Virus record (IMG/VR): IMGVR_UViG_3300009184_000006
Span: 1 to 55,553 of that record
DNA: 55,553 nt
Source of the DNA: a virus
Lineage: Duplodnaviria > Caudoviricetes
Strand: one strand, 5' to 3'
Position numbers and translations under genes: made by a program
Shown: positions 1 to 55,553 of the stretch, piece by piece
How positions within the stretch are numbered: the first letter of the stretch is position 1
How the letters are laid out: the number at the start of each line of letters is the position of its first letter
The notes under the pieces: generated by a model
The model's input: only the letters and a program-made list of their open reading frames with translations
What the model was told of the DNA's origin: nothing
Databases searched by the model: none

Positions 1-123
1 GCGAATCGTAATGCGCTCAGTCTGCCTCGCTGGCAGTCGATACGGGTCTTTTTGGTCCGCGCAACCTTCGTTGCAAACCTGGAGACCGGGAAAATTAGGG
101 TCGGAGCGCATCACCGAATGCGC
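1..123. repeat. 123-bp terminal direct repeat, left copy (circular assembly overlap)
   Basis: 1-123 is identical to 55431-55553 and falls inside a CDS. Confidence 0.95.
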
Positions 124-198
124 TCTCTTCATCTTGCAGCGATCACAAACCGCAATCGATAGCGTCGAATTGCCGAGAGTGTCGAGGAAAATGCCCAT
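1..198 (-). CDS. 5' part of a 113-aa Cys-motif protein that spans the circular junction (continues 55430..55287)
   Basis: ATG at 198 after AGAGGGGG; MGIFLDTLGNSTLSIAVCDRCKMKRAHSVMRSDPNFPGLQVCNEGC...; in frame with the track ORF 55287..55544. Confidence 0.8.
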   Translation of the reverse strand, partial: MGIFLDTLGNSTLSIAVCDRCKMKRAHSVMRSDPNFPGLQVCNEGCADQKDPYRLPARQTERITIR

Positions 199-208
199 GC
201 AACCCCCT

Positions 209-1282
209 CTACGCCGTGTAAACGCCAATAGCTGGCGCAAAATAAATCGGGGACTTGTCGCGCTCTTCCTGCTCGGCAAGGTTCGTGTACTCGTTCGCTT
301 TCGCTTCCAAGTACTGAATCCGGTCCAGCGGCACATTCGGCAGCTCCAGCCCCATTCGATGCGACAGCTGCATCAAAATCGCCTCGTACCAACGCTGCGG
401 AATCTCGATCTCGTTGGTCAACGCCCCAACATCCATGACTTGGCGTGAATACCAAACAGTCATCTGCACCAGCGGGTCACTCGGGGTGGGCCAAAGCCAT
501 AACTGCGGCTGGGGGATCGTGCGGTTGAACCAAAATTGAAAAGGCTGGTTGGCCGTGAAATTCTTGTTCGGTAGATTTGTGTAGTCGTCGCGGTTTAACC
601 GCGCCATGGTGATCTCGGTGCTGTTGTTACCCACGAAGAATTCGCGCAGCGCCAGCGTAGTACCGCCGGACGCCAAAATACGGTAGTATTCGACGCTTTG
701 ACCCGGGTTAATGTCGTACCAAAGCCATTCGTTGTCAGTTACAGTGGTCGTCCCCACATCATCCAACGTCAGCCAGTTAGTGCCATCAATGCTGTACTGC
801 AACGTGAAAGTCCAGACTGCGCTGCCGCCACCGGCGACGTAAGGAAGAACACCGATTGAACCCGCATAAATAGGGTTATCCGTGCCGAATGCGACGGAGA
901 TATAACCATTCGCGGATGTCTGCTGGCATACCGTATCTACATCCCCGTCGAATGCATTTCCTACAGTGCCGCCAGCCGATGAATAATAAGCCCCGCTTGG
1001 GCGATTCATCTTTCGATACAGTGCGTTGAGCACCTCGATCGAACCTTTGGGTAGCGAGTAAATGTAGTTGTCGGCGGTTACGCCGAACACCTTCTTGTCA
1101 ATCGCCCAGTAATTAATACCGATATTGGACAGATTGGTGAGAAGGATAAATAGCGATTCGCGTGCCGACAGCTGCTGCTCGGACGTCAATTCCTCCGCTA
1201 ATTTGCCGCAACGGCGAGCACCATGGTCAATGAACGTTTGTACATTGAGAACCGTTTGCCCTACCGTATTTGAATATGCCAT
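209..1282 (-). CDS. Putative head-tail adaptor/tail tubular protein with an inserted beta-sandwich domain
   Basis: 357 aa; adaptor-like ends (SARESLFILL...; EIPQRWYEAI...AEQEERD); lies in the virion cluster. Confidence 0.6.
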   Translation of the reverse strand: MAYSNTVGQTVLNVQTFIDHGARRCGKLAEELTSEQQLSARESLFILLTNLSNIGINYWAIDKKVFGVTADNYIYSLPKGSIEVLNALYRKMNRPSGAYYSSAGGTVGNAFDGDVDTVCQQTSANGYISVAFGTDNPIYAGSIGVLPYVAGGGSAVWTFTLQYSIDGTNWLTLDDVGTTTVTDNEWLWYDINPGQSVEYYRILASGGTTLALREFFVGNNSTEITMARLNRDDYTNLPNKNFTANQPFQFWFNRTIPQPQLWLWPTPSDPLVQMTVWYSRQVMDVGALTNEIEIPQRWYEAILMQLSHRMGLELPNVPLDRIQYLEAKANEYTNLAEQEERDKSPIYFAPAIGVYTA

Positions 1283-1283
1283 C

Positions 1284-1664
1284 TTACCATCCCGGACAAT
1301 TCCATCGTTGCATCGAAGCCCGTGCTCGGCTGCCCTTTTCGGACTTTTCGGCTACTGGTCCCATCCTCGCACAAAAAGAATCGCGGCGTGCACCACCTTG
1401 GGGCTGCGGGGGTTTGAGGTCGGAGCCAGTTTCGCTATTATACCGCGCCCGACCCTTTGCAGTCAATCCTGCCCCTTTTTCTGCCGGAAGCTTTTCACCA
1501 CGCCCGATAGCCAAGCTTGGGCCACCTTTATTAAATCTTTTACCTTTGTCAGCATTTGCATAGTCCTTTCCGACAGATTGCGGGATGCCTACCTTCTTGG
1601 CGAACGCTGGATTGTGCGCTACCGCCTCCATCAACCTGTGCTGGGAAGGTGACTTGCTCGGCAT
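1284..1664 (-). CDS. Small basic conserved phage protein (DUF6321-like C-terminal half)
   Basis: GAGLTAKGRARYN...RRDSFCARM...RWNC motif; start set to MPSKS. Confidence 0.6.
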   Translation of the reverse strand: MPSKSPSQHRLMEAVAHNPAFAKKVGIPQSVGKDYANADKGKRFNKGGPSLAIGRGEKLPAEKGAGLTAKGRARYNSETGSDLKPPQPQGGARRDSFCARMGPVAEKSEKGSRARASMQRWNCPGW

Positions 1665-1666
1665 GA

Positions 1667-2071
1667 TCAAGCGTAGGATTTAATCATCTCAAGCACAACA
1701 GTGTATGTGTCGCCAGAGCTTGCATCTGAAGTGCTAAACACAATATTTCCATTTTTACCAGTGCTGGAATTGTTTGTAATTCCACCAAAACTGGAAAAAT
1801 CATTTGTGTAATTGCTGTTCACATTACTAAGGAAGAACGGAACATCCGTATTTGCGTCCCAGTACATGCGAACTTCCATGCCATGGCAAATTGCGGTGAT
1901 TTTGCTCACTGAAACACCAGTGCAGGCTTTGCCAGAATCACTGGAAGTAAGAGTTGACACATTGACTTTTGTGACTGCCGTTTCACCAGTGCCATCACTG
2001 ATGTTCGTGAATTTCATGATTGCCAGACGCTCTCCGTCCAACAATGTTTGACTTGTGACTGCATCAGCCAT
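1667..2071 (-). CDS. Hypothetical virion-associated protein
   Basis: MADAVTSQTL...; GGAGA RBS; lies in the structural operon. Confidence 0.65.
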   Translation of the reverse strand: MADAVTSQTLLDGERLAIMKFTNISDGTGETAVTKVNVSTLTSSDSGKACTGVSVSKITAICHGMEVRMYWDANTDVPFFLSNVNSNYTNDFSSFGGITNNSSTGKNGNIVFSTSDASSGDTYTVVLEMIKSYA

Positions 2072-2085
2072 TTTTATCTCCAATT

Positions 2086-2110
2086 AAAAGATGGGGGCCG
2101 AAGCCCCCAC
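2086..2110 (-). terminator. Intrinsic terminator (GGGGGC-TTCG-GCCCCC + T tract)
   Basis: Perfect stem with cUUCGg loop, followed by ATCTTTT on the minus strand. Confidence 0.75.
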
Positions 2111-2112
2111 CA

Positions 2113-2901
2113 TTAACACTCGTCAGCTTTTACTTTTCCGCCACGCTTGAACGTGCCGGATAGCTGCGATATTGCTACCGGAGCTGACGGTTTCTTCTTG
2201 GGCATTGCTACGGCGCGACCCGAGTCATTAACTGCGCCCCCCGTAGCAAAATGCTTTTTTGCAGCACCGCCTTTTTTGTAGCCGCCGCCGTTACCCAGTT
2301 TAACATCACCTGTGGGTGCTGAGTTGTTGTCGGGATGAGCGGTGCTCATCTTGGTAGAACCTTTGGTCGATTTGATGATGCCGCCGCTTTTGTAGCCGCC
2401 TTGGCCATCCACTACACCACCGGTCTTGTAGGCTCCGGGTTTGGTGCTCTTGGCAATACCACCAGTCTTCAAGCCTTTGTGGGCTTTAGACGCGGGTTTG
2501 CTCTCGTGCATTTCCAGCTCTTTGCCGACACCCTTGATAGCCTTCATTTCGGCTTTGTGCATCTTGGGTGACTCCATCTCGCCGCCTTTTTTCATGGCGG
2601 GACGCATTGGAGCTGCTGCCATGGCATCAGGACCGGTCATACCGGGTGCACGACGAGCCATACGCTTCGCAGCCATAGCACGAGCTGCACCGGGTGCGCC
2701 CATAGGTGGAACCACGGGGCTTCGGCCAGCCAAAGCACCCATGACACCACCATCCATCTTCTTGACGGGCTTTTTATCGCCCATCTTCGGGATGCCCTCG
2801 GCTTTCATCCGAGCAAAAGTAGCTGAACCACCAGTCTTGAGTTTTAACTCAACTGACGGTTCTGTGGTCATCATTTTGACCATTGGCTTGAATTGACCCA
2901 T
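2113..2901 (-). CDS. Lys/Gly/Met-rich low-complexity protein with repeated xKxGG motifs; probable internal head protein
   Basis: 262 aa; about 9 copies of [FYLM]-x(1-2)-G-G; AGGAGA RBS. Confidence 0.7.
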   Translation of the reverse strand: MGQFKPMVKMMTTEPSVELKLKTGGSATFARMKAEGIPKMGDKKPVKKMDGGVMGALAGRSPVVPPMGAPGAARAMAAKRMARRAPGMTGPDAMAAAPMRPAMKKGGEMESPKMHKAEMKAIKGVGKELEMHESKPASKAHKGLKTGGIAKSTKPGAYKTGGVVDGQGGYKSGGIIKSTKGSTKMSTAHPDNNSAPTGDVKLGNGGGYKKGGAAKKHFATGGAVNDSGRAVAMPKKKPSAPVAISQLSGTFKRGGKVKADEC

Positions 2902-2912
2902 GCTGTTCTCCT

Positions 2913-3890
2913 TTAGGCTTGTGTGACGCCAAGAGCGCCAATACGGGTTGCATTCGGACCTGCCGCAATTGCTGGCAGGGCTATCCCCATCACGAGGCGC
3001 TTGATGCCGTCACAAGCCGATGAGGGCAAATAAGTACCCCTTACATCACCAGTTGTGGTGGTTGCTGTGGCGGTAGCGGCAACAGTCATAGTTCCAGCAT
3101 CTTCAGCCAAGGTGTTGTCCCAGCCAGCGCGGGTGACGTAACCCCTATCGGTGATACGAAGTGGCGCACCCAAGATGTCGGTCGTACCTACCGCAACGGT
3201 AACAACACTCCCGCCAGAAGCAGTGACACTGGCGATTTGGTAGAAAGCTTTCTTACCATTGACAGTAGTAGACGCCACCGTTCCCGTTGCAATTACCTCG
3301 CTCATGGCTTGACCGTAGTAGTCGTAACCAGAAACAGTAATGTTAACAGAAGTTGGAGTACCAGCACCTGTAGTAGTAGAGACAGCACGGGGGCAATCAA
3401 GTTGCAAGCCTGTCGTACCGCCAGTGATTGTAGTGGATGTTACGCCAGCACCTGCTGCGAGCGTGAGTGTGGTAGCGGTTGTAATGACTGCGGCGACAAT
3501 GTTCGTAGTCAATTTGGCTTGTGGTACAGCGTCCCAAATGTAGACGCGGCCCAGTGGGCCAACACCCAAGGTCATTGGGGACGGATTTTGTAGCAAAGCA
3601 TTACCGGAACCAATAATCGTAGCGCTAGCCACAGTTTGAGAGGCGCTTACGGTGTAGGTGCCAATACCTCCGGTACCAGTACCGAAAGCGGTAATGTAGG
3701 TTCCGTTGGTCAGCGACGTAGAACTGTCAATAAACATGCCCACAGCAATCGGGTCACCGGAAAGCATAGCGGTGACGGTCAGTGTCGTGGTGGCAATTGA
3801 GCCAGTAAAAGTCGAAACAGCGGGGTAGGCGTCTGCACCCTGAGCGGTGACAGCGGAACCTAGGAAAAGGTCATCCGAGAATTGAGGCAT
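2913..3890 (-). CDS. Thr/Gly-rich structural protein (capsid decoration/fibre-like)
   Basis: AAGGAG RBS before MPQFSDD; directly downstream of the capsid gene. Confidence 0.65.
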
Positions 3891-3926
3891 GGTCTGCTCC
3901 TTGAAAAGTTTGACCAAACAGTTAAC

Positions 3927-3960
3927 AAAAATGGGGGGGCTGAGTGTTACCCCAGCCCCT
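3927..3960 (-). terminator. Intrinsic terminator after the major capsid gene
   Basis: GGGGCTG...CAGCCCC stem then ATTTTTGTT. Confidence 0.65.
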
Positions 3961-3971
3961 GATGGCGTTTA

Positions 3972-4886
3972 TTAGACGCCAGGAGTACCGTACATAGCGC
4001 GTGGGTCGGTGAAGCCGACTTGGTAACGCTCGGTTGCTTTGTAGCGCATCGAGTCAGTCTCGAAGTCACCTTCCATGGTCTTCTCCAATGCACGACGCAT
4101 GAGGAGCTTCATGCCCTCAGGAGCGTCGGATTGAACCCACCATGCATTCGCGTTGGTTAAACGGGACAGGACAGCGGCACCTTCGTCCAGCAAGCCGATG
4201 GACTTGACGGGGTTGATGTCGTTGTTAGCTGTTCCAGCACGCAACACCGATTTCAGCAACACTTCGGCTTGGAAGACGTTACCGGGAGCCACCACCAACT
4301 GGCGGGGAACCAAGCGGATCTTCTTGCCGTTGTTGTCCACTGCTTGGCGGATCTGGATGAGCATTTGCTCAAGCGAGGTCTGCGACAAGTTAGCGGAAGT
4401 CGACAGCAGGTTGCTGAAAGTACCATTCACGATGGGGTGAGAGGCGCTGTTCAACTGAACGCCGTCACCACCGGGATAAGAACTATTGAAAGCGCGGTTC
4501 AGCACGTTGGCCGACAGCGTTTCTTTGGTCTCAATCAGTGATTGGGCGAGGTGGCGAGCGTAGACTTGGCCAATTCGGATGTGGTCGCCGTCCTCTACCA
4601 ACACTTTGGTCAAGGCAAAGGCGAGGCCAAAGACTTGGTACACATAGCGTTGCAGGAACAGGACACCACCTTGTTGGTAGGTCACTGGAGTACCATCGGG
4701 CAACTGGGGGGCTGCACCGAAACCGTACAAGACGGGTTCTTCATGGTAGTTACGGGGAATGCCCTGTTCCTCGCGGAACACACGGGACCATTCGTCTTTT
4801 CGTTGGTCGTACACGCCGTCGAAGCATTCGTTGAGGATAGGTTCAACAATACTTCTAAAGTCCGTACTGCGCATTGGAGCGGCCAT
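3972..4886 (-). CDS. Major capsid protein (Mu gpT-like, HK97 fold)
   Basis: 304 aa; GGDGVQLNSASHP, PRQLVV and EGDFETDSMRYKATERY...DPRAMYG motifs. Confidence 0.85.
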   Translation of the reverse strand: MAAPMRSTDFRSIVEPILNECFDGVYDQRKDEWSRVFREEQGIPRNYHEEPVLYGFGAAPQLPDGTPVTYQQGGVLFLQRYVYQVFGLAFALTKVLVEDGDHIRIGQVYARHLAQSLIETKETLSANVLNRAFNSSYPGGDGVQLNSASHPIVNGTFSNLLSTSANLSQTSLEQMLIQIRQAVDNNGKKIRLVPRQLVVAPGNVFQAEVLLKSVLRAGTANNDINPVKSIGLLDEGAAVLSRLTNANAWWVQSDAPEGMKLLMRRALEKTMEGDFETDSMRYKATERYQVGFTDPRAMYGTPGV

Positions 4887-4899
4887 GGTTTAGTCCCCC

Positions 4900-5472
4900 T
4901 TAAATGGCATTAACGGTCGCTTGATACTGCGATTCGTTAATAGTTACCCGCACAACCGTGTACGTATCGCCCCAAGCATTGTCGGGGTACGGAGCCAAAT
5001 CAACGATCCGCATTTGAGCAGAGCTACCAGAGCCGACCAAAGTGGTAGACAAGGTGCACTGCGACAAACCAGTGACATTGCTGCCAGCGGTAGTCGCGCT
5101 CAAATCGGCTTGATCGCCAATAGAGGTCTGAGCCAGTGAGCCGTCGGCTTGAATTTCGTAAACGATGTTGGGGTCGTTATAGAAATAAGCAACGCATGAA
5201 CCGGTTTGGTAAGCCGTGTTGGCTGGCCAATAGTTCGATATGCGACGACGACCAGTGGTGTCAGTCCACTCAACGCCAGCGAAAGCCCCTTGGAAGGAGT
5301 CACCCGCTGCTGCGACAACGATGTTGCCGCTCGTATTGAGCTTGACCGGTTGGCCTTTCAGAATGTCGGTGTTGTACGCCGACGCAATACCGCCAGCCAA
5401 CGCTTGAGCGCGATCCAAACCAGAGGGGTGGAAAGCAGGGCGCAGACCGAACGGTGCATTTGTAGAAGACAT
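4900..5472 (-). CDS. Capsid decoration/cement protein
   Basis: 190 aa; NAPFGLRP...DPNIVYEIQ; immediately upstream of the capsid gene. Confidence 0.65.
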   Translation of the reverse strand: MSSTNAPFGLRPAFHPSGLDRAQALAGGIASAYNTDILKGQPVKLNTSGNIVVAAAGDSFQGAFAGVEWTDTTGRRRISNYWPANTAYQTGSCVAYFYNDPNIVYEIQADGSLAQTSIGDQADLSATTAGSNVTGLSQCTLSTTLVGSGSSAQMRIVDLAPYPDNAWGDTYTVVRVTINESQYQATVNAI

Positions 5473-5504
5473 AGTCTTTTCTCCAGAATGTAGTTCGAAA
5501 TCCG

Positions 5505-6044
5505 TTAGGTAAATACCGGAACGGGCATGGGTTTGTCAAGCTCACGAATTCCATCGCCTTCAATATCGCCTAACGATCGACCCTTGCTGTCACGCGGACC
5601 TAGGTTGTCAGCCTGAATACGGATTTTGTCCGCTTCATCCTGAGGCGCAAAGTGGTGCAGCTCTTCCATGATGGACTGGTAAATGTCCTCTGGAATTTTA
5701 TACAAAAGCATCTCGTTGCATGCAATATAACCCGCTTGTTCACCGGCTTTAACTTTGTAGTTTTCAAAGCCCGGAACTTCGTCAATCATGACTGGAGTAT
5801 ACCCCATACGGAGGCGTTTGTGGATCGGATCGTAGCCGTTAGTTGTCGACAGCCAGATCGCGTGATATCCCGGCATATCCGGGGGCTTGGGGAGGGACTC
5901 TTGCGTCCACTCGTTCCGGAACATCCTGCGACGCTCCTGATCACTAGCCAGCTGTGTAGTGGCATCGGCACGTTGGCGATCCTGCGATGCGCGGGATTCA
6001 CGGCCACCAGCGGTAGTATCTTTCTTTAAACGGTCATCTTTCAT
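5505..6044 (-). CDS. Conserved hypothetical head-module protein
   Basis: 179 aa; LPKPPDMPGYHAIW...GYTPV; lies between scaffold and decoration genes. Confidence 0.7.
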   Translation of the reverse strand: MKDDRLKKDTTAGGRESRASQDRQRADATTQLASDQERRRMFRNEWTQESLPKPPDMPGYHAIWLSTTNGYDPIHKRLRMGYTPVMIDEVPGFENYKVKAGEQAGYIACNEMLLYKIPEDIYQSIMEELHHFAPQDEADKIRIQADNLGPRDSKGRSLGDIEGDGIRELDKPMPVPVFT

Positions 6045-6046
6045 GT

Positions 6047-7048
6047 TCAGCTCCTGTTGGCGTTTAAGCGGTCATATTCAGCGTATTTTTTGATCATCTT
6101 GTTGCGTTCGGCCATATTATCCCACCGACCCGCATCCTTGATGGCTCGCACACGCTCTGGAGACAGACGGAACTCGTTCGGTCTTAACGAATTACTAGAT
6201 TCCCGTCCAGATCCTGTAACCACTTGCCTTGGTCTCCGATTTTGAGCAGATGACTGATCGTCATTTCCGCCATTATAACGGTGAGGCAGGTATTTTGTCA
6301 ATCTATTGTCCAACTCCGACCAGTAATCGGGGGTGTTGGGATCCCAGCCTTCCTCGACGAGACTTTCATCGATTTTAACCGCGACACGGCTGTCGGTATC
6401 CTTCCCATTCGGGTCGTACCAATCATTTCGCGCCATCCAGTCACCGGCCAGACGCTTCAAGCGCGGGTCCGGCGCTTTTGGGACTGCTGGAGTGTTAGGT
6501 GCCGCCACGGCACGCTTTTTGAGCGCTTCGAGGGATTCGACCTGTCGTCGGGCATCGTACCAAGCTTCCTGGGCATCAGCCAAACCCGCGCCATCGGCCA
6601 TTTCGGTCGCCTCTTTGATCTTCATCTTGGCGTATTGCAGCCGTACATGACCATCTTCGATCGCCTTGTCCAGCCGTGCCACATCGGCACCCGCCGTGCG
6701 TTTTTCCAGCACCGCCAGCCGTTCGGTCATCTGCTCGTTCTGGCGCTGCAGAGTGGTGATCAGATGGTTCGATTCGGCGGTTCGAGCCTTGTGGAGCTTT
6801 TTCTTGAGATTCCGCTCTTCACGCCGCGCCAGCCGGATGGCCTCTCGCTGCGGATCAGGGTCCGGAGTATTGTCTACCCCACCACTGGAATCATCATCGT
6901 GGTCATCGTCTGTATCCGCCGAATTTTTCTGCGAATCCGTTTCGGCATTACTGCCATTGTCTGGAGCTTCTCCGGGTGGCAGCAACACCGTCGCTGACCC
7001 ATCTGAACCCTCCGACATTTGCAATTCTAATTTATCGACCGTGTTCAT
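6047..7048 (-). CDS. Putative scaffolding protein
   Basis: Acidic N-terminus, coiled coil, W..RN.WY motif, C-terminal LSPERV..IK; position in the head module. Confidence 0.7.
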   Translation of the reverse strand: MNTVDKLELQMSEGSDGSATVLLPPGEAPDNGSNAETDSQKNSADTDDDHDDDSSGGVDNTPDPDPQREAIRLARREERNLKKKLHKARTAESNHLITTLQRQNEQMTERLAVLEKRTAGADVARLDKAIEDGHVRLQYAKMKIKEATEMADGAGLADAQEAWYDARRQVESLEALKKRAVAAPNTPAVPKAPDPRLKRLAGDWMARNDWYDPNGKDTDSRVAVKIDESLVEEGWDPNTPDYWSELDNRLTKYLPHRYNGGNDDQSSAQNRRPRQVVTGSGRESSNSLRPNEFRLSPERVRAIKDAGRWDNMAERNKMIKKYAEYDRLNANRS

Positions 7049-7482
7049 ATAAACGCCTTCACTTTCAAGGGATCTCCAGTCACTTTTGCAATGACTTCGT
7101 GATCGTTAAACACACTGAACAACGCGGTACTGCCTTCATCGGGGTGCCCGTAGGGTACTTCCCAACGATCGCCGCCCCATTTGGGCATACGCACGTAGTC
7201 TCCAACTTCGATCCAATTGCCCTCGGGCCACGGTTCGAGCGAGTCGCGTTTCTTGAAAGCCAGTGGTCCGATCGCTATGACTTTCGCCACTTGATTGTTC
7301 CACTTCTCAGTCTCCTTGGTCTCTTCGACCAGTACAATGCCAGAGCTGGTGACAGTCTTTTTGGTCTGTCTCCACTGGACGAGAACCCGTCCACCTACTG
7401 GCCAAGCACCGGGATCAACTGCGGGAAATGCTTCCTGCAACGCTGCTTCATTCAAAGCTTCCGGTTCGTTTTTCATCATCAA
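7045..7482 (-). CDS. groES: GroES/Cpn10-like co-chaperonin
   Basis: PVGGRVLV...TSSGIVL...KVIAIGP...VGDYV...NDHEVIAKV. Confidence 0.85.
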   Translation of the reverse strand: MMMKNEPEALNEAALQEAFPAVDPGAWPVGGRVLVQWRQTKKTVTSSGIVLVEETKETEKWNNQVAKVIAIGPLAFKKRDSLEPWPEGNWIEVGDYVRMPKWGGDRWEVPYGHPDEGSTALFSVFNDHEVIAKVTGDPLKVKAFI

Positions 7483-7657
7483 TGTCCTCTTCCTTTAGAA
7501 GATGGTTTAAGGTGTCCAGAGCTTCTTCAAGCCCTTGGTGCTGTCCTACCAATCGCTGGTAGGTTTCGAAATTGACGACATGGCCGTCAATTAACGATTT
7601 GGCGATCGCTGCTTTGCGCTCTTCGATTGCACCCACGAAGTCGCTGACGTATCGCAT
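7448..7657 (-). CDS. Small hypothetical protein
   Basis: 69 aa (YQRLVGQHQGL); translationally coupled to neighbours. Confidence 0.65.
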   Translation of the reverse strand: MRYVSDFVGAIEERKAAIAKSLIDGHVVNFETYQRLVGQHQGLEEALDTLNHLLKEEDIDDEKRTGSFE

Positions 7658-7824
7658 TATTTCTTCTTCGCTTGCATCAACGCGCCGACTTTGGGCTTGG
7701 TGTTGCTGGAAGACTTGGTATCCTCCTTCGCGCCCAATGAAGACCCGTCAAGCTTTGCACCCATCGCCATGCGCTTGTGCATATTCACATCTTGACCCAT
7801 TTGACCTGCGTTGTTAGTAGCCAT
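7657..7824 (-). CDS. 55-aa hypothetical protein (not in ORF track)
   Basis: AGGAGG RBS; MATNNAGQMG...QAKKK*; fills the gap between portal and the 69-aa gene with a TAATG overlap. Confidence 0.65.
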   Translation of the reverse strand: MATNNAGQMGQDVNMHKRMAMGAKLDGSSLGAKEDTKSSSNTKPKVGALMQAKKK

Positions 7825-10318
7825 TTTGACCTCCTAAGGTTTGTTGTGCGCTTTCCAGCGCGGCGATAGCAGTTTTCTCCTGCTCGTGCTTCAAGACGGA
7901 GGTATCGTGCGATAACTCCGCAGTCTTGATTCTCTCTTCTGTCAGATTGTCGCTCGCGTTCGTCGCGATGTCGATCTGCATTTTGCGGTTGTTGTCCAGC
8001 ATCGTGGCTTGCAGCTTCGCTTTGTCGTGCTCCGCATCCATCTGGTCTTTCGCTGCACGCCGCTGAGTTTCGGCCATCGAGGTCTGCATGATCACTTTGT
8101 CCGACGCGTCCATCGGCGGCTCGGGTTTGTACTGCTGCATGGTCTGCACAAGCTTTTGCAACGCTGGCATCACCTTGGTGAACGCATCTTTCGTGTCCAT
8201 ATCGGTGTGCTGCGACGCCAACGCGTACAACTTGTCGATCTCCCCGGTGATTCCCGGCACGTCGTAATCTGCGGGTTTCTTGCCCAATGACTCTTCGACA
8301 TACCCGTTCATGTGACCCATGTACCACAAGATCAAGTGCTGCTTGAAGTGTTCGAGGAACGCTGGCATGAAAGACGGAGCGATGATGGGCGATGAACCCA
8401 GCATCGGGTTGAGCGCGAAGTCCAAATGCGCTTGGATGTGCGCCAATTGATTTTGGTGCGGGTAGGCAAACGCTGCACGACCAATCGCCATCGCTGCGTT
8501 CTCCTCGGCTGCGTTCGATTCGGTCGGTTCCACGATGCTCGGCATCAACTCGGAGGGGTTCGGCACCTTCATCTGCTTGATCACCCGCTGGATAACGGCA
8601 CGACGATCGAACTGGTCCGGGTATTTCTCCATCAGCGCCAGCACCGCTTGGTTCTGTGCAAATCGCTGAGTCTCGCTGAAAATGTGCGGATCGCTCACCG
8701 GAATCACGTCGGTGTTGCGATTGAAGTCCTCGCGTTTGATCGGCAGCTCTTGGACAATGTCTCCCTTGCGCATGTCGTCCAAATACCAGCGATTGATACG
8801 CTGCAGGATCATCAGCACCCGGCCTTGCGACTGGTGCAATCGGGCGTGAATTGCCGAGAACACCGCCGCGCCCTGCTCGATCAGCGCCTGAGTGGTCCCA
8901 ACTGGTGCGTTGTTGGTGATGTCGGCGATTTTCTCCTCGCTCGTGGTCACAACACCCTTTGCTGCGGTGGTCAGCCAGCCCAGCAGATTGAAAAGCGTCT
9001 CGCTTGGTGGGTTAAAAGGCATCGGCATCGCGATTTTGCGAATGTCGTCGACCCCCGGAGCACCCTCGATCTCGGCCACTTGGGTCACTTCGACCTGCTG
9101 CGATTGCCCCGAAATCTTCGCGCCTTTGAGCTTGAGCATCGTCGCGGCGTTGTTGATGTGCGCCGAATCCATCAATGCACGCAATGCGCCGGTCAACGCA
9201 GCAGAAAGGCCACCGATCAGGTGTGGGAGACCAATCGCGTAGGCTCCGCGCCACGGGATGAACTTGAACTCGACCATCCAGTCGAGCTTGGCCATGCTCT
9301 CGTCGCCCTCTTCCCAATTGCGATACAGTCCGACCACCTCGGTGTTCAGCTCGTCGATCATCAAAATGTAGGGCGCAATCTCGCCTTTCGAGTGTCCATC
9401 GTCTTCTACTGGCATGTTCACGTAGATGTGGTACACCCGGCGCAACCCGTCCTCGTTGTCCTCGAACTGTCGACCCTCGATCTTGTTATTCGCCTTCTCG
9501 GCGGCAGTCATCTCGGGTTCCATGCTGGCGCGAATGATGTCGATGTCGCGGTACAGACCGCTGGAGACACGCGATTCGAATTCCTCTTGCGTGATGTCCT
9601 GCTGTTCCGTTACCCGTTGCGCAGTATAGAACGACCCGGCAGCAAATGGGAGCAGCACGTTGTCCACCGCCACGAACTCGGCGCAGGGGCGTTTCATGCG
9701 GGTGTCGTACCACAACTTCAAATACTGCGATCCACCGAGTGGCAACTGCGTGAGCATCTGCTCTTGCTCGTCGCGAAATTCCTCGATCTGCTCGGTCAGC
9801 TGCCAATTCATGAAGTCGCGTTTGCGCTCCGCACGCTGTGTAGCTTCCTCTTCGGCTTTGCCCACGACCTTGGTGCGCACTGGACCATCGGGCGGAAACA
9901 GCTCTTTAATCGCTCGCGACTCGAAATCAATGCAGGCCTCGGCCATGATCGGATGCACGACCTTGCTGGCCCCGGCGAACGTCGCACCACCGGGCGCATC
10001 GTTTCCCATGCCGGTGCGCTTTAATCCCTCTTCGTATTTCTTGTCTCGATCCTTGCGAGCTTCCCGGTCCTTTTCCACCATTTCGATGTACTTGAGCGCA
10101 ATGCGGCTTAGATCCCACGACGGGAGCGACTCGGCTAAATTCTCGTAGAAATCGCCTTCTTGCATCGGACCGTTGAAGTCGTCCATTCGCACGATCGCTG
10201 ACCCATCGGGCTGCTCTTCAACTTCTGCAAATTCGTCTTCCAAGTCGAACACCAACCCCTCAGTGTCTTCGGGTCCGGGTGCTGCTTCCATCTGCGGTTG
10301 TGGGAATTCGGTTGCCAT
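7814..10318 (-). CDS. Portal protein (P22-like, long C-terminal barrel)
   Basis: 834 aa; GASKVVHP..AEAC..F...AIKELFP..GPV, LPLGGS..KLWYD, APVGTT.ALIEQG. Confidence 0.85.
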   Translation of the reverse strand: MATEFPQPQMEAAPGPEDTEGLVFDLEDEFAEVEEQPDGSAIVRMDDFNGPMQEGDFYENLAESLPSWDLSRIALKYIEMVEKDREARKDRDKKYEEGLKRTGMGNDAPGGATFAGASKVVHPIMAEACIDFESRAIKELFPPDGPVRTKVVGKAEEEATQRAERKRDFMNWQLTEQIEEFRDEQEQMLTQLPLGGSQYLKLWYDTRMKRPCAEFVAVDNVLLPFAAGSFYTAQRVTEQQDITQEEFESRVSSGLYRDIDIIRASMEPEMTAAEKANNKIEGRQFEDNEDGLRRVYHIYVNMPVEDDGHSKGEIAPYILMIDELNTEVVGLYRNWEEGDESMAKLDWMVEFKFIPWRGAYAIGLPHLIGGLSAALTGALRALMDSAHINNAATMLKLKGAKISGQSQQVEVTQVAEIEGAPGVDDIRKIAMPMPFNPPSETLFNLLGWLTTAAKGVVTTSEEKIADITNNAPVGTTQALIEQGAAVFSAIHARLHQSQGRVLMILQRINRWYLDDMRKGDIVQELPIKREDFNRNTDVIPVSDPHIFSETQRFAQNQAVLALMEKYPDQFDRRAVIQRVIKQMKVPNPSELMPSIVEPTESNAAEENAAMAIGRAAFAYPHQNQLAHIQAHLDFALNPMLGSSPIIAPSFMPAFLEHFKQHLILWYMGHMNGYVEESLGKKPADYDVPGITGEIDKLYALASQHTDMDTKDAFTKVMPALQKLVQTMQQYKPEPPMDASDKVIMQTSMAETQRRAAKDQMDAEHDKAKLQATMLDNNRKMQIDIATNASDNLTEERIKTAELSHDTSVLKHEQEKTAIAALESAQQTLGGQNGY

Positions 10319-10344
10319 AAAAGTCCTTTATTGTATCACGGGCG

Positions 10345-11676
10345 TTAGTCGTTGTTCCACAGATTCTCGGGCCGATACTTCGGTTCTGCGTGCTCGCCAC
10401 GTGCGTATTTTTCCAGATCTTTCGGGGTCATCATACCACTCTCAAGTGTCGTTTCGTACGACCCCATCGAAAAATCCTTGGCCGAATTCATCATCTGCTG
10501 ATAGCGTTCCGGGTCCGCTTCCTTGATCTGGCGTAGCGCACCACGTAGCTGCATTGGTGGTACATTGGAGCTTGGTGTGCCAAGCATGACGTTCAACGCG
10601 CCGGATGGGCGCATCGGTCCGAAAAATTCCCAATCGTTCGGTGCGTATTCGGGGTCAGTCAAATGCTCGTACATCCGCTCGATTTGGAATTCGTTGCCTG
10701 ATGGGTCAAACGCTTTGGTCGGCTTCGCACCACTCAACTGGTTCTGTACGAACTCTATTGCTTCTTTTTTGGACATGCCCTGCTTAATAGCGGCCATGAT
10801 GAGACCGGGCATCATGTCGGCGCTAACAGCTGCAGCGGCTGGCGCTACGGATTCAGCCAAACTCGCGACGTTTGGTAAGGGTATCATGCCTTGCATCGCT
10901 TGACCCGCTGCGGATTTGAGCACGGTGCGACGAGAAACGGGCGTTTCGGTGATCGATTTCAAGGTCGATTTCGTAGCTCCTGCATCGGGCGACACGGTGG
11001 TCGTCTTTTCGGTCAGCGTTGGCGCTTGGCCCTCTTTGCCGAATTGCTTCTCCAGCTTAGCGAGTGCTTTGTCGTCGATCCGGGCCAATGGGAAATCCAT
11101 TGCTGGTTGGGCTTTCAATCCGAACAACGAGCGACGTGCGAGATCCGGCTTGTCGGCGACCTTAGTGCCTTTCATCAGCAACTCATCCGCCATCTGCTGC
11201 ACGGTCTTTTTCGCACTGCCACCACCAGCAAATGCACGTCTGGGCATTGGTGCACGCATCAAGTCGGAGCTTCGCGCCTTGGGCGGCGTGGCACGCATCT
11301 CGGGTCCCGCGTAGGTCTCCGCATTGTGTGGCATGAAGTCCACACGCCGGGTTGCAGTTGCCGGGTCGTATGCCTTGTTAGACGCGGCTGCACGCATATG
11401 AGCCATAGCTGCACGTTGCAATTCGGGCGTTGGAAATCTGCGCTGAAATTCCTCAGCCATGCGACGATCTTGGTCGTCTTCGCTCAGCTGCGGCATCGAA
11501 GGTTTAGGCAATGGACCAAGGCGTTTAAGCAGCTCCTCGTCGTGTCCTTTGTTTAAATCGCCAGCGTGCAAAGCCATGTATGTGGGAACCGACGCACGCA
11601 AACCAGCGAACATCGTGGCCACATCCGCAGGATCGGGGTCCATCGCTTTTACAAGGTCTTCATACCAAGCTGCCAT
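10345..11676 (-). CDS. Hypothetical protein between terL and portal, possibly an internal virion protein
   Basis: GAGG RBS before MAAWYED; contains FAGGG and RR-hydrophobic segments. Confidence 0.65.
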   Translation of the reverse strand: MAAWYEDLVKAMDPDPADVATMFAGLRASVPTYMALHAGDLNKGHDEELLKRLGPLPKPSMPQLSEDDQDRRMAEEFQRRFPTPELQRAAMAHMRAAASNKAYDPATATRRVDFMPHNAETYAGPEMRATPPKARSSDLMRAPMPRRAFAGGGSAKKTVQQMADELLMKGTKVADKPDLARRSLFGLKAQPAMDFPLARIDDKALAKLEKQFGKEGQAPTLTEKTTTVSPDAGATKSTLKSITETPVSRRTVLKSAAGQAMQGMIPLPNVASLAESVAPAAAAVSADMMPGLIMAAIKQGMSKKEAIEFVQNQLSGAKPTKAFDPSGNEFQIERMYEHLTDPEYAPNDWEFFGPMRPSGALNVMLGTPSSNVPPMQLRGALRQIKEADPERYQQMMNSAKDFSMGSYETTLESGMMTPKDLEKYARGEHAEPKYRPENLWNND

Positions 11677-11684
11677 GTCACGCC

Positions 11685-13121
11685 TCACTGTGCATACGGG
11701 TTGACCTTTTCTTGCCGCTCGTCGTCCGCGTATTCGTCGGTGGGCACGGGGTCAAAGTTGAGAAAGCCCATGTCGCGCAGCAGCCGCAGCGCTTGGGTCG
11801 TAGTGTCGGTCAAGTCGTCACGCTCGGACTCGGGGAACGAGCAGATCTGGCTCACCAGCGGTTCAGCCCAATCGCGTGGCTGGCCCCGGTGGACCGTGGA
11901 TTCGGGCACGTAGACGCGGCCATGCAGAATGATGTTGGCCACCAAGTGCAAACGCTGGACTTTGTCGGCACGCCCCGGGTTGTAAGCGCGGCACGGCACT
12001 TGTGCACGCTGCAAATCCTGCAAAATGCTGATACCCGACGCTTTGTCCTCGACCAGCACCAAGTCAACCTTTTTGCCCGGGTCGCCGTAGACCGATTTGT
12101 ACTCGTCGATCACGCGAGGGCGCAGGTCCGGGTAAGCGAGGAAGTCCTCCCAGCAATCGATGAGCATGGCGCACAGTGGCCGATCGTCATTTGGGCGAAA
12201 GATGCCCCACGTGCTGCACGCGGTCGGGTCGTTGATCGTCTTCTCAGTGTACGCGCAATCGTACGACTGCAGAATGAACAAGAACTCGGGCAATGCACGA
12301 TCCGCGTCCCACAGCTTGAACCACTCGCGTTTGACAATGCCGTAGTCTTCCGGGTCGATGACCTCGGCATACAGCTCCTGCCGTCCCAGCCGCGTGCCCT
12401 CGTACTGCGCCACGATTTCGTCACGAAACGTGGGTGCAAGGTTGTTGAAATTCTCGTGGGTCGTGCCGGTGGTCAGGTAAACACGGTCGTCGTCCATGAG
12501 CTTTCGCACGATCGGGATCGGCTTGGGTGTGGTCGTGATGCAAACGCGGGGCTTTTGCCCAAGGCGCAAGCCGAACATAAGGTTGGACCACATATCTTCG
12601 ACATTGCGGAATTTTGCAAGCTCGTCCACCCACGCCAAATCGTGCTGGGGTCCGCGCAGCGTTTCGGGGTCGTTGTCCGAATAGATCGTCGCAATCGCGC
12701 CGTTGGGCCACTCGATCCGGCGTTTCGATGGAACAAATACCGGCTTGCACTTGGGGTGCGAGATGGCCAAAATGCCGGACTCGCCCTCGATCATGACGTC
12801 GCGTGCATCGCCTGCGTCTTCAGCAATGAGTGCAACACGGCCAGCGAGACCATTTTCGACGTGGTAGCGCACGAACTCAGCACCACAACGGGTTTTGCCC
12901 CACCCACGACCAGCGAGGATAAGCCAGATGGTCCAAAGGTCGCCGGGGGGTATGAACTGGTTTGGCCGTGCCCACGTTTGCCAGTCGTAGTACAGCTCGA
13001 CGGCTTCGATGTTCGACAACTCACCCACGAACTCGCGCAGGTTCGCCGGGTCAACGAGGTTTCGGGCTTTGCTAGCCTTCTGCCTTTGACTTCTGCTCAA
13101 GCCGTTGTGCAAGGCGATCAC
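11685..13121 (-). CDS. terL: Terminase large subunit
   Basis: Walker A GRGWGKT, LRGPQ, Walker B WVDE, TTTP motif III, RNase H-like YDCA...DDLTD. Confidence 0.93.
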   Translation of the reverse strand: MIALHNGLSRSQRQKASKARNLVDPANLREFVGELSNIEAVELYYDWQTWARPNQFIPPGDLWTIWLILAGRGWGKTRCGAEFVRYHVENGLAGRVALIAEDAGDARDVMIEGESGILAISHPKCKPVFVPSKRRIEWPNGAIATIYSDNDPETLRGPQHDLAWVDELAKFRNVEDMWSNLMFGLRLGQKPRVCITTTPKPIPIVRKLMDDDRVYLTTGTTHENFNNLAPTFRDEIVAQYEGTRLGRQELYAEVIDPEDYGIVKREWFKLWDADRALPEFLFILQSYDCAYTEKTINDPTACSTWGIFRPNDDRPLCAMLIDCWEDFLAYPDLRPRVIDEYKSVYGDPGKKVDLVLVEDKASGISILQDLQRAQVPCRAYNPGRADKVQRLHLVANIILHGRVYVPESTVHRGQPRDWAEPLVSQICSFPESERDDLTDTTTQALRLLRDMGFLNFDPVPTDEYADDERQEKVNPYAQ

Positions 13122-13734
13122 GGAGTCCCTCGATGTTGATGTTTGAGTCGAGCGAGCCAGAGACGTTCATGTTCACATCTTTCGCTCGGAATTTCGCATC
13201 GTAGCCCATGAGCGTGAACTGCAGCAGCCCATCGCTGTATCGCTTCACCGTTTCGCCCGTCTTGACGCCTTGATGCACCAATGGCTCGTCGTGTCCGACT
13301 ACGGACCGGCGATACGCTTCAGCACGCATCGTGTCGACCATCTCTTCTTGTATCGCTTCCATGAGCGAATCAAAAAGTCGGTGGTCTTTGCGCCAGCCCA
13401 GCAGAGTCGTGCGGTGCACACCGGCAGTCGTGTAAGCATGGCGCATTGAAAACATGGCAGAGGCCGGACCATCACGGTACTCGGCGAGCACGATCAGCAT
13501 TTTGAATGCTCGCGTTTCCTCATGCAGCTGCAAAGCTCCCGTGGCTTCGATCGTTGGGTCGTTGCACGTGAGTGAGTGTGCCAAACGGCACGATTCGCTG
13601 GGCGGGAAACGCACGCGGTCCCGGCGTATGGCGTCGAGCAAGGCACGGGCAGAAATTCCAGCACGCCGCTCAAACTCCGCTAGAGTTTCTGCGCCGATTT
13701 GGTCGAGGGTCGTGAGGTCATCGTGAAAAGCCAT
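13072..13734 (-). CDS. terS: Terminase small subunit
   Basis: HTH-like AGVHRTTLLGWRK, EAYRRSVVG..EP and KRYSDGLLQF; directly upstream of terL. Confidence 0.75.
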   Translation of the reverse strand: MAFHDDLTTLDQIGAETLAEFERRAGISARALLDAIRRDRVRFPPSESCRLAHSLTCNDPTIEATGALQLHEETRAFKMLIVLAEYRDGPASAMFSMRHAYTTAGVHRTTLLGWRKDHRLFDSLMEAIQEEMVDTMRAEAYRRSVVGHDEPLVHQGVKTGETVKRYSDGLLQFTLMGYDAKFRAKDVNMNVSGSLDSNINIEGLRDRLAQRLEQKSKAEG

Positions 13735-13844
13735 GGGTCGGATTAAAACACAGGCAGCGAAGGCACACAATGGTCCGTTTTGCCGACGAAACAGGTTATA
13801 AAAAGCGGGTTGTGTTATAACTTCGGGTTATAAAGACACGCGCA

Positions 13845-14180
13845 CGTACGTGAGGGGAGAGAAGAGAAGCCCCATGTGGTGGTGCAACAACAGTTGGCGT
13901 CTAGAGCGAGTCGTGCTTTGTTCCATTGTTCCACGATGATGGAACAGCCGATGGAACACCCCGACAGGCCGAAAACCCGCGTCCCTCGGGGCTTCGTTCA
14001 CTTCGAACACCTTTTGTTCCATTGTTCCACCTCATACCCCCCCATATTTGAAGTGCGTTGACACGGCCAAGTCGCTCGCGTGCGTGGAACGCTGGAACAG
14101 CTGTTCTTTTTTCGAATGGGGAGGGCGTTCCGTTGGTTGTTCCATCTTGATGGAACGGTGGAACAGGGCTGGGGTTCCAC
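13845..14180. repeat. Element A: non-coding TGGAAC/GTTCCA repeat cluster, inverted homologue of element B
   Basis: About 12 motif copies; GTTCCA-N6-TGGAAC dyads at 13928-13945 and 14139-14156. Confidence 0.85.
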
Positions 14181-14225
14181 GGTGCTGGTGTTGGACCAGC
14201 ACGCCGCGTTGCGCGACGTCCCGTT

Positions 14226-14254
14226 ACTTTATCACACCTGAGCCAGCGCGTCAA
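14226..14254 (-). promoter_or_regulatory. Sigma70-like promoter pointing into element A and terS
   Basis: TTGACG-17-TAAAGT, with the AATAC prefix seen before other -35 boxes. Confidence 0.55.
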
Positions 14255-14705
14255 GTATTGCTTTGCTGTCTGCATTTCGATTCGAGTGCCACACCGCGTG
14301 AGACTCCCAGTCGGCCCGGGTCCACTTGTCGATTTGGAGTGCCGCGTCGCCACCCCGGAACAGGAACACGTCGCCGGTCGTCCCGAATTCGACCAGCAGC
14401 GCGATTTTCCCACCGCTCGTTTGGTGCCGCTCGGCCCAGTAGCGCTGTCCCGTGGTCCAGTGCCCGAGCCGGATGGGGGTTTTGACGCGGAGCGGGAAGT
14501 CGGCCACGACTTTCATTTCGATCCACCCATGCCAGCCGGGGTGGGCCAAGTACAGGTCCGGGGTGTCGCGTTTGACCCGGTTCTCGACGCGGGTCAGGTG
14601 GGCGAGGTGGCCGATCCGGCGCACCACCCAGTCGTACAGTCGCTGTTCGGGGAGTCGCATGGGTTCGTGCCTTTCGAGGATTTGCCTTTTGCGCCAGCCG
14701 GTCAT
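14232..14705 (-). CDS. PD-(D/E)xK nuclease (VRR-NUC/Holliday-junction resolvase-like)
   Basis: E.RL...RVEN....TPDL...WIEMK...Q..W. Confidence 0.7.
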   Translation of the reverse strand: MTGWRKRQILERHEPMRLPEQRLYDWVVRRIGHLAHLTRVENRVKRDTPDLYLAHPGWHGWIEMKVVADFPLRVKTPIRLGHWTTGQRYWAERHQTSGGKIALLVEFGTTGDVFLFRGGDAALQIDKWTRADWESHAVWHSNRNADSKAILDALAQV

Positions 14706-15169
14706 GTGCGGAGTTTAGCACGCAGCGCGTTGGCCAGTCGCATGCTCGCCACCCCGGGGTTGGGCGCGTTGGTCAGAATCGCCGGATCAACACCGTACTG
14801 GGCGCACAGCGCGAGCCGGGAATCGGGCGAGCGATGGATCGCAAGCAGTTGGGCCACCGTGTCCAGCTCCCGGGGGGTCCGGGTGGGCTTCGAAGGGGTC
14901 CGGAAGGCCCGGAGCGGGGTCTCGGAGGCCTTCGGCGCACGGGGTTGGGGCGTGGGTACCCGGGCGATCTCGGAGGGCTTCCGGAGGCTTCCCGTTCCAC
15001 GTGAAACGATCCGGCCACCCTCGATGCAGGTGCCGTCCGAGAGCCGGTACTTGGTCCCGTTCTTTCGGGCGTACTCGCCCTTGGCCCACCAAGGCAGGTA
15101 TAGCGGGTCGTCCGTGCCCCGGGGGGCGTGCTCGGTGAGGACTTGGTCGATGGTGGTGGACTCAAGCAT
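14702..15169 (-). CDS. Hypothetical protein with C-terminal NxGxxxMxLxNxLR motif
   Basis: Coupled ORF; shares the motif with 15700..16212. Confidence 0.6.
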   Translation of the reverse strand: MLESTTIDQVLTEHAPRGTDDPLYLPWWAKGEYARKNGTKYRLSDGTCIEGGRIVSRGTGSLRKPSEIARVPTPQPRAPKASETPLRAFRTPSKPTRTPRELDTVAQLLAIHRSPDSRLALCAQYGVDPAILTNAPNPGVASMRLANALRAKLRT

Positions 15170-15416
15170 TGCGGCCACCTTTCACGTGCACGAGGCATTC
15201 GGCCACGCGATCGGACCACTTCTCGTCCGCGTCTTCGTTGTACGCGTCGAGGGTCTCGTCCAACGAGGCATCGTCCAAGTAGTCGTTGGCGCAGTCCACG
15301 AGGTCGTTGGCCATGGCGAGCAGCCCGACTTGCTCGGGGGTCAGGCCCAGCGCGGCGAGCGCTTGGGTGGCCAATTCGAGCTGCTTTTTCGCTTTGGTGG
15401 TGAGTCGTACTTGCAT
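15162..15416 (-). CDS. Small acidic early protein
   Basis: First gene after the promoter/leader at 15421-15479. Confidence 0.7.
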   Translation of the reverse strand: MQVRLTTKAKKQLELATQALAALGLTPEQVGLLAMANDLVDCANDYLDDASLDETLDAYNEDADEKWSDRVAECLVHVKGGRNA

Positions 15417-15420
15417 TTTT

Positions 15421-15479
15421 GTGTCCTCTATCGGTTGGTTGAAAAGCCCAATTATACCACGGCTGGGGCTATTTGTCAA
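15421..15479 (-). promoter_or_regulatory. Early promoter cassette: sigma70 promoter + conserved leader/RBS
   Basis: TTGACA-17-TATAAT; leader CAACCAACCGATAGAGGAC. Confidence 0.9.
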
Positions 15480-15494
15480 GTATTACGAAAGTAT

Positions 15495-15707
15495 TCATCC
15501 GCCCAAATGTTCGTCGACGAAGGTCTCCAGCGCCCGGAGGGCGAGCCAGTGGTCCACCCGGGAGCCGTCCGCTGCCTGATCGGCAAAGGTGGCGTCGACC
15601 TTTTGCGGGGAGACGTTGGCCACGAACTGGATCCGTTGACCGTTGAGCAGCATTTCGCCGGACAAGGTGGCCGAAGCCACCCGGACCGCAGCGCGGACTT
15701 TATGCAT
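15495..15707 (-). CDS. Small hypothetical early protein
   Basis: 70 aa; AAGGA RBS; coupled to upstream gene. Confidence 0.6.
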   Translation of the reverse strand: MHKVRAAVRVASATLSGEMLLNGQRIQFVANVSPQKVDATFADQAADGSRVDHWLALRALETFVDEHLGG

Positions 15708-16212
15708 TTGCGGTTTCCTTCAAAGCTTTGCGAAGCATGTTGCCGAGATTCATGCGTTGCATGCCGACATTGAGGTGACCAAAGCGCTCGCGCAGACCGG
15801 CTTGCGAGATGCCGGTGGCTTTCGACACGTGGGCCACCACCTGCTCCAGCGTCATCGGACGCAGAGCCAGCGCCACGGCGTCGCCCTTGTCGATCGAGCG
15901 TTTCACGTCGCCGGACTTGGTCACGGTGCTGTACGACACGTATTGGGGCAGGTAGCCGCTGTACACGACGCCATTTTTGCGATCTTCGATCGGCAGCTTC
16001 GAGCGGGGAGCCTTGGCGCTCTCGGTGCTCTGCTCGGCCTTGGCAATGTAGGCGCGGGTGATGGGCGCGTCGACGACGGTGTGGCCCGACAGCTCGCCGT
16101 TGCGCAGCTTGATCTGCTTCGTATTGCCGATAACACGGGCTGTGGTCCAGCCGCCGTTTTTAGCGATGATTTCGACTTGCTGGCTGGTTTTGGTGATGAT
16201 TGCTACGTTCAT
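15700..16212 (-). CDS. Hypothetical early protein with C-terminal NxGxxxMxLxNxLR motif
   Basis: Start follows the promoter/leader at 16218-16275. Confidence 0.7.
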   Translation of the reverse strand: MNVAIITKTSQQVEIIAKNGGWTTARVIGNTKQIKLRNGELSGHTVVDAPITRAYIAKAEQSTESAKAPRSKLPIEDRKNGVVYSGYLPQYVSYSTVTKSGDVKRSIDKGDAVALALRPMTLEQVVAHVSKATGISQAGLRERFGHLNVGMQRMNLGNMLRKALKETANA

Positions 16213-16217
16213 GGTGA

Positions 16218-16275
16218 TGTCCTCTATTGGTTGGTTGAAAAGCTTAATTATAACACGGGTGGAACAGTTTGTCAA
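16218..16275 (-). promoter_or_regulatory. Early promoter cassette
   Basis: TTGACA-17-TATAAT; the spacer contains TGTTCCA; conserved leader. Confidence 0.9.
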
Positions 16276-16289
16276 GTATACCGAAGGTA

Positions 16290-16541
16290 TTACTCGCAGT
16301 GGTGGTGTACGACACGTGCGGCGTTGCGAATGACTTCGCCGTTCATGTCGAAAGCGCGATCGAAACCCCAGCCCTCAGCGACCAAGGTCTCGAGCACGGC
16401 TTCCAAATCCGTTTGGCCGCAGCCACCGTTCATCACGCTGTCGCCGGTGGCGAGGTCGTAAATCGTGGCTGTACGACCGGCGTTGCCGAATCCGGCGCAT
16501 GCGCTGAACTCGATGCTGTAGCTGGCTGGGAGTGCTTTCAT
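16290..16541 (-). CDS. Small hypothetical early protein
   Basis: 83 aa behind its own promoter. Confidence 0.7.
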   Translation of the reverse strand: MKALPASYSIEFSACAGFGNAGRTATIYDLATGDSVMNGGCGQTDLEAVLETLVAEGWGFDRAFDMNGEVIRNAARVVHHHCE

Positions 16542-16545
16542 TCGT

Positions 16546-16604
16546 TGTCCTCTATCGGTTGGTTGAAAAGTCTAATTATACCACGGGGGCAATACCTTTG
16601 TCAA
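16546..16604 (-). promoter_or_regulatory. Early promoter cassette
   Basis: TTGACA-18-TATAAT + conserved leader. Confidence 0.85.
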
Positions 16605-16607
16605 GTA

Positions 16608-16889
16608 TTACAGCCGTATTACAAAGATCCCGGACGGATCTTGCGCGGTGTCGACGTACTCTTGCACGCCGGGGGTCCACTCGGCATCGGGCCAATAGAC
16701 CACGTAGCCCATGCCCAGATGGTCCACGCGACACCCCTCTTTCGGCAAGCCCTCTAGGTCGCTGCCCCGCTCGATAGTGCAAGCGACGCACGATTTGCCG
16801 TACATGAAGCGGCCAGAATAGGACCACGGCTGCAGCTCGCGATTGAGAATCGCGTCGACCAAATCCATCGTTGTGTTCAGAATCATCAT
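16608..16889 (-). CDS. Small hypothetical early protein
   Basis: YSGRFMYGKSC...DHLGMGYVVYWP; ATGA coupling. Confidence 0.65.
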   Translation of the reverse strand: MMILNTTMDLVDAILNRELQPWSYSGRFMYGKSCVACTIERGSDLEGLPKEGCRVDHLGMGYVVYWPDAEWTPGVQEYVDTAQDPSGIFVIRL

Positions 16890-17131
16890 GGAAAAGCCCT
16901 CATTTCTTCGAGTTGACGAACATTTTTGCGAATTTGCATTTGTCGATCGCGGATCGCGTCGATTTCGCACCACACCTTGCGCACGTACTCGCTCGATGCG
17001 AGTTCGTGCTCGTGGATGCGCAGCACCTCGTAGCAGTCCTGCAATGCGCACTGCAAGCCGTAGGTGTCGGACTGGGCGAATTTACGGCGAAAGACCGCCG
17101 CAAGGTCTTGGTAGGAGATCGTGCGATTCAT
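16886..17131 (-). CDS. Small hypothetical early protein
   Basis: 81 aa; ATGA coupling; GGAG RBS. Confidence 0.65.
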   Translation of the reverse strand: MNRTISYQDLAAVFRRKFAQSDTYGLQCALQDCYEVLRIHEHELASSEYVRKVWCEIDAIRDRQMQIRKNVRQLEEMRAFP

Positions 17132-17391
17132 ACGCGCTCCACGGTGCCGACCAGTTGGCCATCAGCGATTTCGAACAGCACGTGCTTTGCGATGTTCAGA
17201 GTCTTGCGTGCACGCTCGGTGTCGCCCATGGCCAGCAGCTCTTGCGCGTCGGACATCAACCCGGCCACCACCATGTGGCCACCGGAGCATTTGTAAGTGA
17301 TCGAGTCGGTCAGATCGCGAATGTACTGGTCGATGTCTTCGACGCCGTACATGCTCATGTTGCAAACGATTTGTGTTCTGGTCAGTGCCAT
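17128..17391 (-). CDS. Small hypothetical early protein
   Basis: 87 aa behind a promoter cassette. Confidence 0.7.
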   Translation of the reverse strand: MALTRTQIVCNMSMYGVEDIDQYIRDLTDSITYKCSGGHMVVAGLMSDAQELLAMGDTERARKTLNIAKHVLFEIADGQLVGTVERV

Positions 17392-17397
17392 GGTGCT

Positions 17398-17455
17398 TGT
17401 CCTCTATCGGTTGGTTGAAAAGCCCAATTATAACACGCGTGGGACAATCTGTCAA
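17398..17455 (-). promoter_or_regulatory. Early promoter cassette
   Basis: TTGACA-17-TATAAT + conserved leader. Confidence 0.9.
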
Positions 17456-18207
17456 GTACCCCCCTCCAAGAACCGATCGATCTCCTGCGACAGCGAGTGC
17501 ATGCCGCTGTTGACGAGCTTGACCACCGGGACCACCGCACGCACCCGGTCCTGCGCTGCATGGCTTATGAACTTGGTCATGAGAAAAGCCGCGTCGACTT
17601 TCGGTATAGCCCTAGATTTCGCCTCGTCCGCTGTGTAAAACAGCAGGACCACATTCTGCTTTCGGTACTGGGTCGCGACCATGCTGGCTTGGCTATCCAG
17701 CAACCCCACGACCAGAATGTAGGGACGCGGCTTTTTGCACGAATCGGGCAACCAGCCACCATCGATCGACGCACGCCGGAACTCGGCATTTCGCTTGGCG
17801 TATTCCGCGTCGAACTGGTCGTCCACATCTTTGTACACTTGTGCACGCAGCCGAGCCTCGACTTTGTCGAGCACTTGCTCCACGAGCCGATCCACGAGAG
17901 CGGCGAAAAGTACGCCTATATCGGTATCGTTTCGCAATTGCGGGGGTGGCGCGGGTTCGGTAGCCACAGGTGCCGGTTTGGGCAGATTCTTCACCCGGGC
18001 TTTAGCAATGGTTCTCGCCTCCGCGATTCGCGCTTTGTAGGTGTGCACGCGTTGGTCGGTGATTTTCACACGACGATCTTTCACCAGCACATTCTGCGCG
18101 TGGTGCATCGCGGTGCGGTTGGTGGTGAGCGGCTGCTCGATAAACACATCGATCATCGATGCAAACACGGCAGTCTTTTCTTCGTTCGTCCAAACGGTTC
18201 GGGTCAT
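17452..18207 (-). CDS. Hypothetical protein, possibly DNA-binding
   Basis: 251 aa; ATAGAGGAC RBS; N-terminal WTNEEK; C-terminal alpha/beta domain with TKFISH. Confidence 0.65.
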   Translation of the reverse strand: MTRTVWTNEEKTAVFASMIDVFIEQPLTTNRTAMHHAQNVLVKDRRVKITDQRVHTYKARIAEARTIAKARVKNLPKPAPVATEPAPPPQLRNDTDIGVLFAALVDRLVEQVLDKVEARLRAQVYKDVDDQFDAEYAKRNAEFRRASIDGGWLPDSCKKPRPYILVVGLLDSQASMVATQYRKQNVVLLFYTADEAKSRAIPKVDAAFLMTKFISHAAQDRVRAVVPVVKLVNSGMHSLSQEIDRFLEGGT

Positions 18208-18226
18208 GGCTTTTGTCCTCTATGCT

Positions 18227-18257
18227 AAAAAAAGGGGAGACCATCGCTGGCCCCCCC
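18227..18257 (-). terminator. Intrinsic terminator
   Basis: GGGGGCCA...TGGTCTCCCC + T7. Confidence 0.65.
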
Positions 18258-18297
18258 GAACTCTTGGCAACTGCAGCATTTCGCCGCAGCCCCCCTA

Positions 18298-19275
18298 TTA
18301 TACCAGCGACAATGCGGTGTCCAGTGCGTCGCGTTTGAGGCGTGCACCGGCACCAAACCAAGCGGACTGCAAGCGGGTGTCCCGCGAGGTTGCACCACGC
18401 TCGTGGTCGGCGAACCGGGTGACTGCGTTGAGCAAGCCCCATGCGGTGCCGGTCGCGGTCTTGGTGCGTTGGCCCACACCGTCGAGGTAGATCTTGGTCA
18501 CCAGCTCGATCATCGGGCGCTTAGCCTTGGGGTCGATCTCCTCCTCTTCGCCGTAGAACACGTCGAGGAAGTACTTCGCGGCTTCCTCTTTCGACACCTT
18601 GCGCTTGCTCAGCGTCGTGGCGTTCGACTTGAACTGGTCCCAGGCTCCCCCGACTAGACCCAGCTCGGTCTTGAATCGCACCGGGTTGAACTGCGTGCTG
18701 TGCGGTACCCGGATCTGGCCCGATTTGTTGCCCACGGCAACGGACAGCGTGTTGTTGCACACGACGCGGGTGGTCGTGAACTGTGCGCTGTTGGACAATG
18801 TGCCATCGCACGAGGTAGCGAGCAGCAGATAAGGCAGGACCACGTCGCCGCCACCCACGTCGAACGAGTCATCAGCCTTGGCCAACGCCCAGTAAGTCGC
18901 GCCATTGCGCAGCATCCCAGCGGTCTCCATCTTGAAGCCGCCCACCTCGCACAAGTCGCGAAAGAACTCCATCACGTCGCGGGGTTGAGTGATGTGGTAG
19001 TTGCTCGACATCACCGAAAGGGGAGCACCTGTATCGCTCCGGTACAACGCCCAGCGCTTGGGTACGGTCTGCATGCGCACCGGTGCGTCGTTCTCGTCGC
19101 GCACCTCGTAGGCGATCGCGCCCTTTTTCACGGTCCAGTCGAACCCGGCTTCGCGGGTCCAAGTATCGAGATTCGCATCGGGGGTCAGCACCTGACCTAA
19201 ACCGTGCCACGGGGTCTCGCCGACGTAGGCCATGGATGCTTTACCGGCAGCGTTTGTGTGTAGTTCGTGAGCCAT
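18298..19275 (-). CDS. DUF932-family (phage/plasmid TIGR03299-like) protein
   Basis: MAYVGETPWHGLG, ETAG.LR.G, TSCDGT, RVVCNNT, GTAWGLLNAVT. Confidence 0.85.
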   Translation of the reverse strand: MAHELHTNAAGKASMAYVGETPWHGLGQVLTPDANLDTWTREAGFDWTVKKGAIAYEVRDENDAPVRMQTVPKRWALYRSDTGAPLSVMSSNYHITQPRDVMEFFRDLCEVGGFKMETAGMLRNGATYWALAKADDSFDVGGGDVVLPYLLLATSCDGTLSNSAQFTTTRVVCNNTLSVAVGNKSGQIRVPHSTQFNPVRFKTELGLVGGAWDQFKSNATTLSKRKVSKEEAAKYFLDVFYGEEEEIDPKAKRPMIELVTKIYLDGVGQRTKTATGTAWGLLNAVTRFADHERGATSRDTRLQSAWFGAGARLKRDALDTALSLV

Positions 19276-19282
19276 TGTGTAG

Positions 19283-19340
19283 TCCTCTATTCGTTGGTTG
19301 ATGAAGATGCTATTATAACACGCGTGGGACAATCTGTCAA
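19283..19340 (-). promoter_or_regulatory. Early promoter cassette
   Basis: TTGACA-17-TATAAT; spacer identical to that of the 17398-17455 promoter. Confidence 0.9.
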
Positions 19341-19351
19341 GTATTGTCCGA

Positions 19352-19546
19352 TCAATCCAGCGTTTCCCAAGTCTCGCCTTGGTGTCCGCATTCGTAGCAG
19401 AACCAGCCCATCTTGGCCCACGAAAGGTCCAAGCGGGGGTCCGACTTTTGAGCCAGTATCCGCACCTGCATGTCGCTTCGACACACGGGGCACGTTTGCT
19501 CGGTCTCTTCGGATTCCTCGGGTTCGTCTATGTCGTCTTCTGTCAT
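19352..19546 (-). CDS. Small Zn-ribbon protein
   Basis: CPVC...CYEC. Confidence 0.6.
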   Translation of the reverse strand: MTEDDIDEPEESEETEQTCPVCRSDMQVRILAQKSDPRLDLSWAKMGWFCYECGHQGETWETLD

Positions 19547-19555
19547 GGTCTGCCC

Positions 19556-19756
19556 TTAGTCTGTTTCGCCAGTCGATTCATCCAGCACGTCGTAGGGCGG
19601 GAGGAAGGCCACATCGGCCAACTGGCGTATGTTGCGAAATCGAGCCTCTTGCTCGGTAAGCAGCTTTCGAAAGTGGTCGTTCTCTTTGACCAGCCTTCGA
19701 ATGTCTTCGAGTGCGTCGCCCAGTGCAAGGTCGAGGATTCGTTCTTCATCGGTCAT
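19556..19756 (-). CDS. Small coiled-coil protein
   Basis: GGAGA RBS; ATGA coupling. Confidence 0.55.
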   Translation of the reverse strand: MTDEERILDLALGDALEDIRRLVKENDHFRKLLTEQEARFRNIRQLADVAFLPPYDVLDESTGETD

Positions 19757-19857
19757 CCCGGTCTCCAAAGTAAAAAGTCGAGCGCCAGCACGATGAGTGC
19801 GGCGAGGATTACTACGCGTTCAACGGTTTGCAGCAGTGTGTGGTTGAAAGGGCGCAT
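19753..19857 (-). CDS. 34-aa single-TM membrane protein (not in ORF track)
   Basis: MRPFNHTLLQTVERVVILAALIVLALDFLLWRPG; coupled on both sides. Confidence 0.6.
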   Translation of the reverse strand: MRPFNHTLLQTVERVVILAALIVLALDFLLWRPG

Positions 19858-20156
19858 TACAGGATCTCCATTTGGCGAATGTTCATCTTTTCGACGCTGT
19901 TCATGTGCTCTTTGCACCACTCTTCGCCCAGTGTGGCACGGGCTGCTGCGGAGTCCAAGCGCTGCTCGTTCGTGAACTTCACTTCGAGCTGGTAGGCCTT
20001 GCCTTTGTACACCATGTCCTGCCCTGCGCAGTCCTCGCGCAGCGCTTCTTTCAGTAACTTCTCGCGTGCGGTCAGTGCACGCAACTGGTCACGCACTTGG
20101 GCCAATTCGTCGATCATCGCGGTGGTGATCGTGGCGCGGGTTTTGGTCTTGCTCAT
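19857..20156 (-). CDS. Hypothetical early protein
   Basis: 99 aa behind a promoter cassette. Confidence 0.7.
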   Translation of the reverse strand: MSKTKTRATITTAMIDELAQVRDQLRALTAREKLLKEALREDCAGQDMVYKGKAYQLEVKFTNEQRLDSAAARATLGEEWCKEHMNSVEKMNIRQMEIL

Positions 20157-20158
20157 AT

Positions 20159-20218
20159 TGTCCTCTATCGGTTGGTTGTGGAAGGCCTTATTATACCACG
20201 GGTGGAATCATGTGTCAA
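20159..20218 (-). promoter_or_regulatory. Early promoter cassette
   Basis: TTGACA-17-TATAAT + conserved leader. Confidence 0.9.
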
Positions 20219-20483
20219 GTATCCTCTCGGCACTGATCTGGGCATACCCGGCTATATCGACCCACGAATCCCGGTTCTCCGGGTTGCCGTTTAGAATCCG
20301 CGACACTTTGTGCATGATCATGTCGAGCGATTCCTTCTGGTGCGATTTCAGCCGCTTCCATCCGTCTTGCTCGCGCATGTACTCTTTCAGATCTTGTGCG
20401 ATGATCCCTTGATGTGTGAAATCGCCGTACTCGGCCCCCCGCTCATCAGTGATCGCTTGTAGGTTAACTTTCAAGTGCTGCAA
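20208..20483 (-). CDS. DUF6378-like protein
   Basis: ERG..YGDF...LDMIMHKVSRILNG.P...DSWVDIAGYA. Confidence 0.75.
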   Translation of the reverse strand: MQHLKVNLQAITDERGAEYGDFTHQGIIAQDLKEYMREQDGWKRLKSHQKESLDMIMHKVSRILNGNPENRDSWVDIAGYAQISAERILDT

Positions 20484-21618
20484 CTAGTCCCCCTTTTCTA
20501 TACCGTCCTTTGATCGCATCGCTGGCCCCGGGCAATTCGAGCAGCTTGCGAGCTACGTCCTCCGGGTCTATACCGCGCTCCATACCGCTTATAAACGCCT
20601 CGGTGGAACCCGCACGCCCAAGAAGACCCGGGCCAAATGCCCTTGCCGGTCCCATGGTGCTGTAGGGCTGCGTCCCCTCTTGCCGTGCTCGCGTGGCGTA
20701 CCACTTGAGTGCGTCTAAATCCATCGGGTTGGCAAGATCGAAAATGCTCTCGTTCGCCAGCCCCTCGGGTCCATGCGCCCGGGCCAGCTGGGCCTCTCGT
20801 AGCGCCAGCAGTCCGGTCTGGGCTTGTGGCGAAAAGCGCAGCGTGTCGCGAGCCGAGGTGTTGATCGCGGTGTCGTACCGATTGCCCGGGCCAAGCAGCG
20901 ATTTCAACGCCTCTTCTTCTGCGTCGCCTCGTTTACCGCCATACATGGGCATGAACGGAAAAGGGTCGCCGCCGCCACCTTGGAACAGGGGTAAAAGGCC
21001 GTAGTCGCCGTGGGCGAGACCGGAGGACATCACGTTGCCGGGTCTGCGCAGCTGGTTGATGTTGGTCAAAATGTCGACGGAGTTTAGGTGGTTCCCAGCT
21101 CGCAATGCGTCGAACATCATAGCATAGGCCGATTTGCCTATACCCTCCGGCATCCCGACGGTCGTCAATCCATAGGGCGAGGGCTTACCACCAAACCACC
21201 CACTTTTTTGGTTCGCGTGCATCAACGTTTCCATCGGGTTACCGGCCAAGTCCGATGTGCTCCTCGCGGTGAAACCTAAATATTCCCCCGGTTCGTATGC
21301 ACCTGTGGGGTCTTCGAACACGATTTTTCCGCTCTCGGGCAAGTGCCCTTTGTCCATCGCCCTCTTGGCAGTGGTGGGGTGGCCCTCGGGAATCACCCGG
21401 GGCTTGAGTCTTTCGCCTTTAGGGTTTACAAGGTAGCCTTTGTCAAAGAATCGTTCTAGCACCTCCAATTCCAGCTCATTGGGTCTGAGTACACGCTCAG
21501 CGTTAGGAATCCGAGCCGCTTTAGGAGCCATTTGCATTACCTTATGGCCTCGTCCTATACCCTCGGCTAGATCATGAAACGAGTACCCGGCGGGGATTTT
21601 TTTAGGTGCTGGTGGCAT
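20464..21618 (-). CDS. Orphan 384-aa protein ending in YRKGGLV motif
   Basis: Long ORF overlapping both neighbours; no family recognised. Confidence 0.7.
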   Translation of the reverse strand: MPPAPKKIPAGYSFHDLAEGIGRGHKVMQMAPKAARIPNAERVLRPNELELEVLERFFDKGYLVNPKGERLKPRVIPEGHPTTAKRAMDKGHLPESGKIVFEDPTGAYEPGEYLGFTARSTSDLAGNPMETLMHANQKSGWFGGKPSPYGLTTVGMPEGIGKSAYAMMFDALRAGNHLNSVDILTNINQLRRPGNVMSSGLAHGDYGLLPLFQGGGGDPFPFMPMYGGKRGDAEEEALKSLLGPGNRYDTAINTSARDTLRFSPQAQTGLLALREAQLARAHGPEGLANESIFDLANPMDLDALKWYATRARQEGTQPYSTMGPARAFGPGLLGRAGSTEAFISGMERGIDPEDVARKLLELPGASDAIKGRYRKGGLVAALES

Positions 21619-22438
21619 AATAAACCTTGTCGGACATTTGGAGGGTGTTGAGGTGGATGTCTATCGTCTTTTGCATCGGGTCCGCGTAGCCGCCAGCAAG
21701 ATTCCACACTAGAGGGATCCCCGCTGCTTTTGCCGCTTCGAACATACCGCTGTCCCTCCGCATAAGACCCTTGACGGATAGATAACCGACGCCGTACGGG
21801 TCTTGGTCCCATGCGTCAGCACCAGCCTGATACATTATTATACCCGGCTTGTGGTCCTTGAGCAAGTCCTCGAAGTACGATTTCCACTTCGCAGTGCTAG
21901 CCCCGGCGAAGCGAAGCTTCCCGAAGTTATCGCGGGTGATGTGGGGCACCTGATCGCGCAGCCCCAAAAGCTCGATAATGTTGTCGGTTCCGTCCCCGTA
22001 GTGACCATCGCCGTCGACGATCATCACGCGCTGGATGTCGTACCGCTCCAGTAGGTGCACAGCGGCGACCATCAGCCCGTTGAACGTGCAGTACCCGTAG
22101 CAGTGGTCCCAGTGTGCGTGGTGAAAGCCCTGCGATGCGGAGCACGCCACACCGCCATTCTCCACGACATGGACTGCGGCGGCGAGGAAAGAGCCATTCG
22201 ACGCGAGCAGCGACCGGTTGATCTCGGGGTTGCGATTGCCGAACCCATTCTCGGTGACGCCGTCCATCACGGAGCGCACGAACTTCGGATCGTGAGCCAC
22301 TGCAATCTGGTCCACGGTCAGCGGCGTGGGAATGTGGTACTTGCGGTCCGACTGGCGCACGAATTCGGGGATCTTCTTGGTCGAGATCCAGTCGAATACG
22401 ACGTCTTGGTCCGGATGGTAGAACAGTGGTGTTGCCAT
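21602..22438 (-). CDS. Zn-dependent histone deacetylase/acetylpolyamine amidohydrolase-family enzyme
   Basis: GFHHAH, GYCTFN, VDGDGHYGDGT, YQAGAD....DP and AGGY all present. Confidence 0.9.
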   Translation of the reverse strand: MATPLFYHPDQDVVFDWISTKKIPEFVRQSDRKYHIPTPLTVDQIAVAHDPKFVRSVMDGVTENGFGNRNPEINRSLLASNGSFLAAAVHVVENGGVACSASQGFHHAHWDHCYGYCTFNGLMVAAVHLLERYDIQRVMIVDGDGHYGDGTDNIIELLGLRDQVPHITRDNFGKLRFAGASTAKWKSYFEDLLKDHKPGIIMYQAGADAWDQDPYGVGYLSVKGLMRRDSGMFEAAKAAGIPLVWNLAGGYADPMQKTIDIHLNTLQMSDKVYYATST

Positions 22439-22444
22439 GGTGTG

Positions 22445-22501
22445 TGCCCTCTATATGTTGATGAATCCCCGATTATACCACACGTCCTATACCTCTGTCA
22501 A
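22445..22501 (-). promoter_or_regulatory. Sigma70 promoter for the deacetylase operon
   Basis: TTGACA-18-TATAAT; ATAGAGGG RBS. Confidence 0.8.
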
Positions 22502-22692
22502 TCCTCGCTATCCCGCACCCGACGCTCCCGCTCGTCCAGCTCCGGGCGTTCCCCGGTCTCGGGCTTCTCCCGGGTAGTGAACCGAAATCCGCATTTCTCG
22601 ACCAAGCACTCGCGTCGACGCTTTGTAGTCAGGTCCACGTTTTGGTAGGTAGTCGTCACCCGTGTGTCGCTACCGCATTGCAAGCATTTCAT
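22498..22692 (-). CDS. Stand-alone NrdR-like N-terminal Zn-ribbon protein (no ATP-cone)
   Basis: MKCLQCGSDTRV...KRRRECLVEKCGFRFTTRE; GGAGG RBS; ATGA overlap with the datZ stop. Confidence 0.75.
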   Translation of the reverse strand: MKCLQCGSDTRVTTTYQNVDLTTKRRRECLVEKCGFRFTTREKPETGERPELDERERRVRDSED

Positions 22693-23252
22693 AACCATCC
22701 TCCATGTATTCCTATATCTTGGCATACTCGACGTACGCCCTCGCGCACCCCAAGCTTGGGGTACTCCCGTTCCATGCTGGTGACCATACCAGCAAGGATT
22801 TGCCGCAGCTCGTCGAGCACCTGCTTGGCATGTGCCCCTATACCGTTGTCCTGCAAGAAGTAGATCGCCTCGATCTGGTCCGCCAGCTTCACCAGCATTT
22901 CGATCTCGCTCCCTTTCACCTGCCGGTACGCCCCCATGTGCTCCCGGTCCACCAGATCTTCGGCCTTCTCCAGCACGCCAGCACCCCCGGCCTCTTCGAG
23001 GAAGCGCTTGAACGGTGTCGGCACGTCCCCGGTGCGCACTTCGATCAGGTCGTGGGAAAGGGACCATTGCAGCAGCTTTAGCTGTAGTGTGTGGTGCAGC
23101 AGTCCCGTCCAGCGCATCGCAGTGGCGAGCGATCCGGCGATCACCGCAACCGCGAATGAATGCTCCGCTAGCGTCTGCTCCCGGGCCACCTGCACTATAT
23201 GCCACCGGCGTACATGGCACGCCCTCAATTGTTCAGCCGTCGTTAAACTCAT
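22689..23252 (-). CDS. datZ: HD-domain dATP triphosphohydrolase DatZ
   Basis: VRRWHIV...QTLAEHSF...HDLIE.RTGD...VKLAD; lies in the purZ cluster. Confidence 0.85.
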   Translation of the reverse strand: MSLTTAEQLRACHVRRWHIVQVAREQTLAEHSFAVAVIAGSLATAMRWTGLLHHTLQLKLLQWSLSHDLIEVRTGDVPTPFKRFLEEAGGAGVLEKAEDLVDREHMGAYRQVKGSEIEMLVKLADQIEAIYFLQDNGIGAHAKQVLDELRQILAGMVTSMEREYPKLGVREGVRRVCQDIGIHGGWL

Positions 23253-23419
23253 GTGTTTTTCTCCTTAAGTGATTGCATTGCCGCTTTCAAATGTTCATCT
23301 TGTTGTTTCTTCGCCTCTATCATGTCGGCAAGCAATTGATCTATTTCTGCGATTGAATACATACCCGCAGGCACATAAACCCGCATCGTGTTATATGTTT
23401 TGTGTGTGTATTCCGTCAT
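23249..23419 (-). CDS. 56-aa hypothetical protein (not in ORF track)
   Basis: MTEYTHKTY...KEKNT*; ATGA coupling on both sides. Confidence 0.6.
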   Translation of the reverse strand: MTEYTHKTYNTMRVYVPAGMYSIAEIDQLLADMIEAKKQQDEHLKAAMQSLKEKNT

Positions 23420-23607
23420 TGAATTCTCCCACGCAAAGCTTCGACCATTGACCTTTGTATATCCATTAATTCATCCCGTTGACGGTAAACCTGCTCGTAC
23501 ATGGCATGCAAGGTCGCTATGTCTCCGCGCAAATTCGCAACAGTAAACAAAAGCGAATCCCTCGCGGATTTAAGCTGCGCGAATTCGATTTCTTCTTCTT
23601 GTGTCAT
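23416..23607 (-). CDS. Small coiled-coil protein
   Basis: MTQEEEIEF...; starts within the 19-bp repeat. Confidence 0.6.
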   Translation of the reverse strand: MTQEEEIEFAQLKSARDSLLFTVANLRGDIATLHAMYEQVYRQRDELMDIQRSMVEALRGRIQ

Positions 23608-23622
23608 CGCTCTTTCATCCTT
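23604..23622. repeat. 19-bp direct repeat, copy 1 (copy 2 at 23872-23890)
   Basis: TCATCGCTCTTTCATCCTT is identical at both sites. Confidence 0.85.
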
Positions 23623-23843
23623 GCTCTGATGGCATCGCCCCATGTGCCGCCATCTTCTTTAAGTATGTGGTCTACCATCTTTGCGTTCGCCTCACGCTCT
23701 GTTGATCGCTCCTCGGCCAGTAACTTTTTTATTCTGTCACCATACATTGACACCACAATGCTTGGAAGGCCGATCTCTCTGGCACGGTCGTACAGCTTAA
23801 TGTCATCCGGCGTTAGAGTGACAGTTATTTCAGGGTGAATCAT
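23604..23843 (-). CDS. Small hypothetical protein
   Basis: 79 aa ending RMKER. Confidence 0.55.
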   Translation of the reverse strand: MIHPEITVTLTPDDIKLYDRAREIGLPSIVVSMYGDRIKKLLAEERSTEREANAKMVDHILKEDGGTWGDAIRARMKER

Positions 23844-23871
23844 GCTTGTCCCCTTGCTCCGACGGCTTTGC

Positions 23872-24072
23872 TCATCGCTCTTTCATCCTTCGCAACTTAT
23901 CGGCGATCTGCTCGCCGTCCAATGCGTCGAACTCTTCGATTTCTAGCTTCTTAGCGGCCCGTTCCAGCACGCCGTTCCAGATCTTCTTCACAGCTTGCCG
24001 GTTGTCCTCGTCTTGCGAACCAAGCACGTTGCCGAAGGTCTGCTCGTACCATTCATCGAATGCTTTAGACAT
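23872..24072 (-). CDS. Small hypothetical protein
   Basis: 66 aa (AFDEWY...) ending RMKER. Confidence 0.6.
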   Translation of the reverse strand: MSKAFDEWYEQTFGNVLGSQDEDNRQAVKKIWNGVLERAAKKLEIEEFDALDGEQIADKLRRMKER

Positions 24073-24559
24073 GGCGCATGATCCCAGTGTTTTCGTCCAC
24101 CCGCCACTGACGCGATTCGTTGATATCCATCTTCATCTCGATGGCCCGGTGTACATCTATACCGTTCTTGTACGCCACGTCAAGCAGCAGGATCATGATG
24201 TCGCCCATTTCTAGCGCCGATTGTGGGTCACGACAGTACTCACCAATTTCCTCGTAGAGCTTGAGTAGAATATCCTTCGTCGTGCGCTCAGGAAAGTTAG
24301 CGTCAGCCCATTGCGTGATCCGATCTTGTAACTGACGTATATCGGCCCCGCCCCGCTTCTTGTAAGCGTTGATTGAACGAACTGCGAGATCTGCGTTTTT
24401 GTCGCAGTTGCCGAGCACGCCCCGTAGATGGTGACGGACCTCGAAAGACGCGACGGCAGCGCCTTTCGCATCGACGACGATGGCGGGGTTTTGTGGGTCG
24501 ATCCCCCACGGGAGTTCATTGGTTTCATCCGTGTGTATCTCTGATTCAACTTGCAGCAT
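24065..24559 (-). CDS. mazZ: MazG-like (d)GTP pyrophosphohydrolase MazZ (DUF550) with an N-terminal extension
   Basis: QWADANFP...EEIGE...EMGD...KMDIN..RQW; directly downstream of purZ. Confidence 0.85.
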   Translation of the reverse strand: MLQVESEIHTDETNELPWGIDPQNPAIVVDAKGAAVASFEVRHHLRGVLGNCDKNADLAVRSINAYKKRGGADIRQLQDRITQWADANFPERTTKDILLKLYEEIGEYCRDPQSALEMGDIMILLLDVAYKNGIDVHRAIEMKMDINESRQWRVDENTGIMRHV

Positions 24560-25655
24560 GGCGTTGGGCCTTCCAAATGTTAATGATCTGGTTCATCCGT
24601 AGTGCTCGCGCCCCACGATCGATAACGTGCACGTCGTTGTAGGTCGGCCCGGTGCCGATCCAGCGCACAATGGCTTGGTCGCTCTCGATCGCTTGCACTA
24701 TCGAGACCAGCTCTCGCTCTTCGCGCACATAATTGACGAAATTGAGGAACACTTCGCGTGCACCATTGTACTCGATCGATTCTTGGATCTGCTTCCCACT
24801 GAATGTGAAAATCCGGCGTGGCAGCTTGGTCACGGTGGTAAGCTCCGTCTTTTGCCCTATATCCTCGAAGCTGATCTCCACTTGGTCGTCGTAGCACGGC
24901 CCGGAGTACCCCACTTGCATTCCCTCGGTGTCGTATCGGTTCGCCACCCGGATCGGGTAGGTACGGCAAGTGCCAATCACCTGCAGCCGGGTGTTCTGGT
25001 ACTTGTCCACCAGCATATCGTACGAGATCCCGGCATCGGCGAGGATTTGCCACGTGCTCACGTCCCTCGACGTGGTGTAGGGGTAGAACCCGTGGTACAT
25101 CGAGAGTCCGTATCCTTGCGCCCCCTCGATCAGCACGTGCCGAGCTTCGCGCAGCGCGGCCCGGTAGCCCATCGTGGTGGTCACGTACCGCGCAAGCTCC
25201 GAGCAGTTGGCCGCGATGTTTAGATCGTCCGGGTTGCGCCGAATGCGCTGAATCATCGCAGCACCAACGCCCTTTTTGGTGGAACCGATCTTGGTCATCG
25301 GTCCGGCTTCCTCGTCCACGTGCCGCTGGGTGACGATCGCGGCGTGGGGGTGGATTAGTATTTCGATGAACTGCGTGAGCGCCTTGCTCGCCTCGATCTC
25401 TTCCAGCAGTTGATGCGGGTTGATGAGCGACCCGGGTCCAAGCAGCACGCGCTTGAGGTAGGGGGAGACGATGCCGTTGGCCAAATGCGTGTGGATGTAT
25501 TTGCGCCCTTGACTGCTGATGTAGGTGTGCCCCGCGTTGGGTGCCCACGCCGTGATCACCGTGTCGGGTGATTCCTCCTCCGCTAAGTACCCCACGATCA
25601 GCCCCTTGCCGGTGCTACCGTACTGCAGATCCACTACCATCTTGATTGTTTCCAT
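24546..25655 (-). CDS. purZ: N6-succino-2-amino-2'-deoxyadenylate synthase PurZ
   Basis: PurA fold with GSTGKG (PurA has GDEGKG), PNAGHT, EGAQG, TTVTKLPRR, LNFVNY. Confidence 0.93.
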   Translation of the reverse strand: METIKMVVDLQYGSTGKGLIVGYLAEEESPDTVITAWAPNAGHTYISSQGRKYIHTHLANGIVSPYLKRVLLGPGSLINPHQLLEEIEASKALTQFIEILIHPHAAIVTQRHVDEEAGPMTKIGSTKKGVGAAMIQRIRRNPDDLNIAANCSELARYVTTTMGYRAALREARHVLIEGAQGYGLSMYHGFYPYTTSRDVSTWQILADAGISYDMLVDKYQNTRLQVIGTCRTYPIRVANRYDTEGMQVGYSGPCYDDQVEISFEDIGQKTELTTVTKLPRRIFTFSGKQIQESIEYNGAREVFLNFVNYVREERELVSIVQAIESDQAIVRWIGTGPTYNDVHVIDRGARALRMNQIINIWKAQRHAAS

Positions 25656-25657
25656 GT

Positions 25658-27493
25658 TTATCCTTTTGCTGCGTACCAGTCTTTGCCCAAACCCCAATCG
25701 CAGCGAATCGGGACTCGGAGTTTAATCGGACACTCGACGCCGTCGAATGTAGTATAGAGTCGGGCGATCTCCTCGGCTTCGTGCTTCGAATCGTTATCTA
25801 GTGATATCCCTACCTCGTCGTGCACGGTCAGCAGCAGCCGACCACATTGGCGCTCGCGCAGATGGCGGTGCAGCTCGATGAGTTTTAGCTTCATGCAGTC
25901 CGCACTGGTGGCTTGGTAAATAAGCCCCGACGCCTTGTGCACGAACTGACCACCGGGGAAGCGGATGTGCCGCCCCATCACTGAATGCACGAATCCACGC
26001 TCTTTCGCAATGCCGCTGGCCTTCATCGAGGTGTTGCGCATTCCGGGGTTCGCAGCGTGGTACTTCTCGAACAACGCCATCGCCTCGGGTCCAGCCTTGA
26101 GGTAGACGTTGCCATTCGGCCCCTCCTCCTCGGTGTAAGGCAGTCCACATTCCTGCGCCAGCCGTCCGGACCCCATGTTAAACGCAAGTCCGAGGTTAAT
26201 CGCTTTGGAGCTTGGGCCACCCGCATACTGCGCATTTCGCGGAATCCCGGTCATGTCACTCACCAGTTGGTGGAAATCCAAGTCCGGATTCTCCTCGTAG
26301 GCCTTGAGAATCGCGGGAACCTGACCGTAATGATTAGCCACTCGGAATTCAAATTGTGACCAATCCAGACCCAGCCACTCAGCCCCCAAATCGGCTTGGA
26401 AAATCGGACGAACCAATGACTTAATGGCGACGTCTCGACTTGGAATCTGCTGCAGAGCGGGATTAGTAATCGATAGCCGTCCAGTCCCTGTACCAGCCTC
26501 GGCATCATTTTTGGTCTGGTTATAATTGCAATGAATGATTCCATCGTGCTGGTGTCCCAGTATGTGGCCCTTGAGGAAGGTATCGCGGGTCTTGAGTGCC
26601 TTTCGCAGGTCGAGGATCATCGCCGCCGCTGGGTGCTTCATACGACGCAGACAGTCAGCGTCGATCGACGCCTTACCGCCGTCGGTCTTTCCGGCCTTGG
26701 TCCCGTCGATCAGATACCACTCATTGTCCTCGCGTAGCGTGGGCTTGAATAGATCCGCGATCGATCCGGAGGGGTTCGGGTTGACCTCGAAACCGGCGAG
26801 GCTATTAAGACCCCGCTGCATCTCGTCGATGCGCTTCGTGAGGCCATGGACGGCCCTCTCGGCCTGTTCCACATCCACCGCCACACCCTGCTCCTCCATG
26901 TCGATGATCACCGGCATTAGATCGCGTTCCAGCCGCAGCACTTGGTGCAAGTCTTGCCGCTCGATTTCTCCTTGCTGCCAGTTGTACAGCGCCAGCGTGA
27001 CCACCGCGTCTTGGATCGCGTACTTGGACACCACGTGCTCCGGTGCTCGGGAAATGTTAGGCATCTGCATGTTGCGGGTAGGGCGACCGCCGAACAGCTT
27101 CGCCAGCTCCTCGTACATCTCCTCGTCCTTTTTCATGCCGACATACTTGCGAGCCAAGAAATCCAGCGCGTAGGTCGGTTCGTGCTCGTTAATGAGCGCT
27201 GCCCGGATCATCGTGCAGTCGATCTGGTCCGTAGGTACTGCCACCCCGGCTTCGCGCAGGAAGTGCACGTCGAACTTCATGTTGTGCCCCACCCACGTAC
27301 CCACCCGCTTTTCGCGGATCAGGTCGTTGAGCCACCCGATCACCCCGGGAGATGTGCGGATGTCCCAGTACCCGGAGAACTCGGGGAGTGCGATGGAAAT
27401 GCCGAATGCTCGGTCCTCCCACCACTTCAACCCCGTAGTCTCGGTATCTATGACCAACACCGGGGCGTGGTCGATTCGTGGAAATGCGATCAT
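25658..27493 (-). CDS. dpoZ: Family A DNA polymerase with 3'-5' exonuclease, DpoZ-type
   Basis: DTETTG, HNMKFD, TGRLS, DWSQFEFR, KAINLGLAF, VHDE; adjacent to purZ; TGATG start coupling. Confidence 0.88.
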   Translation of the reverse strand: MIAFPRIDHAPVLVIDTETTGLKWWEDRAFGISIALPEFSGYWDIRTSPGVIGWLNDLIREKRVGTWVGHNMKFDVHFLREAGVAVPTDQIDCTMIRAALINEHEPTYALDFLARKYVGMKKDEEMYEELAKLFGGRPTRNMQMPNISRAPEHVVSKYAIQDAVVTLALYNWQQGEIERQDLHQVLRLERDLMPVIIDMEEQGVAVDVEQAERAVHGLTKRIDEMQRGLNSLAGFEVNPNPSGSIADLFKPTLREDNEWYLIDGTKAGKTDGGKASIDADCLRRMKHPAAAMILDLRKALKTRDTFLKGHILGHQHDGIIHCNYNQTKNDAEAGTGTGRLSITNPALQQIPSRDVAIKSLVRPIFQADLGAEWLGLDWSQFEFRVANHYGQVPAILKAYEENPDLDFHQLVSDMTGIPRNAQYAGGPSSKAINLGLAFNMGSGRLAQECGLPYTEEEGPNGNVYLKAGPEAMALFEKYHAANPGMRNTSMKASGIAKERGFVHSVMGRHIRFPGGQFVHKASGLIYQATSADCMKLKLIELHRHLRERQCGRLLLTVHDEVGISLDNDSKHEAEEIARLYTTFDGVECPIKLRVPIRCDWGLGKDWYAAKG

Positions 27494-27759
27494 CAGAACG
27501 GGATGTCGTCGAAGTCGTCGCGGAACCCGGTGGGTGCTGGTCGAACCGTGCCCCCGGCGCTCTGCTCTTTGCGGTTGATCTTGATGGAGAAGTACTTCTT
27601 GCCCTCCATCTTGCCCCCCGCTTTGCCCTCGTTCACCCACGCCGATACCCAATAGTCCACGCCCTCCACGTTGAGTGAGCCAGTGAACTCGGGGTGATTC
27701 TCGGTCTTGCGATTCTCGTTCCGGGCAATCATGCCGGAATTGGTGTTGTCGTATGCCAT
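27493..27759 (-). CDS. Small SSB-like protein with acidic DDIPF tail
   Basis: 88 aa; HPEFTGSLNVEG.DYWVSAW...DDFDDIPF. Confidence 0.7.
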   Translation of the reverse strand: MAYDNTNSGMIARNENRKTENHPEFTGSLNVEGVDYWVSAWVNEGKAGGKMEGKKYFSIKINRKEQSAGGTVRPAPTGFRDDFDDIPF

Positions 27760-27768
27760 CTAGGTTCC

Positions 27769-27827
27769 GTCCTCTATCAGTTGGTTAATGAAGCGGCCAT
27801 TATATCACCGCTGGAATGATCCGTCAA
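27769..27827 (-). promoter_or_regulatory. Sigma70 promoter + leader upstream of the ssb-like/dpoZ/purZ operon
   Basis: TTGACG-17-TATAAT; leader AACCAACTGATAGAGGAC. Confidence 0.8.
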
Positions 27828-27830
27828 TTA

Positions 27831-29243
27831 CTACAGTTTGTACCCGTTGTACCCCTCCACGATGTCCAGCACGTTCTTGCTCCGGGTCATCCCGACGTAG
27901 AACACTCGGACCTCGTCATCCGGCGATTTCTCAGCGGTCTGCTGCACCCGGGTGGTCATGTCCGTGAGAAGAATGACTCGATCCGCTTCGTGCCCTTTTG
28001 CAGCATGTATCGTGCTAAGTCGAATAGTCGGGGCCACGTCCAAGTCGGCGTCGGAGTAGAAGTCAATAACCCGCGCTGGGACATTGAGTGCCACATAAAA
28101 CGGTCGTTTGGCAAAGGCGTGATCGTTACGTTCGAGGTCTGCCCGGGTCTCTGCAGTAGCGATCGCAAATATTGCATTCCGCTCGCTATCTGCGATTCGC
28201 TCACCCCGGCCAAGCTTGCGGAAAGCCCGAACACCGGTGGCGTAACGATTTTGGTACATTCCCGGTCGGCCACTCTCGCGGGTGTACGGTATGCGTTTCT
28301 CAATGAGCGATTGTTCAACTTCGCGAAGGACTGAATGCGTCCGTCCCAGTAATAACGTATCCGTCCCGTGTTCGATTTCCACTGAGTTGATCGAGCCGTG
28401 TACTCGGACCAGTCCCAGATGCGCTCGGGGATTGAATGTCTTATCCACTCGGAAATTGACGCGACGGATGAGGTCTTGAGAGCGCGAGTGGACTGTAGAA
28501 GGAAGTCGATGCGATTGCGAGAGGACCGTATTACGACCCTTATGCCTTTGTGTGAATCGCGCCATACCGTGCACGTCTGCTCCCGCCCACGTGTAAATCG
28601 CTTGGTCATCATCCCCCGCGATAATGACTTGGTGAGAACGTCGGCAGAGCTTCTCGATGACAGCCCACTGCAAAGGTGATAGGTCTTGAGCTTCGTCGAC
28701 GAAGACCACTTCGGCGTCGGCGCGGACCGCCCCCTTAGCGGCTCGTTCCAGCATATCGGTAAAGTCGTAATAACCGTACGTAGATTTCCACTCAGAATAC
28801 GCCCGAACGAATGCATTGAACTCGGCACGGGTGCCGGGTCGGTCCGATACGTCGTAAACGTTGGCTGGATCATTAAACGTGTTTCTAGCGTAGTTGAGTA
28901 TGTCGAGATAGAAATCCCCATCTGCTCTCTCCTCATCGTCTTCGGGCGACTTGCCGATTACCGGCACACCCATCACTATCGAGAATTCGCGCAGCTTCAT
29001 CGGGTCCACCACCTGTGACTGGCGCATTCCCATATGGCGAAATGCCATCGCGTGAATCGTGGATACGTTGTCGGAGCGACGTAGTCCCAGTCTAGATAGC
29101 GCCTCGTTGGCTGCTGCACGGGTGAAAGATACGAAAGCCACGCGCTCGGCTTGCACTCCCGAGTCGCGTGTCTCCTTTACTCGCCTTAGTAACTCCGTCG
29201 TTTTGCCAGTCCCGGGTGGTCCGTAGATGGCCTCGACTTGCAT
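27831..29243 (-). CDS. Superfamily 1 (UvrD/Rep-like) helicase
   Basis: GPPGTGKT, STIH, VDEAQD, GDDDQAIY, STIHAAKG.E, YVGMTR. Confidence 0.9.
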   Translation of the reverse strand: MQVEAIYGPPGTGKTTELLRRVKETRDSGVQAERVAFVSFTRAAANEALSRLGLRRSDNVSTIHAMAFRHMGMRQSQVVDPMKLREFSIVMGVPVIGKSPEDDEERADGDFYLDILNYARNTFNDPANVYDVSDRPGTRAEFNAFVRAYSEWKSTYGYYDFTDMLERAAKGAVRADAEVVFVDEAQDLSPLQWAVIEKLCRRSHQVIIAGDDDQAIYTWAGADVHGMARFTQRHKGRNTVLSQSHRLPSTVHSRSQDLIRRVNFRVDKTFNPRAHLGLVRVHGSINSVEIEHGTDTLLLGRTHSVLREVEQSLIEKRIPYTRESGRPGMYQNRYATGVRAFRKLGRGERIADSERNAIFAIATAETRADLERNDHAFAKRPFYVALNVPARVIDFYSDADLDVAPTIRLSTIHAAKGHEADRVILLTDMTTRVQQTAEKSPDDEVRVFYVGMTRSKNVLDIVEGYNGYKL

Positions 29244-29572
29244 TACCCCCTCCAAGTAACAGCGCGTACCGCCCACATACTCGCGGTCTCCACGTCGGTG
29301 ATCGCAACGGATAGCGCTCGCTGCACATCCGCATCGTGGTATGAATCACGCAGCGTTTTGAGGTAGGTGACCATGTCGTCAGTCTTCGCCTTGATCGTCG
29401 CCACGCGCCGCGCTTCGTCCTCGTTCAGCGTGGGGTAGGCTGTGAAAGGTACTGCTTTGGGCTGCTCAGCGGGTTTTATCGGGACAGCGACCTGGGGTTC
29501 GGACACTACCATTTGCTCAGCCACTGGTGCTCGACCGAATGCCTCGTCTTTGGGGTCTTTTTTCGTTGCCAT
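29243..29572 (-). CDS. Acb2/Tad1-like putative cyclic-nucleotide sponge protein
   Basis: Y..L..DE......IK...RALSVAITDVETASMWAVRAV helical hairpin. Confidence 0.6.
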   Translation of the reverse strand: MATKKDPKDEAFGRAPVAEQMVVSEPQVAVPIKPAEQPKAVPFTAYPTLNEDEARRVATIKAKTDDMVTYLKTLRDSYHDADVQRALSVAITDVETASMWAVRAVTWRG

Positions 29573-29583
29573 GTCTATATCCT

Positions 29584-29609
29584 AAAAGAAGATGGGGGCC
29601 GAAGCCCCC
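29584..29609 (-). terminator. Intrinsic terminator (same core as 2086-2110)
   Basis: GGGGGC-TTCG-GCCCCC followed by ATCTTCTTTT. Confidence 0.75.
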
Positions 29610-29614
29610 GTTAA

Positions 29615-30373
29615 TCAATACTCCGATTCAGCAGCCGCAGCCACCTCGCCGTCGTAATCCGCACTCACCTTGACGCCGCCTTGACGAATAGTCTCGTACA
29701 GCTTCTCGGCTCGCTCGTAGATGTCCTTTTGGACGAACCCCAGCGGAGTCACGTTGTAGTTAAAGTACGATTCGTTCCGAGCGTTGGTCTCGGTGATCGC
29801 CGACAGCTTGTAAGCCCTACTAAAAGAATCGGTGTTGGTCAGTCGCATCAGCGAATTCCAACGCTTCGATACCTTCATCTTGGACTTGGCCATCGACAGC
29901 ACCGCTTCTTGCCACTGGTCAGCGTAGCGCACCAGCACAAAATGCTGCGCAGTGTCCACCGCTTCCAGTCCTTCTTCGCCCAACGCTGCAATCGCATCGT
30001 CCGCTAAGCTCTTGGACGCGAACGCGCCACGGAAGCCATTGGAACCGCCGCCACCAGCCTTGCGATCTTTCCATACCAAGTACTGCTTGGTATAGTAGAC
30101 CGGCACGACAGTGACCGCTTCGCCGTACAGCTCGCGGGTTACGTTGTTGTACAGCATGCCCTCTTCTGCGCCCTCAATGTAGGCCGCATCGGTCTTCTTA
30201 CGCGCCGGGGACAGTGCTTGCACCAATTCGATACGCGGGATAATCATGTCATCCGTGGTCACGTTTTCCGCACCACGGGCAGCACCCTTACCCTGTAACC
30301 AATCGGGCAGCTCGTTCGATACTACCAATTCACTACTATTAGCCGTCGCTAATTCACTCTTTTTACTAGCCAT
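29615..30373 (-). CDS. Putative ssDNA-binding/annealing protein
   Basis: GAENVTTDDMIIPRIELVQALSP...YIEGAE.G; acidic tail; replication context. Confidence 0.6.
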   Translation of the reverse strand: MASKKSELATANSSELVVSNELPDWLQGKGAARGAENVTTDDMIIPRIELVQALSPARKKTDAAYIEGAEEGMLYNNVTRELYGEAVTVVPVYYTKQYLVWKDRKAGGGGSNGFRGAFASKSLADDAIAALGEEGLEAVDTAQHFVLVRYADQWQEAVLSMAKSKMKVSKRWNSLMRLTNTDSFSRAYKLSAITETNARNESYFNYNVTPLGFVQKDIYERAEKLYETIRQGGVKVSADYDGEVAAAAESEY

Positions 30374-30393
30374 TTTGCATTACTCCATGAGTT

Positions 30394-30417
30394 AAAAAAG
30401 ACACGCCGGGGCGTGCC
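30394..30417 (-). terminator. Intrinsic terminator
   Basis: GGCACGCC-CC-GGCGTGTC + T6. Confidence 0.6.
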
Positions 30418-30444
30418 ACGTATCCGGCTTGCGCCGAATTGGGG

Positions 30445-30882
30445 TTACGACTTCGTGATCGAAGCGCGTGTAAATGGCGAGACATTGAGGAGTGTGTCCG
30501 GGATGTCCTCGCCTTTCTTGAACATGCCCTTGACGGTCGCCTTCAAGGTGCTTGGATTGATATTCTCTTGCAGTAGATCGCCACGCCCGTTGTCGCGGAG
30601 CCACTCGAAGAATGCGGCTTTTTGGTCAGCCTTGACGCTGACGTGCATATCGGCGGTGAGTGATACCCGGCCAATGCCGGTCACATTGATTCGGTCGACG
30701 CCGTCCTCCTCCATGACCGTCGGGATCTTGGTGATTCGCAGGAAGTCGAATTCTTTGTTAATCAGCTTGAGCTGATCTTCCATCGCTTCTTTGCGATTTT
30801 GCAGGGTGGACATCGCGTGGACCAGATCCACCAGCGTTAGACCATCATATTGCGAATATTCGTTGGTTTGTTCAGTAGACAC
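30445..30882 (-). CDS. Conserved hypothetical replication-module protein
   Basis: AAGGAG RBS + GTG; FFEWLRDNG.GDL...INPSTL. Confidence 0.7.
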   Translation of the reverse strand: MSTEQTNEYSQYDGLTLVDLVHAMSTLQNRKEAMEDQLKLINKEFDFLRITKIPTVMEEDGVDRINVTGIGRVSLTADMHVSVKADQKAAFFEWLRDNGRGDLLQENINPSTLKATVKGMFKKGEDIPDTLLNVSPFTRASITKS

Positions 30883-31207
30883 CTGTGACTCCTTTAACTC
30901 CGATACGGATTGCTGTATATACTCGATCTCGATTGTTCCATTTGAGGACGTTGAATGTGTCGCCCTTTTCGCGAGCAAGTGCGAACACCAATCCCGCAAT
31001 AATTGGTGATCCACTAGGGGCGATGAAGTCAACTCCGGGATCGTACTCATGAAATCGTTCGCGGATGAGGCCAACGAGCTTTTGGTTGTGGAGCGAATCT
31101 GGGACATTGCTTACCTCCGACGCAGACAGGAATACAGGTTCACCGAATCGCTCGATGTCGCTATAATTCGCGGTCGTCACTTCTTGTGTTACGAACACCT
31201 TTGGCAC
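30872..31207 (-). CDS. Hypothetical protein
   Basis: AGAGGAG RBS + GTG; KVFVTQE...RFGE...LKW. Confidence 0.65.
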   Translation of the reverse strand: MPKVFVTQEVTTANYSDIERFGEPVFLSASEVSNVPDSLHNQKLVGLIRERFHEYDPGVDFIAPSGSPIIAGLVFALAREKGDTFNVLKWNNRDRVYTAIRIGVKGVTGVY

Positions 31208-31244
31208 TGGGACTCCTCTATTCACTTCTCTATCAGATGGACTC

Positions 31245-31274
31245 ATTATAACATCACCCTAATGCACCCATCAA
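31245..31274 (-). promoter_or_regulatory. Sigma70-like promoter
   Basis: TTGATG-18-TATAAT with extended -10 TG. Confidence 0.6.
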
Positions 31275-32993
31275 TAGATTCTCGTTTCTCGATGCAATGC
31301 TCGTGCGCACGAACTCCGACACGTCCTTCTTGCTCCGCAGCGCGTCCACTACGATCGCGTCCACCGTGCCTTCGGCTACGATGTCGATATAGGTCACCGA
31401 TTTCGTCTGCCCGATCCGGTGCGCCCGATCTTCCGATTGCTCGCGATCAGTGAAAGAGAATGAATTGCTGTAGTACACCACCAACTCGGCAGCGGTCATG
31501 TTCAGCCCCACACCCCCGGTGGCCGCATTACCAACGATGAACCGGGCGATACCCTTTTGGAACTTCTCCGACACGTTATCCCACCGCGTGTTCTCGTCGA
31601 TTGCACCATATATCTGCACCACCGAATCCTTGCCGTATTTCTCGACCAGTGCTTCCGTGATCATCTGGATCTCTTCGATGAACCGGCACCAAATGATTGT
31701 ACTGCATACGTTCTCTTCCACCACCGACATTAATTCATCAATCTTGGGGTTCTTGCCCGGTATACGTGTGTGCTCGAACTTCGCGGTGTTGTAGGTATCC
31801 GGGTTGCGCTCGTAGGTGATGATACCTCCGGCGATCTCTTGTAATCGGAGCATTCTTTCGAGGACGGTGTTAACGGTAATGCCTCGATCCCCAGATACTG
31901 CGCGGTCACGCTTAGCAATTTCTTTGTATAGTCGCTTTTGCTCTTCATTCAGTTGTACTTCTCTCGTTTCGTAAATCTTCGGCGGCAGCTCGGTGAGCAC
32001 GTCGCTTTTGCGCACTTGGTACACAAAGGGGGAGATCAGCTCGATCAATTCCTCCATGTTCTGGTATCCCACAATCTGCCGGTCTTCGTACCCGCCCATG
32101 ATCGCATATCGGTTGCGGAATGAATAAAAATCTCCGATCCCGATAATATTAGGGTCAAGGAACTCGAACTGCATGAACACGTCCATGGGTCCATTGGCGA
32201 TCGGCGTGCCGGTCATGATGATCTTGTACCGTGCCGATTTGCCCAAGTCCACACAATTCTTGCTGCGCACCGCGTTGTGCGTTTTAATCATGTGCGCCTC
32301 ATCCACAATCATCGCCACAGCGAGCGCGGAATTGACGAACGTCATGGAGTATTTTATTGCATTGCCAGCAGCAAGCGATTCGGTTCCCACGATCAGGAAT
32401 TTAAGGCCTTGATCGGTGCGTGCGTTCCACTCCTCGAATGCTTTCGCCTTGGAGGTATCGAGCACGTGCACATCGCATTGTACCGGGCAGTGAATTCCGA
32501 TCTCGGCTTCCCAGTTACGCCGGGTGCTGAACTTCGTGACCACCAACACTCGCTCGACTTTGCCGTCGATGAAGTGGGCCGACATCAGGTCCAGTGCCGT
32601 TTTGGTCTTGCCCGTTCCCATGTCCATGTAGAACGCGAACATTTCCTTCCCCCACGCCCGGTCGAGGGCAGTGCGCTGGTACTGGCGCGGGTTGGTCTTG
32701 AATGGATACAGGACCGGGAACGGGGTTACAGATCGCGATACACGTTCGATAGTCTGATTTGCAACTTCGCGAGCGATGCTTGTGAACACACCGTCATCAA
32801 AATTACTAAGGAGAAAGTCGCTGTTAGCCCGTAAAGCAGGAGCTGTCCACACGCGACGCTTAGAATCCCAACGCCGGTTAGGAATCTTGCGCACTCTGTC
32901 GACCATCCACGCAGGTGTGTGAATGACGAAGCGAGAAGTCTTAGGATCGTAGTCAATGCGGACATTAGAACTCGGATTCGAACTTGGGTTCAT
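31254..32993 (-). CDS. SNF2-family (SF2) helicase
   Basis: MDMGTGKT, VDEAH, TGTP, GGVGLN, QSEDRAHRIGQ. Confidence 0.92.
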   Translation of the reverse strand: MNPSSNPSSNVRIDYDPKTSRFVIHTPAWMVDRVRKIPNRRWDSKRRVWTAPALRANSDFLLSNFDDGVFTSIAREVANQTIERVSRSVTPFPVLYPFKTNPRQYQRTALDRAWGKEMFAFYMDMGTGKTKTALDLMSAHFIDGKVERVLVVTKFSTRRNWEAEIGIHCPVQCDVHVLDTSKAKAFEEWNARTDQGLKFLIVGTESLAAGNAIKYSMTFVNSALAVAMIVDEAHMIKTHNAVRSKNCVDLGKSARYKIIMTGTPIANGPMDVFMQFEFLDPNIIGIGDFYSFRNRYAIMGGYEDRQIVGYQNMEELIELISPFVYQVRKSDVLTELPPKIYETREVQLNEEQKRLYKEIAKRDRAVSGDRGITVNTVLERMLRLQEIAGGIITYERNPDTYNTAKFEHTRIPGKNPKIDELMSVVEENVCSTIIWCRFIEEIQMITEALVEKYGKDSVVQIYGAIDENTRWDNVSEKFQKGIARFIVGNAATGGVGLNMTAAELVVYYSNSFSFTDREQSEDRAHRIGQTKSVTYIDIVAEGTVDAIVVDALRSKKDVSEFVRTSIASRNENLLMGALG

Positions 32994-34518
32994 CGACTTT
33001 TACCTCATGATCTTCGGTGATTGGGGCATACCATACATTGAGCGTTTTGCCGCCCGGGATTCGCATCTTGTCGTGATCCGCGCCACAGTCGCGCCGGAGG
33101 GTGGTCCACAGATCCATCCCGGTCTGCGCTTCGGCCTTGTTGCGCTTGAGGTACTCGCTGAACGCTGTGCCTCTAAACACTATACAGCGCACGCCGTTGA
33201 TGACTTGCACCACCGGAATGTTGCGGGTGAGCGCCTTGCGATCCTCGATGTTGGAACCATCGCTCGACAGGTCGGCCTTTTGCACGAACTCGTGGAACTT
33301 GGACACGATCACCCCCGCAGCGGACGCCTCTTTCGGCACTTCGATCACGCGCAGCGTTGAGATCAGCGGGTCCAACACCCTCTTGCGCCACGATTCCTGA
33401 GTGATCTTGGGAATGTTGAGCTTGAGCTTTTCGAATATCAGTGTACCCATTGCAGCCGGGTCGCGCAGCACCACCGTGGGAATGTTTGCGATCAGCTTGC
33501 TGTTGACATGGATGCCCCAGCGGGGTGGCTCCGATTGGTACTCGATAAGCTCCGTGAACTGCGGGAGCGAGTCGTGTGCATCCAGATCTTTCATCTCGTC
33601 CATCGAGATCCCGAACTCACGGGTGATACACACTTTGCGATCGCACAGGTCTTTGCATGGAGCCTCGGCGCACTTGTACAGGTAGTCACGCCTCGACGCC
33701 GACCTAATCACCTTTTTGGCCTCGGATGGCCCCAGTGGCTTATCGAACATCGTCTTGTTCAGCGCCATCGCATCATCGAAGAACGTGTCGGGGCGTGCTC
33801 GCTTGAGGTAGACGGTCACGTTGTACATGGCCTCATTTCGCGCTCCGGATTCCACACCCGAGTGAATCATCTTTTGAATGCACGGCGGTGCTTCCAAATG
33901 CTCACGCTGGGATAGCTCAGTCAGCTCCGCGACCGTGATCCGCTTGGACTGGGCGTGCTGCACGAACAGCTCGAAGGACATCGGCTTGCCATCATCATCG
34001 AACGCGTACCGGGCGGTCTTGTCGGCGTCGAAGTATCCGAGGTTGATCCAGTTGCCCAGTGCCTTTTCGCCACCACTGGTCACCAGCGAGTCCTGCTTCG
34101 GGAAGATCTCAGTCTTGTACTGGATCTCCAGCATGTCGCGCCAGCTGGTTAGTATACGTTGGACTTGCTTGGCCGGGAGATACTCTTGACCGAACAGATA
34201 AAGATGCGCTCCTCCTCGCTTAGTCCGACACATAACAAGCGGTAGGCGGTATTCTCGGATGCGATCAGCAATGGCTCGGAAATCAATGTCTTCCGGAGTG
34301 TCATGCTTATCAACGTCAATAGCACCAAAAAGACAAGTACCCCCGTCAGTAATAGGCACGATGCCCAGACCCATTTTGCCATTGATATGATTTTCATAGT
34401 CCTCTATCCTTACTTCACCTTTTTCGGTGATCATGCTACCACTTGCTGGGTCCCACTGCCCGTAACTTCGTAAGTTACCGGAGAAGAGGCCAGCAAAGTC
34501 TTTCACTAGACTTGTCAT
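32965..34518 (-). CDS. Archaeo-eukaryotic primase (AEP) with PriCT-like domain
   Basis: GAIDVD, RTKRGGAHLYLF, APPC...GARNEAMY, C-terminal Cys cluster; no NTPase motif. Confidence 0.8.
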   Translation of the reverse strand: MTSLVKDFAGLFSGNLRSYGQWDPASGSMITEKGEVRIEDYENHINGKMGLGIVPITDGGTCLFGAIDVDKHDTPEDIDFRAIADRIREYRLPLVMCRTKRGGAHLYLFGQEYLPAKQVQRILTSWRDMLEIQYKTEIFPKQDSLVTSGGEKALGNWINLGYFDADKTARYAFDDDGKPMSFELFVQHAQSKRITVAELTELSQREHLEAPPCIQKMIHSGVESGARNEAMYNVTVYLKRARPDTFFDDAMALNKTMFDKPLGPSEAKKVIRSASRRDYLYKCAEAPCKDLCDRKVCITREFGISMDEMKDLDAHDSLPQFTELIEYQSEPPRWGIHVNSKLIANIPTVVLRDPAAMGTLIFEKLKLNIPKITQESWRKRVLDPLISTLRVIEVPKEASAAGVIVSKFHEFVQKADLSSDGSNIEDRKALTRNIPVVQVINGVRCIVFRGTAFSEYLKRNKAEAQTGMDLWTTLRRDCGADHDKMRIPGGKTLNVWYAPITEDHEVKVDEPKFESEF

Positions 34519-34544
34519 CGTTTACCCCTATACCTCTATGATTA

Positions 34545-34573
34545 TTGACACCACTTCCGTGGGCTGATAGAAT
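34545..34573 (+). promoter_or_regulatory. Plus-strand sigma70 promoter pointing into element B
   Basis: TTGACA-17-TAGAAT; no credible plus-strand gene downstream. Confidence 0.65.
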
Positions 34574-34600
34574 TATAACATCTCGCCATCGGAACATCAA
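34572..34600 (-). promoter_or_regulatory. Sigma70-like promoter for the primase operon
   Basis: TTGATG-17-TATAAT with extended -10. Confidence 0.65.
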
Positions 34601-34609
34601 CCCTCACCG

Positions 34610-34890
34610 TTTGTTCCACCGTTCCATAGCAATGGAACACATGATGGAACACCCTCTCCCATTCGACAGACAGGACATCTGTTCCACCGTTCCATGCGCA
34701 CGCGGGGGAATTCTTGTCGCAGCTCGTTGACAGAACCTCGACCGGATATGGAACAGATGGAACAATGGAACAGAACCACTCAGAGTCCCGACCGACGCGG
34801 CCTCTCGGCCTGTTAACTGTTCCAGACGCCGTTCCATTATTATGGAACAGATAGACTATCTTGGGGTTCTCTCGTGCATGCGCATGTAAG
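34610..34890. repeat. Element B: non-coding TGGAAC/GTTCCA repeat cluster; candidate replication origin or ncRNA
   Basis: 12 motif copies; dyads at 34621-34638 and 34831-34848; colinear with the reverse complement of element A. Confidence 0.85.
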
Positions 34891-34958
34891 CTCTGTGTAA
34901 GCGAATCGGACGAGAGCCTCACGGAGACCCTTAGAGGGGGTGGGAGCTACTTAGATAG

Positions 34959-36998
34959 CTACTGAGGCGTTCCGAGGCCGGGAGAAGGCTGCGGGGGCGG
35001 TGGAACGGGCATCTCCAAGTGCTGGGGAGTCAGCGTGTCCTCGGGGTACTGCTCCGGAGTGCCTCGCTTACCGGCCAAGCCGCCCAGATTAGCCGCTCCA
35101 ACATTAGCGGCGGTGGAAGCTTGCATCAACATCTGCTCTTGTGCCTTCAAGCTCTGCATGATACTATCCATCACTGGGTTAACCCCAGTGGCGGGGGTCA
35201 GGAGCTTTTGCTGAACGGGTGTGGATACGCGGGGTCCCATACCTGTCAGGCGAGGCACGGCGGCTTGGGTAGCCTCGATCGCAGCGCCGAGCGGGTTGCC
35301 CTGCACCAGCCGGGTAGCAGCGCCCACACCGGAAGCGCCCGAATCGAGGTCCACGTCCTGCGCGGTCTTGCGAAACCCAGTCTTTTCGGTAGTGAGCATT
35401 CGCTGCTCTTCGGTCAACCGGCGCTTGAATTGATCGAAAGCGTCATCATCGCGGAAAGCACGACGGATTTTTTGCTCCATGTCGCGTCCCAGCACCGTCT
35501 TCATAGGATCGGCGGTAGGTCCGGCAACCCGAAGCTTCTCCAGCATGCTTTGGGCTATACCGGCACGGAAGGCGTCGAACTCGGACGGATTGTCCTTGAA
35601 TCGATCGATCAGCTTGCGCATATCCATCTCGGGCAGCTGGTAAATCTTGCGACCCTCTTCCATCGCGGTGAGCATCTCCGAATCCCCGGCGTAGGCGAGG
35701 CGTGCGGTCTTGTACTCCGGCGCAGCTTTCTCCATGTCTTTGAGCAGCCGCTCTTTCATGCTCATCAGCGTGCTGGCTTGGCCACCTTTACCCTGACGAA
35801 TGGATTCCGAGATCATGTCGTCCAGCGCGATTTTTGTCTCGTGCAATCCACGGAGAGTGTTCTTCGGATCGGTGATATCGAGTCCGGCGTCGGCCATCCG
35901 TTTCGCACCCGCTTTCATCGCATCTTTGAATGACGGAAGGTTACGAAGCCGCTCGATGTCCGGCGCGGTCTTGGAGCTAAATCGCGCGTTCGAATCCCAA
36001 GCTGCTTGGTACAACGAATCGGCGTCTGCTGAGCGCTTCTTGATCAGGTCTTGTACATCGGTGTAAAAATCCTTGGACCCCGACATTAGTGTGCGCATAT
36101 CCTCACTCACCCGTGGGATTCGCTCCAACTCGCGGGTAGCCAGCGTATCTTTTGCTTCTCGGCGTGCAGCTCCGGGCGCAGCGGTCGCTTTACGCAGCAA
36201 TGCAGCGGTGTTCTCGCCAAGATCCGCTAGAGTGATCTCGCCCCTTGCTGCCGCTTGCATCTTCATCAACGCTTGTTCCGGCGTTAACCCATCTTTTTGC
36301 AGCGCTTTCGCGATAACCACGTCGGCCATCTTGTTAGCGTCGCCGAACCCCATCGCGGATTTGAGTTTGCCGAACGCTGGCATCACCACGTATTTCCCCA
36401 GAGCACCTGTGGCCCCGGTGAGTGCAGCACCGGAAGCTGCCCCTTTAAACGCTTCCGCAGGAAGCTCCGTCAGCGGCTTTTCGCTTGTACCCACGGCACT
36501 GGTAGCGCCGGATGCTGCACCATAGCCCATCATCCGAGCCACGGAAGGGGCTTTGCCAGCCAAGAATCCAGCGACCTTCGGACCCACTGATCGGGCGACT
36601 GCCGGGATCGCTCCAGCACCACCAGTGAGCAGCGCGGGGGCCACGCCACCCAGCAATTCCCCGGCGGTGGACGCTATGGGACTGTCCTCCGAATATTTGC
36701 GTTGCCCTTCGCGTTCCGCTTTCACGTAGTCTTCGTACGAGTGCTTCCCACCCATTGCACGCATTCGGGCAATAGCCTCATCCGAGAACCCCATGGTTAA
36801 GCCCTGCAAAGCAGCACCGCCGAACCCATCGAGGAGCGCGGAAGGGCGGGGTCCAGCCGGAGCTGGTCTGGGTGAACCGGGTGCGGAAGTGGGTGCGCTG
36901 CCACCAGTTTTACCTATTTCGAACTTGCGAATCTGCGCCTCATTCATTGAATCCGGGAATTCGTAGATAACGCCATTGATGATTCGTTCTTTAGTCAT
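34959..36998 (-). CDS. Putative DNA ejection/internal virion protein
   Basis: 679 aa; Ala/Gly-rich, QGLTMGFSDE motif; last gene of the ejection cluster. Confidence 0.7.
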   Translation of the reverse strand: MTKERIINGVIYEFPDSMNEAQIRKFEIGKTGGSAPTSAPGSPRPAPAGPRPSALLDGFGGAALQGLTMGFSDEAIARMRAMGGKHSYEDYVKAEREGQRKYSEDSPIASTAGELLGGVAPALLTGGAGAIPAVARSVGPKVAGFLAGKAPSVARMMGYGAASGATSAVGTSEKPLTELPAEAFKGAASGAALTGATGALGKYVVMPAFGKLKSAMGFGDANKMADVVIAKALQKDGLTPEQALMKMQAAARGEITLADLGENTAALLRKATAAPGAARREAKDTLATRELERIPRVSEDMRTLMSGSKDFYTDVQDLIKKRSADADSLYQAAWDSNARFSSKTAPDIERLRNLPSFKDAMKAGAKRMADAGLDITDPKNTLRGLHETKIALDDMISESIRQGKGGQASTLMSMKERLLKDMEKAAPEYKTARLAYAGDSEMLTAMEEGRKIYQLPEMDMRKLIDRFKDNPSEFDAFRAGIAQSMLEKLRVAGPTADPMKTVLGRDMEQKIRRAFRDDDAFDQFKRRLTEEQRMLTTEKTGFRKTAQDVDLDSGASGVGAATRLVQGNPLGAAIEATQAAVPRLTGMGPRVSTPVQQKLLTPATGVNPVMDSIMQSLKAQEQMLMQASTAANVGAANLGGLAGKRGTPEQYPEDTLTPQHLEMPVPPPPQPSPGLGTPQ

Positions 36999-38608
36999 TA
37001 TGGTCTTTCCTGCCCGTCTGCACCAACCCGCACTCGGGGCATAGTGAAGTACTGCTGATAGGTGGCTCGGTTGGGATTCAGAATAACCCTGCCTTTATCG
37101 TCTCGCGATGTGATCGGGTTCGCGTCCAAATATTTGCGCCACTGCGCTTGCGCTTCTGGGCCGATGTGGCCATTAACAGCCGCATAATTGCTGATGTACG
37201 AGTTGTAGTCGCGATCGCGCTCACGTTGGGCGAGCTGGTACTGGATGATAGTCTTGTTGGTGATTGGCTCTTTGTCGCTGCTGAACGTTCCCAGTTGCAT
37301 CATCTTAACATCAAGGTTCGATACGTTGGAGTCGCCCGGGATGCGGTTTTGCTTCGCAGCCAGCGCGGAGAGTGAGTCGAATTCATTGATCTTGGCGCGA
37401 TCACCAGAGAGCACCTTGGCCACTCCGCCGACACCGGGAAGACCATAGGTCACCCCAGTGCTGATCTCGGTGTTGAGTGACAGCGCGCGCTTCAAATTGG
37501 AGATGTCGTCCTCCAGCCCACCCACGTAAGGCGAGACTTTGTCGCGGATGTAGTGATCTGCATCCTCCGCATCTTTCTTGCGTTTTGCTGCCGCTTCGAT
37601 TTTGTTCAAACCGGCGTAGCGGTTGGTGGTCGCCAGTGGAATACCCACCTCGGTAGCCCTTGCGGCGATGGCTTGCGAATCCTGATTGCGCACGTGCTCG
37701 TCGATTTCTTGCCGGAGCCGTTTGGTCTGCGTGCGGCTCTGCTCGATGGTAGTCTCTTTCCCCTCCTGCTCCAACCGGATGTTCTTCGACACGATCGATT
37801 GCGCCCGTGCCAGATCTTTGGGATTGAGTGGGTTGCCACCGAATGAATCCAACGCTTTGGCGACTTCGGGCGACTCTTTTTTGAACACTTCGGCTTGCAA
37901 CGCTTGCTGTGCTTTCTGGAGATCGATCGGGTTCGTCAAGTCTAGATTCAAGCGCACCGCGATGTCGTTCAGCGGCTTATTCTTTTCGAACGCCTCGAAT
38001 TTTGCAGCAAACGCGGGGTCGGTGAGCGACATTCCAGAGCGAGCCGCGAACGTCTTCATCTCGGGTGTGGCTTTATCCACGGCCATCAGATCTTTAATCC
38101 GGGAGATACCCTCGGGGCTGCGCGGGTCAATGCCTTCGGACTGCACCTGCTTTTGGTACGCGGTTAGCTGCGGGGTGAGCTTCGACACCACCGAGAGACC
38201 CAGCTTGGCTGCAGCTTCTTCGTCCGACAACCCAGCACGCGCCAGCTCGTAGCGCATCTTGGCGACATCCCGAAGCCGCGATTCCTCGTCTTGCTGAGCT
38301 TTGGAGTACGCTCCGGTGGCTGCGCCCAGTGACTCACCGAAAGAACCGGTGCGCGTGGGAGCCAAAAAGCCCTGAGCGAGTGCCATCATCGAGGGGTCAG
38401 GTCCACCACGACGGTCAGTCAGTGCCTTCACCATCGCTTCGCGAGCGGCGTCGACTTCGGTCTTCGCCTTTTGGTACTCTTCTGAATCGGACCCTAGTGC
38501 TTGACGACCAAGAGCCGAAAGCGACACACTGGCGACTTTGTCCGGGTCCATCCGGAGCATCTTGGCAAGCAGTGGACTGTAGGTATCTGCAGCAGTATCT
38601 TCGGCCAT
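36998..38608 (-). CDS. Putative DNA ejection/internal virion protein
   Basis: 536 aa; helical; LAQGFLAPTRTGSFGESLG. Confidence 0.65.
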   Translation of the reverse strand: MAEDTAADTYSPLLAKMLRMDPDKVASVSLSALGRQALGSDSEEYQKAKTEVDAAREAMVKALTDRRGGPDPSMMALAQGFLAPTRTGSFGESLGAATGAYSKAQQDEESRLRDVAKMRYELARAGLSDEEAAAKLGLSVVSKLTPQLTAYQKQVQSEGIDPRSPEGISRIKDLMAVDKATPEMKTFAARSGMSLTDPAFAAKFEAFEKNKPLNDIAVRLNLDLTNPIDLQKAQQALQAEVFKKESPEVAKALDSFGGNPLNPKDLARAQSIVSKNIRLEQEGKETTIEQSRTQTKRLRQEIDEHVRNQDSQAIAARATEVGIPLATTNRYAGLNKIEAAAKRKKDAEDADHYIRDKVSPYVGGLEDDISNLKRALSLNTEISTGVTYGLPGVGGVAKVLSGDRAKINEFDSLSALAAKQNRIPGDSNVSNLDVKMMQLGTFSSDKEPITNKTIIQYQLAQRERDRDYNSYISNYAAVNGHIGPEAQAQWRKYLDANPITSRDDKGRVILNPNRATYQQYFTMPRVRVGADGQERP

Positions 38609-38611
38609 TTT

Positions 38612-39946
38612 TTACTCCTCGCCTTCGAGCATTTGCCGAATTCTTTCGGCTTCCTCTTCGTCGGCTATCCGCTGGCGCTCAGCTTTTTCCTCTTGCAGGA
38701 TTCTCTCGATTTCCTCTTGACCAGTGGTTGCTACGGGTCCGGTGTCGTCTTGAATATCCGTAGGCTCCCATATCTTAATACCGTTTTTGTCGTAAATTGC
38801 GTTAGTAGCGGGGTCGGTGTACGTCCCATCCTCGTTCATATGGTATCCGTACATCGGACTGTCGGGCAGTTTAGACTTGTCCTCGTACGTGGGCGTTGTT
38901 ATACCGGGTACATCTTTAATACCTGTGATCGCACCCAAGATTCCTTTGGACGCGATGTCAGCGTAGGTCTTGTCGCCCAACACCGTTTTGAGCACGTTAT
39001 TCACTGCGCTTGGTGAGCCACCAGCTCCGGAGGAGAACAGCGTACCCAGACCCGCGATCTGCGACAATGGCGAGTTGGCATACGCGCCGGGAATCGGAGC
39101 GTTTGCGGTTTGCGATACGGTGGTCGGCACTTTGAGGTTCGTGAACACGTTCGCAGCATTGGTGGCTTGCGTGAGTGGTGCATTGAGCCGCGCCTGTGCC
39201 AGCTTTTGCTCTTGTTCGCCAGCTCCGAAGGTGGCCTCGGTGCCCTTGAGACCTAGCGTCTGCGCGGTGGTTCCCAGTGCCCCGCTGGTCTGCGCTTCTT
39301 GCAACGCGTTCGTAAGGTCGGTCCCAGTGAGCTGGCCCATCAATTGTCCAGCTTGCAGCTGGCGCGACTTATCGGCTTGTGCTGCAGCGAGCGCGGATTG
39401 GTAGCCGCTGCTCAGAGCCTTGGACTGCGCCCCGGTAATGTCGCTCAATGCGCCTTGCAGCGTTTGCCCCATGATCTCCTCGTTACGTTTGGAGCCAAAG
39501 TCGCCAGCGGACACGGACCGTGCATTGGCCATAGGACGCAGATTTTGGCGAATGTTGAGCTGTCCCAGCCGCCCGATTTCATCCACCACCTGCTGCTGGT
39601 AGGGGTCCATATACTGACCCACAGCGGTGGGCGCGGTTTGCGCTGCCTGAGACACGTAGGGGTTCGCCGCACTCACTGCCGATAAACCGGCGGTTTTACC
39701 CAGCGCCGTCTGAGCACCTTGCATATAGGGTTGGTAAGACGTTGCAGCACCGGGCGTCGCCTCGATAGCTGCCGTTTGCAAAGGCGAGAACCCCGCCACC
39801 GCTTGCTCGGGCGTGCGTTGAAGCGCTTGCGTTCCGGTCTGTGCAAGGTCTTGTAGGTACGAGTTGTACCACGATGGGCCGCTGGTAACGTCCGTCTTGG
39901 TGGTGGTGATATTCGGCAGCGCACTGCCTTGGAACATGTCAGCCAT
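38612..39946 (-). CDS. Putative pilot/ejection protein
   Basis: Gln/Ala-rich; YMDPY..QV..., AG.FGS.R motif. Confidence 0.65.
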   Translation of the reverse strand: MADMFQGSALPNITTTKTDVTSGPSWYNSYLQDLAQTGTQALQRTPEQAVAGFSPLQTAAIEATPGAATSYQPYMQGAQTALGKTAGLSAVSAANPYVSQAAQTAPTAVGQYMDPYQQQVVDEIGRLGQLNIRQNLRPMANARSVSAGDFGSKRNEEIMGQTLQGALSDITGAQSKALSSGYQSALAAAQADKSRQLQAGQLMGQLTGTDLTNALQEAQTSGALGTTAQTLGLKGTEATFGAGEQEQKLAQARLNAPLTQATNAANVFTNLKVPTTVSQTANAPIPGAYANSPLSQIAGLGTLFSSGAGGSPSAVNNVLKTVLGDKTYADIASKGILGAITGIKDVPGITTPTYEDKSKLPDSPMYGYHMNEDGTYTDPATNAIYDKNGIKIWEPTDIQDDTGPVATTGQEEIERILQEEKAERQRIADEEEAERIRQMLEGEE

Positions 39947-42900
39947 TATTTGATACCTTTCATATACTCCAAAGGCGATTTAGCCTTGGGTGGAATTCCA
40001 TCGATTGATGCCGACCGCTTGTGCTTTCGAATGCTCTTGCGCCATTTGTCCAGAATCTCCGCTCCGCGCTTGTTGGACCCATCGCCCAACGACGCCACGA
40101 TTTCGGCGTCCAACACGTACTCGCCATCCGCGAGTTTAGCATCAATGAGGTCATCTTGTCCACCCCCTGCGCCTTGGACGTAGTGGGAGCCTTTGTGCGG
40201 CACATCACCGCCCTGCGCGGCCATGAGGGGTGAATTCATGACTTCGCCGCCTTTAGCGTACATGGTGCTCGGGTTCTTGTAGGGCTGAATGATCGAGCTG
40301 TAGCTCGGTTCGTACCCATACGAGTAATAATTTACTTCGGGCTGCAAGGACATTTCCTCCTCGCGGCGTGGTGCGGCGGCTGCGGCGAGTGGTGATGTAG
40401 AATACATATCTTCGGAATCCTCTTGTCCGGTGATGTCAAGTCCGGTAGCTTGCAATGGGTCAATGAATGTGGACGGACGTCCCAGACCACCCACCCAGCT
40501 TCCGGGTATTTTACCAAGGGTCGAACCCTGCGCTTTGTCGCTCGCCGCTGCTGCTTGGAGAGCCGACGCGGGAGAGGAGGCGCTGGGGGATGTGGAGGAT
40601 ATCGGGGCGCTGGATGAAGTCGAGGACTTTTGAGTAGGAGATACAAAGCCCGTGCTGCTGCCGGGGGTGTTGACCATCTTGAACGTCGGGACTTTGGCCC
40701 CGGGGATGTTCTTGTAGGGCGTGCTGGCGCTGGTCCCCTCGGTGTCGGATCCGAATTCGTAACCCGACGCCGCAGTGTTGAGCAGCCCGTTGTCCACCAT
40801 TTTGGTGACTTCGTCCTCGTCGAGTGCATAGGGGTCGCCATTCTCGTTCATCCCGATGCCAGTACCATCATCGTAGACGAAAACACGGTCAGTACCGACT
40901 TGCTGCCACCCTACTGGAAAGCCGCCGCGCTCTTCCATAATGCTTTTCATAGAATCGTTAAAACTATCCCAATTTGCCTCTTCGCCACCCCCAAAATTCT
41001 GAATTGGATACCCGGCAAAGTCTGGTTTTACGTCGAACGGTGACAGCTCGGGTTCGTAACTGACAAATGCATCATTACCTGTATATACACCCATATACAC
41101 GCCCTGTGAGCTGTACATGTGGTAGCTGCCATCAGGGTTAGGGACACGGTAGGAGCCGTCGCCGCTTTGGTAATCGGCCAGCTCTTTGGTCGTTACGGAT
41201 TGCTTGTTGCTCAGGTCGCCAATGTCCGGTGTGATGCTCGTCACCCACGCGTTCACGTTGGGGTCATAATAAGTCTTGCCACCACCAGATGTCTGATCAG
41301 CGGTCACCTCGTCCATCGTGGCTAATCGGGTGCCGGGTGCCGCGTAGTAGTCTTCCGATCCCACTTGACCGCCAAACATCACGGGTCCGATGTCGCGAGT
41401 GAGGGTGGGCTTATCGCTAGATTCCACATCGCGCCCCACCATCGCTTTGGCGTATTCATCCGCGAAGGCTCGGGCCTCGTCCTGCGATTTGCCTTGGCTA
41501 ATCGCGTATTTGAACGCCCGATCTTGAGCGCTGTAGTATTCCGGGTCTGTAGAACGTATCGCGTTTCGATACTCGCTCAGCGATTCTTGAGAGCCAAGCT
41601 CCGAGGTGCGCATGTCGGTGAGCTGCGCCAGATTGTCGATGCTATCGGGGTTAAGATTATACTTAGCAGCAAAGGCACGAGCCTCCTGCGCGGTGGTCCC
41701 CATTGGGTCCGCGAATTTGTCCAGTTCAGCCAACACCTCGGTTTCGGTGCGCTGTTGAATATACTTGTCGAGTTCCTCGCGGGTGGGGTCGGGTATCCCT
41801 TGAGCCAAGTATTGGGCACGCGCTTCCTCTTCGATCACTGCACGAGGGTCGGCGTAAGCGGAGATGTCGCGAGAGGTGTCGACTTCCGCTTTATTACCAA
41901 CGTAATCTTTTAATTCCTCTTCGGTCGGGATGTACCCTTCTTTCTTGAAGAATTCGGTCGCTTCATCAGCCATCGTGGCCAAGGGGTCATACTTAGCACG
42001 GAGTGCCGCAATAGTATCGGCTTCGTTGCGATTGCCCAGATATTCTTTAATCTGGTCCTGCGTCGCGCTGTAACCTTCTTTAGAAAATCCTTCTGACGCT
42101 TCGCCCGAGGTTACGGCTAAAGGGTCAAACGTGCTCTCGATCGTCTGCCCAGTCTTCTCTTGTTCATTCAGCCCGACATATTTATTAAGCTCGTCCTCGG
42201 TAGCTTCGTAGCCTTGATTAGCGAAGTATTGGCGTGCTTCGTCTTTGGTGGTCTCGTAGGGATCAATGGCTTTAGCCACCACCGCATCTACTTGGCTTTG
42301 GTAATTTACTAGATTCTTGTCGAGTTCGGTCGAAGTGTCTTTCAACGTGGCCAGTGTTTTATTATACTCGTCCTTGGTGGACACCACGTTGCTGTTCGCA
42401 TCGTCGTACGCTTTTTTGGCACTGGCCAGAACGTCTTTATTGTCTGTATAGTATTTATTTACATCATCTACAGCAGCATTGGCCAGCTTAGCCGCCTCGT
42501 TGACTTTACCCACATAAGCGTTAGCACCGGCGTTGTCGCCCTCATCCACCATCGATTGCCACGTAGCTTTTTTTGCATTGAAATCGTCAATCAGCGTTTT
42601 TTGCTTATCGAATTTTTCCCGCAACGGATTGTTAACATCGTTGAATGCTTGAATTGCCTTGGCTTCTGTCTCGCTTGCGGCCAGCATTGACTGCTCTTGG
42701 GCCTGTGCGGTCTTGTACGCTTCTTGCGCTCTAGTCGTGTACTCTTTAAGTTCGGTGTTCGCTTTTGAGCTTACGATCTCCGCCAGTGATCGAGTGAGTG
42801 ATGCTTCCAGAGCGCTTGAGACATCGCGACCACGAATCGCTGCGCTCATGCTGTAGTTAAACGCATTGGACACCAGCGTGGTGGCCGCTTTGTTCGCAGG

Positions 42901-43470
42901 GTCCGAAAAGAACGCTTTAGTCGTTTCGTTCGAGTTAATCGCTGAGCTGAGAACGTTAGCACTTTGCAGCGCTGAGGCCACGACAGCAGTCCCGACATCT
43001 TTACCGGTGACAGCAGCCACGGTGGCGTTAGCTATCGCATTACGAGCCAAATCGGGTAGGCTGTTGAATCCATCGATTGAGCCAAGCGCCAGCGGGATAC
43101 CGGAAGCGACACCAGTCAGCAGAGCAGTATTGAGATCCCGTCCGGTGATTGCGGCAGCGGTCACATTCTTTGCGACGTTAGTAGCGATGGTGGTGGCCAC
43201 CGGGGAGCCGGACACAGCGCCGACCTCCGTTCCTACTACGTTACCAACGTACGACCCCACATACGATCCGACGCCGCCTACAACAGCGGATTTCAGCACA
43301 TCACTGGGCGAACCTCCTTGCAAAGCCGTGGCAGTCCCCGCGATAGTGGCAGCACCCACCGCTGTCGCGACTGTAGAGGATACTACGACGTCCGCAGCAA
43401 TCGTAGCAATAACCGCAGTACCGACGTACTCGGCACCGATCAGGATGATGACTGGTAATGCTGCTGGCAT
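39946..43470 (-). CDS. Large internal virion protein with ~46-aa tandem repeats
   Basis: 1174 aa; hydrophobic N-terminus, coiled coil, repeats, C-terminal DDLIDAKLADGEYV. Confidence 0.7.
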   Translation of the reverse strand: MPAALPVIILIGAEYVGTAVIATIAADVVVSSTVATAVGAATIAGTATALQGGSPSDVLKSAVVGGVGSYVGSYVGNVVGTEVGAVSGSPVATTIATNVAKNVTAAAITGRDLNTALLTGVASGIPLALGSIDGFNSLPDLARNAIANATVAAVTGKDVGTAVVASALQSANVLSSAINSNETTKAFFSDPANKAATTLVSNAFNYSMSAAIRGRDVSSALEASLTRSLAEIVSSKANTELKEYTTRAQEAYKTAQAQEQSMLAASETEAKAIQAFNDVNNPLREKFDKQKTLIDDFNAKKATWQSMVDEGDNAGANAYVGKVNEAAKLANAAVDDVNKYYTDNKDVLASAKKAYDDANSNVVSTKDEYNKTLATLKDTSTELDKNLVNYQSQVDAVVAKAIDPYETTKDEARQYFANQGYEATEDELNKYVGLNEQEKTGQTIESTFDPLAVTSGEASEGFSKEGYSATQDQIKEYLGNRNEADTIAALRAKYDPLATMADEATEFFKKEGYIPTEEELKDYVGNKAEVDTSRDISAYADPRAVIEEEARAQYLAQGIPDPTREELDKYIQQRTETEVLAELDKFADPMGTTAQEARAFAAKYNLNPDSIDNLAQLTDMRTSELGSQESLSEYRNAIRSTDPEYYSAQDRAFKYAISQGKSQDEARAFADEYAKAMVGRDVESSDKPTLTRDIGPVMFGGQVGSEDYYAAPGTRLATMDEVTADQTSGGGKTYYDPNVNAWVTSITPDIGDLSNKQSVTTKELADYQSGDGSYRVPNPDGSYHMYSSQGVYMGVYTGNDAFVSYEPELSPFDVKPDFAGYPIQNFGGGEEANWDSFNDSMKSIMEERGGFPVGWQQVGTDRVFVYDDGTGIGMNENGDPYALDEDEVTKMVDNGLLNTAASGYEFGSDTEGTSASTPYKNIPGAKVPTFKMVNTPGSSTGFVSPTQKSSTSSSAPISSTSPSASSPASALQAAAASDKAQGSTLGKIPGSWVGGLGRPSTFIDPLQATGLDITGQEDSEDMYSTSPLAAAAAPRREEEMSLQPEVNYYSYGYEPSYSSIIQPYKNPSTMYAKGGEVMNSPLMAAQGGDVPHKGSHYVQGAGGGQDDLIDAKLADGEYVLDAEIVASLGDGSNKRGAEILDKWRKSIRKHKRSASIDGIPPKAKSPLEYMKGIK

Positions 43471-43471
43471 A

Positions 43472-43900
43472 TCAGAATGTCATGTAGTAGGCAGTGGTGG
43501 TCTGGTCCGTCCCCGGGTACTGCACTTCCTTGGTCTGGAAAGGCAGACGGGTGCGCTTGGCCACCATCGCGAATTTGGGGTCATCGGTGTAAGTGTAAGC
43601 TGTCTTCACACCAATGTTCTTGAGGTAACGCGCAAGCTGAATGAAATTCCGCGACAACGATACCGAGTCTTCCTGCGTGGTCATGGTGTGGACTTCGACG
43701 AGTCCTTTACCCTTTACGATGACCAAGAATACCGTGTTACCAAGATGTACGAGCTTCGCGCCTTTGTCTTTCGTGAGCTTTACCAATCCGGCCATCATCT
43801 GCTCCACTTGCTGCGGCGATGAAGCTTCCTGCGCAAAGTACTCACGACAGATTCGGTTAACCTCTTTGATTTCTTCGAGTGATGAGTCTGCTGTGGCCAT
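43472..43900 (-). CDS. Hypothetical protein
   Basis: 142 aa; translationally coupled. Confidence 0.65.
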   Translation of the reverse strand: MATADSSLEEIKEVNRICREYFAQEASSPQQVEQMMAGLVKLTKDKGAKLVHLGNTVFLVIVKGKGLVEVHTMTTQEDSVSLSRNFIQLARYLKNIGVKTAYTYTDDPKFAMVAKRTRLPFQTKEVQYPGTDQTTTAYYMTF

Positions 43901-44151
43901 TATGCACCTACTGCGGGGTTAACGGCATTGACCACGGCTTCGGCCCAGTCATACCAGAGATCATAAGCGTAGGGGTCCGGTATCGCCTCGTTTGCAAGCA
44001 AGTCGATTCCCTTGAACCCCGCCGCCCATTGCTGCCAGTTTTTTTCGACGCTTGGGATTTCGAGCTGCTGATTCGCATACAGCTCGCACATGAGGCTCGC
44101 CCAAGAGTCCCAAGAATGGTAGCGTGGATCGTAGACGAGTGCGACAGCCAT
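43900..44151 (-). CDS. Small Trp-rich virion-associated protein
   Basis: 83 aa; translationally coupled. Confidence 0.65.
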   Translation of the reverse strand: MAVALVYDPRYHSWDSWASLMCELYANQQLEIPSVEKNWQQWAAGFKGIDLLANEAIPDPYAYDLWYDWAEAVVNAVNPAVGA

Positions 44152-46352
44152 CAGTACGGCCTTATATCGCCGGTGTCGGCATTGAGTAGCAAACGGCCAA
44201 GCTGGTAGTCACCACCCTGCACGTTGCTACGAAAACGTAGGCGAAGCTCGCGGCGTTGTTCGCGAAGATCGATTCGCCCAGTGGTCTGGTCAAAAAAGTA
44301 CGGCCCGGTGATAATGTCGTCGGCTTGAGCAAATGGACGACCGTACACGTACAGCTCCATTTCGCCACTCATGATGAAGTCCGGCTCCAAACGCTCGATG
44401 TGCAAACCGATGTTGTCACCAACTCCGGTGGACTGCGACGGACCACCGGATACCCACCCCAGATCGTTGGTCTCGAAGTAGCTCTCGATCGCGTTTTGAA
44501 CATCCCCAATGATAGCGTCGGTGCCGAATTCGTGCTGCCACAGGTTGATTCGATCTTCTGGAGTGCTGAACGTCAACGTCTCCGTTACCGTCGCTGTGGC
44601 CGCTTGCGACAGCGTAATGATCTGGGTCCAGATCGCAGTGATCGGAACCGAAAACCCGCTGCCCGTGCCCCCAATGGTCGCCGCCGTAGCGCTGAGGGCA
44701 TTGCCGATAATGTACCCCGCACCCAGTGTAGTGATAGTAACTGTAGTCACCACAGCACCCGCCACCACTATGGTAGCCCTGGCTCCAAACCCAGTGCCGC
44801 CGGTGAGCGCCACGTTAGTGTAAGTACCGTTGGTGTACAAAGAACCCCCGGTAATCGCCCCGAGTGTTTTAATACCACTCGATGTTATGTTGTTAACTAC
44901 CGTGTTACTCGGGATATTAGTTCCGGTCACGACTTGGCCAAGCTCTACATCGCCGTTGTAGGTGTCGCTGGTAAGGGTCGTCCTGCCCGATATCAACGCA
45001 TAACTCGCTGTAAACACGATTTCCGTTTCGATTACATCCCAGCCAGCATTGACGGGGTATTGGAACACCTGCGAGAAATACCCCGCTGAGCGTCTTGCAC
45101 CGTTGGCTTGGCCAGCATCGTACCAAGTACCTTCGCGCACGTTGTAGATGATCACGTCGGTGCACTCGGTCGCGTCGCCACGTGGATAAAACCACCAGAT
45201 TTCTCCGAATCGCGGAACCTTGGTCGCCCACACCTTTTGGCGCTGTGCGTAGTTAAGGTTATCGAAGAAGTAATTCTGGTTCATGTTATTGGGGATCTCT
45301 TTGACCACACCGTTGTAAAGCATGAACCGGTCCACAGCGCACCAGTAGTAAATACCGTCGTATTCGATAGCCGACTGGCTGGAAAGTATCGACGTTTGAC
45401 TAGTGATAATGTCGTAGCGCCAGTATTGAGCCGGTGTTCCTTGGCCCCCGATGTAGGACACACGAACCAGCGAATCAATCGACCAAAACAGGCCGGACGG
45501 AGCGTTCGAACCACCGCGCACCGGGAGACCCTGCACGATCTTGCCGGTAGCAACGTTTGTCTCGTTAGCATCAGCGCTCACCCAGTCGTCGGGGTTACCA
45601 GCTGCGCAATTACGGATGAGTCCGTCGTTACCGTACACAAAAATGTAGGGGTGCAGCACTACGACGCCACCAGAAACATCCACGTCGTTATCTATCGTGA
45701 GTGTAGACGATCCGGTGATCGTAGCAGCGTTAGAAATCGTGAATACAGTAGCATTTGTGACTGACACCACCGTAGTGTTCGCCGGTATGCCGGTACCCGT
45801 GACGATCTGCCCCGCGCCAATCAGATCGGTGCTGACCACGGTAACAGTAGTGGAGGTAGCGAGTGTAGCAGCGATGGTAAAAATACCGATCGCATTCAAC
45901 GTGGTTCCGGTGATGCTGCCTATAAGCACCGGAGTGTTAGCGGTACTATCGATCGCTACGAGGTTCTGTCCCGGGTGAGCTACGATAGTGTTGTCCGCCC
46001 CCTCGCGATTGTAGAAACCGTCGAATTGCCACAAATTCAGTGCGCTTGCTGTAAACCCGTTCAGCGTAAATGTGCTAGCCCCCGCACCAATTCCGTTTTC
46101 ATCGATAGCTATTGTTTGCAGTCCATCACTATATCCACTAAAAATGGCGGTGAAGTTGTCCTGTGCGTTCAACCAAATGCCGCGTGACGGACCCACAAAG
46201 TCCGCACTAATCTGCTTGTACCCGCGAATTTTTCGTGGACGGCCCCGCTGGAATCGAACCCACCGGCCATCAGTGTAGAAGTCCATGTCGAACACTGTAC
46301 CATCCCGCTGGATGCCGGGTTTGGTGTCGAGCGCAAAGACTTTAACGGTCAT
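44151..46352 (-). CDS. Tail nozzle/stabilisation protein (P22 gp10-like)
   Basis: KPGI.RDGT...WVRFQRGRPRKI.G, FGEIWWFYP; ATGA coupling. Confidence 0.7.
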   Translation of the reverse strand: MTVKVFALDTKPGIQRDGTVFDMDFYTDGRWVRFQRGRPRKIRGYKQISADFVGPSRGIWLNAQDNFTAIFSGYSDGLQTIAIDENGIGAGASTFTLNGFTASALNLWQFDGFYNREGADNTIVAHPGQNLVAIDSTANTPVLIGSITGTTLNAIGIFTIAATLATSTTVTVVSTDLIGAGQIVTGTGIPANTTVVSVTNATVFTISNAATITGSSTLTIDNDVDVSGGVVVLHPYIFVYGNDGLIRNCAAGNPDDWVSADANETNVATGKIVQGLPVRGGSNAPSGLFWSIDSLVRVSYIGGQGTPAQYWRYDIITSQTSILSSQSAIEYDGIYYWCAVDRFMLYNGVVKEIPNNMNQNYFFDNLNYAQRQKVWATKVPRFGEIWWFYPRGDATECTDVIIYNVREGTWYDAGQANGARRSAGYFSQVFQYPVNAGWDVIETEIVFTASYALISGRTTLTSDTYNGDVELGQVVTGTNIPSNTVVNNITSSGIKTLGAITGGSLYTNGTYTNVALTGGTGFGARATIVVAGAVVTTVTITTLGAGYIIGNALSATAATIGGTGSGFSVPITAIWTQIITLSQAATATVTETLTFSTPEDRINLWQHEFGTDAIIGDVQNAIESYFETNDLGWVSGGPSQSTGVGDNIGLHIERLEPDFIMSGEMELYVYGRPFAQADDIITGPYFFDQTTGRIDLREQRRELRLRFRSNVQGGDYQLGRLLLNADTGDIRPY

Positions 46353-47596
46353 GTAAAGACGCCCCCGGAGATGCCCCCGGTGAATGTGCCAGTACCCGCG
46401 TAGGTCAACCCCGTAGCGGTGAGCGTCAAGCGCAGCACGCCGAGAATCGACACGTTCCACTGTCCGGAACCGGCGCGGTACATGCCCGTGGTGGGTTCGT
46501 TGCCGTAATACAAAGCGGGGCTGGCGACACTGCCGTCGATCAAGCCTATGGATACCGAACCCGCAAGCACAGTGTTAGCGTTGAGAATATTTACCGAGTC
46601 GCACACCAATGTGGCTTGCTGATTCGACGCGATAGAAGCGGTAGAAGCGCCGGACACCCCAGTAGAAATCGTGACTGTAAAGTTAGACGCAGTGCCATTA
46701 GTGGCGTTTTGCACATAGTACACTTGGATGGTTTGTGGTACGACAATCGTCACGTTTCCAGTCAATGTACCGGTAAATTTTAGAATAACGTTCGTAGCCT
46801 CAGCGGACGTCAGTGTGTACGTGCCGCTGGTCACCGCTTTGGTGAGTTGTGTGAAGTTGAACTGCGAATTCTTGCCTAGCCCCACCGTGTAGAACGCCGT
46901 GCCCGAGGAGACGATAATCGCGGAATCGCCAGCTTGAAAAGTAACAGTGAGTGATCCATTGAGTAGATCCGACCCGTTGGTGTTGACTGCTAGCGCACCA
47001 GTACCGGAATTGCGCACCAATACAAACCAATTTTCACCCAGCGTCGCTGCTGCATCCAATGTTAAAGTACCCGCACCACCGGTCCACACCAGCGTTTCGG
47101 CTCGATCAGCGCTCGCCGCCGCCCTATCCGATGAAAAAGTCGTAACAGGGTGCGATTGATTCAGAGTCTGCCCAATGGCGACTAATCCATAGCCAGCTAG
47201 CGTCGCGGCATCCGCACCGGAGGAACCGATGCCGAAAGCGATGATGCCCCAAGTACCGGCGGTGGTAGCATTGGTGATAACGTAGATGTACTGGGCTTGC
47301 CCCGCAGCGACCGTTACAATAGTGTTCGCACCGGAGTAGTCTTTAACCGTTACAGCGACAGCGCCGACGTTGCGAATCAGTGCGTCTTGGCCCACGGATG
47401 TTTGGTTAGCCGGTGGCATCCACAGCTCGTGCGCGGTGGAAGCGGTGGACACCTCCATGATGCGAGCGGCAGCGGCGTCGTCGGTAGTACCATTGATGGG
47501 CCACTCCAACTGCAAGTCAGTGGTCAGGATGATGCGGCGGTAGGAAACGTCGGTGGGCTGAATGACGTTACCAGTAAAAGGGGAATTGTAACTCAT
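46349..47596 (-). CDS. Tail structural/short fibre protein
   Basis: 415 aa; Thr/Gly-rich; ends GISGGVF. Confidence 0.65.
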   Translation of the reverse strand: MSYNSPFTGNVIQPTDVSYRRIILTTDLQLEWPINGTTDDAAAARIMEVSTASTAHELWMPPANQTSVGQDALIRNVGAVAVTVKDYSGANTIVTVAAGQAQYIYVITNATTAGTWGIIAFGIGSSGADAATLAGYGLVAIGQTLNQSHPVTTFSSDRAAASADRAETLVWTGGAGTLTLDAAATLGENWFVLVRNSGTGALAVNTNGSDLLNGSLTVTFQAGDSAIIVSSGTAFYTVGLGKNSQFNFTQLTKAVTSGTYTLTSAEATNVILKFTGTLTGNVTIVVPQTIQVYYVQNATNGTASNFTVTISTGVSGASTASIASNQQATLVCDSVNILNANTVLAGSVSIGLIDGSVASPALYYGNEPTTGMYRAGSGQWNVSILGVLRLTLTATGLTYAGTGTFTGGISGGVFT

Positions 47597-48228
47597 GAAT
47601 CAAGTACCGTTGCTTGTCGGTCACCAATACGGGTGAGATCCTCGCCCTTAAGCACTCGCACGATCTCGTCGTACTCGGCTTTCCACATCGGGAGTCGGGC
47701 GTCATTTTTAAGATAGGGCATAGCTTGGAGGAGCGAGCCGTAGAGCATGGCTTGGGGTGAGTACTGGGTGAACCAGTTGGTCTGGTTACTTGAATCCAGC
47801 GGCTGCGCACGCTCGTAGTACAGCACCTCGAAATCGTAGGCCAGCGCCGGAGTGGGGGCCACGAGCCAGTGGGTGTAGTCGTAGTCGCAGTAATATCTCG
47901 GAACTTCCGTGGTGGTGGCATTGGGCCAATACTCACGAAGGTACTCGTACTTGCGCAGTAGCACCGGCTGGCGCTCCCCGGCTACGGTGATATTCATGGA
48001 CACGGTCTTGCGCCACCGGGCCGGTTTGTCGATAATGCTGGCCCCTATCGTCATCGTACTAGCGTTGACGGTGAGGTTCCCGAGGAATTTGATGTCGGCT
48101 GCAAGCTTTTGCTCGCAGAGCATGATGAAGAGCGGGATCTTGGCCAGCGTGGCTGCGTCAATACGCTCCAGATACTGCTGGATGTCTAGCACTAGACTAT
48201 CGTAAGTCATCACTACAGCAGTAGTCAT
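47593..48228 (-). CDS. Head-tail adaptor protein
   Basis: MTYDSL..DI..YL.R...IP.FI...E, P.YY, APTP, LYGSL..A.PYLKND. Confidence 0.75.
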   Translation of the reverse strand: MTTAVVMTYDSLVLDIQQYLERIDAATLAKIPLFIMLCEQKLAADIKFLGNLTVNASTMTIGASIIDKPARWRKTVSMNITVAGERQPVLLRKYEYLREYWPNATTTEVPRYYCDYDYTHWLVAPTPALAYDFEVLYYERAQPLDSSNQTNWFTQYSPQAMLYGSLLQAMPYLKNDARLPMWKAEYDEIVRVLKGEDLTRIGDRQATVLDS

Positions 48229-48258
48229 ATAGTTATCCTCTATCGATCAGTGCATCAG

Positions 48259-48288
48259 ATTTTAACATGTATTTCGTTCTAGAGTCAA
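48259..48288 (-). promoter_or_regulatory. Possible promoter for the tail operon
   Basis: TTGACT-18-TAAAAT with TG extension; GATAGAGGA RBS downstream. Confidence 0.5.
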
Positions 48289-48629
48289 GCTCCTACATTT
48301 CTTTCGAAGTGCGGACAATCCACCAGCGACTTGAAATTTCCACCCCACCGGTTCTTGGGGTGAAGAGACTCCCAGTAGACACCCAGAGGGGCGAGGATAC
48401 CCTTGTCCCAGATGATCTGCCCATCCTTGAAGAAGTTAAGATCGATCGCGCAGCGCTTGAGGTGAATGGAGTTTAGGGTCTTGGAACGACCAGTCTTGAC
48501 GTAGATCGCTTGCTGTTCCGGGGTGCGAGCCAGTTCCCCACCGGTGACCACGAACCCCTGCTCCGTGGCGTGCTGAATGAGCTTGCAAGCGTCGAGGAGG
48601 AACGCGGCTTGTTCTTGGCTAAGGCTCAT
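48285..48629 (-). CDS. Endolysin, M15-family Zn peptidase
   Basis: RTPEQQ...S.H....AID...RWGGNF...DCPHFE; start at MSLSQ. Confidence 0.85.
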   Translation of the reverse strand: MSLSQEQAAFLLDACKLIQHATEQGFVVTGGELARTPEQQAIYVKTGRSKTLNSIHLKRCAIDLNFFKDGQIIWDKGILAPLGVYWESLHPKNRWGGNFKSLVDCPHFERNVGA

Positions 48630-49144
48630 TCTTTGCCCCCTTTGCGCATTTCCATGACCTTCTCGACCGTGCGACCACCAAAGTAGGCCGTCATCACCAG
48701 CATGCCCCACTGGCCCAGCAGGGCGACGTAGGACTCTTGCACTTGGATTCCTGCGGCGCTCAGGCCAGCAAAGATCAGGTAGGCAGTCAAGATGTAAATC
48801 AGCGTGCCGGGGCGAATGTTCTTGGACAGCCAAGAGTCGGAAGACATGTCGGCCTTCCAGCGGTCGGTCACATTGTTGTCTTCAGCTACTTTAGCTGCCA
48901 GCAGCGCTTTGAGTTCTTCCTGCTCTAGTCGGGCCTTTTCGATACCCAGCTCCAGCAGTCGCTCCTCGTGGTCGTACTGGAGTTGGCGCAACTTGGCGAC
49001 CTCAGCATCAGTGGGGTTGTCGGAGATCTTGACACCAAGAGTATTCTCGACGACTTCCTTGCCTTTAGCTTGGATAGCCGAGGACAAAAGACCCAGACCA
49101 TTCTGGGCCAGAGTGCCGAGTAGTGATGCGACGATTGGGATCAT
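48626..49144 (-). CDS. Putative holin (GTA 3TM-like)
   Basis: DM.SDSWLSKNIRP, two TM segments, YFGGR. Confidence 0.7.
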   Translation of the reverse strand: MIPIVASLLGTLAQNGLGLLSSAIQAKGKEVVENTLGVKISDNPTDAEVAKLRQLQYDHEERLLELGIEKARLEQEELKALLAAKVAEDNNVTDRWKADMSSDSWLSKNIRPGTLIYILTAYLIFAGLSAAGIQVQESYVALLGQWGMLVMTAYFGGRTVEKVMEMRKGGKE

Positions 49145-49145
49145 T

Positions 49146-49499
49146 TCAATCCTTCCCAGTTATGGTTTTGATCGGCTTAGCAACATGAGTCTTCTCTTCC
49201 AAGATTGCAATATGCATTCGGTTTTCCGCGATCTGGTCGCGGTTGCGTTGAATTTCCTTTTCAAGGTCTTGACGCAGCTTTTCTCGGGCTAATTCGGCCC
49301 CAGAATTTACCGCTTGCCGATTGTCCGAAGTGACCACAAGTGATATTTTACTGTTAAGTATGGTGACTTCGTGTGCTAGATTAGACAGTGCACTCATCAA
49401 ATATACGACGCAAGAAAAAAGGAGTGGGAGAAGCGCGAAGGTGATCTTCTCGATTAAAGCACCTTTACTTTCCATCGCTTGAATCTTCTCCTCACTCAT
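49146..49499 (-). CDS. Membrane-anchored coiled-coil protein (lysis region)
   Basis: N-terminal TM segment + coiled coil. Confidence 0.6.
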   Translation of the reverse strand: MSEEKIQAMESKGALIEKITFALLPLLFSCVVYLMSALSNLAHEVTILNSKISLVVTSDNRQAVNSGAELAREKLRQDLEKEIQRNRDQIAENRMHIAILEEKTHVAKPIKTITGKD

Positions 49500-49697
49500 T
49501 CAGATCCCCAGCATCTTTTTGACAAATTCCCCAGCCACCCCCGGGCCGAACAGGACGGCGATCAGAAGCACATACAGGAGTATCTCGATCTTGTTGATCC
49601 GTTTGTCGCCATCGCGCAGTGAACGATCGATCGAGTTGTACCGCTCAGTGCAAACGGCCTCGTGCACGGCCAAACGGGTGTCTAGGGAATCCGACAT
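49500..49697 (-). CDS. Small membrane protein
   Basis: HEAVC.ERY...I.KIE + C-terminal TM segment. Confidence 0.65.
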   Translation of the reverse strand: MSDSLDTRLAVHEAVCTERYNSIDRSLRDGDKRINKIEILLYVLLIAVLFGPGVAGEFVKKMLGI

Positions 49698-49701
49698 CGA
49701 G

Positions 49702-49863
49702 TTACTCCGCTACTGGCGCGACTTCGACGACTTCGGGGGCAGCCTGAGCTTGCGCTTCTTGCTGAATACCGCTGATCAATTGTTGCACTTGAACGTAGGG
49801 TTGGTTACCAAGGTACTGCAGAATTGCGTTGACCAGCTCAGTTGAAAATGCGATTTTTTGCAT
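49702..49863 (-). CDS. 53-aa hypothetical protein (not in ORF track)
   Basis: GGAGAG RBS; MQKIAFSTELVNAILQYLGNQPY... Confidence 0.7.
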   Translation of the reverse strand: MQKIAFSTELVNAILQYLGNQPYVQVQQLISGIQQEAQAQAAPEVVEVAPVAE

Positions 49864-49920
49864 GAAATACTCTCCAAGATGTTGTCCGCTGTTTTAAGGC
49901 CAGCGGGTTGCCCACCCGTA

Positions 49921-50247
49921 TTATACCGCAGGTGCGACCCAAGGCAACGGGGTGTTCTGTGGGCTGACAGGCGGGGTGATCATGCTGTCGATCTGGCCCT
50001 GTACACAGGCTTGTGCGCTTGCCATGGCGTTCTCTGGAATCCAGCCAATGACGATAGCTTGGGTAAGCTGGTCGTAGGGGATGAATGTTTCAGGCGCTTG
50101 GCTCGAGTCAAAGGTGGTGTTGCCACCGATGCTGGCAGTGTATTCCCCGTCCACGCCAGTGACTTCCCACAAAGCGTTGACCACATAGTTGGGATCAGGC
50201 TGTTGCAAGGCGTACATCGAGGTGATGGTCGTGGTGAAAGTTGTCAT
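49921..50247 (-). CDS. Tail-fibre-associated small protein
   Basis: FIPYDQLT...VIGWI...LPW; follows the fibre gene. Confidence 0.7.
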   Translation of the reverse strand: MTTFTTTITSMYALQQPDPNYVVNALWEVTGVDGEYTASIGGNTTFDSSQAPETFIPYDQLTQAIVIGWIPENAMASAQACVQGQIDSMITPPVSPQNTPLPWVAPAV

Positions 50248-50250
50248 GGT

Positions 50251-53250
50251 TTAAGCTCCTTGGTTGAGTTGAGATTTGAGGCTATCAATTTCGGCTTTGA
50301 GTTCTTGGATGGCTTTGATCAGTGGGCTGATAAACATTTCACGGCTGATTGCCTGTATGCCATCTGGCCCCATATCCCAACCAGCAAAAGTGTCTACGCC
50401 CTCTGCATCAAGAGCCGCCTTAACTTCTTGAGCAATCAATCCGTGAATAACTGTTGTCGTGTCACGCTTGTTTTCTTCTGCGTAATATGGATTGTCTTGC
50501 TCAAGTTCGTTGCTGGGTTTCCAAGTAAATTTAACAGGGCGCAGACGATTGATAAATGACAGGCCAAGGGTGTCTTCTTGGATGTTTTTCTTCAAACGCC
50601 CGTCTGAGGTTTGAGTCCAAGTGGCGTTGACTGTAAAAGCGTTATAAACTTTTCCTGTTGATGAGCCTAAAGTTACATAACTATCGCCTTGCCCAGTTAA
50701 ATCATAACCAATAACAATTTGAGTTGAGGCAGATGCTGAACTTCCTCTAGCACCATAACCTACAAAAGTATTTTGTGTGCCACTTGTAAGCGTATAGCCA
50801 GCAGACCGACCTAACAAAGTATTGTCAGCCCCAGTTGCTTGATAACCGGCCTGATAGCCAACAGCAGTGTTGTTGGCTGCTGTGGTGACTGCATAAAGCG
50901 CCTGATAGCCCACAGCCGTGTTGTATGAGGCTGTGGTGTTGTTTTGTAAAGCGGCAAAACCAATTGCCGTGTTGTTTCCACCTGTAGTGTTGTAGTACAA
51001 GGGGCTAGACCCACCAACAGCAGTGTTACCAGCGCCCGTTGTGGTGTTATACCCAGCAGAATACCCAATAAAACACTGGCCCGTAGCTGTGGTATTTGAA
51101 TATCCTGCTTGATAACCCAAGGCGGTGTTGTATGAGGCTGTGGTGTTGTTGACAAGGGCTTGAACGCCAATTGCAACATTGGAGCCGCCAGATGAGTTGT
51201 AGTAAAGAGTCTGGAACCCCATTGCAATATTGCTGGTTCCATTGTTTGTATATCCCGCTTGTGCCCCTAAAAACAGGTTTTGTATGCCCGTGCTATTCGT
51301 AAACCCCGCCTGATAACCTACCGCAGTGTTACTTGAGGCTGTGGTGTTGGACGGAAGTGCAGACCGTCCAATTGCGGTATTGTAGGAACCAGTTGTGTTT
51401 GCAGTACCTGCTACAACACCAATAAAAGTATTGTCGGAACCTGTGTTGGCAAAACCAGCTTGAAAACCTACAAATACATGGCCTTGAGCCGTTGTATTTG
51501 AATATCCCGCTTGATAGCCAATTGCGGTCATTGCGCCTGTTGTATTGCTATACCCCGCTTGATACCCTACAGCAGTGTTGTTTGAGGCTGTGGTGTTGGA
51601 GAACAGCGCATACCTTCCCAAGCCAGTATTTGCAGTTCCAGTTGTGTTTGCGTACATAGCTTCAGCACCCACAGCCGTATTGTTATCAGCCGTAGTATTG
51701 GAATACAAAGCCTGCGAACCTACTGAAGTATTGGCCGCACCAGTGGTATTTAAGTATGAAGCAAGTCTACCAATCGCAGTGTTATTCCCGCCTGTGGTGT
51801 TGGAGCGAAGGGCAGATTCACCAATTGCAGTATTGTATGAACCAGTCGTGTTGAGGCGCATTGCGTTATTGCCAATTGCAACATATTGAATTCCTGTCGT
51901 ATTGGTAAGCGCAGAATTTCCACCAACAGCAACGCCGTATCCAGATGTATTTTGATATCCAGCTTGATATCCAATAAATGTTGTTATACCCCCAGTATCA
52001 GTATTACTGTATCCCGCTTGATAGCCAACCGCCGTCATAACAGCACCAGTTGCGCTATACCCCGCCTGATAGCCTACAGCAGTGTTGCTTGAGGTTGTAG
52101 TGCTGCTGAATAATGCCTCACGACCAACGGCGGTGTTGTAGTTACCTGTAGTGTTGTAATACAAAGGTGAATCGCCAAAAGCATTGTTGGCTGTTCCCGT
52201 GGTATTAGCCGCCAAGGCATACGGCCCAAGACCAGTATTACGGCCCGTTGTATTTGATTTGAGCGCCCAATAGCCAAATGCACCTATTGTGTCGCCTGTT
52301 GTATTTGAATACCCTGCCTGATAGCCTACAGCAGTGCCAAATGAAGCTGTAGTGTTGGAATAGAGGGAATCTTTGCCAACAGCCGTGTTATACGATCCCG
52401 TGGTGTTGCTATATGCGGCATTTGTGCCGATTGCCACGCCACTCTCAGCAGTTGTGGTCAAACGAAATGCGTTGTAACCAAAGGCTGCATTTGCACCGTT
52501 GCCAGTTGTGTGCGAATACAAAGCACCCGAACCAGTTGCGGTGTTGTACTGCGAACCAGAAATGCTATACCCCGCCTGATAACCCACAGCAGTGTTGTTT
52601 GAGGCTGTGGTGTTAAATCTAAGTGATTCAGAGCCAACAGCTACATTAAAGCTGCCTGTTGTGTTTGCTCGCAACGCACTTGAGCCAAAAGCTACGCCGC
52701 CAGCACCAGTGGTGTTTGATTGATATGCATACCGACCGAAAGCATTATTTGCGTCTCCAGTAGTGTTAGAAGCCAACGCATTAGAACCAAAAGCAGTGCC
52801 ATAAATTGCGCTTGTGTTTGCAGACAATGCGCTAACACCAACTGCTGTATTCTCGGTTCCGCTTGTATTTGCCGCCAAAGCACTTGCACCCACCGCAGTG
52901 TTGGTGGCTACAGCACCTGCGCCAAGACCTACAGTGAGTCCTTGAATGGTTGCTCCAAGGGTGCTACTGAATGTTCCAGTGACTGCAAGCGCAGTACCAC
53001 TCCAAGTCAAATTAGCAGAACCAGCTAATGCACCAGAACTGTTGAACTGGACCTGAGTATTAGAACCACCTGCTGGGCCAGCAGTGGCACCGGCGAGCAG
53101 GGTGACAACGCCAGCGGAGCTCTTGTAGTAGAGCTTACCATCGACGGTATTGAGTGCAAGCTCGCCAGCGACGAGGTTTGCCGCTAACGGGACAGCCGCC
53201 GCAGTGGCGCTGTAGTAAAGCGAAATAGGGGTGAAGCCAACAGCAGCCAT
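50251..53250 (-). CDS. Tail fibre with many NTTxxxNTAVGYQA repeats and a C-terminal S74 intramolecular chaperone
   Basis: GELALN..DGKLYYK head, tandem repeats, SDGRLKKNI...GLIAQEV...LIKAIQEL. Confidence 0.85.
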   Translation of the reverse strand: MAAVGFTPISLYYSATAAAVPLAANLVAGELALNTVDGKLYYKSSAGVVTLLAGATAGPAGGSNTQVQFNSSGALAGSANLTWSGTALAVTGTFSSTLGATIQGLTVGLGAGAVATNTAVGASALAANTSGTENTAVGVSALSANTSAIYGTAFGSNALASNTTGDANNAFGRYAYQSNTTGAGGVAFGSSALRANTTGSFNVAVGSESLRFNTTASNNTAVGYQAGYSISGSQYNTATGSGALYSHTTGNGANAAFGYNAFRLTTTAESGVAIGTNAAYSNTTGSYNTAVGKDSLYSNTTASFGTAVGYQAGYSNTTGDTIGAFGYWALKSNTTGRNTGLGPYALAANTTGTANNAFGDSPLYYNTTGNYNTAVGREALFSSTTTSSNTAVGYQAGYSATGAVMTAVGYQAGYSNTDTGGITTFIGYQAGYQNTSGYGVAVGGNSALTNTTGIQYVAIGNNAMRLNTTGSYNTAIGESALRSNTTGGNNTAIGRLASYLNTTGAANTSVGSQALYSNTTADNNTAVGAEAMYANTTGTANTGLGRYALFSNTTASNNTAVGYQAGYSNTTGAMTAIGYQAGYSNTTAQGHVFVGFQAGFANTGSDNTFIGVVAGTANTTGSYNTAIGRSALPSNTTASSNTAVGYQAGFTNSTGIQNLFLGAQAGYTNNGTSNIAMGFQTLYYNSSGGSNVAIGVQALVNNTTASYNTALGYQAGYSNTTATGQCFIGYSAGYNTTTGAGNTAVGGSSPLYYNTTGGNNTAIGFAALQNNTTASYNTAVGYQALYAVTTAANNTAVGYQAGYQATGADNTLLGRSAGYTLTSGTQNTFVGYGARGSSASASTQIVIGYDLTGQGDSYVTLGSSTGKVYNAFTVNATWTQTSDGRLKKNIQEDTLGLSFINRLRPVKFTWKPSNELEQDNPYYAEENKRDTTTVIHGLIAQEVKAALDAEGVDTFAGWDMGPDGIQAISREMFISPLIKAIQELKAEIDSLKSQLNQGA

Positions 53251-55286
53251 TAGAAAGTTCCTCCAAAGATTCCAGTTGTAGCAGTCACAGTTGTGAATGC
53301 CCCGGTGGTAGCGGTGGTAGCTCCAACAGTACCATTGATATTGATCGACGCGGTGCCGGTAAGATTCGTCACAGTCCCGCCGCTCGGCGTACCCAGTGCA
53401 CCACCATTAACCACGAAAGCCCCAGCAGCACCCGTGTTTAACCCCAGTGCGGTCACAACTCCCGTTCCGGTAGTCGTCGTGGCTGGCGCTACTCCAGCAC
53501 CCCCGCCAATCATTAATGCATTGGCCGCGAGTAGCGCCGAACTGGCTACCGCAGATGTCGAGGAGAAGTAGGGGATGCCGCCCGAAGTACCCGAAGTAAT
53601 TCCGAGACCGCCATTGCCCAGTGCGAGGGTGCCGTCCACGTGGGTAGTTAGACCGATCTTCCCCCAGCTGGGTGCGGTGGCAACGCCACCGGAGATTAAT
53701 GCGTTGCCGGTTGCTATGTCGGCCAGTTTAGCAAGGGTCGTGGTAGTGTTGGCGTAGAGCAGATCGCCCACGGCGTAGACTGTCTGCCCCGTACCGCCCA
53801 AAATCGCCGTGACCGGGGAGGTTAGACTGAACTGCGTGCCAGTGAGGGTCAAGCCCGTACCCGCTGTGTACGATCCAACACCGGCGAATTGAACCCAGGT
53901 GATCGCGGTTGTACCCAGCGTACCGCCAGCATTGGAGGTACACACCCAGCCCGTATCGGCGTATAAGGTTCCTTGCTCAATGAAGGTAAACGCACCCGGC
54001 ACCTCTGCCCACGAGTCCATGTCGGTTGCACGGGTCCACGCAGCTGCAGCCACTAAATAAATCCCGTTGTTCTGGCTTAACGTTTGGTCTTTCACCAAGC
54101 ATCTATCGCCAGCAATCAGTGCTACGCCATCAATGGTCTGCGTGCCCGACAGCGTAATATTCGCCGTAGTTGCCGCGACGCACGAAGCTTTAGGGTCTAA
54201 CCCCTGGGCTACTGTGTCGACGTATTGTTTGGTCGCCAGCTGCAATGCGGTGGTCGGGTCTTGGGTCACAGCGACCGATGTTAACCCGCCCAAAGTCAGG
54301 CTCGAGCTGCCCAAAGATATCGCGGTGGTTCCGATGGTCAGCGAGGAATTCGCGAGCTGTGCGTTGGTGATCGTTCCGGACAGGTCGCTGGTCGGAATAG
54401 ATGCCGAGGCCGTCATCGCACCCGTTCCGTTGCCGGAGACATACCCAGTGAGGGTCGTAGCACCCGTTCCACCATTTGCGGCATTCAAAGTACCCGCCAG
54501 AGTGATCGCACCACTGGTCGTAGCACTCGGGGTGAACCCCGTAGTACCCGCGCTGAATGACGTTACACCCCCAGTGAGTGCGAACTGCCGCCAAGCACCA
54601 CTCGAATACCCGTCGAAAGTACTTGTACTAGTGTTGAACCGCACCTGACCATCCGCGCCTACCGGTTGCTGGGCCGTAGTACCATTTGGAAGTGTTACAG
54701 CACCCGTTCCAGGGAAAATCGCATTGCTCGCCATCGCGATCGTTGGGTCTCCAGACCCATTTCCATTCGCTACGGTGATCTCGTTCGCCGTTCCATATAT
54801 CTGTCGACCCGCTATAGTGGTCCCATTAACCACCGCGAGCATTCCAGTACCCGAGGAATTGGCCAAAGCGAGTGCTAAACCACTCAGAGCGAACGTCGGA
54901 TTACCCGCGATACCATCCCCGTTGGTGATCGAGAGACCCGCACCGGAGGCTGTGAGAGTGCGGTTGGCTATACTAGTAGCCCCGGTCTTGACGAGAACCC
55001 CGGGAGATACTGTCTCGAGGCTCGCTGCGGCCCCGTTGAATTCCAGACGCAGGTAAGACTGCGCTCCGCCATCGGTCAGACCCAGTCCGGAACCGGTCGA
55101 TAGGTATCGGGAGTTGGGCAGAGTAGGTTCCTGGACCTTTGTCAGGAACGTCTGGTTCTGCGATGGGGACGCTGCGATTGCCGCAGTAGTCGTCCGCACC
55201 GTTTGGCCATTCTGTACAATAGGTACAGATTCGGTCCCGGTTATCGTCCCGGCTGCTGGAAGCTGTGTGATGGTTAAGTTAGCCAT
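53250..55286 (-). CDS. Tail fibre/spike protein
   Basis: 678 aa; Thr/Gly-rich; ATKQYVD, LSG.QTIDGV...DR.LVKDQ...NGIY. Confidence 0.8.
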   Translation of the reverse strand: MANLTITQLPAAGTITGTESVPIVQNGQTVRTTTAAIAASPSQNQTFLTKVQEPTLPNSRYLSTGSGLGLTDGGAQSYLRLEFNGAAASLETVSPGVLVKTGATSIANRTLTASGAGLSITNGDGIAGNPTFALSGLALALANSSGTGMLAVVNGTTIAGRQIYGTANEITVANGNGSGDPTIAMASNAIFPGTGAVTLPNGTTAQQPVGADGQVRFNTSTSTFDGYSSGAWRQFALTGGVTSFSAGTTGFTPSATTSGAITLAGTLNAANGGTGATTLTGYVSGNGTGAMTASASIPTSDLSGTITNAQLANSSLTIGTTAISLGSSSLTLGGLTSVAVTQDPTTALQLATKQYVDTVAQGLDPKASCVAATTANITLSGTQTIDGVALIAGDRCLVKDQTLSQNNGIYLVAAAAWTRATDMDSWAEVPGAFTFIEQGTLYADTGWVCTSNAGGTLGTTAITWVQFAGVGSYTAGTGLTLTGTQFSLTSPVTAILGGTGQTVYAVGDLLYANTTTTLAKLADIATGNALISGGVATAPSWGKIGLTTHVDGTLALGNGGLGITSGTSGGIPYFSSTSAVASSALLAANALMIGGGAGVAPATTTTGTGVVTALGLNTGAAGAFVVNGGALGTPSGGTVTNLTGTASININGTVGATTATTGAFTTVTATTGIFGGTF

Positions 55287-55553
55287 TTAGGGACTCAACG
55301 TTATACTATCCAGATTACCATTGTTCTCGGGCGTCTGGGTATTTTGCTCGGGAGAGAGCACATAACCGCCGTATCCAGTGGCAATCAGATTGTTATCTTG
55401 AACAGCCACGGACACATCCGGGCGCGGAAAGCGAATCGTAATGCGCTCAGTCTGCCTCGCTGGCAGTCGATACGGGTCTTTTTGGTCCGCGCAACCTTCG
55501 TTGCAAACCTGGAGACCGGGAAAATTAGGGTCGGAGCGCATCACCGAATGCGC
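55287..55553 (-). CDS. 3' part of the junction-spanning 113-aa protein
   Basis: Open frame continuous with 198..1 through the terminal overlap. Confidence 0.8.
   Translation of the reverse strand, partial: AHSVMRSDPNFPGLQVCNEGCADQKDPYRLPARQTERITIRFPRPDVSVAVQDNNLIATGYGGYVLSPEQNTQTPENNGNLDSITLSP
55431..55553. repeat. 123-bp terminal direct repeat, right copy
   Basis: Identical to 1-123. Confidence 0.95.

What the first reader, a model, noticed from the sequence alone, without database searches (positions are those of the whole stretch)
13845..34890. Twin inverted ~300-bp repeat elements bracket the whole early/replication/Z block
Seen: the reverse complement of element A (13845-14180) is colinear with element B (34610-34890). 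Example 1: A-rc TGTTCCACCGTTCCATcaagATGGAACA...CCCTC-CCCATTCGA...CTGTTCCAgCGTTCCAcGCaCgCG versus B TGTTCCACCGTTCCATagcaATGGAACA...CCCTCtCCCATTCGA...CTGTTCCAcCGTTCCAtGCgCaCG. Example 2: both continue TGGAACAATGGAACA...GACGCGG...TCGGCCTGT...TGTTCCA...GTTCCAT...TGGAACA. The motifs are conserved while the linkers diverge, which suggests selection on function. These are the two largest non-coding gaps, one beside the primase gene and one beside terS. Established: the IncQ plasmid RSF1010 uses an AEP-type primase at two opposite-strand ssi sites for strand-displacement replication. Inference: two strand-specific origins 20 kb apart. Alternatives are ends of a mobile or invertible module, or paired ncRNAs. 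I know no description of this arrangement in Z-phages.
Basis: partly seen in the sequence, partly recalled or inferred. Interest (0 to 1): 0.85.

Follow-up and report, generated by a model that had tools for sequence, protein, structure and literature searches.

The report
Twin iteron cassettes in Z-phage
Two copies of a 300-base non-coding cassette packed with short protein-binding repeats sit at the two borders of this phage's replication genes and are most likely its replication origins, a layout shared by its relatives.

Summary
Observation confirmed. The window is a complete ~55.4-kb purZ siphophage with all genes on the minus strand. The gaps before terS (13735-14231) and before the AEP primase (34519-34958) hold one ~330-bp cassette in inverted orientation (local score 68 inverted, 25 direct, shuffles at most 15). 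Each copy has 13 TGGAAC half-sites, set as 6-N6-6 dyads and 8-bp doublets. The pair is inverted in 9 of 9 related genomes that hold both copies, and in cultured Acinetobacter phage DMU1 (iteron GAGCAACC). It is direct in PMBT28, PSA28 and Kokobel2. So two copies are conserved, but their relative orientation is not. I found no structured RNA, no recombinase and no inverted form. The cassette is itself pseudo-palindromic. One copy always abuts the primase promoter, and sigma70-like promoters read into both. Best reading (about 0.5): twin iteron-type replication origins, nearest to SaPI ori in build and to SPP1 oriL/oriR in number, but without any AT-rich unwinding tract. The RSF1010-style strand-specific reading is not supported. 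This scan noted the same arrangement before on two other Z-phage genomes (e1-1957513, e1-3451765). My searches found no paper that describes it.

The parts
13735..14231 (-). Element A: the whole non-coding gap between the 157-aa phrog_2165 gene and terS. terS starts at ATG 13734 or at the in-frame TTG 13770.
   Evidence: aligned with B
13920..14179 (-). Element A iteron core: 13 half-sites (TGGAAC/GTTCCA) forming Boxes I-IV, as dyads 6-N6-6 and doublets at an 8-bp period
13836..13852 (-). X box of A: a 17-nt alternating purine/pyrimidine tract, the longest in the genome, at the terS-proximal end
14111..14120 (-). Conserved linker 1 (CCCATTCGAA) of A
14034..14047 (-). Central ATAT plus G-run patch of A, the pseudo-dyad centre of the cassette
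14226..14254 (-). Sigma70-like promoter TTGACG-17-TAAAGT, which reads into element A from its Box I end
   Evidence: a similar site occurs in 27 of 47 relatives against 5.2% of control windows
34519..34958 (+). Element B: the whole non-coding gap between the last late gene (679 aa, phrog_5880) and the AEP primase gene
34590..34848 (+). Element B iteron core: 13 half-sites, colinear with A-rc
34873..34888 (+). X box of B: a 16-nt alternating purine/pyrimidine tract at the end far from the primase
34657..34665 (+). Conserved linker 1 (CCCATTCGA) of B
34786..34813 (+). Conserved G+C hairpin-like linker 3 (GACGCGG..TCGGCCTGT) of B; its counterpart in A lies at about 13959-13990
34545..34573 (+). 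Sigma70-like promoter TTGACA-17-TAGAAT (11 of 12) on the otherwise gene-free plus strand, reading into element B
   Evidence: a site of 11/12 or better occurs in 6 of 10 B-type loci, and in L006 it is kept although the primase promoter is displaced
34572..34600 (-). Primase (early) promoter TTGATG-17-TATAAT, overlapping face to face with the promoter that reads into B
32965..34518 (-). AEP primase, 517 aa (AEP domain, PriCT_1, and an unnamed ~210-aa C-terminal domain); candidate iteron-binding initiator by inference only
13072..13770 (-). terS, first gene of the late block, downstream of element A

Best explanation
Each element is a roughly 330-bp cis-acting cassette of short binding sites (half-site TG[G/T]AAC) for one phage-encoded sequence-specific DNA-binding protein. 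The sites form two opposed arms around a small ATAT/G-run centre. Most likely the cassettes are the phage's two replication origins. Element B abuts the promoter of the AEP primase gene at the head of the replication operon. Element A is a second copy at the early-to-late border in front of terS. I infer, without evidence, that the binding protein is the primase itself, through its unnamed C-terminal domain. I also infer that it assembles on both arms of a cassette and opens or primes the DNA there. The sigma70-type promoters that read into each cassette from the Box I end may help opening, because there is no AT-rich unwinding tract. By analogy with SPP1, the second copy could serve as a late origin or as a protein-bound fork barrier that helps the switch to concatemer synthesis next to the packaging genes. 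Shown here: the repeat anatomy, its conservation in two copies, turnover of the iteron sequence between clades, and concerted evolution of the two copies. Inferred: protein binding, the identity of the protein, and origin activity.
For: (1) Anatomy. Each copy has 13 half-sites. 97 of 99 dyads across relatives keep an exact 6-nt spacer of free sequence, as expected for a dimeric protein site. The cassette is pseudo-palindromic. (2) Conservation. 58 of 80 terL-anchored IMG/VR loci show the cassette upstream of terS. Of the 22 without it, 21 hold under 1 kb of upstream DNA, and one (L051) has a different upstream context. All 9 primase-anchored loci have it upstream of the primase. 32 A-type and 8 reverse-complemented B-type copies align colinearly over about 330 nt. 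(3) Both copies are inverted in 9 of 9 genomes of this clade (58-154 against 15-38) and in cultured phage DMU1 (92 against 20), where the iteron is GAGCAACC. PMBT28, PSA28 and Kokobel2 also carry two copies, with TGGAACG or TGGAACC iterons. Keeping the architecture while the iteron changes argues for a co-evolving protein. (4) Concerted evolution. In contig 3300042896_000260 the A-B score is 154, against at most 63 to any other A and at most 91 to any other B. The same-genome diagonal sum of 842 was reached by 1 of 20000 permutations. (5) One copy always lies directly upstream of the primase gene in every lineage examined. The primase is a Prim-Pol fold (CAPP 5e-12, RepB' 2.6e-4). (6) Published precedents. 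SaPI ori is about 300 bp, with iterons oppositely disposed beside the primase/rep gene and bound by the Rep C-terminal winged helix (bioRxiv 10.64898/2026.10.17.759575, passages read). SPP1 has two similarly built origins bound by one protein, with oriR proposed as a fork barrier (PMC6316719 section 3.5 passages; PMC3485210 abstract). (7) Promoter-like sites read into both copies.
Against: There is no functional evidence of any kind. Neither copy has an AT-rich unwinding element. Element AT content is 0.45-0.47, equal to the genome mean of 0.45. The best 30-nt window reaches 0.63 in A and 0.70 in B, and the same holds in DMU1, PMBT28 and Kokobel2. Cumulative GC and AT skew show no switch at A or B, although a one-strand gene layout would mask one. 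The genome has no DnaB-type helicase and no SPP1 gp38-type organizer, and the primase has no helicase domain, so the initiation machinery is unknown. The primase C-terminal domain has no significant structural match: 0 hits at E<=0.001. The weak hits (E 0.06-0.3) to Cch, SaPIbov1 Rep and PadR-type winged helices are only leads. In PMBT28 and Kokobel2 each copy sits just upstream of a strong sigma70 promoter in the same orientation, which fits an operator or regulatory role equally well. In more distant primase relatives (27-43% identity), the 600 nt upstream of the gene show no obvious iteron array in most of the 70 loci examined.
Confidence: 0.5

Rival explanations
1. The cassettes are operator or insulator arrays for a phage transcription factor that times the early and late operons and isolates them on a one-strand genome. 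Under this reading they have no origin function.
For: Element B ends 12 nt from the -35 of the primase promoter, which overlaps face to face with an opposing promoter, a layout suited to a switch. Element A lies between a promoter-like site and terS. In PMBT28 and Kokobel2 both copies sit directly upstream of strong TTGACA-17-TATAAT promoters in the same orientation. The cassettes have no AT-rich tract. 6-N6-6 dyads are typical operators.
Against: Thirteen half-sites spread over 260 bp is far more than known operators need. In this clade and in DMU1, the copy before terS is flipped, so different ends of the cassette face the downstream genes. No HTH or repressor family was found among the 30 early-region ORFs scanned. 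One copy is tied to the primase gene in every lineage.
Confidence: 0.25
2. The two elements are strand-specific single-strand initiation sites, like RSF1010 ssiA/ssiB, used by the AEP primase on opposite strands for strand-displacement replication.
For: The primase is an AEP enzyme whose model matches RepB' (3h20, E 2.6e-4). The copies are inverted in this clade and in DMU1. Each copy has a conserved G+C hairpin-like linker.
Against: The copies are direct in PMBT28, PSA28 and Kokobel2. The cassette is internally symmetric, so it has no clear polarity. Skew shows no switch. In RSF1010 the two ssi sites lie side by side within one oriV (recalled), not 20 kb apart.
Confidence: 0.07
3. The cassettes are recognition arrays for packaging (pac/cos-type, bound by terS) or for segregation (centromere-like).
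For: Element A lies directly upstream of terS here and in DMU1. Arrays of short repeats in both orientations are known at pac sites and at omega-type centromeres (recalled; PMC4627068 seen only in a search listing).
Against: In PMBT28, PSA28 and Kokobel2 the second copy lies 2-5 kb upstream of terS/terL, behind several small genes. The other copy is always at the primase, far from terS. Contigs of two runs run through element A, and the output lists no pile of molecule ends there (these are contigs only, so the test is weak).
Confidence: 0.08
4. The inverted repeats are the ends of an invertible or mobile replication module.
For: The arms are inverted, about 300 bp long, and bracket a 20-kb module. 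Concerted evolution shows that the copies do recombine or convert.
Against: The genome has no Resolvase or Phage_integrase family gene. The primase and terL lie on the same strand in 9 of 9 genomes and in DMU1, so no inverted isomer has been assembled. An X1 contig crosses element A colinearly with 0 differences, and an X5 contig covers 13868-14439. None of the 15 listed joints lies at A; 8 more joints were not shown. In sister clades the copies are direct and do not bracket the whole module.
Confidence: 0.02
5. The two elements are paired structured non-coding RNAs transcribed from the promoters that face into them.
For: Promoter-like sites read into both copies in the same element orientation.
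Against: Rfam gave no match. The RNAalifold consensus over 40 sequences is only -16.7 kcal/mol, with a covariation term of -0.99, and all its pairs are iteron against iteron. Of the 20 dyads that carry a T-type half-site, 12 are mixed and therefore not compensated. Direct doublets cannot pair with each other.
Confidence: 0.03

Closest known systems
Bacillus phage SPP1 oriL / oriR (two origins bound by gp38)
   Same: SPP1 is also a siphovirus transcribed from one strand. It has two distant regions of like build. One is tied to the initiator gene. The other lies in an intergenic stretch of the late or border region and is proposed to act as a fork barrier for the theta-to-sigma switch (PMC6316719 passages; PMC3485210 abstract).
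   Different: SPP1 origins have direct repeats plus an AT-rich unwinding element, and they use gp38, gp39 and a DnaB-type gp40. Here there is no AT-rich tract, no Phage_rep_org_N and no DnaB_C. The half-sites form dyads and doublets, and the neighbouring gene is an AEP primase.
SaPI/PICI replication origins with Rep or PriRep5
   Same: The SaPI ori is a non-coding region of about 300 bp next to the primase/rep gene. It has short iterons in opposed sets, some of them inverted, read by a C-terminal domain of the replication protein. The SaPI5 iteron TGCAACC resembles the GNAAC core seen here and in DMU1. That resemblance may be chance.
   Different: SaPI ori has a roughly 100-bp AT-rich centre, occurs as a single copy, and its Rep carries an SF3 or MCM helicase. 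Here the centre is a patch of 4-14 nt, there are two copies, and the primase has no helicase domain. A winged helix in the primase C-terminus is not shown.
RSF1010 (IncQ) oriV ssiA/ssiB with primase RepB'
   Same: Both use an AEP-fold primase (Foldseek hit to 3h20, E 2.6e-4), and both have two initiation signals of opposite polarity.
   Different: The ssi sites are adjacent single-strand hairpin signals within one oriV, and separate iterons bind RepC (recalled). Here the cassettes are internally symmetric double-strand arrays 20.7 kb apart, and their relative orientation is not conserved.
Satellite phage P4 ori and crr bound by the alpha primase-helicase (recalled; only a reference title seen)
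   Same: Two separated clusters of short iterons are bound by one primase-containing initiator, and the second cluster is needed in cis.
   Different: The P4 alpha protein has a helicase and a solved winged-helix origin-binding domain, and ori and crr are a few kb apart and of unlike build (recalled). None of this was tested here.

Membership tests
SPP1-type twin origins | Two separated regions of the same repeat organisation in one genome | tested here: met
SPP1-type twin origins | gp38-type origin-binding organizer (Phage_rep_org_N) and a DnaB-type helicase | tested here: not met
   PF09681 and PF03796 are absent from the genome
SPP1-type twin origins | AT-rich DNA unwinding element beside the repeats | tested here: not met
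   Element AT is 0.45-0.47, equal to the genome mean; the best 30-nt window is 0.63/0.70
SaPI/PICI-type ori | Non-coding region of about 300 bp next to the primase/rep gene, with 5-7-nt iterons in opposed sets | tested here: met
   the feature itself is taken from the passages read
SaPI/PICI-type ori | Long central AT-rich region | tested here: not met
SaPI/PICI-type ori | Rep with a helicase and a C-terminal winged helix that reads the iterons | tested here: inconclusive
   Pfam finds only AEP-TOTE and PriCT_1. The C-terminal model has no significant PDB match; the weak hits include SaPIbov1 Rep 8tch_B at E 0.3
RSF1010 ssiA/ssiB priming sites | RepB'-like AEP primase | tested here: met
   Foldseek hit to 3h20 at E 2.6e-4; Pfam AEP domain
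RSF1010 ssiA/ssiB priming sites | Opposite polarity of the two sites is required | tested here: not met
   The copies are direct in PMBT28, PSA28 and Kokobel2, and the cassette is pseudo-palindromic
RSF1010 ssiA/ssiB priming sites | Strand-specific priming on the single-stranded site | not testable with these tools
   This needs a primase assay
Site-specific invertible segment (Gin/Hin type) | A recombinase gene and both orientations present in the population | tested here: not met
   No PF00239 or PF00589. A single orientation in 9 of 9 genomes and in DMU1. Contigs are colinear across A
Known structured RNA family | Rfam match or covariation-supported structure | tested here: not met

The most novel reading that the evidence does not exclude
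Z-genome phages of this primase family use a distinct origin design. It has twin iteron cassettes and no AT-rich unwinding element, because 2-aminoadenine:T pairs remove the easy melting of A+T DNA. Instead, the DNA is opened by transcription entering the cassette from dedicated sigma70 promoters (R-loop type) and/or by the iteron-bound AEP primase priming directly. The second copy, next to the packaging genes, acts as a protein-bound barrier or late origin that turns circle replication into concatemer synthesis.
Probability: 0.12. Interest if true: 0.8.

Novelty: new variant of a known kind. Interest (0 to 1): 0.55.

Why it matters
Nothing is known about how phages that replace adenine with 2-aminoadenine start DNA replication. 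Their DNA lacks weak A:T pairs, so the usual AT-rich melting site should not work. These cassettes give a concrete, conserved candidate for the origin. They are present in cultured phages of Acinetobacter, Salmonella, Providencia and Pseudomonas, where the idea can be tested directly. They also point to the unnamed C-terminal domain of a very large viral primase family (2681 cluster representatives at E<=0.001) as a possible origin reader. If both copies are origins, this is a second, independent case of the SPP1-type two-origin layout. If the cassettes are only operators, the finding is a routine regulatory feature.

Tried and rejected
- **Skew.** Cumulative GC and AT skew is monotonic with no switch at A or B. 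It is uninformative because all genes share one strand.
- **RNA genes.** Rfam at gathering thresholds gave no match, and ARAGORN found no tRNA.
- **DNA similarity to cultured phages.** blastn of the A region against 50,697 phage records gave no match. The B region matched only inside the primase gene of two Acinetobacter phages.
- **Sequencing runs.** 22 runs were listed, all Logan contigs of DNA metagenomes. No RNA holder was listed.
- **Read laying on 4000-23999 with X1, X3, X4 and X5.** Contigs cross or cover A colinearly. No joint at A appears among the 15 shown (8 more were not shown), and no pile of ends is listed. Contigs cannot show rare isomers or true ends.
- **Primase C-terminal domain.** There is no Pfam family and no PDB sequence match beyond the AEP domain. 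Its nearest Atlas clusters are unnamed. The full-length model (pLDDT 94.9) matched only Prim-Pol folds. The C-terminal-only model (pLDDT 68.8, from 8 close sequences) gave 0 hits at E<=0.001.
- **Iteron against primase-residue co-variation.** 80 distant primase loci were fetched. Of these, 70 had at least 450 nt upstream, and most show no clear iteron array there. A few are enriched for GAAAC or GGAAC. There are too few independent changes for a test, so I dropped it.
- **Alternating purine/pyrimidine tracts.** The genome has 11 runs of at least 12 nt against 12.2 expected, so there is no overall enrichment. Only the two X boxes stand out as the longest.
- **Literature.** No paper holds both 'iterons' and '2-aminoadenine', or both 'PhiVC8' and 'iterons'. 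Papers naming PMBT28, Kokobel2, SH-Ab 15497, K21lambda1 or DMU1 were listed. Two were searched for origin, repeat and iteron terms, with nothing relevant. The P4 ori/crr search found no P4 paper.
- **Not used.** Complex prediction was not run, because no protein-protein claim is made.

Full report
**What the window is.** The window carries a 123-bp direct overlap of its two ends, and IMG/VR classes it as complete with direct terminal repeats. The overlap lies inside coding sequence, so it is probably a circular-assembly overlap. All recognisable genes are on the minus strand. In transcription order they run as follows:
- AEP primase (32965-34518; phrog_21866, PF22548 plus PriCT_1)
- SNF2 helicase
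- Pam3 gp33/gp34-like proteins
- UvrD helicase
- family-A polymerase
- PurZ-type adenylosuccinate synthetase and a dATP/dGTP pyrophosphohydrolase
- an HDAC-like protein, DUF932 and small ORFs
- a 157-aa phrog_2165 protein (14232-14705)
- terS, terL and the structural genes, round to a 679-aa phrog_5880 protein that ends at 34959

So element B (34519-34958) is the late-to-early border, and element A (13735/13771-14231) is the early-to-late border.

**The observation.**
- A-rc and B+ align colinearly.
- The local alignment score is 68 inverted and 25 direct, with shuffles reaching at most 15. With all iterons masked, the linkers still score 20 against 10.
- TGGAACA is 3.8-fold over-represented, and 18 of its 29 copies lie in the two elements.
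- Each element has 13 relaxed half-sites.
The only correction is that the primase flanks B and terS flanks A.

**Conservation within the clade.**
- Nine IMG/VR contigs encode a primase 75-82% identical to this one. All nine carry the cassette upstream of it. The half-site is sometimes TGTAAC instead of TGGAAC.
- Of 80 contigs found through terL, 58 show the cassette upstream of terS. Of the 22 without it, 21 hold less than 1 kb upstream, and L051 has a different upstream context.
- I aligned 32 A-type copies (the window plus 31 of 46 non-identical loci) with 8 reverse-complemented B-type copies (the window plus 7 of 9; L005 and L007 were left out as near-duplicates). They are colinear over about 330 nt.

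The shared order of parts along the cassette is:
1. Box I (--++)
2. the linker CCCATTCGAAAAA
3. Box II (--) with an alternating purine/pyrimidine run
4. an ATAT/G-run centre
5. Box III (++)
6. a GGACGCGGG hairpin-like linker, which in some relatives is the inverted copy of linker 1
7. Box IV (--++)
8. CAGACGCC, then CACCACCAC
9. the X box, a 14-17-nt alternating tract

The cassette is therefore pseudo-palindromic.

**Orientation and concerted evolution.**
- In all 9 genomes of the clade that hold both copies, the inverted score (58-154) exceeds the direct score (15-38). The primase and terL are on the same strand in all of them.
- Same-genome A-B similarity exceeds what shuffled pairings give (1 of 20000 permutations reaches it).
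- In one lineage, A-B similarity (154) exceeds the similarity of either copy to its orthologues (at most 63 and at most 91). The copies therefore exchange sequence.

**Wider family.** Cultured phages with a 40-45% identical primase share the one-strand layout.
- DMU1, a relative of the Z-genome phage SH-Ab 15497, has two cassettes with the iteron GAGCAACC. One is upstream of the primase and one upstream of terS, and they are inverted (92 against 20).
- PMBT28, PSA28 and Kokobel2 have TGGAACG or TGGAACC iterons. Their second copy lies 2-5 kb upstream of terS/terL, in direct orientation and followed by a strong sigma70 promoter.
- So two copies, one always at the primase, are conserved. The iteron sequence turns over around a GNAAC core. 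The relative orientation is specific to each clade.

**Protein sites rather than RNA.**
- 97 of 99 dyads keep a 6-nt spacer of free sequence. Of the 20 dyads with a T-type half-site, 12 are mixed.
- RNAalifold finds only iteron-iteron pairs, at -16.7 kcal/mol with a covariation term of -0.99.
- Rfam gives no match.
- A frame stays open through the core in only 24 of 47 relatives.

**Promoters.**
- A plus-strand TTGACA-17-TAGAAT site at 34545-34573 reads into B. It overlaps face to face with the primase promoter at 34600-34572.
- Six of 10 B-type loci have such a site at 11/12 or better. That includes L006, where the primase promoter has moved.
- A TTGACG-17-TAAAGT site at 14254-14226 reads into A.
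- 27 of 47 relatives have a comparable site, against 5.2% of control windows. The site lies in the 3' end of a gene, and the loci are related to each other.
- The scan found no such inward-reading sites in DMU1.

**Arguments against a classical origin.**
- There is no AT-rich tract in any of the four lineages.
- Skew shows no switch.
- The genome has no DnaB and no gp38-type protein.
- The primase C-terminal domain has no significant structural relative.

**Arguments against inversion or mobility.**
- The genome has no recombinase.
- Every assembly shows a single orientation.
- Contigs of other runs are colinear across A.

**Reading.** The cassettes are binding arrays for a co-evolving phage protein. 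An origin function is the best fit at about 0.5. The build resembles SaPI ori, and the two-copy layout resembles SPP1 oriL/oriR, where the second origin is thought to stall forks and trigger concatemer synthesis. An operator or insulator role is the main rival at 0.25. The RSF1010-like strand-specific model is weak at 0.07. The missing AT-rich element is either evidence against an origin or, more interestingly, what one would expect in DNA whose A is replaced by 2-aminoadenine.

**Earlier notes.** Two earlier notes of this scan (e1-1957513, e1-3451765) reached a similar reading on other Z-phage genomes. They are not independent evidence.

Noticed in passing
window 1-123 and 55431-55553: A 123-bp exact direct overlap of the two ends lies inside coding sequence (an ORF runs off both ends). 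It is probably a circular-assembly overlap and not a physical terminal repeat, although IMG/VR classes the record as DTR.
   Followed up: partly
window 15422-15482, 16218-16278, 16546-16606, 17398-17458, 19282-19344, 20160-20222, 27769-27831: Seven copies of a ~60-nt cassette. On the minus strand it reads as TTGACA-17-TATAAT plus a shared leader and ribosome-binding site, and each copy heads a small early transcription unit (families D4/D6).
   Followed up: no
window 34545-34600: Two sigma70-like promoters on opposite strands have overlapping -10 boxes (face to face), so RNA polymerase can occupy only one at a time. This could be a switch between primase expression and transcription into element B.
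   Followed up: partly
window 34945-34960: The palindrome AGCTACTTAGATAGCT overlaps the stop codon of the last late gene. Relatives have GCTATATATATAGC-type palindromes at the same place. It has no G+C stem or T run, so it does not look like an intrinsic terminator.
   Followed up: no
window 50251-53250: The 999-aa late protein is built of 8-12 diverged repeats with periods of about 200-260 nt (families D1-D5). It is probably a repetitive tail fibre.
   Followed up: no
window 21602-22438: A 278-aa protein in the nucleotide-metabolism part of the early region has a histone-deacetylase domain (PF00850, 1.4e-32).
   Followed up: no
L092 (Kokobel2) 13271-13500: This stretch duplicates the region that follows the tail gene (as at 39014-39100). 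It is followed by three tandem ATCTTTTGTACCC repeats and a strong TTGACA-17-TATAAT promoter, a third regulatory module apart from the two iteron cassettes.
   Followed up: partly
L051 3700-4400: One contig with a terL 83% identical to the window's lacks the cassette upstream of terS. It appears to have opposite-strand coding sequence there instead, so its module junction is different or the contig is chimeric.
   Followed up: partly
L116, L122, L124 (600 nt upstream of distant primase homologues): The 6-mer GTTTCA (reverse complement TGAAAC) occurs 5 times and the pentamer GAAAC (either strand) 6 times in the 600 nt. This again fits a TGNAAC core in primases only about 29% identical.
   Followed up: no

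Follow-up and report, generated by a model that had tools for sequence, protein, structure and literature searches.

A compact class IV-like HDAC-family gene and a predicted GNAT-like partner form a conserved module next to the 2-aminoadenine cluster of a freshwater phage

The window, i.e. the whole stretch of 55,553 nucleotides that was analyzed, comes from a freshwater phage whose DNA is made with 2-aminoadenine (Z). Within it, an HDAC-family gene, its partner gene and the genes of the Z cluster are arranged as follows:

20208..20483, minus strand: DUF6378 protein of 91 aa (PF19905, E 4.5e-11), the last gene ahead of the next predicted early promoter
20464..21618, minus strand: partner protein of 384 aa, with a predicted GNAT-like domain (approximately residues 50-220) and a predicted helical C-terminal half (AF2 fold matches)
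21602..22438, minus strand: HDAC-family ORF of 278 aa (PF00850), predicted to be a compact class IV-like Zn-dependent deacylase
22439..22471, minus strand: leader with an AGAGGG Shine-Dalgarno sequence, of a type common to six other putatively early cassettes
22472..22501, minus strand: sigma-70 consensus promoter of the HDAC unit, TTGACA-18-TGgTATAAT, with a TG ahead of the -10 box (12/12 hexamer matches)
22498..22698, minus strand: Zn-ribbon protein of 66 aa, NrdR N-terminal/Ogr-Delta type (PF22811, E 3e-07), kept in the syntenic loci
22689..23252, minus strand: DatZ-like HD-domain dATP triphosphohydrolase (YfbR-like/HD; phrog_7076, E 4.3e-28)
24065..24559, minus strand: MazZ-like dATP/dGTP pyrophosphohydrolase (PF04447, E 6.5e-09)
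24546..25697, minus strand: PurZ, the adenylosuccinate-synthetase homolog of the 2-aminoadenine pathway (phrog_1211, E 6.4e-88)
25658..27652, minus strand: family A DNA polymerase with a 3'-5' exonuclease domain (Pfam)
27799..27827, minus strand: near-consensus promoter 5' of the SSB-PolA-PurZ unit (11/12 matches)

The PurZ encoded here is 45-49% identical to those of Acinetobacter, Salmonella, Vibrio phiVC8 and S-2L phage records among the matches listed. The first-pass annotation had described the 278-aa ORF as an HDAC-family deacetylase with a complete set of motifs, transcribed from its own consensus promoter and situated two genes downstream of datZ, and all of this was borne out by the gene order DatZ, Zn ribbon, HDAC, by the promoter listed above and by the profile search. 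The Pfam profile PF00850 (Hist_deacetyl) matched the ORF with an E-value of 1.4e-32 and 113.6 bits, the Pfam cut-off being 27.9, and when the genome was searched with the same profile the HDAC ORF again scored above the cut-off. The motifs are GFHHAH (the His106-His107 dyad), YGYCTFN, IVDGDGHYGDG (Asp142, Asp144 and His146), YQAGAD (Asp208) and LAGGY (Tyr251). In an alignment, residues H106, H107, D144, H146, D208 and Y251 pair with the catalytic residues of VcHdaH, the HDAC-type enzyme of Vibrio cholerae, and the catalytic and zinc positions are invariant among 40 aligned family sequences. Within the phage clade, both YQAGAD and D-x-D-x-H are kept in 51 out of 51 non-identical orthologs, nine of which vary solely at the residue preceding the latter motif. 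The AF2 model of the protein (pLDDT 96.5, pTM 0.94) had HDAC-fold enzymes as its best Foldseek matches (TM 0.82-0.84), and a total of 461 PDB chains were matched at E <= 0.001, all of them belonging to the HDAC family among the matches listed. The model and these structural matches predict the arginase/deacetylase alpha-beta fold. The ORF thus belongs to the HDAC family and has all catalytic and zinc residues in place, and the intact active site suggests that its product is enzymatically active. In two metatranscriptome runs, contigs of 151-192 nt (depth 2-3.6, without strand or start information and with DNA carry-over possible) were found that cover portions of the partner gene as well as of DatZ and the Zn ribbon, and none over the HDAC ORF; they count neither as support for transcription nor as evidence against it.

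The nearest relatives of known structure mark the protein as class IV-like, in the sense of HDAC11 and V. cholerae HdaH, and not with AcuC or the acetylpolyamine amidohydrolases (APAH). The three best PDB sequence matches were VcHdaH (9GKV, E 5.1e-26), the clade A HDAC11 of Chlamydomonas (9RJE, 2.6e-20) and a Leptospira HDAC11 (9GZ5, 3e-13), with APAH (3Q9B, 9.2e-07) and HDAC8 (about 4e-06) matched more weakly. Structure gave the same picture, the top five positions being occupied by VcHdaH (TM 0.82-0.84) and the Leptospira HDAC11 (9GZ5, TM 0.82), while APAH and HDAC10 ranked 32nd or lower. By sequence, the phage protein falls in a separate compact family of approximately 270-300 aa, represented by 271 clusters at E <= 1e-30.

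VcHdaH is a lysine de-decanoylase of the bacterial deacylase cluster 5b, and the enzymes of cluster 5 are described as having xGG(F/Y)HH in place of the RPP foot-pocket motif (Graf et al. 2024, PMC11532494). RPP is absent here too: the phage HDAC has S-Q-G-F-H-H and the wider family T-S-G-F-H-H, the middle Gly thus being replaced by Gln or Ser. In HDAC11, the clade B enzymes, which are peptide fatty-acid deacylases, carry a Glu at the L2 rim (Glu94 in human), aiding the binding of the peptide backbone, and an HPFD motif in L1, whereas those of clade A have Gly at the L2 rim, Arg for Pro in L1 and a Thr gatekeeper; clade A enzymes are reported as inactive on every peptide tried, and non-peptidic substrates were proposed for them by the authors (Novakova et al. 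2026, PMC13325672). With positions mapped by eye from printed alignments, the phage HDAC has Gly at the L2 rim (NGFGN) and no HPFD in L1, where it reads ISTKKIP and the cellular family SPSAGKP. Its gatekeeper before the His-His dyad is Phe (GFHH), as compared to GTHH in 9RJE. Neither signature is therefore complete: the Phe gatekeeper is that of clade B, but the Glu and HPFD are lacking, and the Gly is that of clade A, but the gatekeeper is not Thr and the L1 motif is another one.

These features bear on a possible role in small-molecule metabolism. As an auxiliary metabolic gene, the HDAC would free polyamines from their acetylated forms, for use in DNA packaging or translation, or act on some other N-acyl amine of the host (e.g. 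an ornithine lipid, an N-acyl amino acid or an acyl-homoserine lactone), and its GNAT-like partner would be either unrelated or active on the same pool of metabolites. The L2-rim Gly, shared with the peptide-inactive clade A, argues for such a non-protein substrate, and VcHdaH, which is active on peptides (PMC11532494), also has a Gly at the equivalent position in the printed alignment. The foot-pocket motif, putatively of the class IV type, would suit acyl chains longer than acetyl (PMC11532494), and both N-acetylspermidine amidohydrolases of giant viruses, with proven deacetylase activity, and proven spermidine acetyltransferases of phages have been described (Li et al. 2023, PMC9992855). 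On the other hand, the protein is far nearer to class IV than to APAH, which makes polyamines somewhat less likely as substrates, and viral APAHs are given in the same source as homologs of the Mycoplana APAH occurring solely in Imitervirales (PMC9992855). Neither the Pfam tallies, which covered 35 ORFs, nor other scans of the genome showed another polyamine gene, and no specific evidence was found for a quorum signal or a lipid as substrate. Altogether, we regard a small-molecule role as a substantial minority possibility.

The HDAC gene is the first of a short transcription unit. Eight perfect sigma-70 sites were found in the window, as compared to none in 100 shuffles, and between positions 15451 and 22501 there are seven promoters with leaders of similar sequence behind them (approximately TTCAaCAAC..ATAGAGGaCA), each leading to an ATG. 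The partner gene starts with an ATG located 17 nt within the HDAC ORF, and at almost every locus the two genes either overlap or directly adjoin each other. The DUF6378 gene, after which the next promoter is located (20190-20218), probably completes the operon as its third gene.

The partner protein, whose gene overlaps the HDAC stop codon, has so far gone unrecognized, also in the first-pass annotation, and no Pfam, PHROG or PADLOC family was found for it. Its AF2 model (pLDDT 85.2, pTM 0.87) was compared by VIA-align, where about 40 of the 50 listed rows were GNAT or HAT acyltransferases by title, aligned over approximately residues 50-220. The top rows were GNA1 (Z 6.0), HAT1 (5.7 and 5.5) and Rv1916 (4.8), although matches with Z < 8 may be due to chance; the top Foldseek rows were likewise GNATs, at weak E-values no better than 0.46. 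In GNAT enzymes, a strand-loop-helix element and the following helix bind CoA, and it is to a strand-loop-helix and the next helix of the model that the invariant residues of the partner family map, namely Gly161, Tyr165, Asp170, Thr185, Asn188, Arg191, Arg192 and Asn195. At these modest Z-scores, the structural matches point to a GNAT-like domain, i.e. one of the acyl-CoA acyltransferase type.

Sequence-based searches with the partner gave little. None of its 27 family members matched a Pfam acetyltransferase family, and LPD37 matched three of them with a best E-value of 0.013, which is too weak to be used. A PDB profile search returned nothing relevant (its sole match was to a designed helical repeat, E 0.93), and the best score in the ESM Atlas, 0.80, was at chance level and belonged to clusters of viral hypothetical proteins. 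When aligned to 20 bacterial GNATs by hhalign, the family reached a probability of 0.3%, with a sole local alignment on motif A, covering the G-I-G-K loop and the helix; within this motif (Q/R-x-x-G-x-G/A), the second Gly alone is invariant in the partner family. The complex prediction for HDAC and partner had a score of 0.00 ('no answer'), which speaks neither for nor against binding. The partner was found in this phage clade only: its HMM, run over all ORFs of the fetched loci, identified no member outside the Z-phage loci, and a search of 5.8 billion proteins gave 23 strong matches, none of them on a contig longer than 58 kb. It also diverges more within the clade, at 25-43% identity across most members versus 50-60% for the HDAC.

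The HDAC gene is fixed in this one phage lineage and is under purifying selection. Orthologs were found on 67 IMG/VR contigs with the gene order PolA-PurZ-MazZ-DatZ-Zn ribbon-HDAC-unknown protein and identities of 45-97%. Both HDAC and partner are present in all 67 syntenic loci, as is the adjacency of HDAC and DatZ, while PurZ is visible in 47, the other 20 contigs ending ahead of its position. Close relatives of DatZ, which were found independently, all lie on contigs of the HDAC set (26 out of 26), and a 33.9-kb contig spanning the HDAC stretch was found in a lake metagenome of a different study. Comparison to five orthologs gave dN/dS values of 0.12-0.25.

The gene is consequently not the sporadic, recent host capture lacking a phage clade that the first-pass annotation had named as refuting its proposal. 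A bacterial subclade containing Comamonadaceae and others does nest with phage sequences in one clade with 100% support, so exchange with hosts has happened, and this is what could favor the gene being a neutral passenger, recently captured from a host and of no adaptive use to the phage. Against the syntenic loci with their range of identities, the low dN/dS, the catalytic residues kept in all 51 orthologs and the dedicated consensus promoter, however, we find this explanation hardly credible.

HDAC-like matches of any kind were found in 10 phage records. Compact HDACs of the family occur in bacteria and in unrelated phages, where well-supported branches force at least three separate placements. 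One such phage lineage was considered as a second link between HDAC and Z synthesis and was rejected: its PurA homolog shows GDEGKGK, the canonical motif, and is matched in full by the PurA profile of Pfam (E 4.6e-134), its HDAC adjoins tail genes, and neither MazZ nor DatZ was matched in its loci.

The location of the gene had led to the suggestion of an accessory arm of Z-genome biology, to be checked by co-occurrence with purZ among viral genomes. As a mechanism, the partner would acylate and the HDAC deacylate the exocyclic amino group of 2-aminoadenine, in nucleotides or in DNA, or the HDAC would reverse an acylation of Z by the host, so that the module would functionally be part of the PurZ cluster. 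The strict adjacency to DatZ in all 67 clade loci fits with this, and so do the sigma-70-type promoters on both units and the failure to find a terminator-like site in the stretch from the Zn ribbon to the HDAC; there is also the precedent of phage Mu Mom, a GNAT-fold enzyme modifying adenine N6 in DNA. Co-occurrence of HDAC and PurZ, however, proved to be confined to this one clade, as none of 60 listed PurZ records (the best 60 of 62 GenBank records matched) was among the HDAC-positive phages; Z genomes therefore do not need the HDAC. The family is also found in non-PurZ phages and in bacteria, and the second phage lineage has PurA in its canonical form and not PurZ, with the HDAC located beside tail genes. 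In addition, the known intermediate of the 2-aminoadenine pathway is not an amide, and the HDAC is under its own promoter. The suggested accessory role is thus very improbable. The HDAC does not provide a step in the synthesis of 2-aminoadenine, and its adjacency to DatZ is a lineage-specific synteny across separate promoter units.

Cellular relatives of the HDAC were found in Burkholderiales and other bacteria, and their surroundings have a flavor of conflict. A WYL regulator was present within 5 kb in 12 out of 80 cellular family loci, although the density of WYL genes in five of these genomes is about one per 2.7 Mb, and a Cas4-like/DUF2779 nuclease was found near the HDAC in eight of the 80. 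Apart from an artefact caused by an antisense ORF, no conserved neighbor was common to more than eight loci, the WYL genes forming two clusters that together make up the 12 loci. Among sister bacterial loci, one adjoins an AbiEii gene and another a transposase.

Taken together with the phage data, this allows for specific counter-defense, in which the HDAC would erase the acyl mark set by an acyltransferase-based immune or toxin system of the host (GNAT toxins etc.), while the partner would be a decoy or inhibitor instead of an enzyme. Besides the cellular neighbors, i.e. WYL regulators, Cas4-like nucleases and AbiEii, it is favored by the position of the unit amid cassettes with consensus promoters, in a genome where an Acb2/Tad1-type protein, a sponge, is encoded as well, and by the fast evolution of the partner, which is a feature of many anti-defense proteins. 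It is weakened by the fact that no candidate target, in the form of a known defense system having an acyltransferase as its effector, was identified, and that no PADLOC-DB model matched either the HDAC or the partner (E <= 0.001), so no known defense or anti-defense family is involved. Moreover, the invariant residues of the partner lie at the GNAT cofactor site of the model, which fits an enzyme better than a decoy. We consider this version unlikely. A broader conjecture, only marginally less unlikely, is that the compact HDAC family as such is a component of phage-host conflict. The bacterial form would be a WYL-controlled deacylase, induced by infection or damage and located beside Cas4-like nucleases; the phage lineage would have captured it and joined it to a novel GNAT-fold acyltransferase within an early operon, and this viral writer/eraser pair would rewrite or pre-empt the response of the host.

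The reading that we favor, and to which we attach about an even chance, is that of an active class IV-like amidohydrolase in a lineage-specific operon for host takeover or counter-defense, serving as an acyl eraser, possibly together with a writer. The Acb2/Tad1-type protein of the genome and the neighborhoods of the cellular relatives described above (WYL, Cas4-like, AbiEii, transposase) count in its favor too; the L2-rim Gly and the lack of any PADLOC-DB match count against it. As first gene of the unit, the HDAC would be transcribed early by the host RNA polymerase reading the consensus sigma-70 promoter, followed by the overlapping gene for the putative GNAT-like domain protein and by that for the DUF6378 protein. 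Soon after infection, the substrates of the enzyme would be acyl-lysines in proteins of either the host or the phage, or else some other acylated amine, where the acyl chain could exceed acetyl. Hydrolysis of the N-acyl amide would follow the standard mechanism, with Zn2+ bound by Asp144, His146 and Asp208, the water activated by the His106-His107 dyad, and the oxyanion stabilized by Tyr251.

As regards the substrate, for which the first-pass annotation had proposed products of GNAT toxins, polyamines or host acetyl-lysine, protein acyl-lysine is the leading candidate at somewhat less than an even chance, with small acylated amines not far behind. A product of host acyltransferase immunity appears improbable and a Z-related substrate more so still, with the remainder falling to other substrates.

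An eraser and a writer encoded in one operon could also constitute a futile pair unless their targets differ, an observation that counts against the takeover reading.

In eukaryotes, few regulators have been studied as thoroughly as the HDAC-type enzymes, while their bacterial and viral relatives are, to our knowledge, mostly uncharacterized. The HDAC and its partner are a real, conserved and uncharacterized module, and the operon may represent a pair of acyl eraser and writer. With a small viral member that is predicted to be well folded and is strongly conserved, a fixed partner gene and a defined promoter, it offers a minimal phage system that could reveal the targets of class IV enzymes in bacteria, and the WYL link of the cellular family opens a second, independent route to the same substrate question. 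If a viral acylation/deacylation module is indeed present, reversible acylation would be added to the means by which phages take over or disarm their hosts; if the pair were to rewrite the host response, it would amount to a counter-defense principle not yet described for phages. For Z-genome biology, the outcome is mostly negative and useful as such, as the HDAC should not be counted in the 2-aminoadenine toolkit.

Among known systems, VcHdaH (PDB 9GKV/9GKY) is the closest, being the best match in both sequence and structure (the latter at approximately 25% identity) and having the Zn ligands, the His-His dyad, the GGY tyrosine and the L2-rim Gly in common with the phage HDAC, which also resembles it in carrying a putative xGG(F/Y)HH-type motif at the site of the class I RPP. 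The phage HDAC is about 30-40 residues shorter, reads SQGFHH where VcHdaH has SGGYHH, and is phage-encoded in an operon with a putative GNAT-like protein; the de-decanoylase activity of VcHdaH is a measured one. Clades A and B of HDAC11 (9RJE, 9RJD, 9GZ5) share the fold and the catalytic core, the Phe gatekeeper being that of clade B and the L2-rim Gly that of clade A, but with these mixed signatures and no HPFD in L1 the phage HDAC fits cleanly in neither. The giant-virus APAHs are likewise virus-encoded members of the same superfamily, but they are of the cluster 4 type and belong to Imitervirales, not phages, and the match of the phage HDAC to APAH is weaker than that to class IV enzymes by about 19 orders of magnitude. 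HDAC-family ORFs of other phages, i.e. gp202 of Rhodococcus phage E3 ('putative histone deacetylase') and those of the uncultured huge phages LR756501-LR756511, are distant from the window protein (23-35% identity), and none of them is found in a PurZ phage. We know of no characterization of these genes, and no functional study of any phage HDAC was found in the literature, as judged by titles and abstract openings.

Lastly, a parallel to the operon as a whole is offered by Bacillus subtilis, where AcuA (a GNAT acetyltransferase) and AcuC (a deacetylase of the HDAC type) are encoded in one operon and regulate acetyl-CoA synthetase. AcuC is class I-like (cluster 2), whereas the phage HDAC is class IV-like; the phage partner has no detectable sequence homology to AcuA, and an acyl-CoA synthetase that could serve as target is not evident in the phage. 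AcuC and AcsA are both mentioned in the survey of bacterial deacylases (PMC11532494). What the two systems have in common is the pairing, within an operon, of an HDAC-family eraser with a GNAT-fold protein, the fold of the latter being a prediction in the phage.

The gene for HDAC, the compact HDAC-family protein of the window, was confirmed to be real and conserved. Its surroundings are as follows.

Features of the window (positions, strand, description)
6272-6301, minus strand: eighth perfect consensus promoter match, without the common leader
20190-20218, minus strand: next promoter, beyond the DUF6378 gene
20208..20483, minus strand: DUF6378 gene, after the partner and closing the HDAC operon
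20464..21618, minus strand: partner of 384 aa, starting 17 nt within the HDAC ORF
21602..22438, minus strand: HDAC, 278 residues, Pfam Hist_deacetyl (PF00850)
22472-22501, minus strand: HDAC promoter, perfect match to TTGACA-18-TATAAT, with TG preceding the -10 box
22498-22698, minus strand: Zn-ribbon protein of 66 aa, NrdR N-terminal type with a weaker Ogr/Delta match
27799-27827, minus strand: promoter matching 11/12 positions, preceding the SSB-PolA-PurZ unit
29246..29572, minus strand: Acb2/Tad1-type protein of 109 aa, Acb2/Tad1 hairpin domain (Pfam E 5e-13)

The record is a complete viral genome. It is 55,553 bp long, carries direct terminal repeats of 123 bp and has a GC content of 55.3%. 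HDAC matches PF00850 with an E value of 1.4e-32 and 113.6 bits (curated cut-off 27.9), and searches of PHROG and PADLOC yielded no family and no model, respectively. All of the motifs on which the first-pass annotation had based its claim of an intact catalytic site were found in the translation, which contains GFHHAH, YGYCTFN, IVDGDGHYGDG, YQAGAD and LAGGY. A residue-level alignment with the best solved relative, Vibrio cholerae HdaH (VcHdaH), places them on its His-His dyad, Asp-His-Asp zinc ligands and catalytic Tyr. A 40-member family alignment shows no variation at residues H106, H107, D142, D144, H146, D208, G249, G250 and Y251, and the AF2 model has a pLDDT of 96.5 and a pTM of 0.94. 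HDAC is probably an active enzyme.

Two IMG/VR scans provided 67 distinct loci of the phage clade, with HDAC 45-97% identical to that of the window. The partner is located immediately downstream of HDAC in all 67, overlapping or abutting it in nearly all, and the gene order is constant, i.e. PolA-PurZ-MazZ-DatZ-Zn ribbon-HDAC-partner, followed by DUF932 where the contig reaches that far. PurZ is visible in 47 loci, and the remaining 20 contigs stop before its expected place. An independent DatZ scan identified 26 close relatives, none of them on a contig outside the HDAC set, and consequently no clade member without HDAC was seen in the sample. Catalytic motifs are kept in 51 out of 51 non-identical clade sequences, and dN/dS against five orthologues is 0.12-0.25. 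Together with the synteny, these values argue for an established phage clade and against a sporadic recent host capture, the alternative raised beforehand. The best 120 matches of a wide protein search had at least 50% identity, lengths of 252-323 aa and contigs of up to about 58 kb. Near-identical DNA was found in freshwater and lake metagenomes of several studies, including a contig of 33.9 kb, obtained in a different study, that covers the entire stretch.

The proposal that HDAC has its own consensus promoter was borne out as well. Eight perfect promoter sites were found in the window, all on the minus strand, compared to none in 100 shuffles. Seven of them, within 15451-22501 on the minus strand, form tandem cassettes (TTGACA-17/18-TGnTATAAT), in each of which the promoter is followed by a common leader of about 30 nt (approximately TTTTCAACCAACCGATAGAGGACA), a Shine-Dalgarno sequence and an ATG; the ORFs behind them are mostly small and without a Pfam family. 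This shared arrangement confirms the HDAC start codon and places HDAC at the head of tandem units with consensus host-type promoters, which we take as early units. Gene overlap, gene order and the position of the next promoter delimit the unit as HDAC, the partner and DUF6378. No terminator-like site was found between the Zn-ribbon gene and HDAC. The Zn-ribbon gene, which overlaps the end of DatZ and is kept in all syntenic loci, may encode a transcription factor. Downstream of the HDAC unit, a DUF932 protein (18298-19332, minus strand; E 9.6e-58) is conserved in the clade. The genome also encodes an AEP-TOTE-type primase domain, a SNF2 helicase, and Pam3-like and SU10-adaptor structural genes.

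The partner belongs to no Pfam, PHROG or PADLOC family in searches of all three. A model built on a 27-member alignment (pLDDT 85.2, pTM 0.87) gave no Foldseek match at E <=0.001, and the weak top rows were GNAT-fold proteins, namely the ICL2 C-terminal domain, GNA1, FeeM, Eis and TacT. VIA-align, which is independent of Foldseek, placed GNA1 at Z 6.0 over 124 aligned residues, HAT1 at 5.7 and 5.5 and Rv1916 at 4.8, on a scale where Z <8 can be chance; about 40 of the 50 rows listed were acetyl- or acyltransferases by title, all over partner residues ~50-220. Sequence methods (a PDB profile search, and Pfam with the 27 members) did not confirm the fold. With hhalign, the family aligned to 20 bacterial GNATs with a probability of 0.3%, the single local alignment falling on a strand-GxG-helix element that is the counterpart of GNAT motif A. 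The family invariants G161, Y165, D170, L184, T185, N188, R191, R192 and N195 sit, in the predicted model, on the motif-A-like helix and the next one, and in GNATs the corresponding helices hold the cofactor. A GNAT-like domain is thus probable from the model. The partner evolves much faster than HDAC, and no family member was found outside the window's phage clade within reach of our searches. Its C-terminus (20464-20490) carries a tail, R-Y-x-K-G-G-L-(A/V)-A, that hardly varies across the family (Y373, G376 and G377 not at all) and that is disordered in the model (pLDDT <50).

PurZ, MazZ, DatZ and a family A polymerase were all found upstream of HDAC, and the phage therefore very probably has a Z genome, i.e. 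DNA with 2-aminoadenine. The first-pass annotation had considered HDAC a possible accessory arm of Z-genome biology and suggested examining its co-occurrence with purZ. At E <=1e-30, 62 GenBank phage records matched PurZ, and none of the 60 listed was found among the 10 phage records with any HDAC-like match. Unrelated phages also carry compact members of this HDAC family, and well-supported branches force the 13 other viral tree rows into at least three separate placements. In one such lineage (loci L150, L152, L154-L157, L160 and L161; some contigs 240-260 kb), HDAC lies directly behind the tail sheath and tube genes. In four of these loci (L150, L156, L157 and L161), a PurA homologue (Pfam E 4.6e-134) that shows the canonical GDEGKGK motif lies 6-9 kb from HDAC, and the tail-gene loci gave no match to MazZ or DatZ. 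The accessory-arm proposal is not upheld by these data; a role in Z chemistry is highly improbable, and HDAC appears to stand outside the Z toolkit. Apart from the polyamine paper PMC9992855, none of the titles and abstract openings listed in literature searches dealt with HDAC in PurZ phages.

Origins were addressed with a quick tree of 115 rows (SH-aLRT support only, midpoint root), from which rows >=90% identical to a retained row had been removed. One clade (SH-aLRT 100%, long stem of 0.98) unites 26 Z-phage rows with five bacterial ones, namely four Burkholderiales (two Comamonadaceae, one Burkholderiaceae, one Sphaerotilaceae) and one Chloroflexota. The bacterial loci are chromosomal or island-like, and among their neighbors are VWA and MerR-type genes as well as genes for FAD oxidoreductases, an AbiEii toxin and a transposase; exchange of HDAC with Burkholderiales hosts is thus likely. 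The bacterial sister group (L035-L039) has a conserved divergent pair of a VWA-domain protein and a 325-392-aa MerR-HTH protein, with a 229-aa protein without family downstream in three loci and the AbiEii toxin gene close by in L036. No universal neighbor was found among 80 loci of the wider cellular family. In 12 of them (L039, L046, L050, L053, L055, L059, L060, L071, L078, L088, L104 and L113), HDAC has a WYL/WCX regulator at a distance of no more than 5 kb, and in eight (L041, L055, L057, L060, L077, L086, L091 and L106) a Cas4-like/DUF2779 nuclease. Five of these genomes contain 10 WYL domains in 26.9 Mb (~1 per 2.7 Mb), a rate at which ~0.3 WYL neighbors would be expected in 80 loci, against the 12 observed; the L071 genome has two WYL genes, one of them ~1 kb from HDAC. 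WYL regulators control defence systems and DNA-damage responses. These associations hint that cellular HDACs are part of such responses, and suggest a WYL-controlled module with a deacylase in bacteria.

The best-supported reading of the HDAC unit is a lineage-specific host-manipulation or counter-defence module. Driven by a consensus host-type promoter, it would combine a class IV-type (HDAC11-type) deacylase with the GNAT-like partner, and candidate substrates would be protein acyl-lysine or small acylated amines. A known kind of counter-defence is also present: the Acb2/Tad1-type gene, directly upstream of a UvrD-like helicase, probably encodes a sponge for cyclic oligonucleotides that acts against CBASS or Thoeris. 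The main values of the finding are the operon of an eraser with a putative writer and the WYL-linked cellular family, each of which makes the question of bacterial class IV substrates testable.

Solved relatives of HDAC by sequence
VcHdaH, PDB 9GKV, E 5.1e-26
Chlamydomonas HDAC11 clade A, PDB 9RJE, E 2.6e-20
Leptospira HDAC11 clade B, PDB 9GZ5, E 3e-13
Acetylpolyamine amidohydrolase (APAH), PDB 3Q9B, E 9.2e-07
HDAC8, several PDB entries, E ~4e-06

In the structural comparison, VcHdaH (TM 0.82-0.84) and Leptospira HDAC11 (TM 0.82) accounted for the five best chains matching the HDAC model. HDAC falls within a distinct, large compact family of ~270-300 aa (271 representative clusters at E <=1e-30), and homology alone does not reveal its substrate; the acyl chain may exceed acetyl in length. 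VcHdaH is described as a selective lysine de-decanoylase of bacterial cluster 5b (PMC11532494). The same source gives SGGYHH or GGGFHH in cluster 5 enzymes and HDAC11 in place of the class I foot-pocket motif RPP. The phage enzyme has SQGFHH. Class IV was divided into clades A and B in a 2026 study (PMC13325672), where clade B is characterized by a rim Glu in L2, an HPFD motif in L1, a gatekeeper Phe and fatty-acylated peptides as substrates, and clade A by a rim Gly, an L1 Arg, a gatekeeper Thr, inactivity on every peptide tested and a pocket that held hexanoate. The phage HDAC shares the rim Gly (NGFGN) with clade A but has Phe instead of Thr as gatekeeper; it shares this Phe with clade B but has Gly instead of Glu at the rim and lacks HPFD. 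At the level of sequence, it is a mixture of clade A and clade B signatures.
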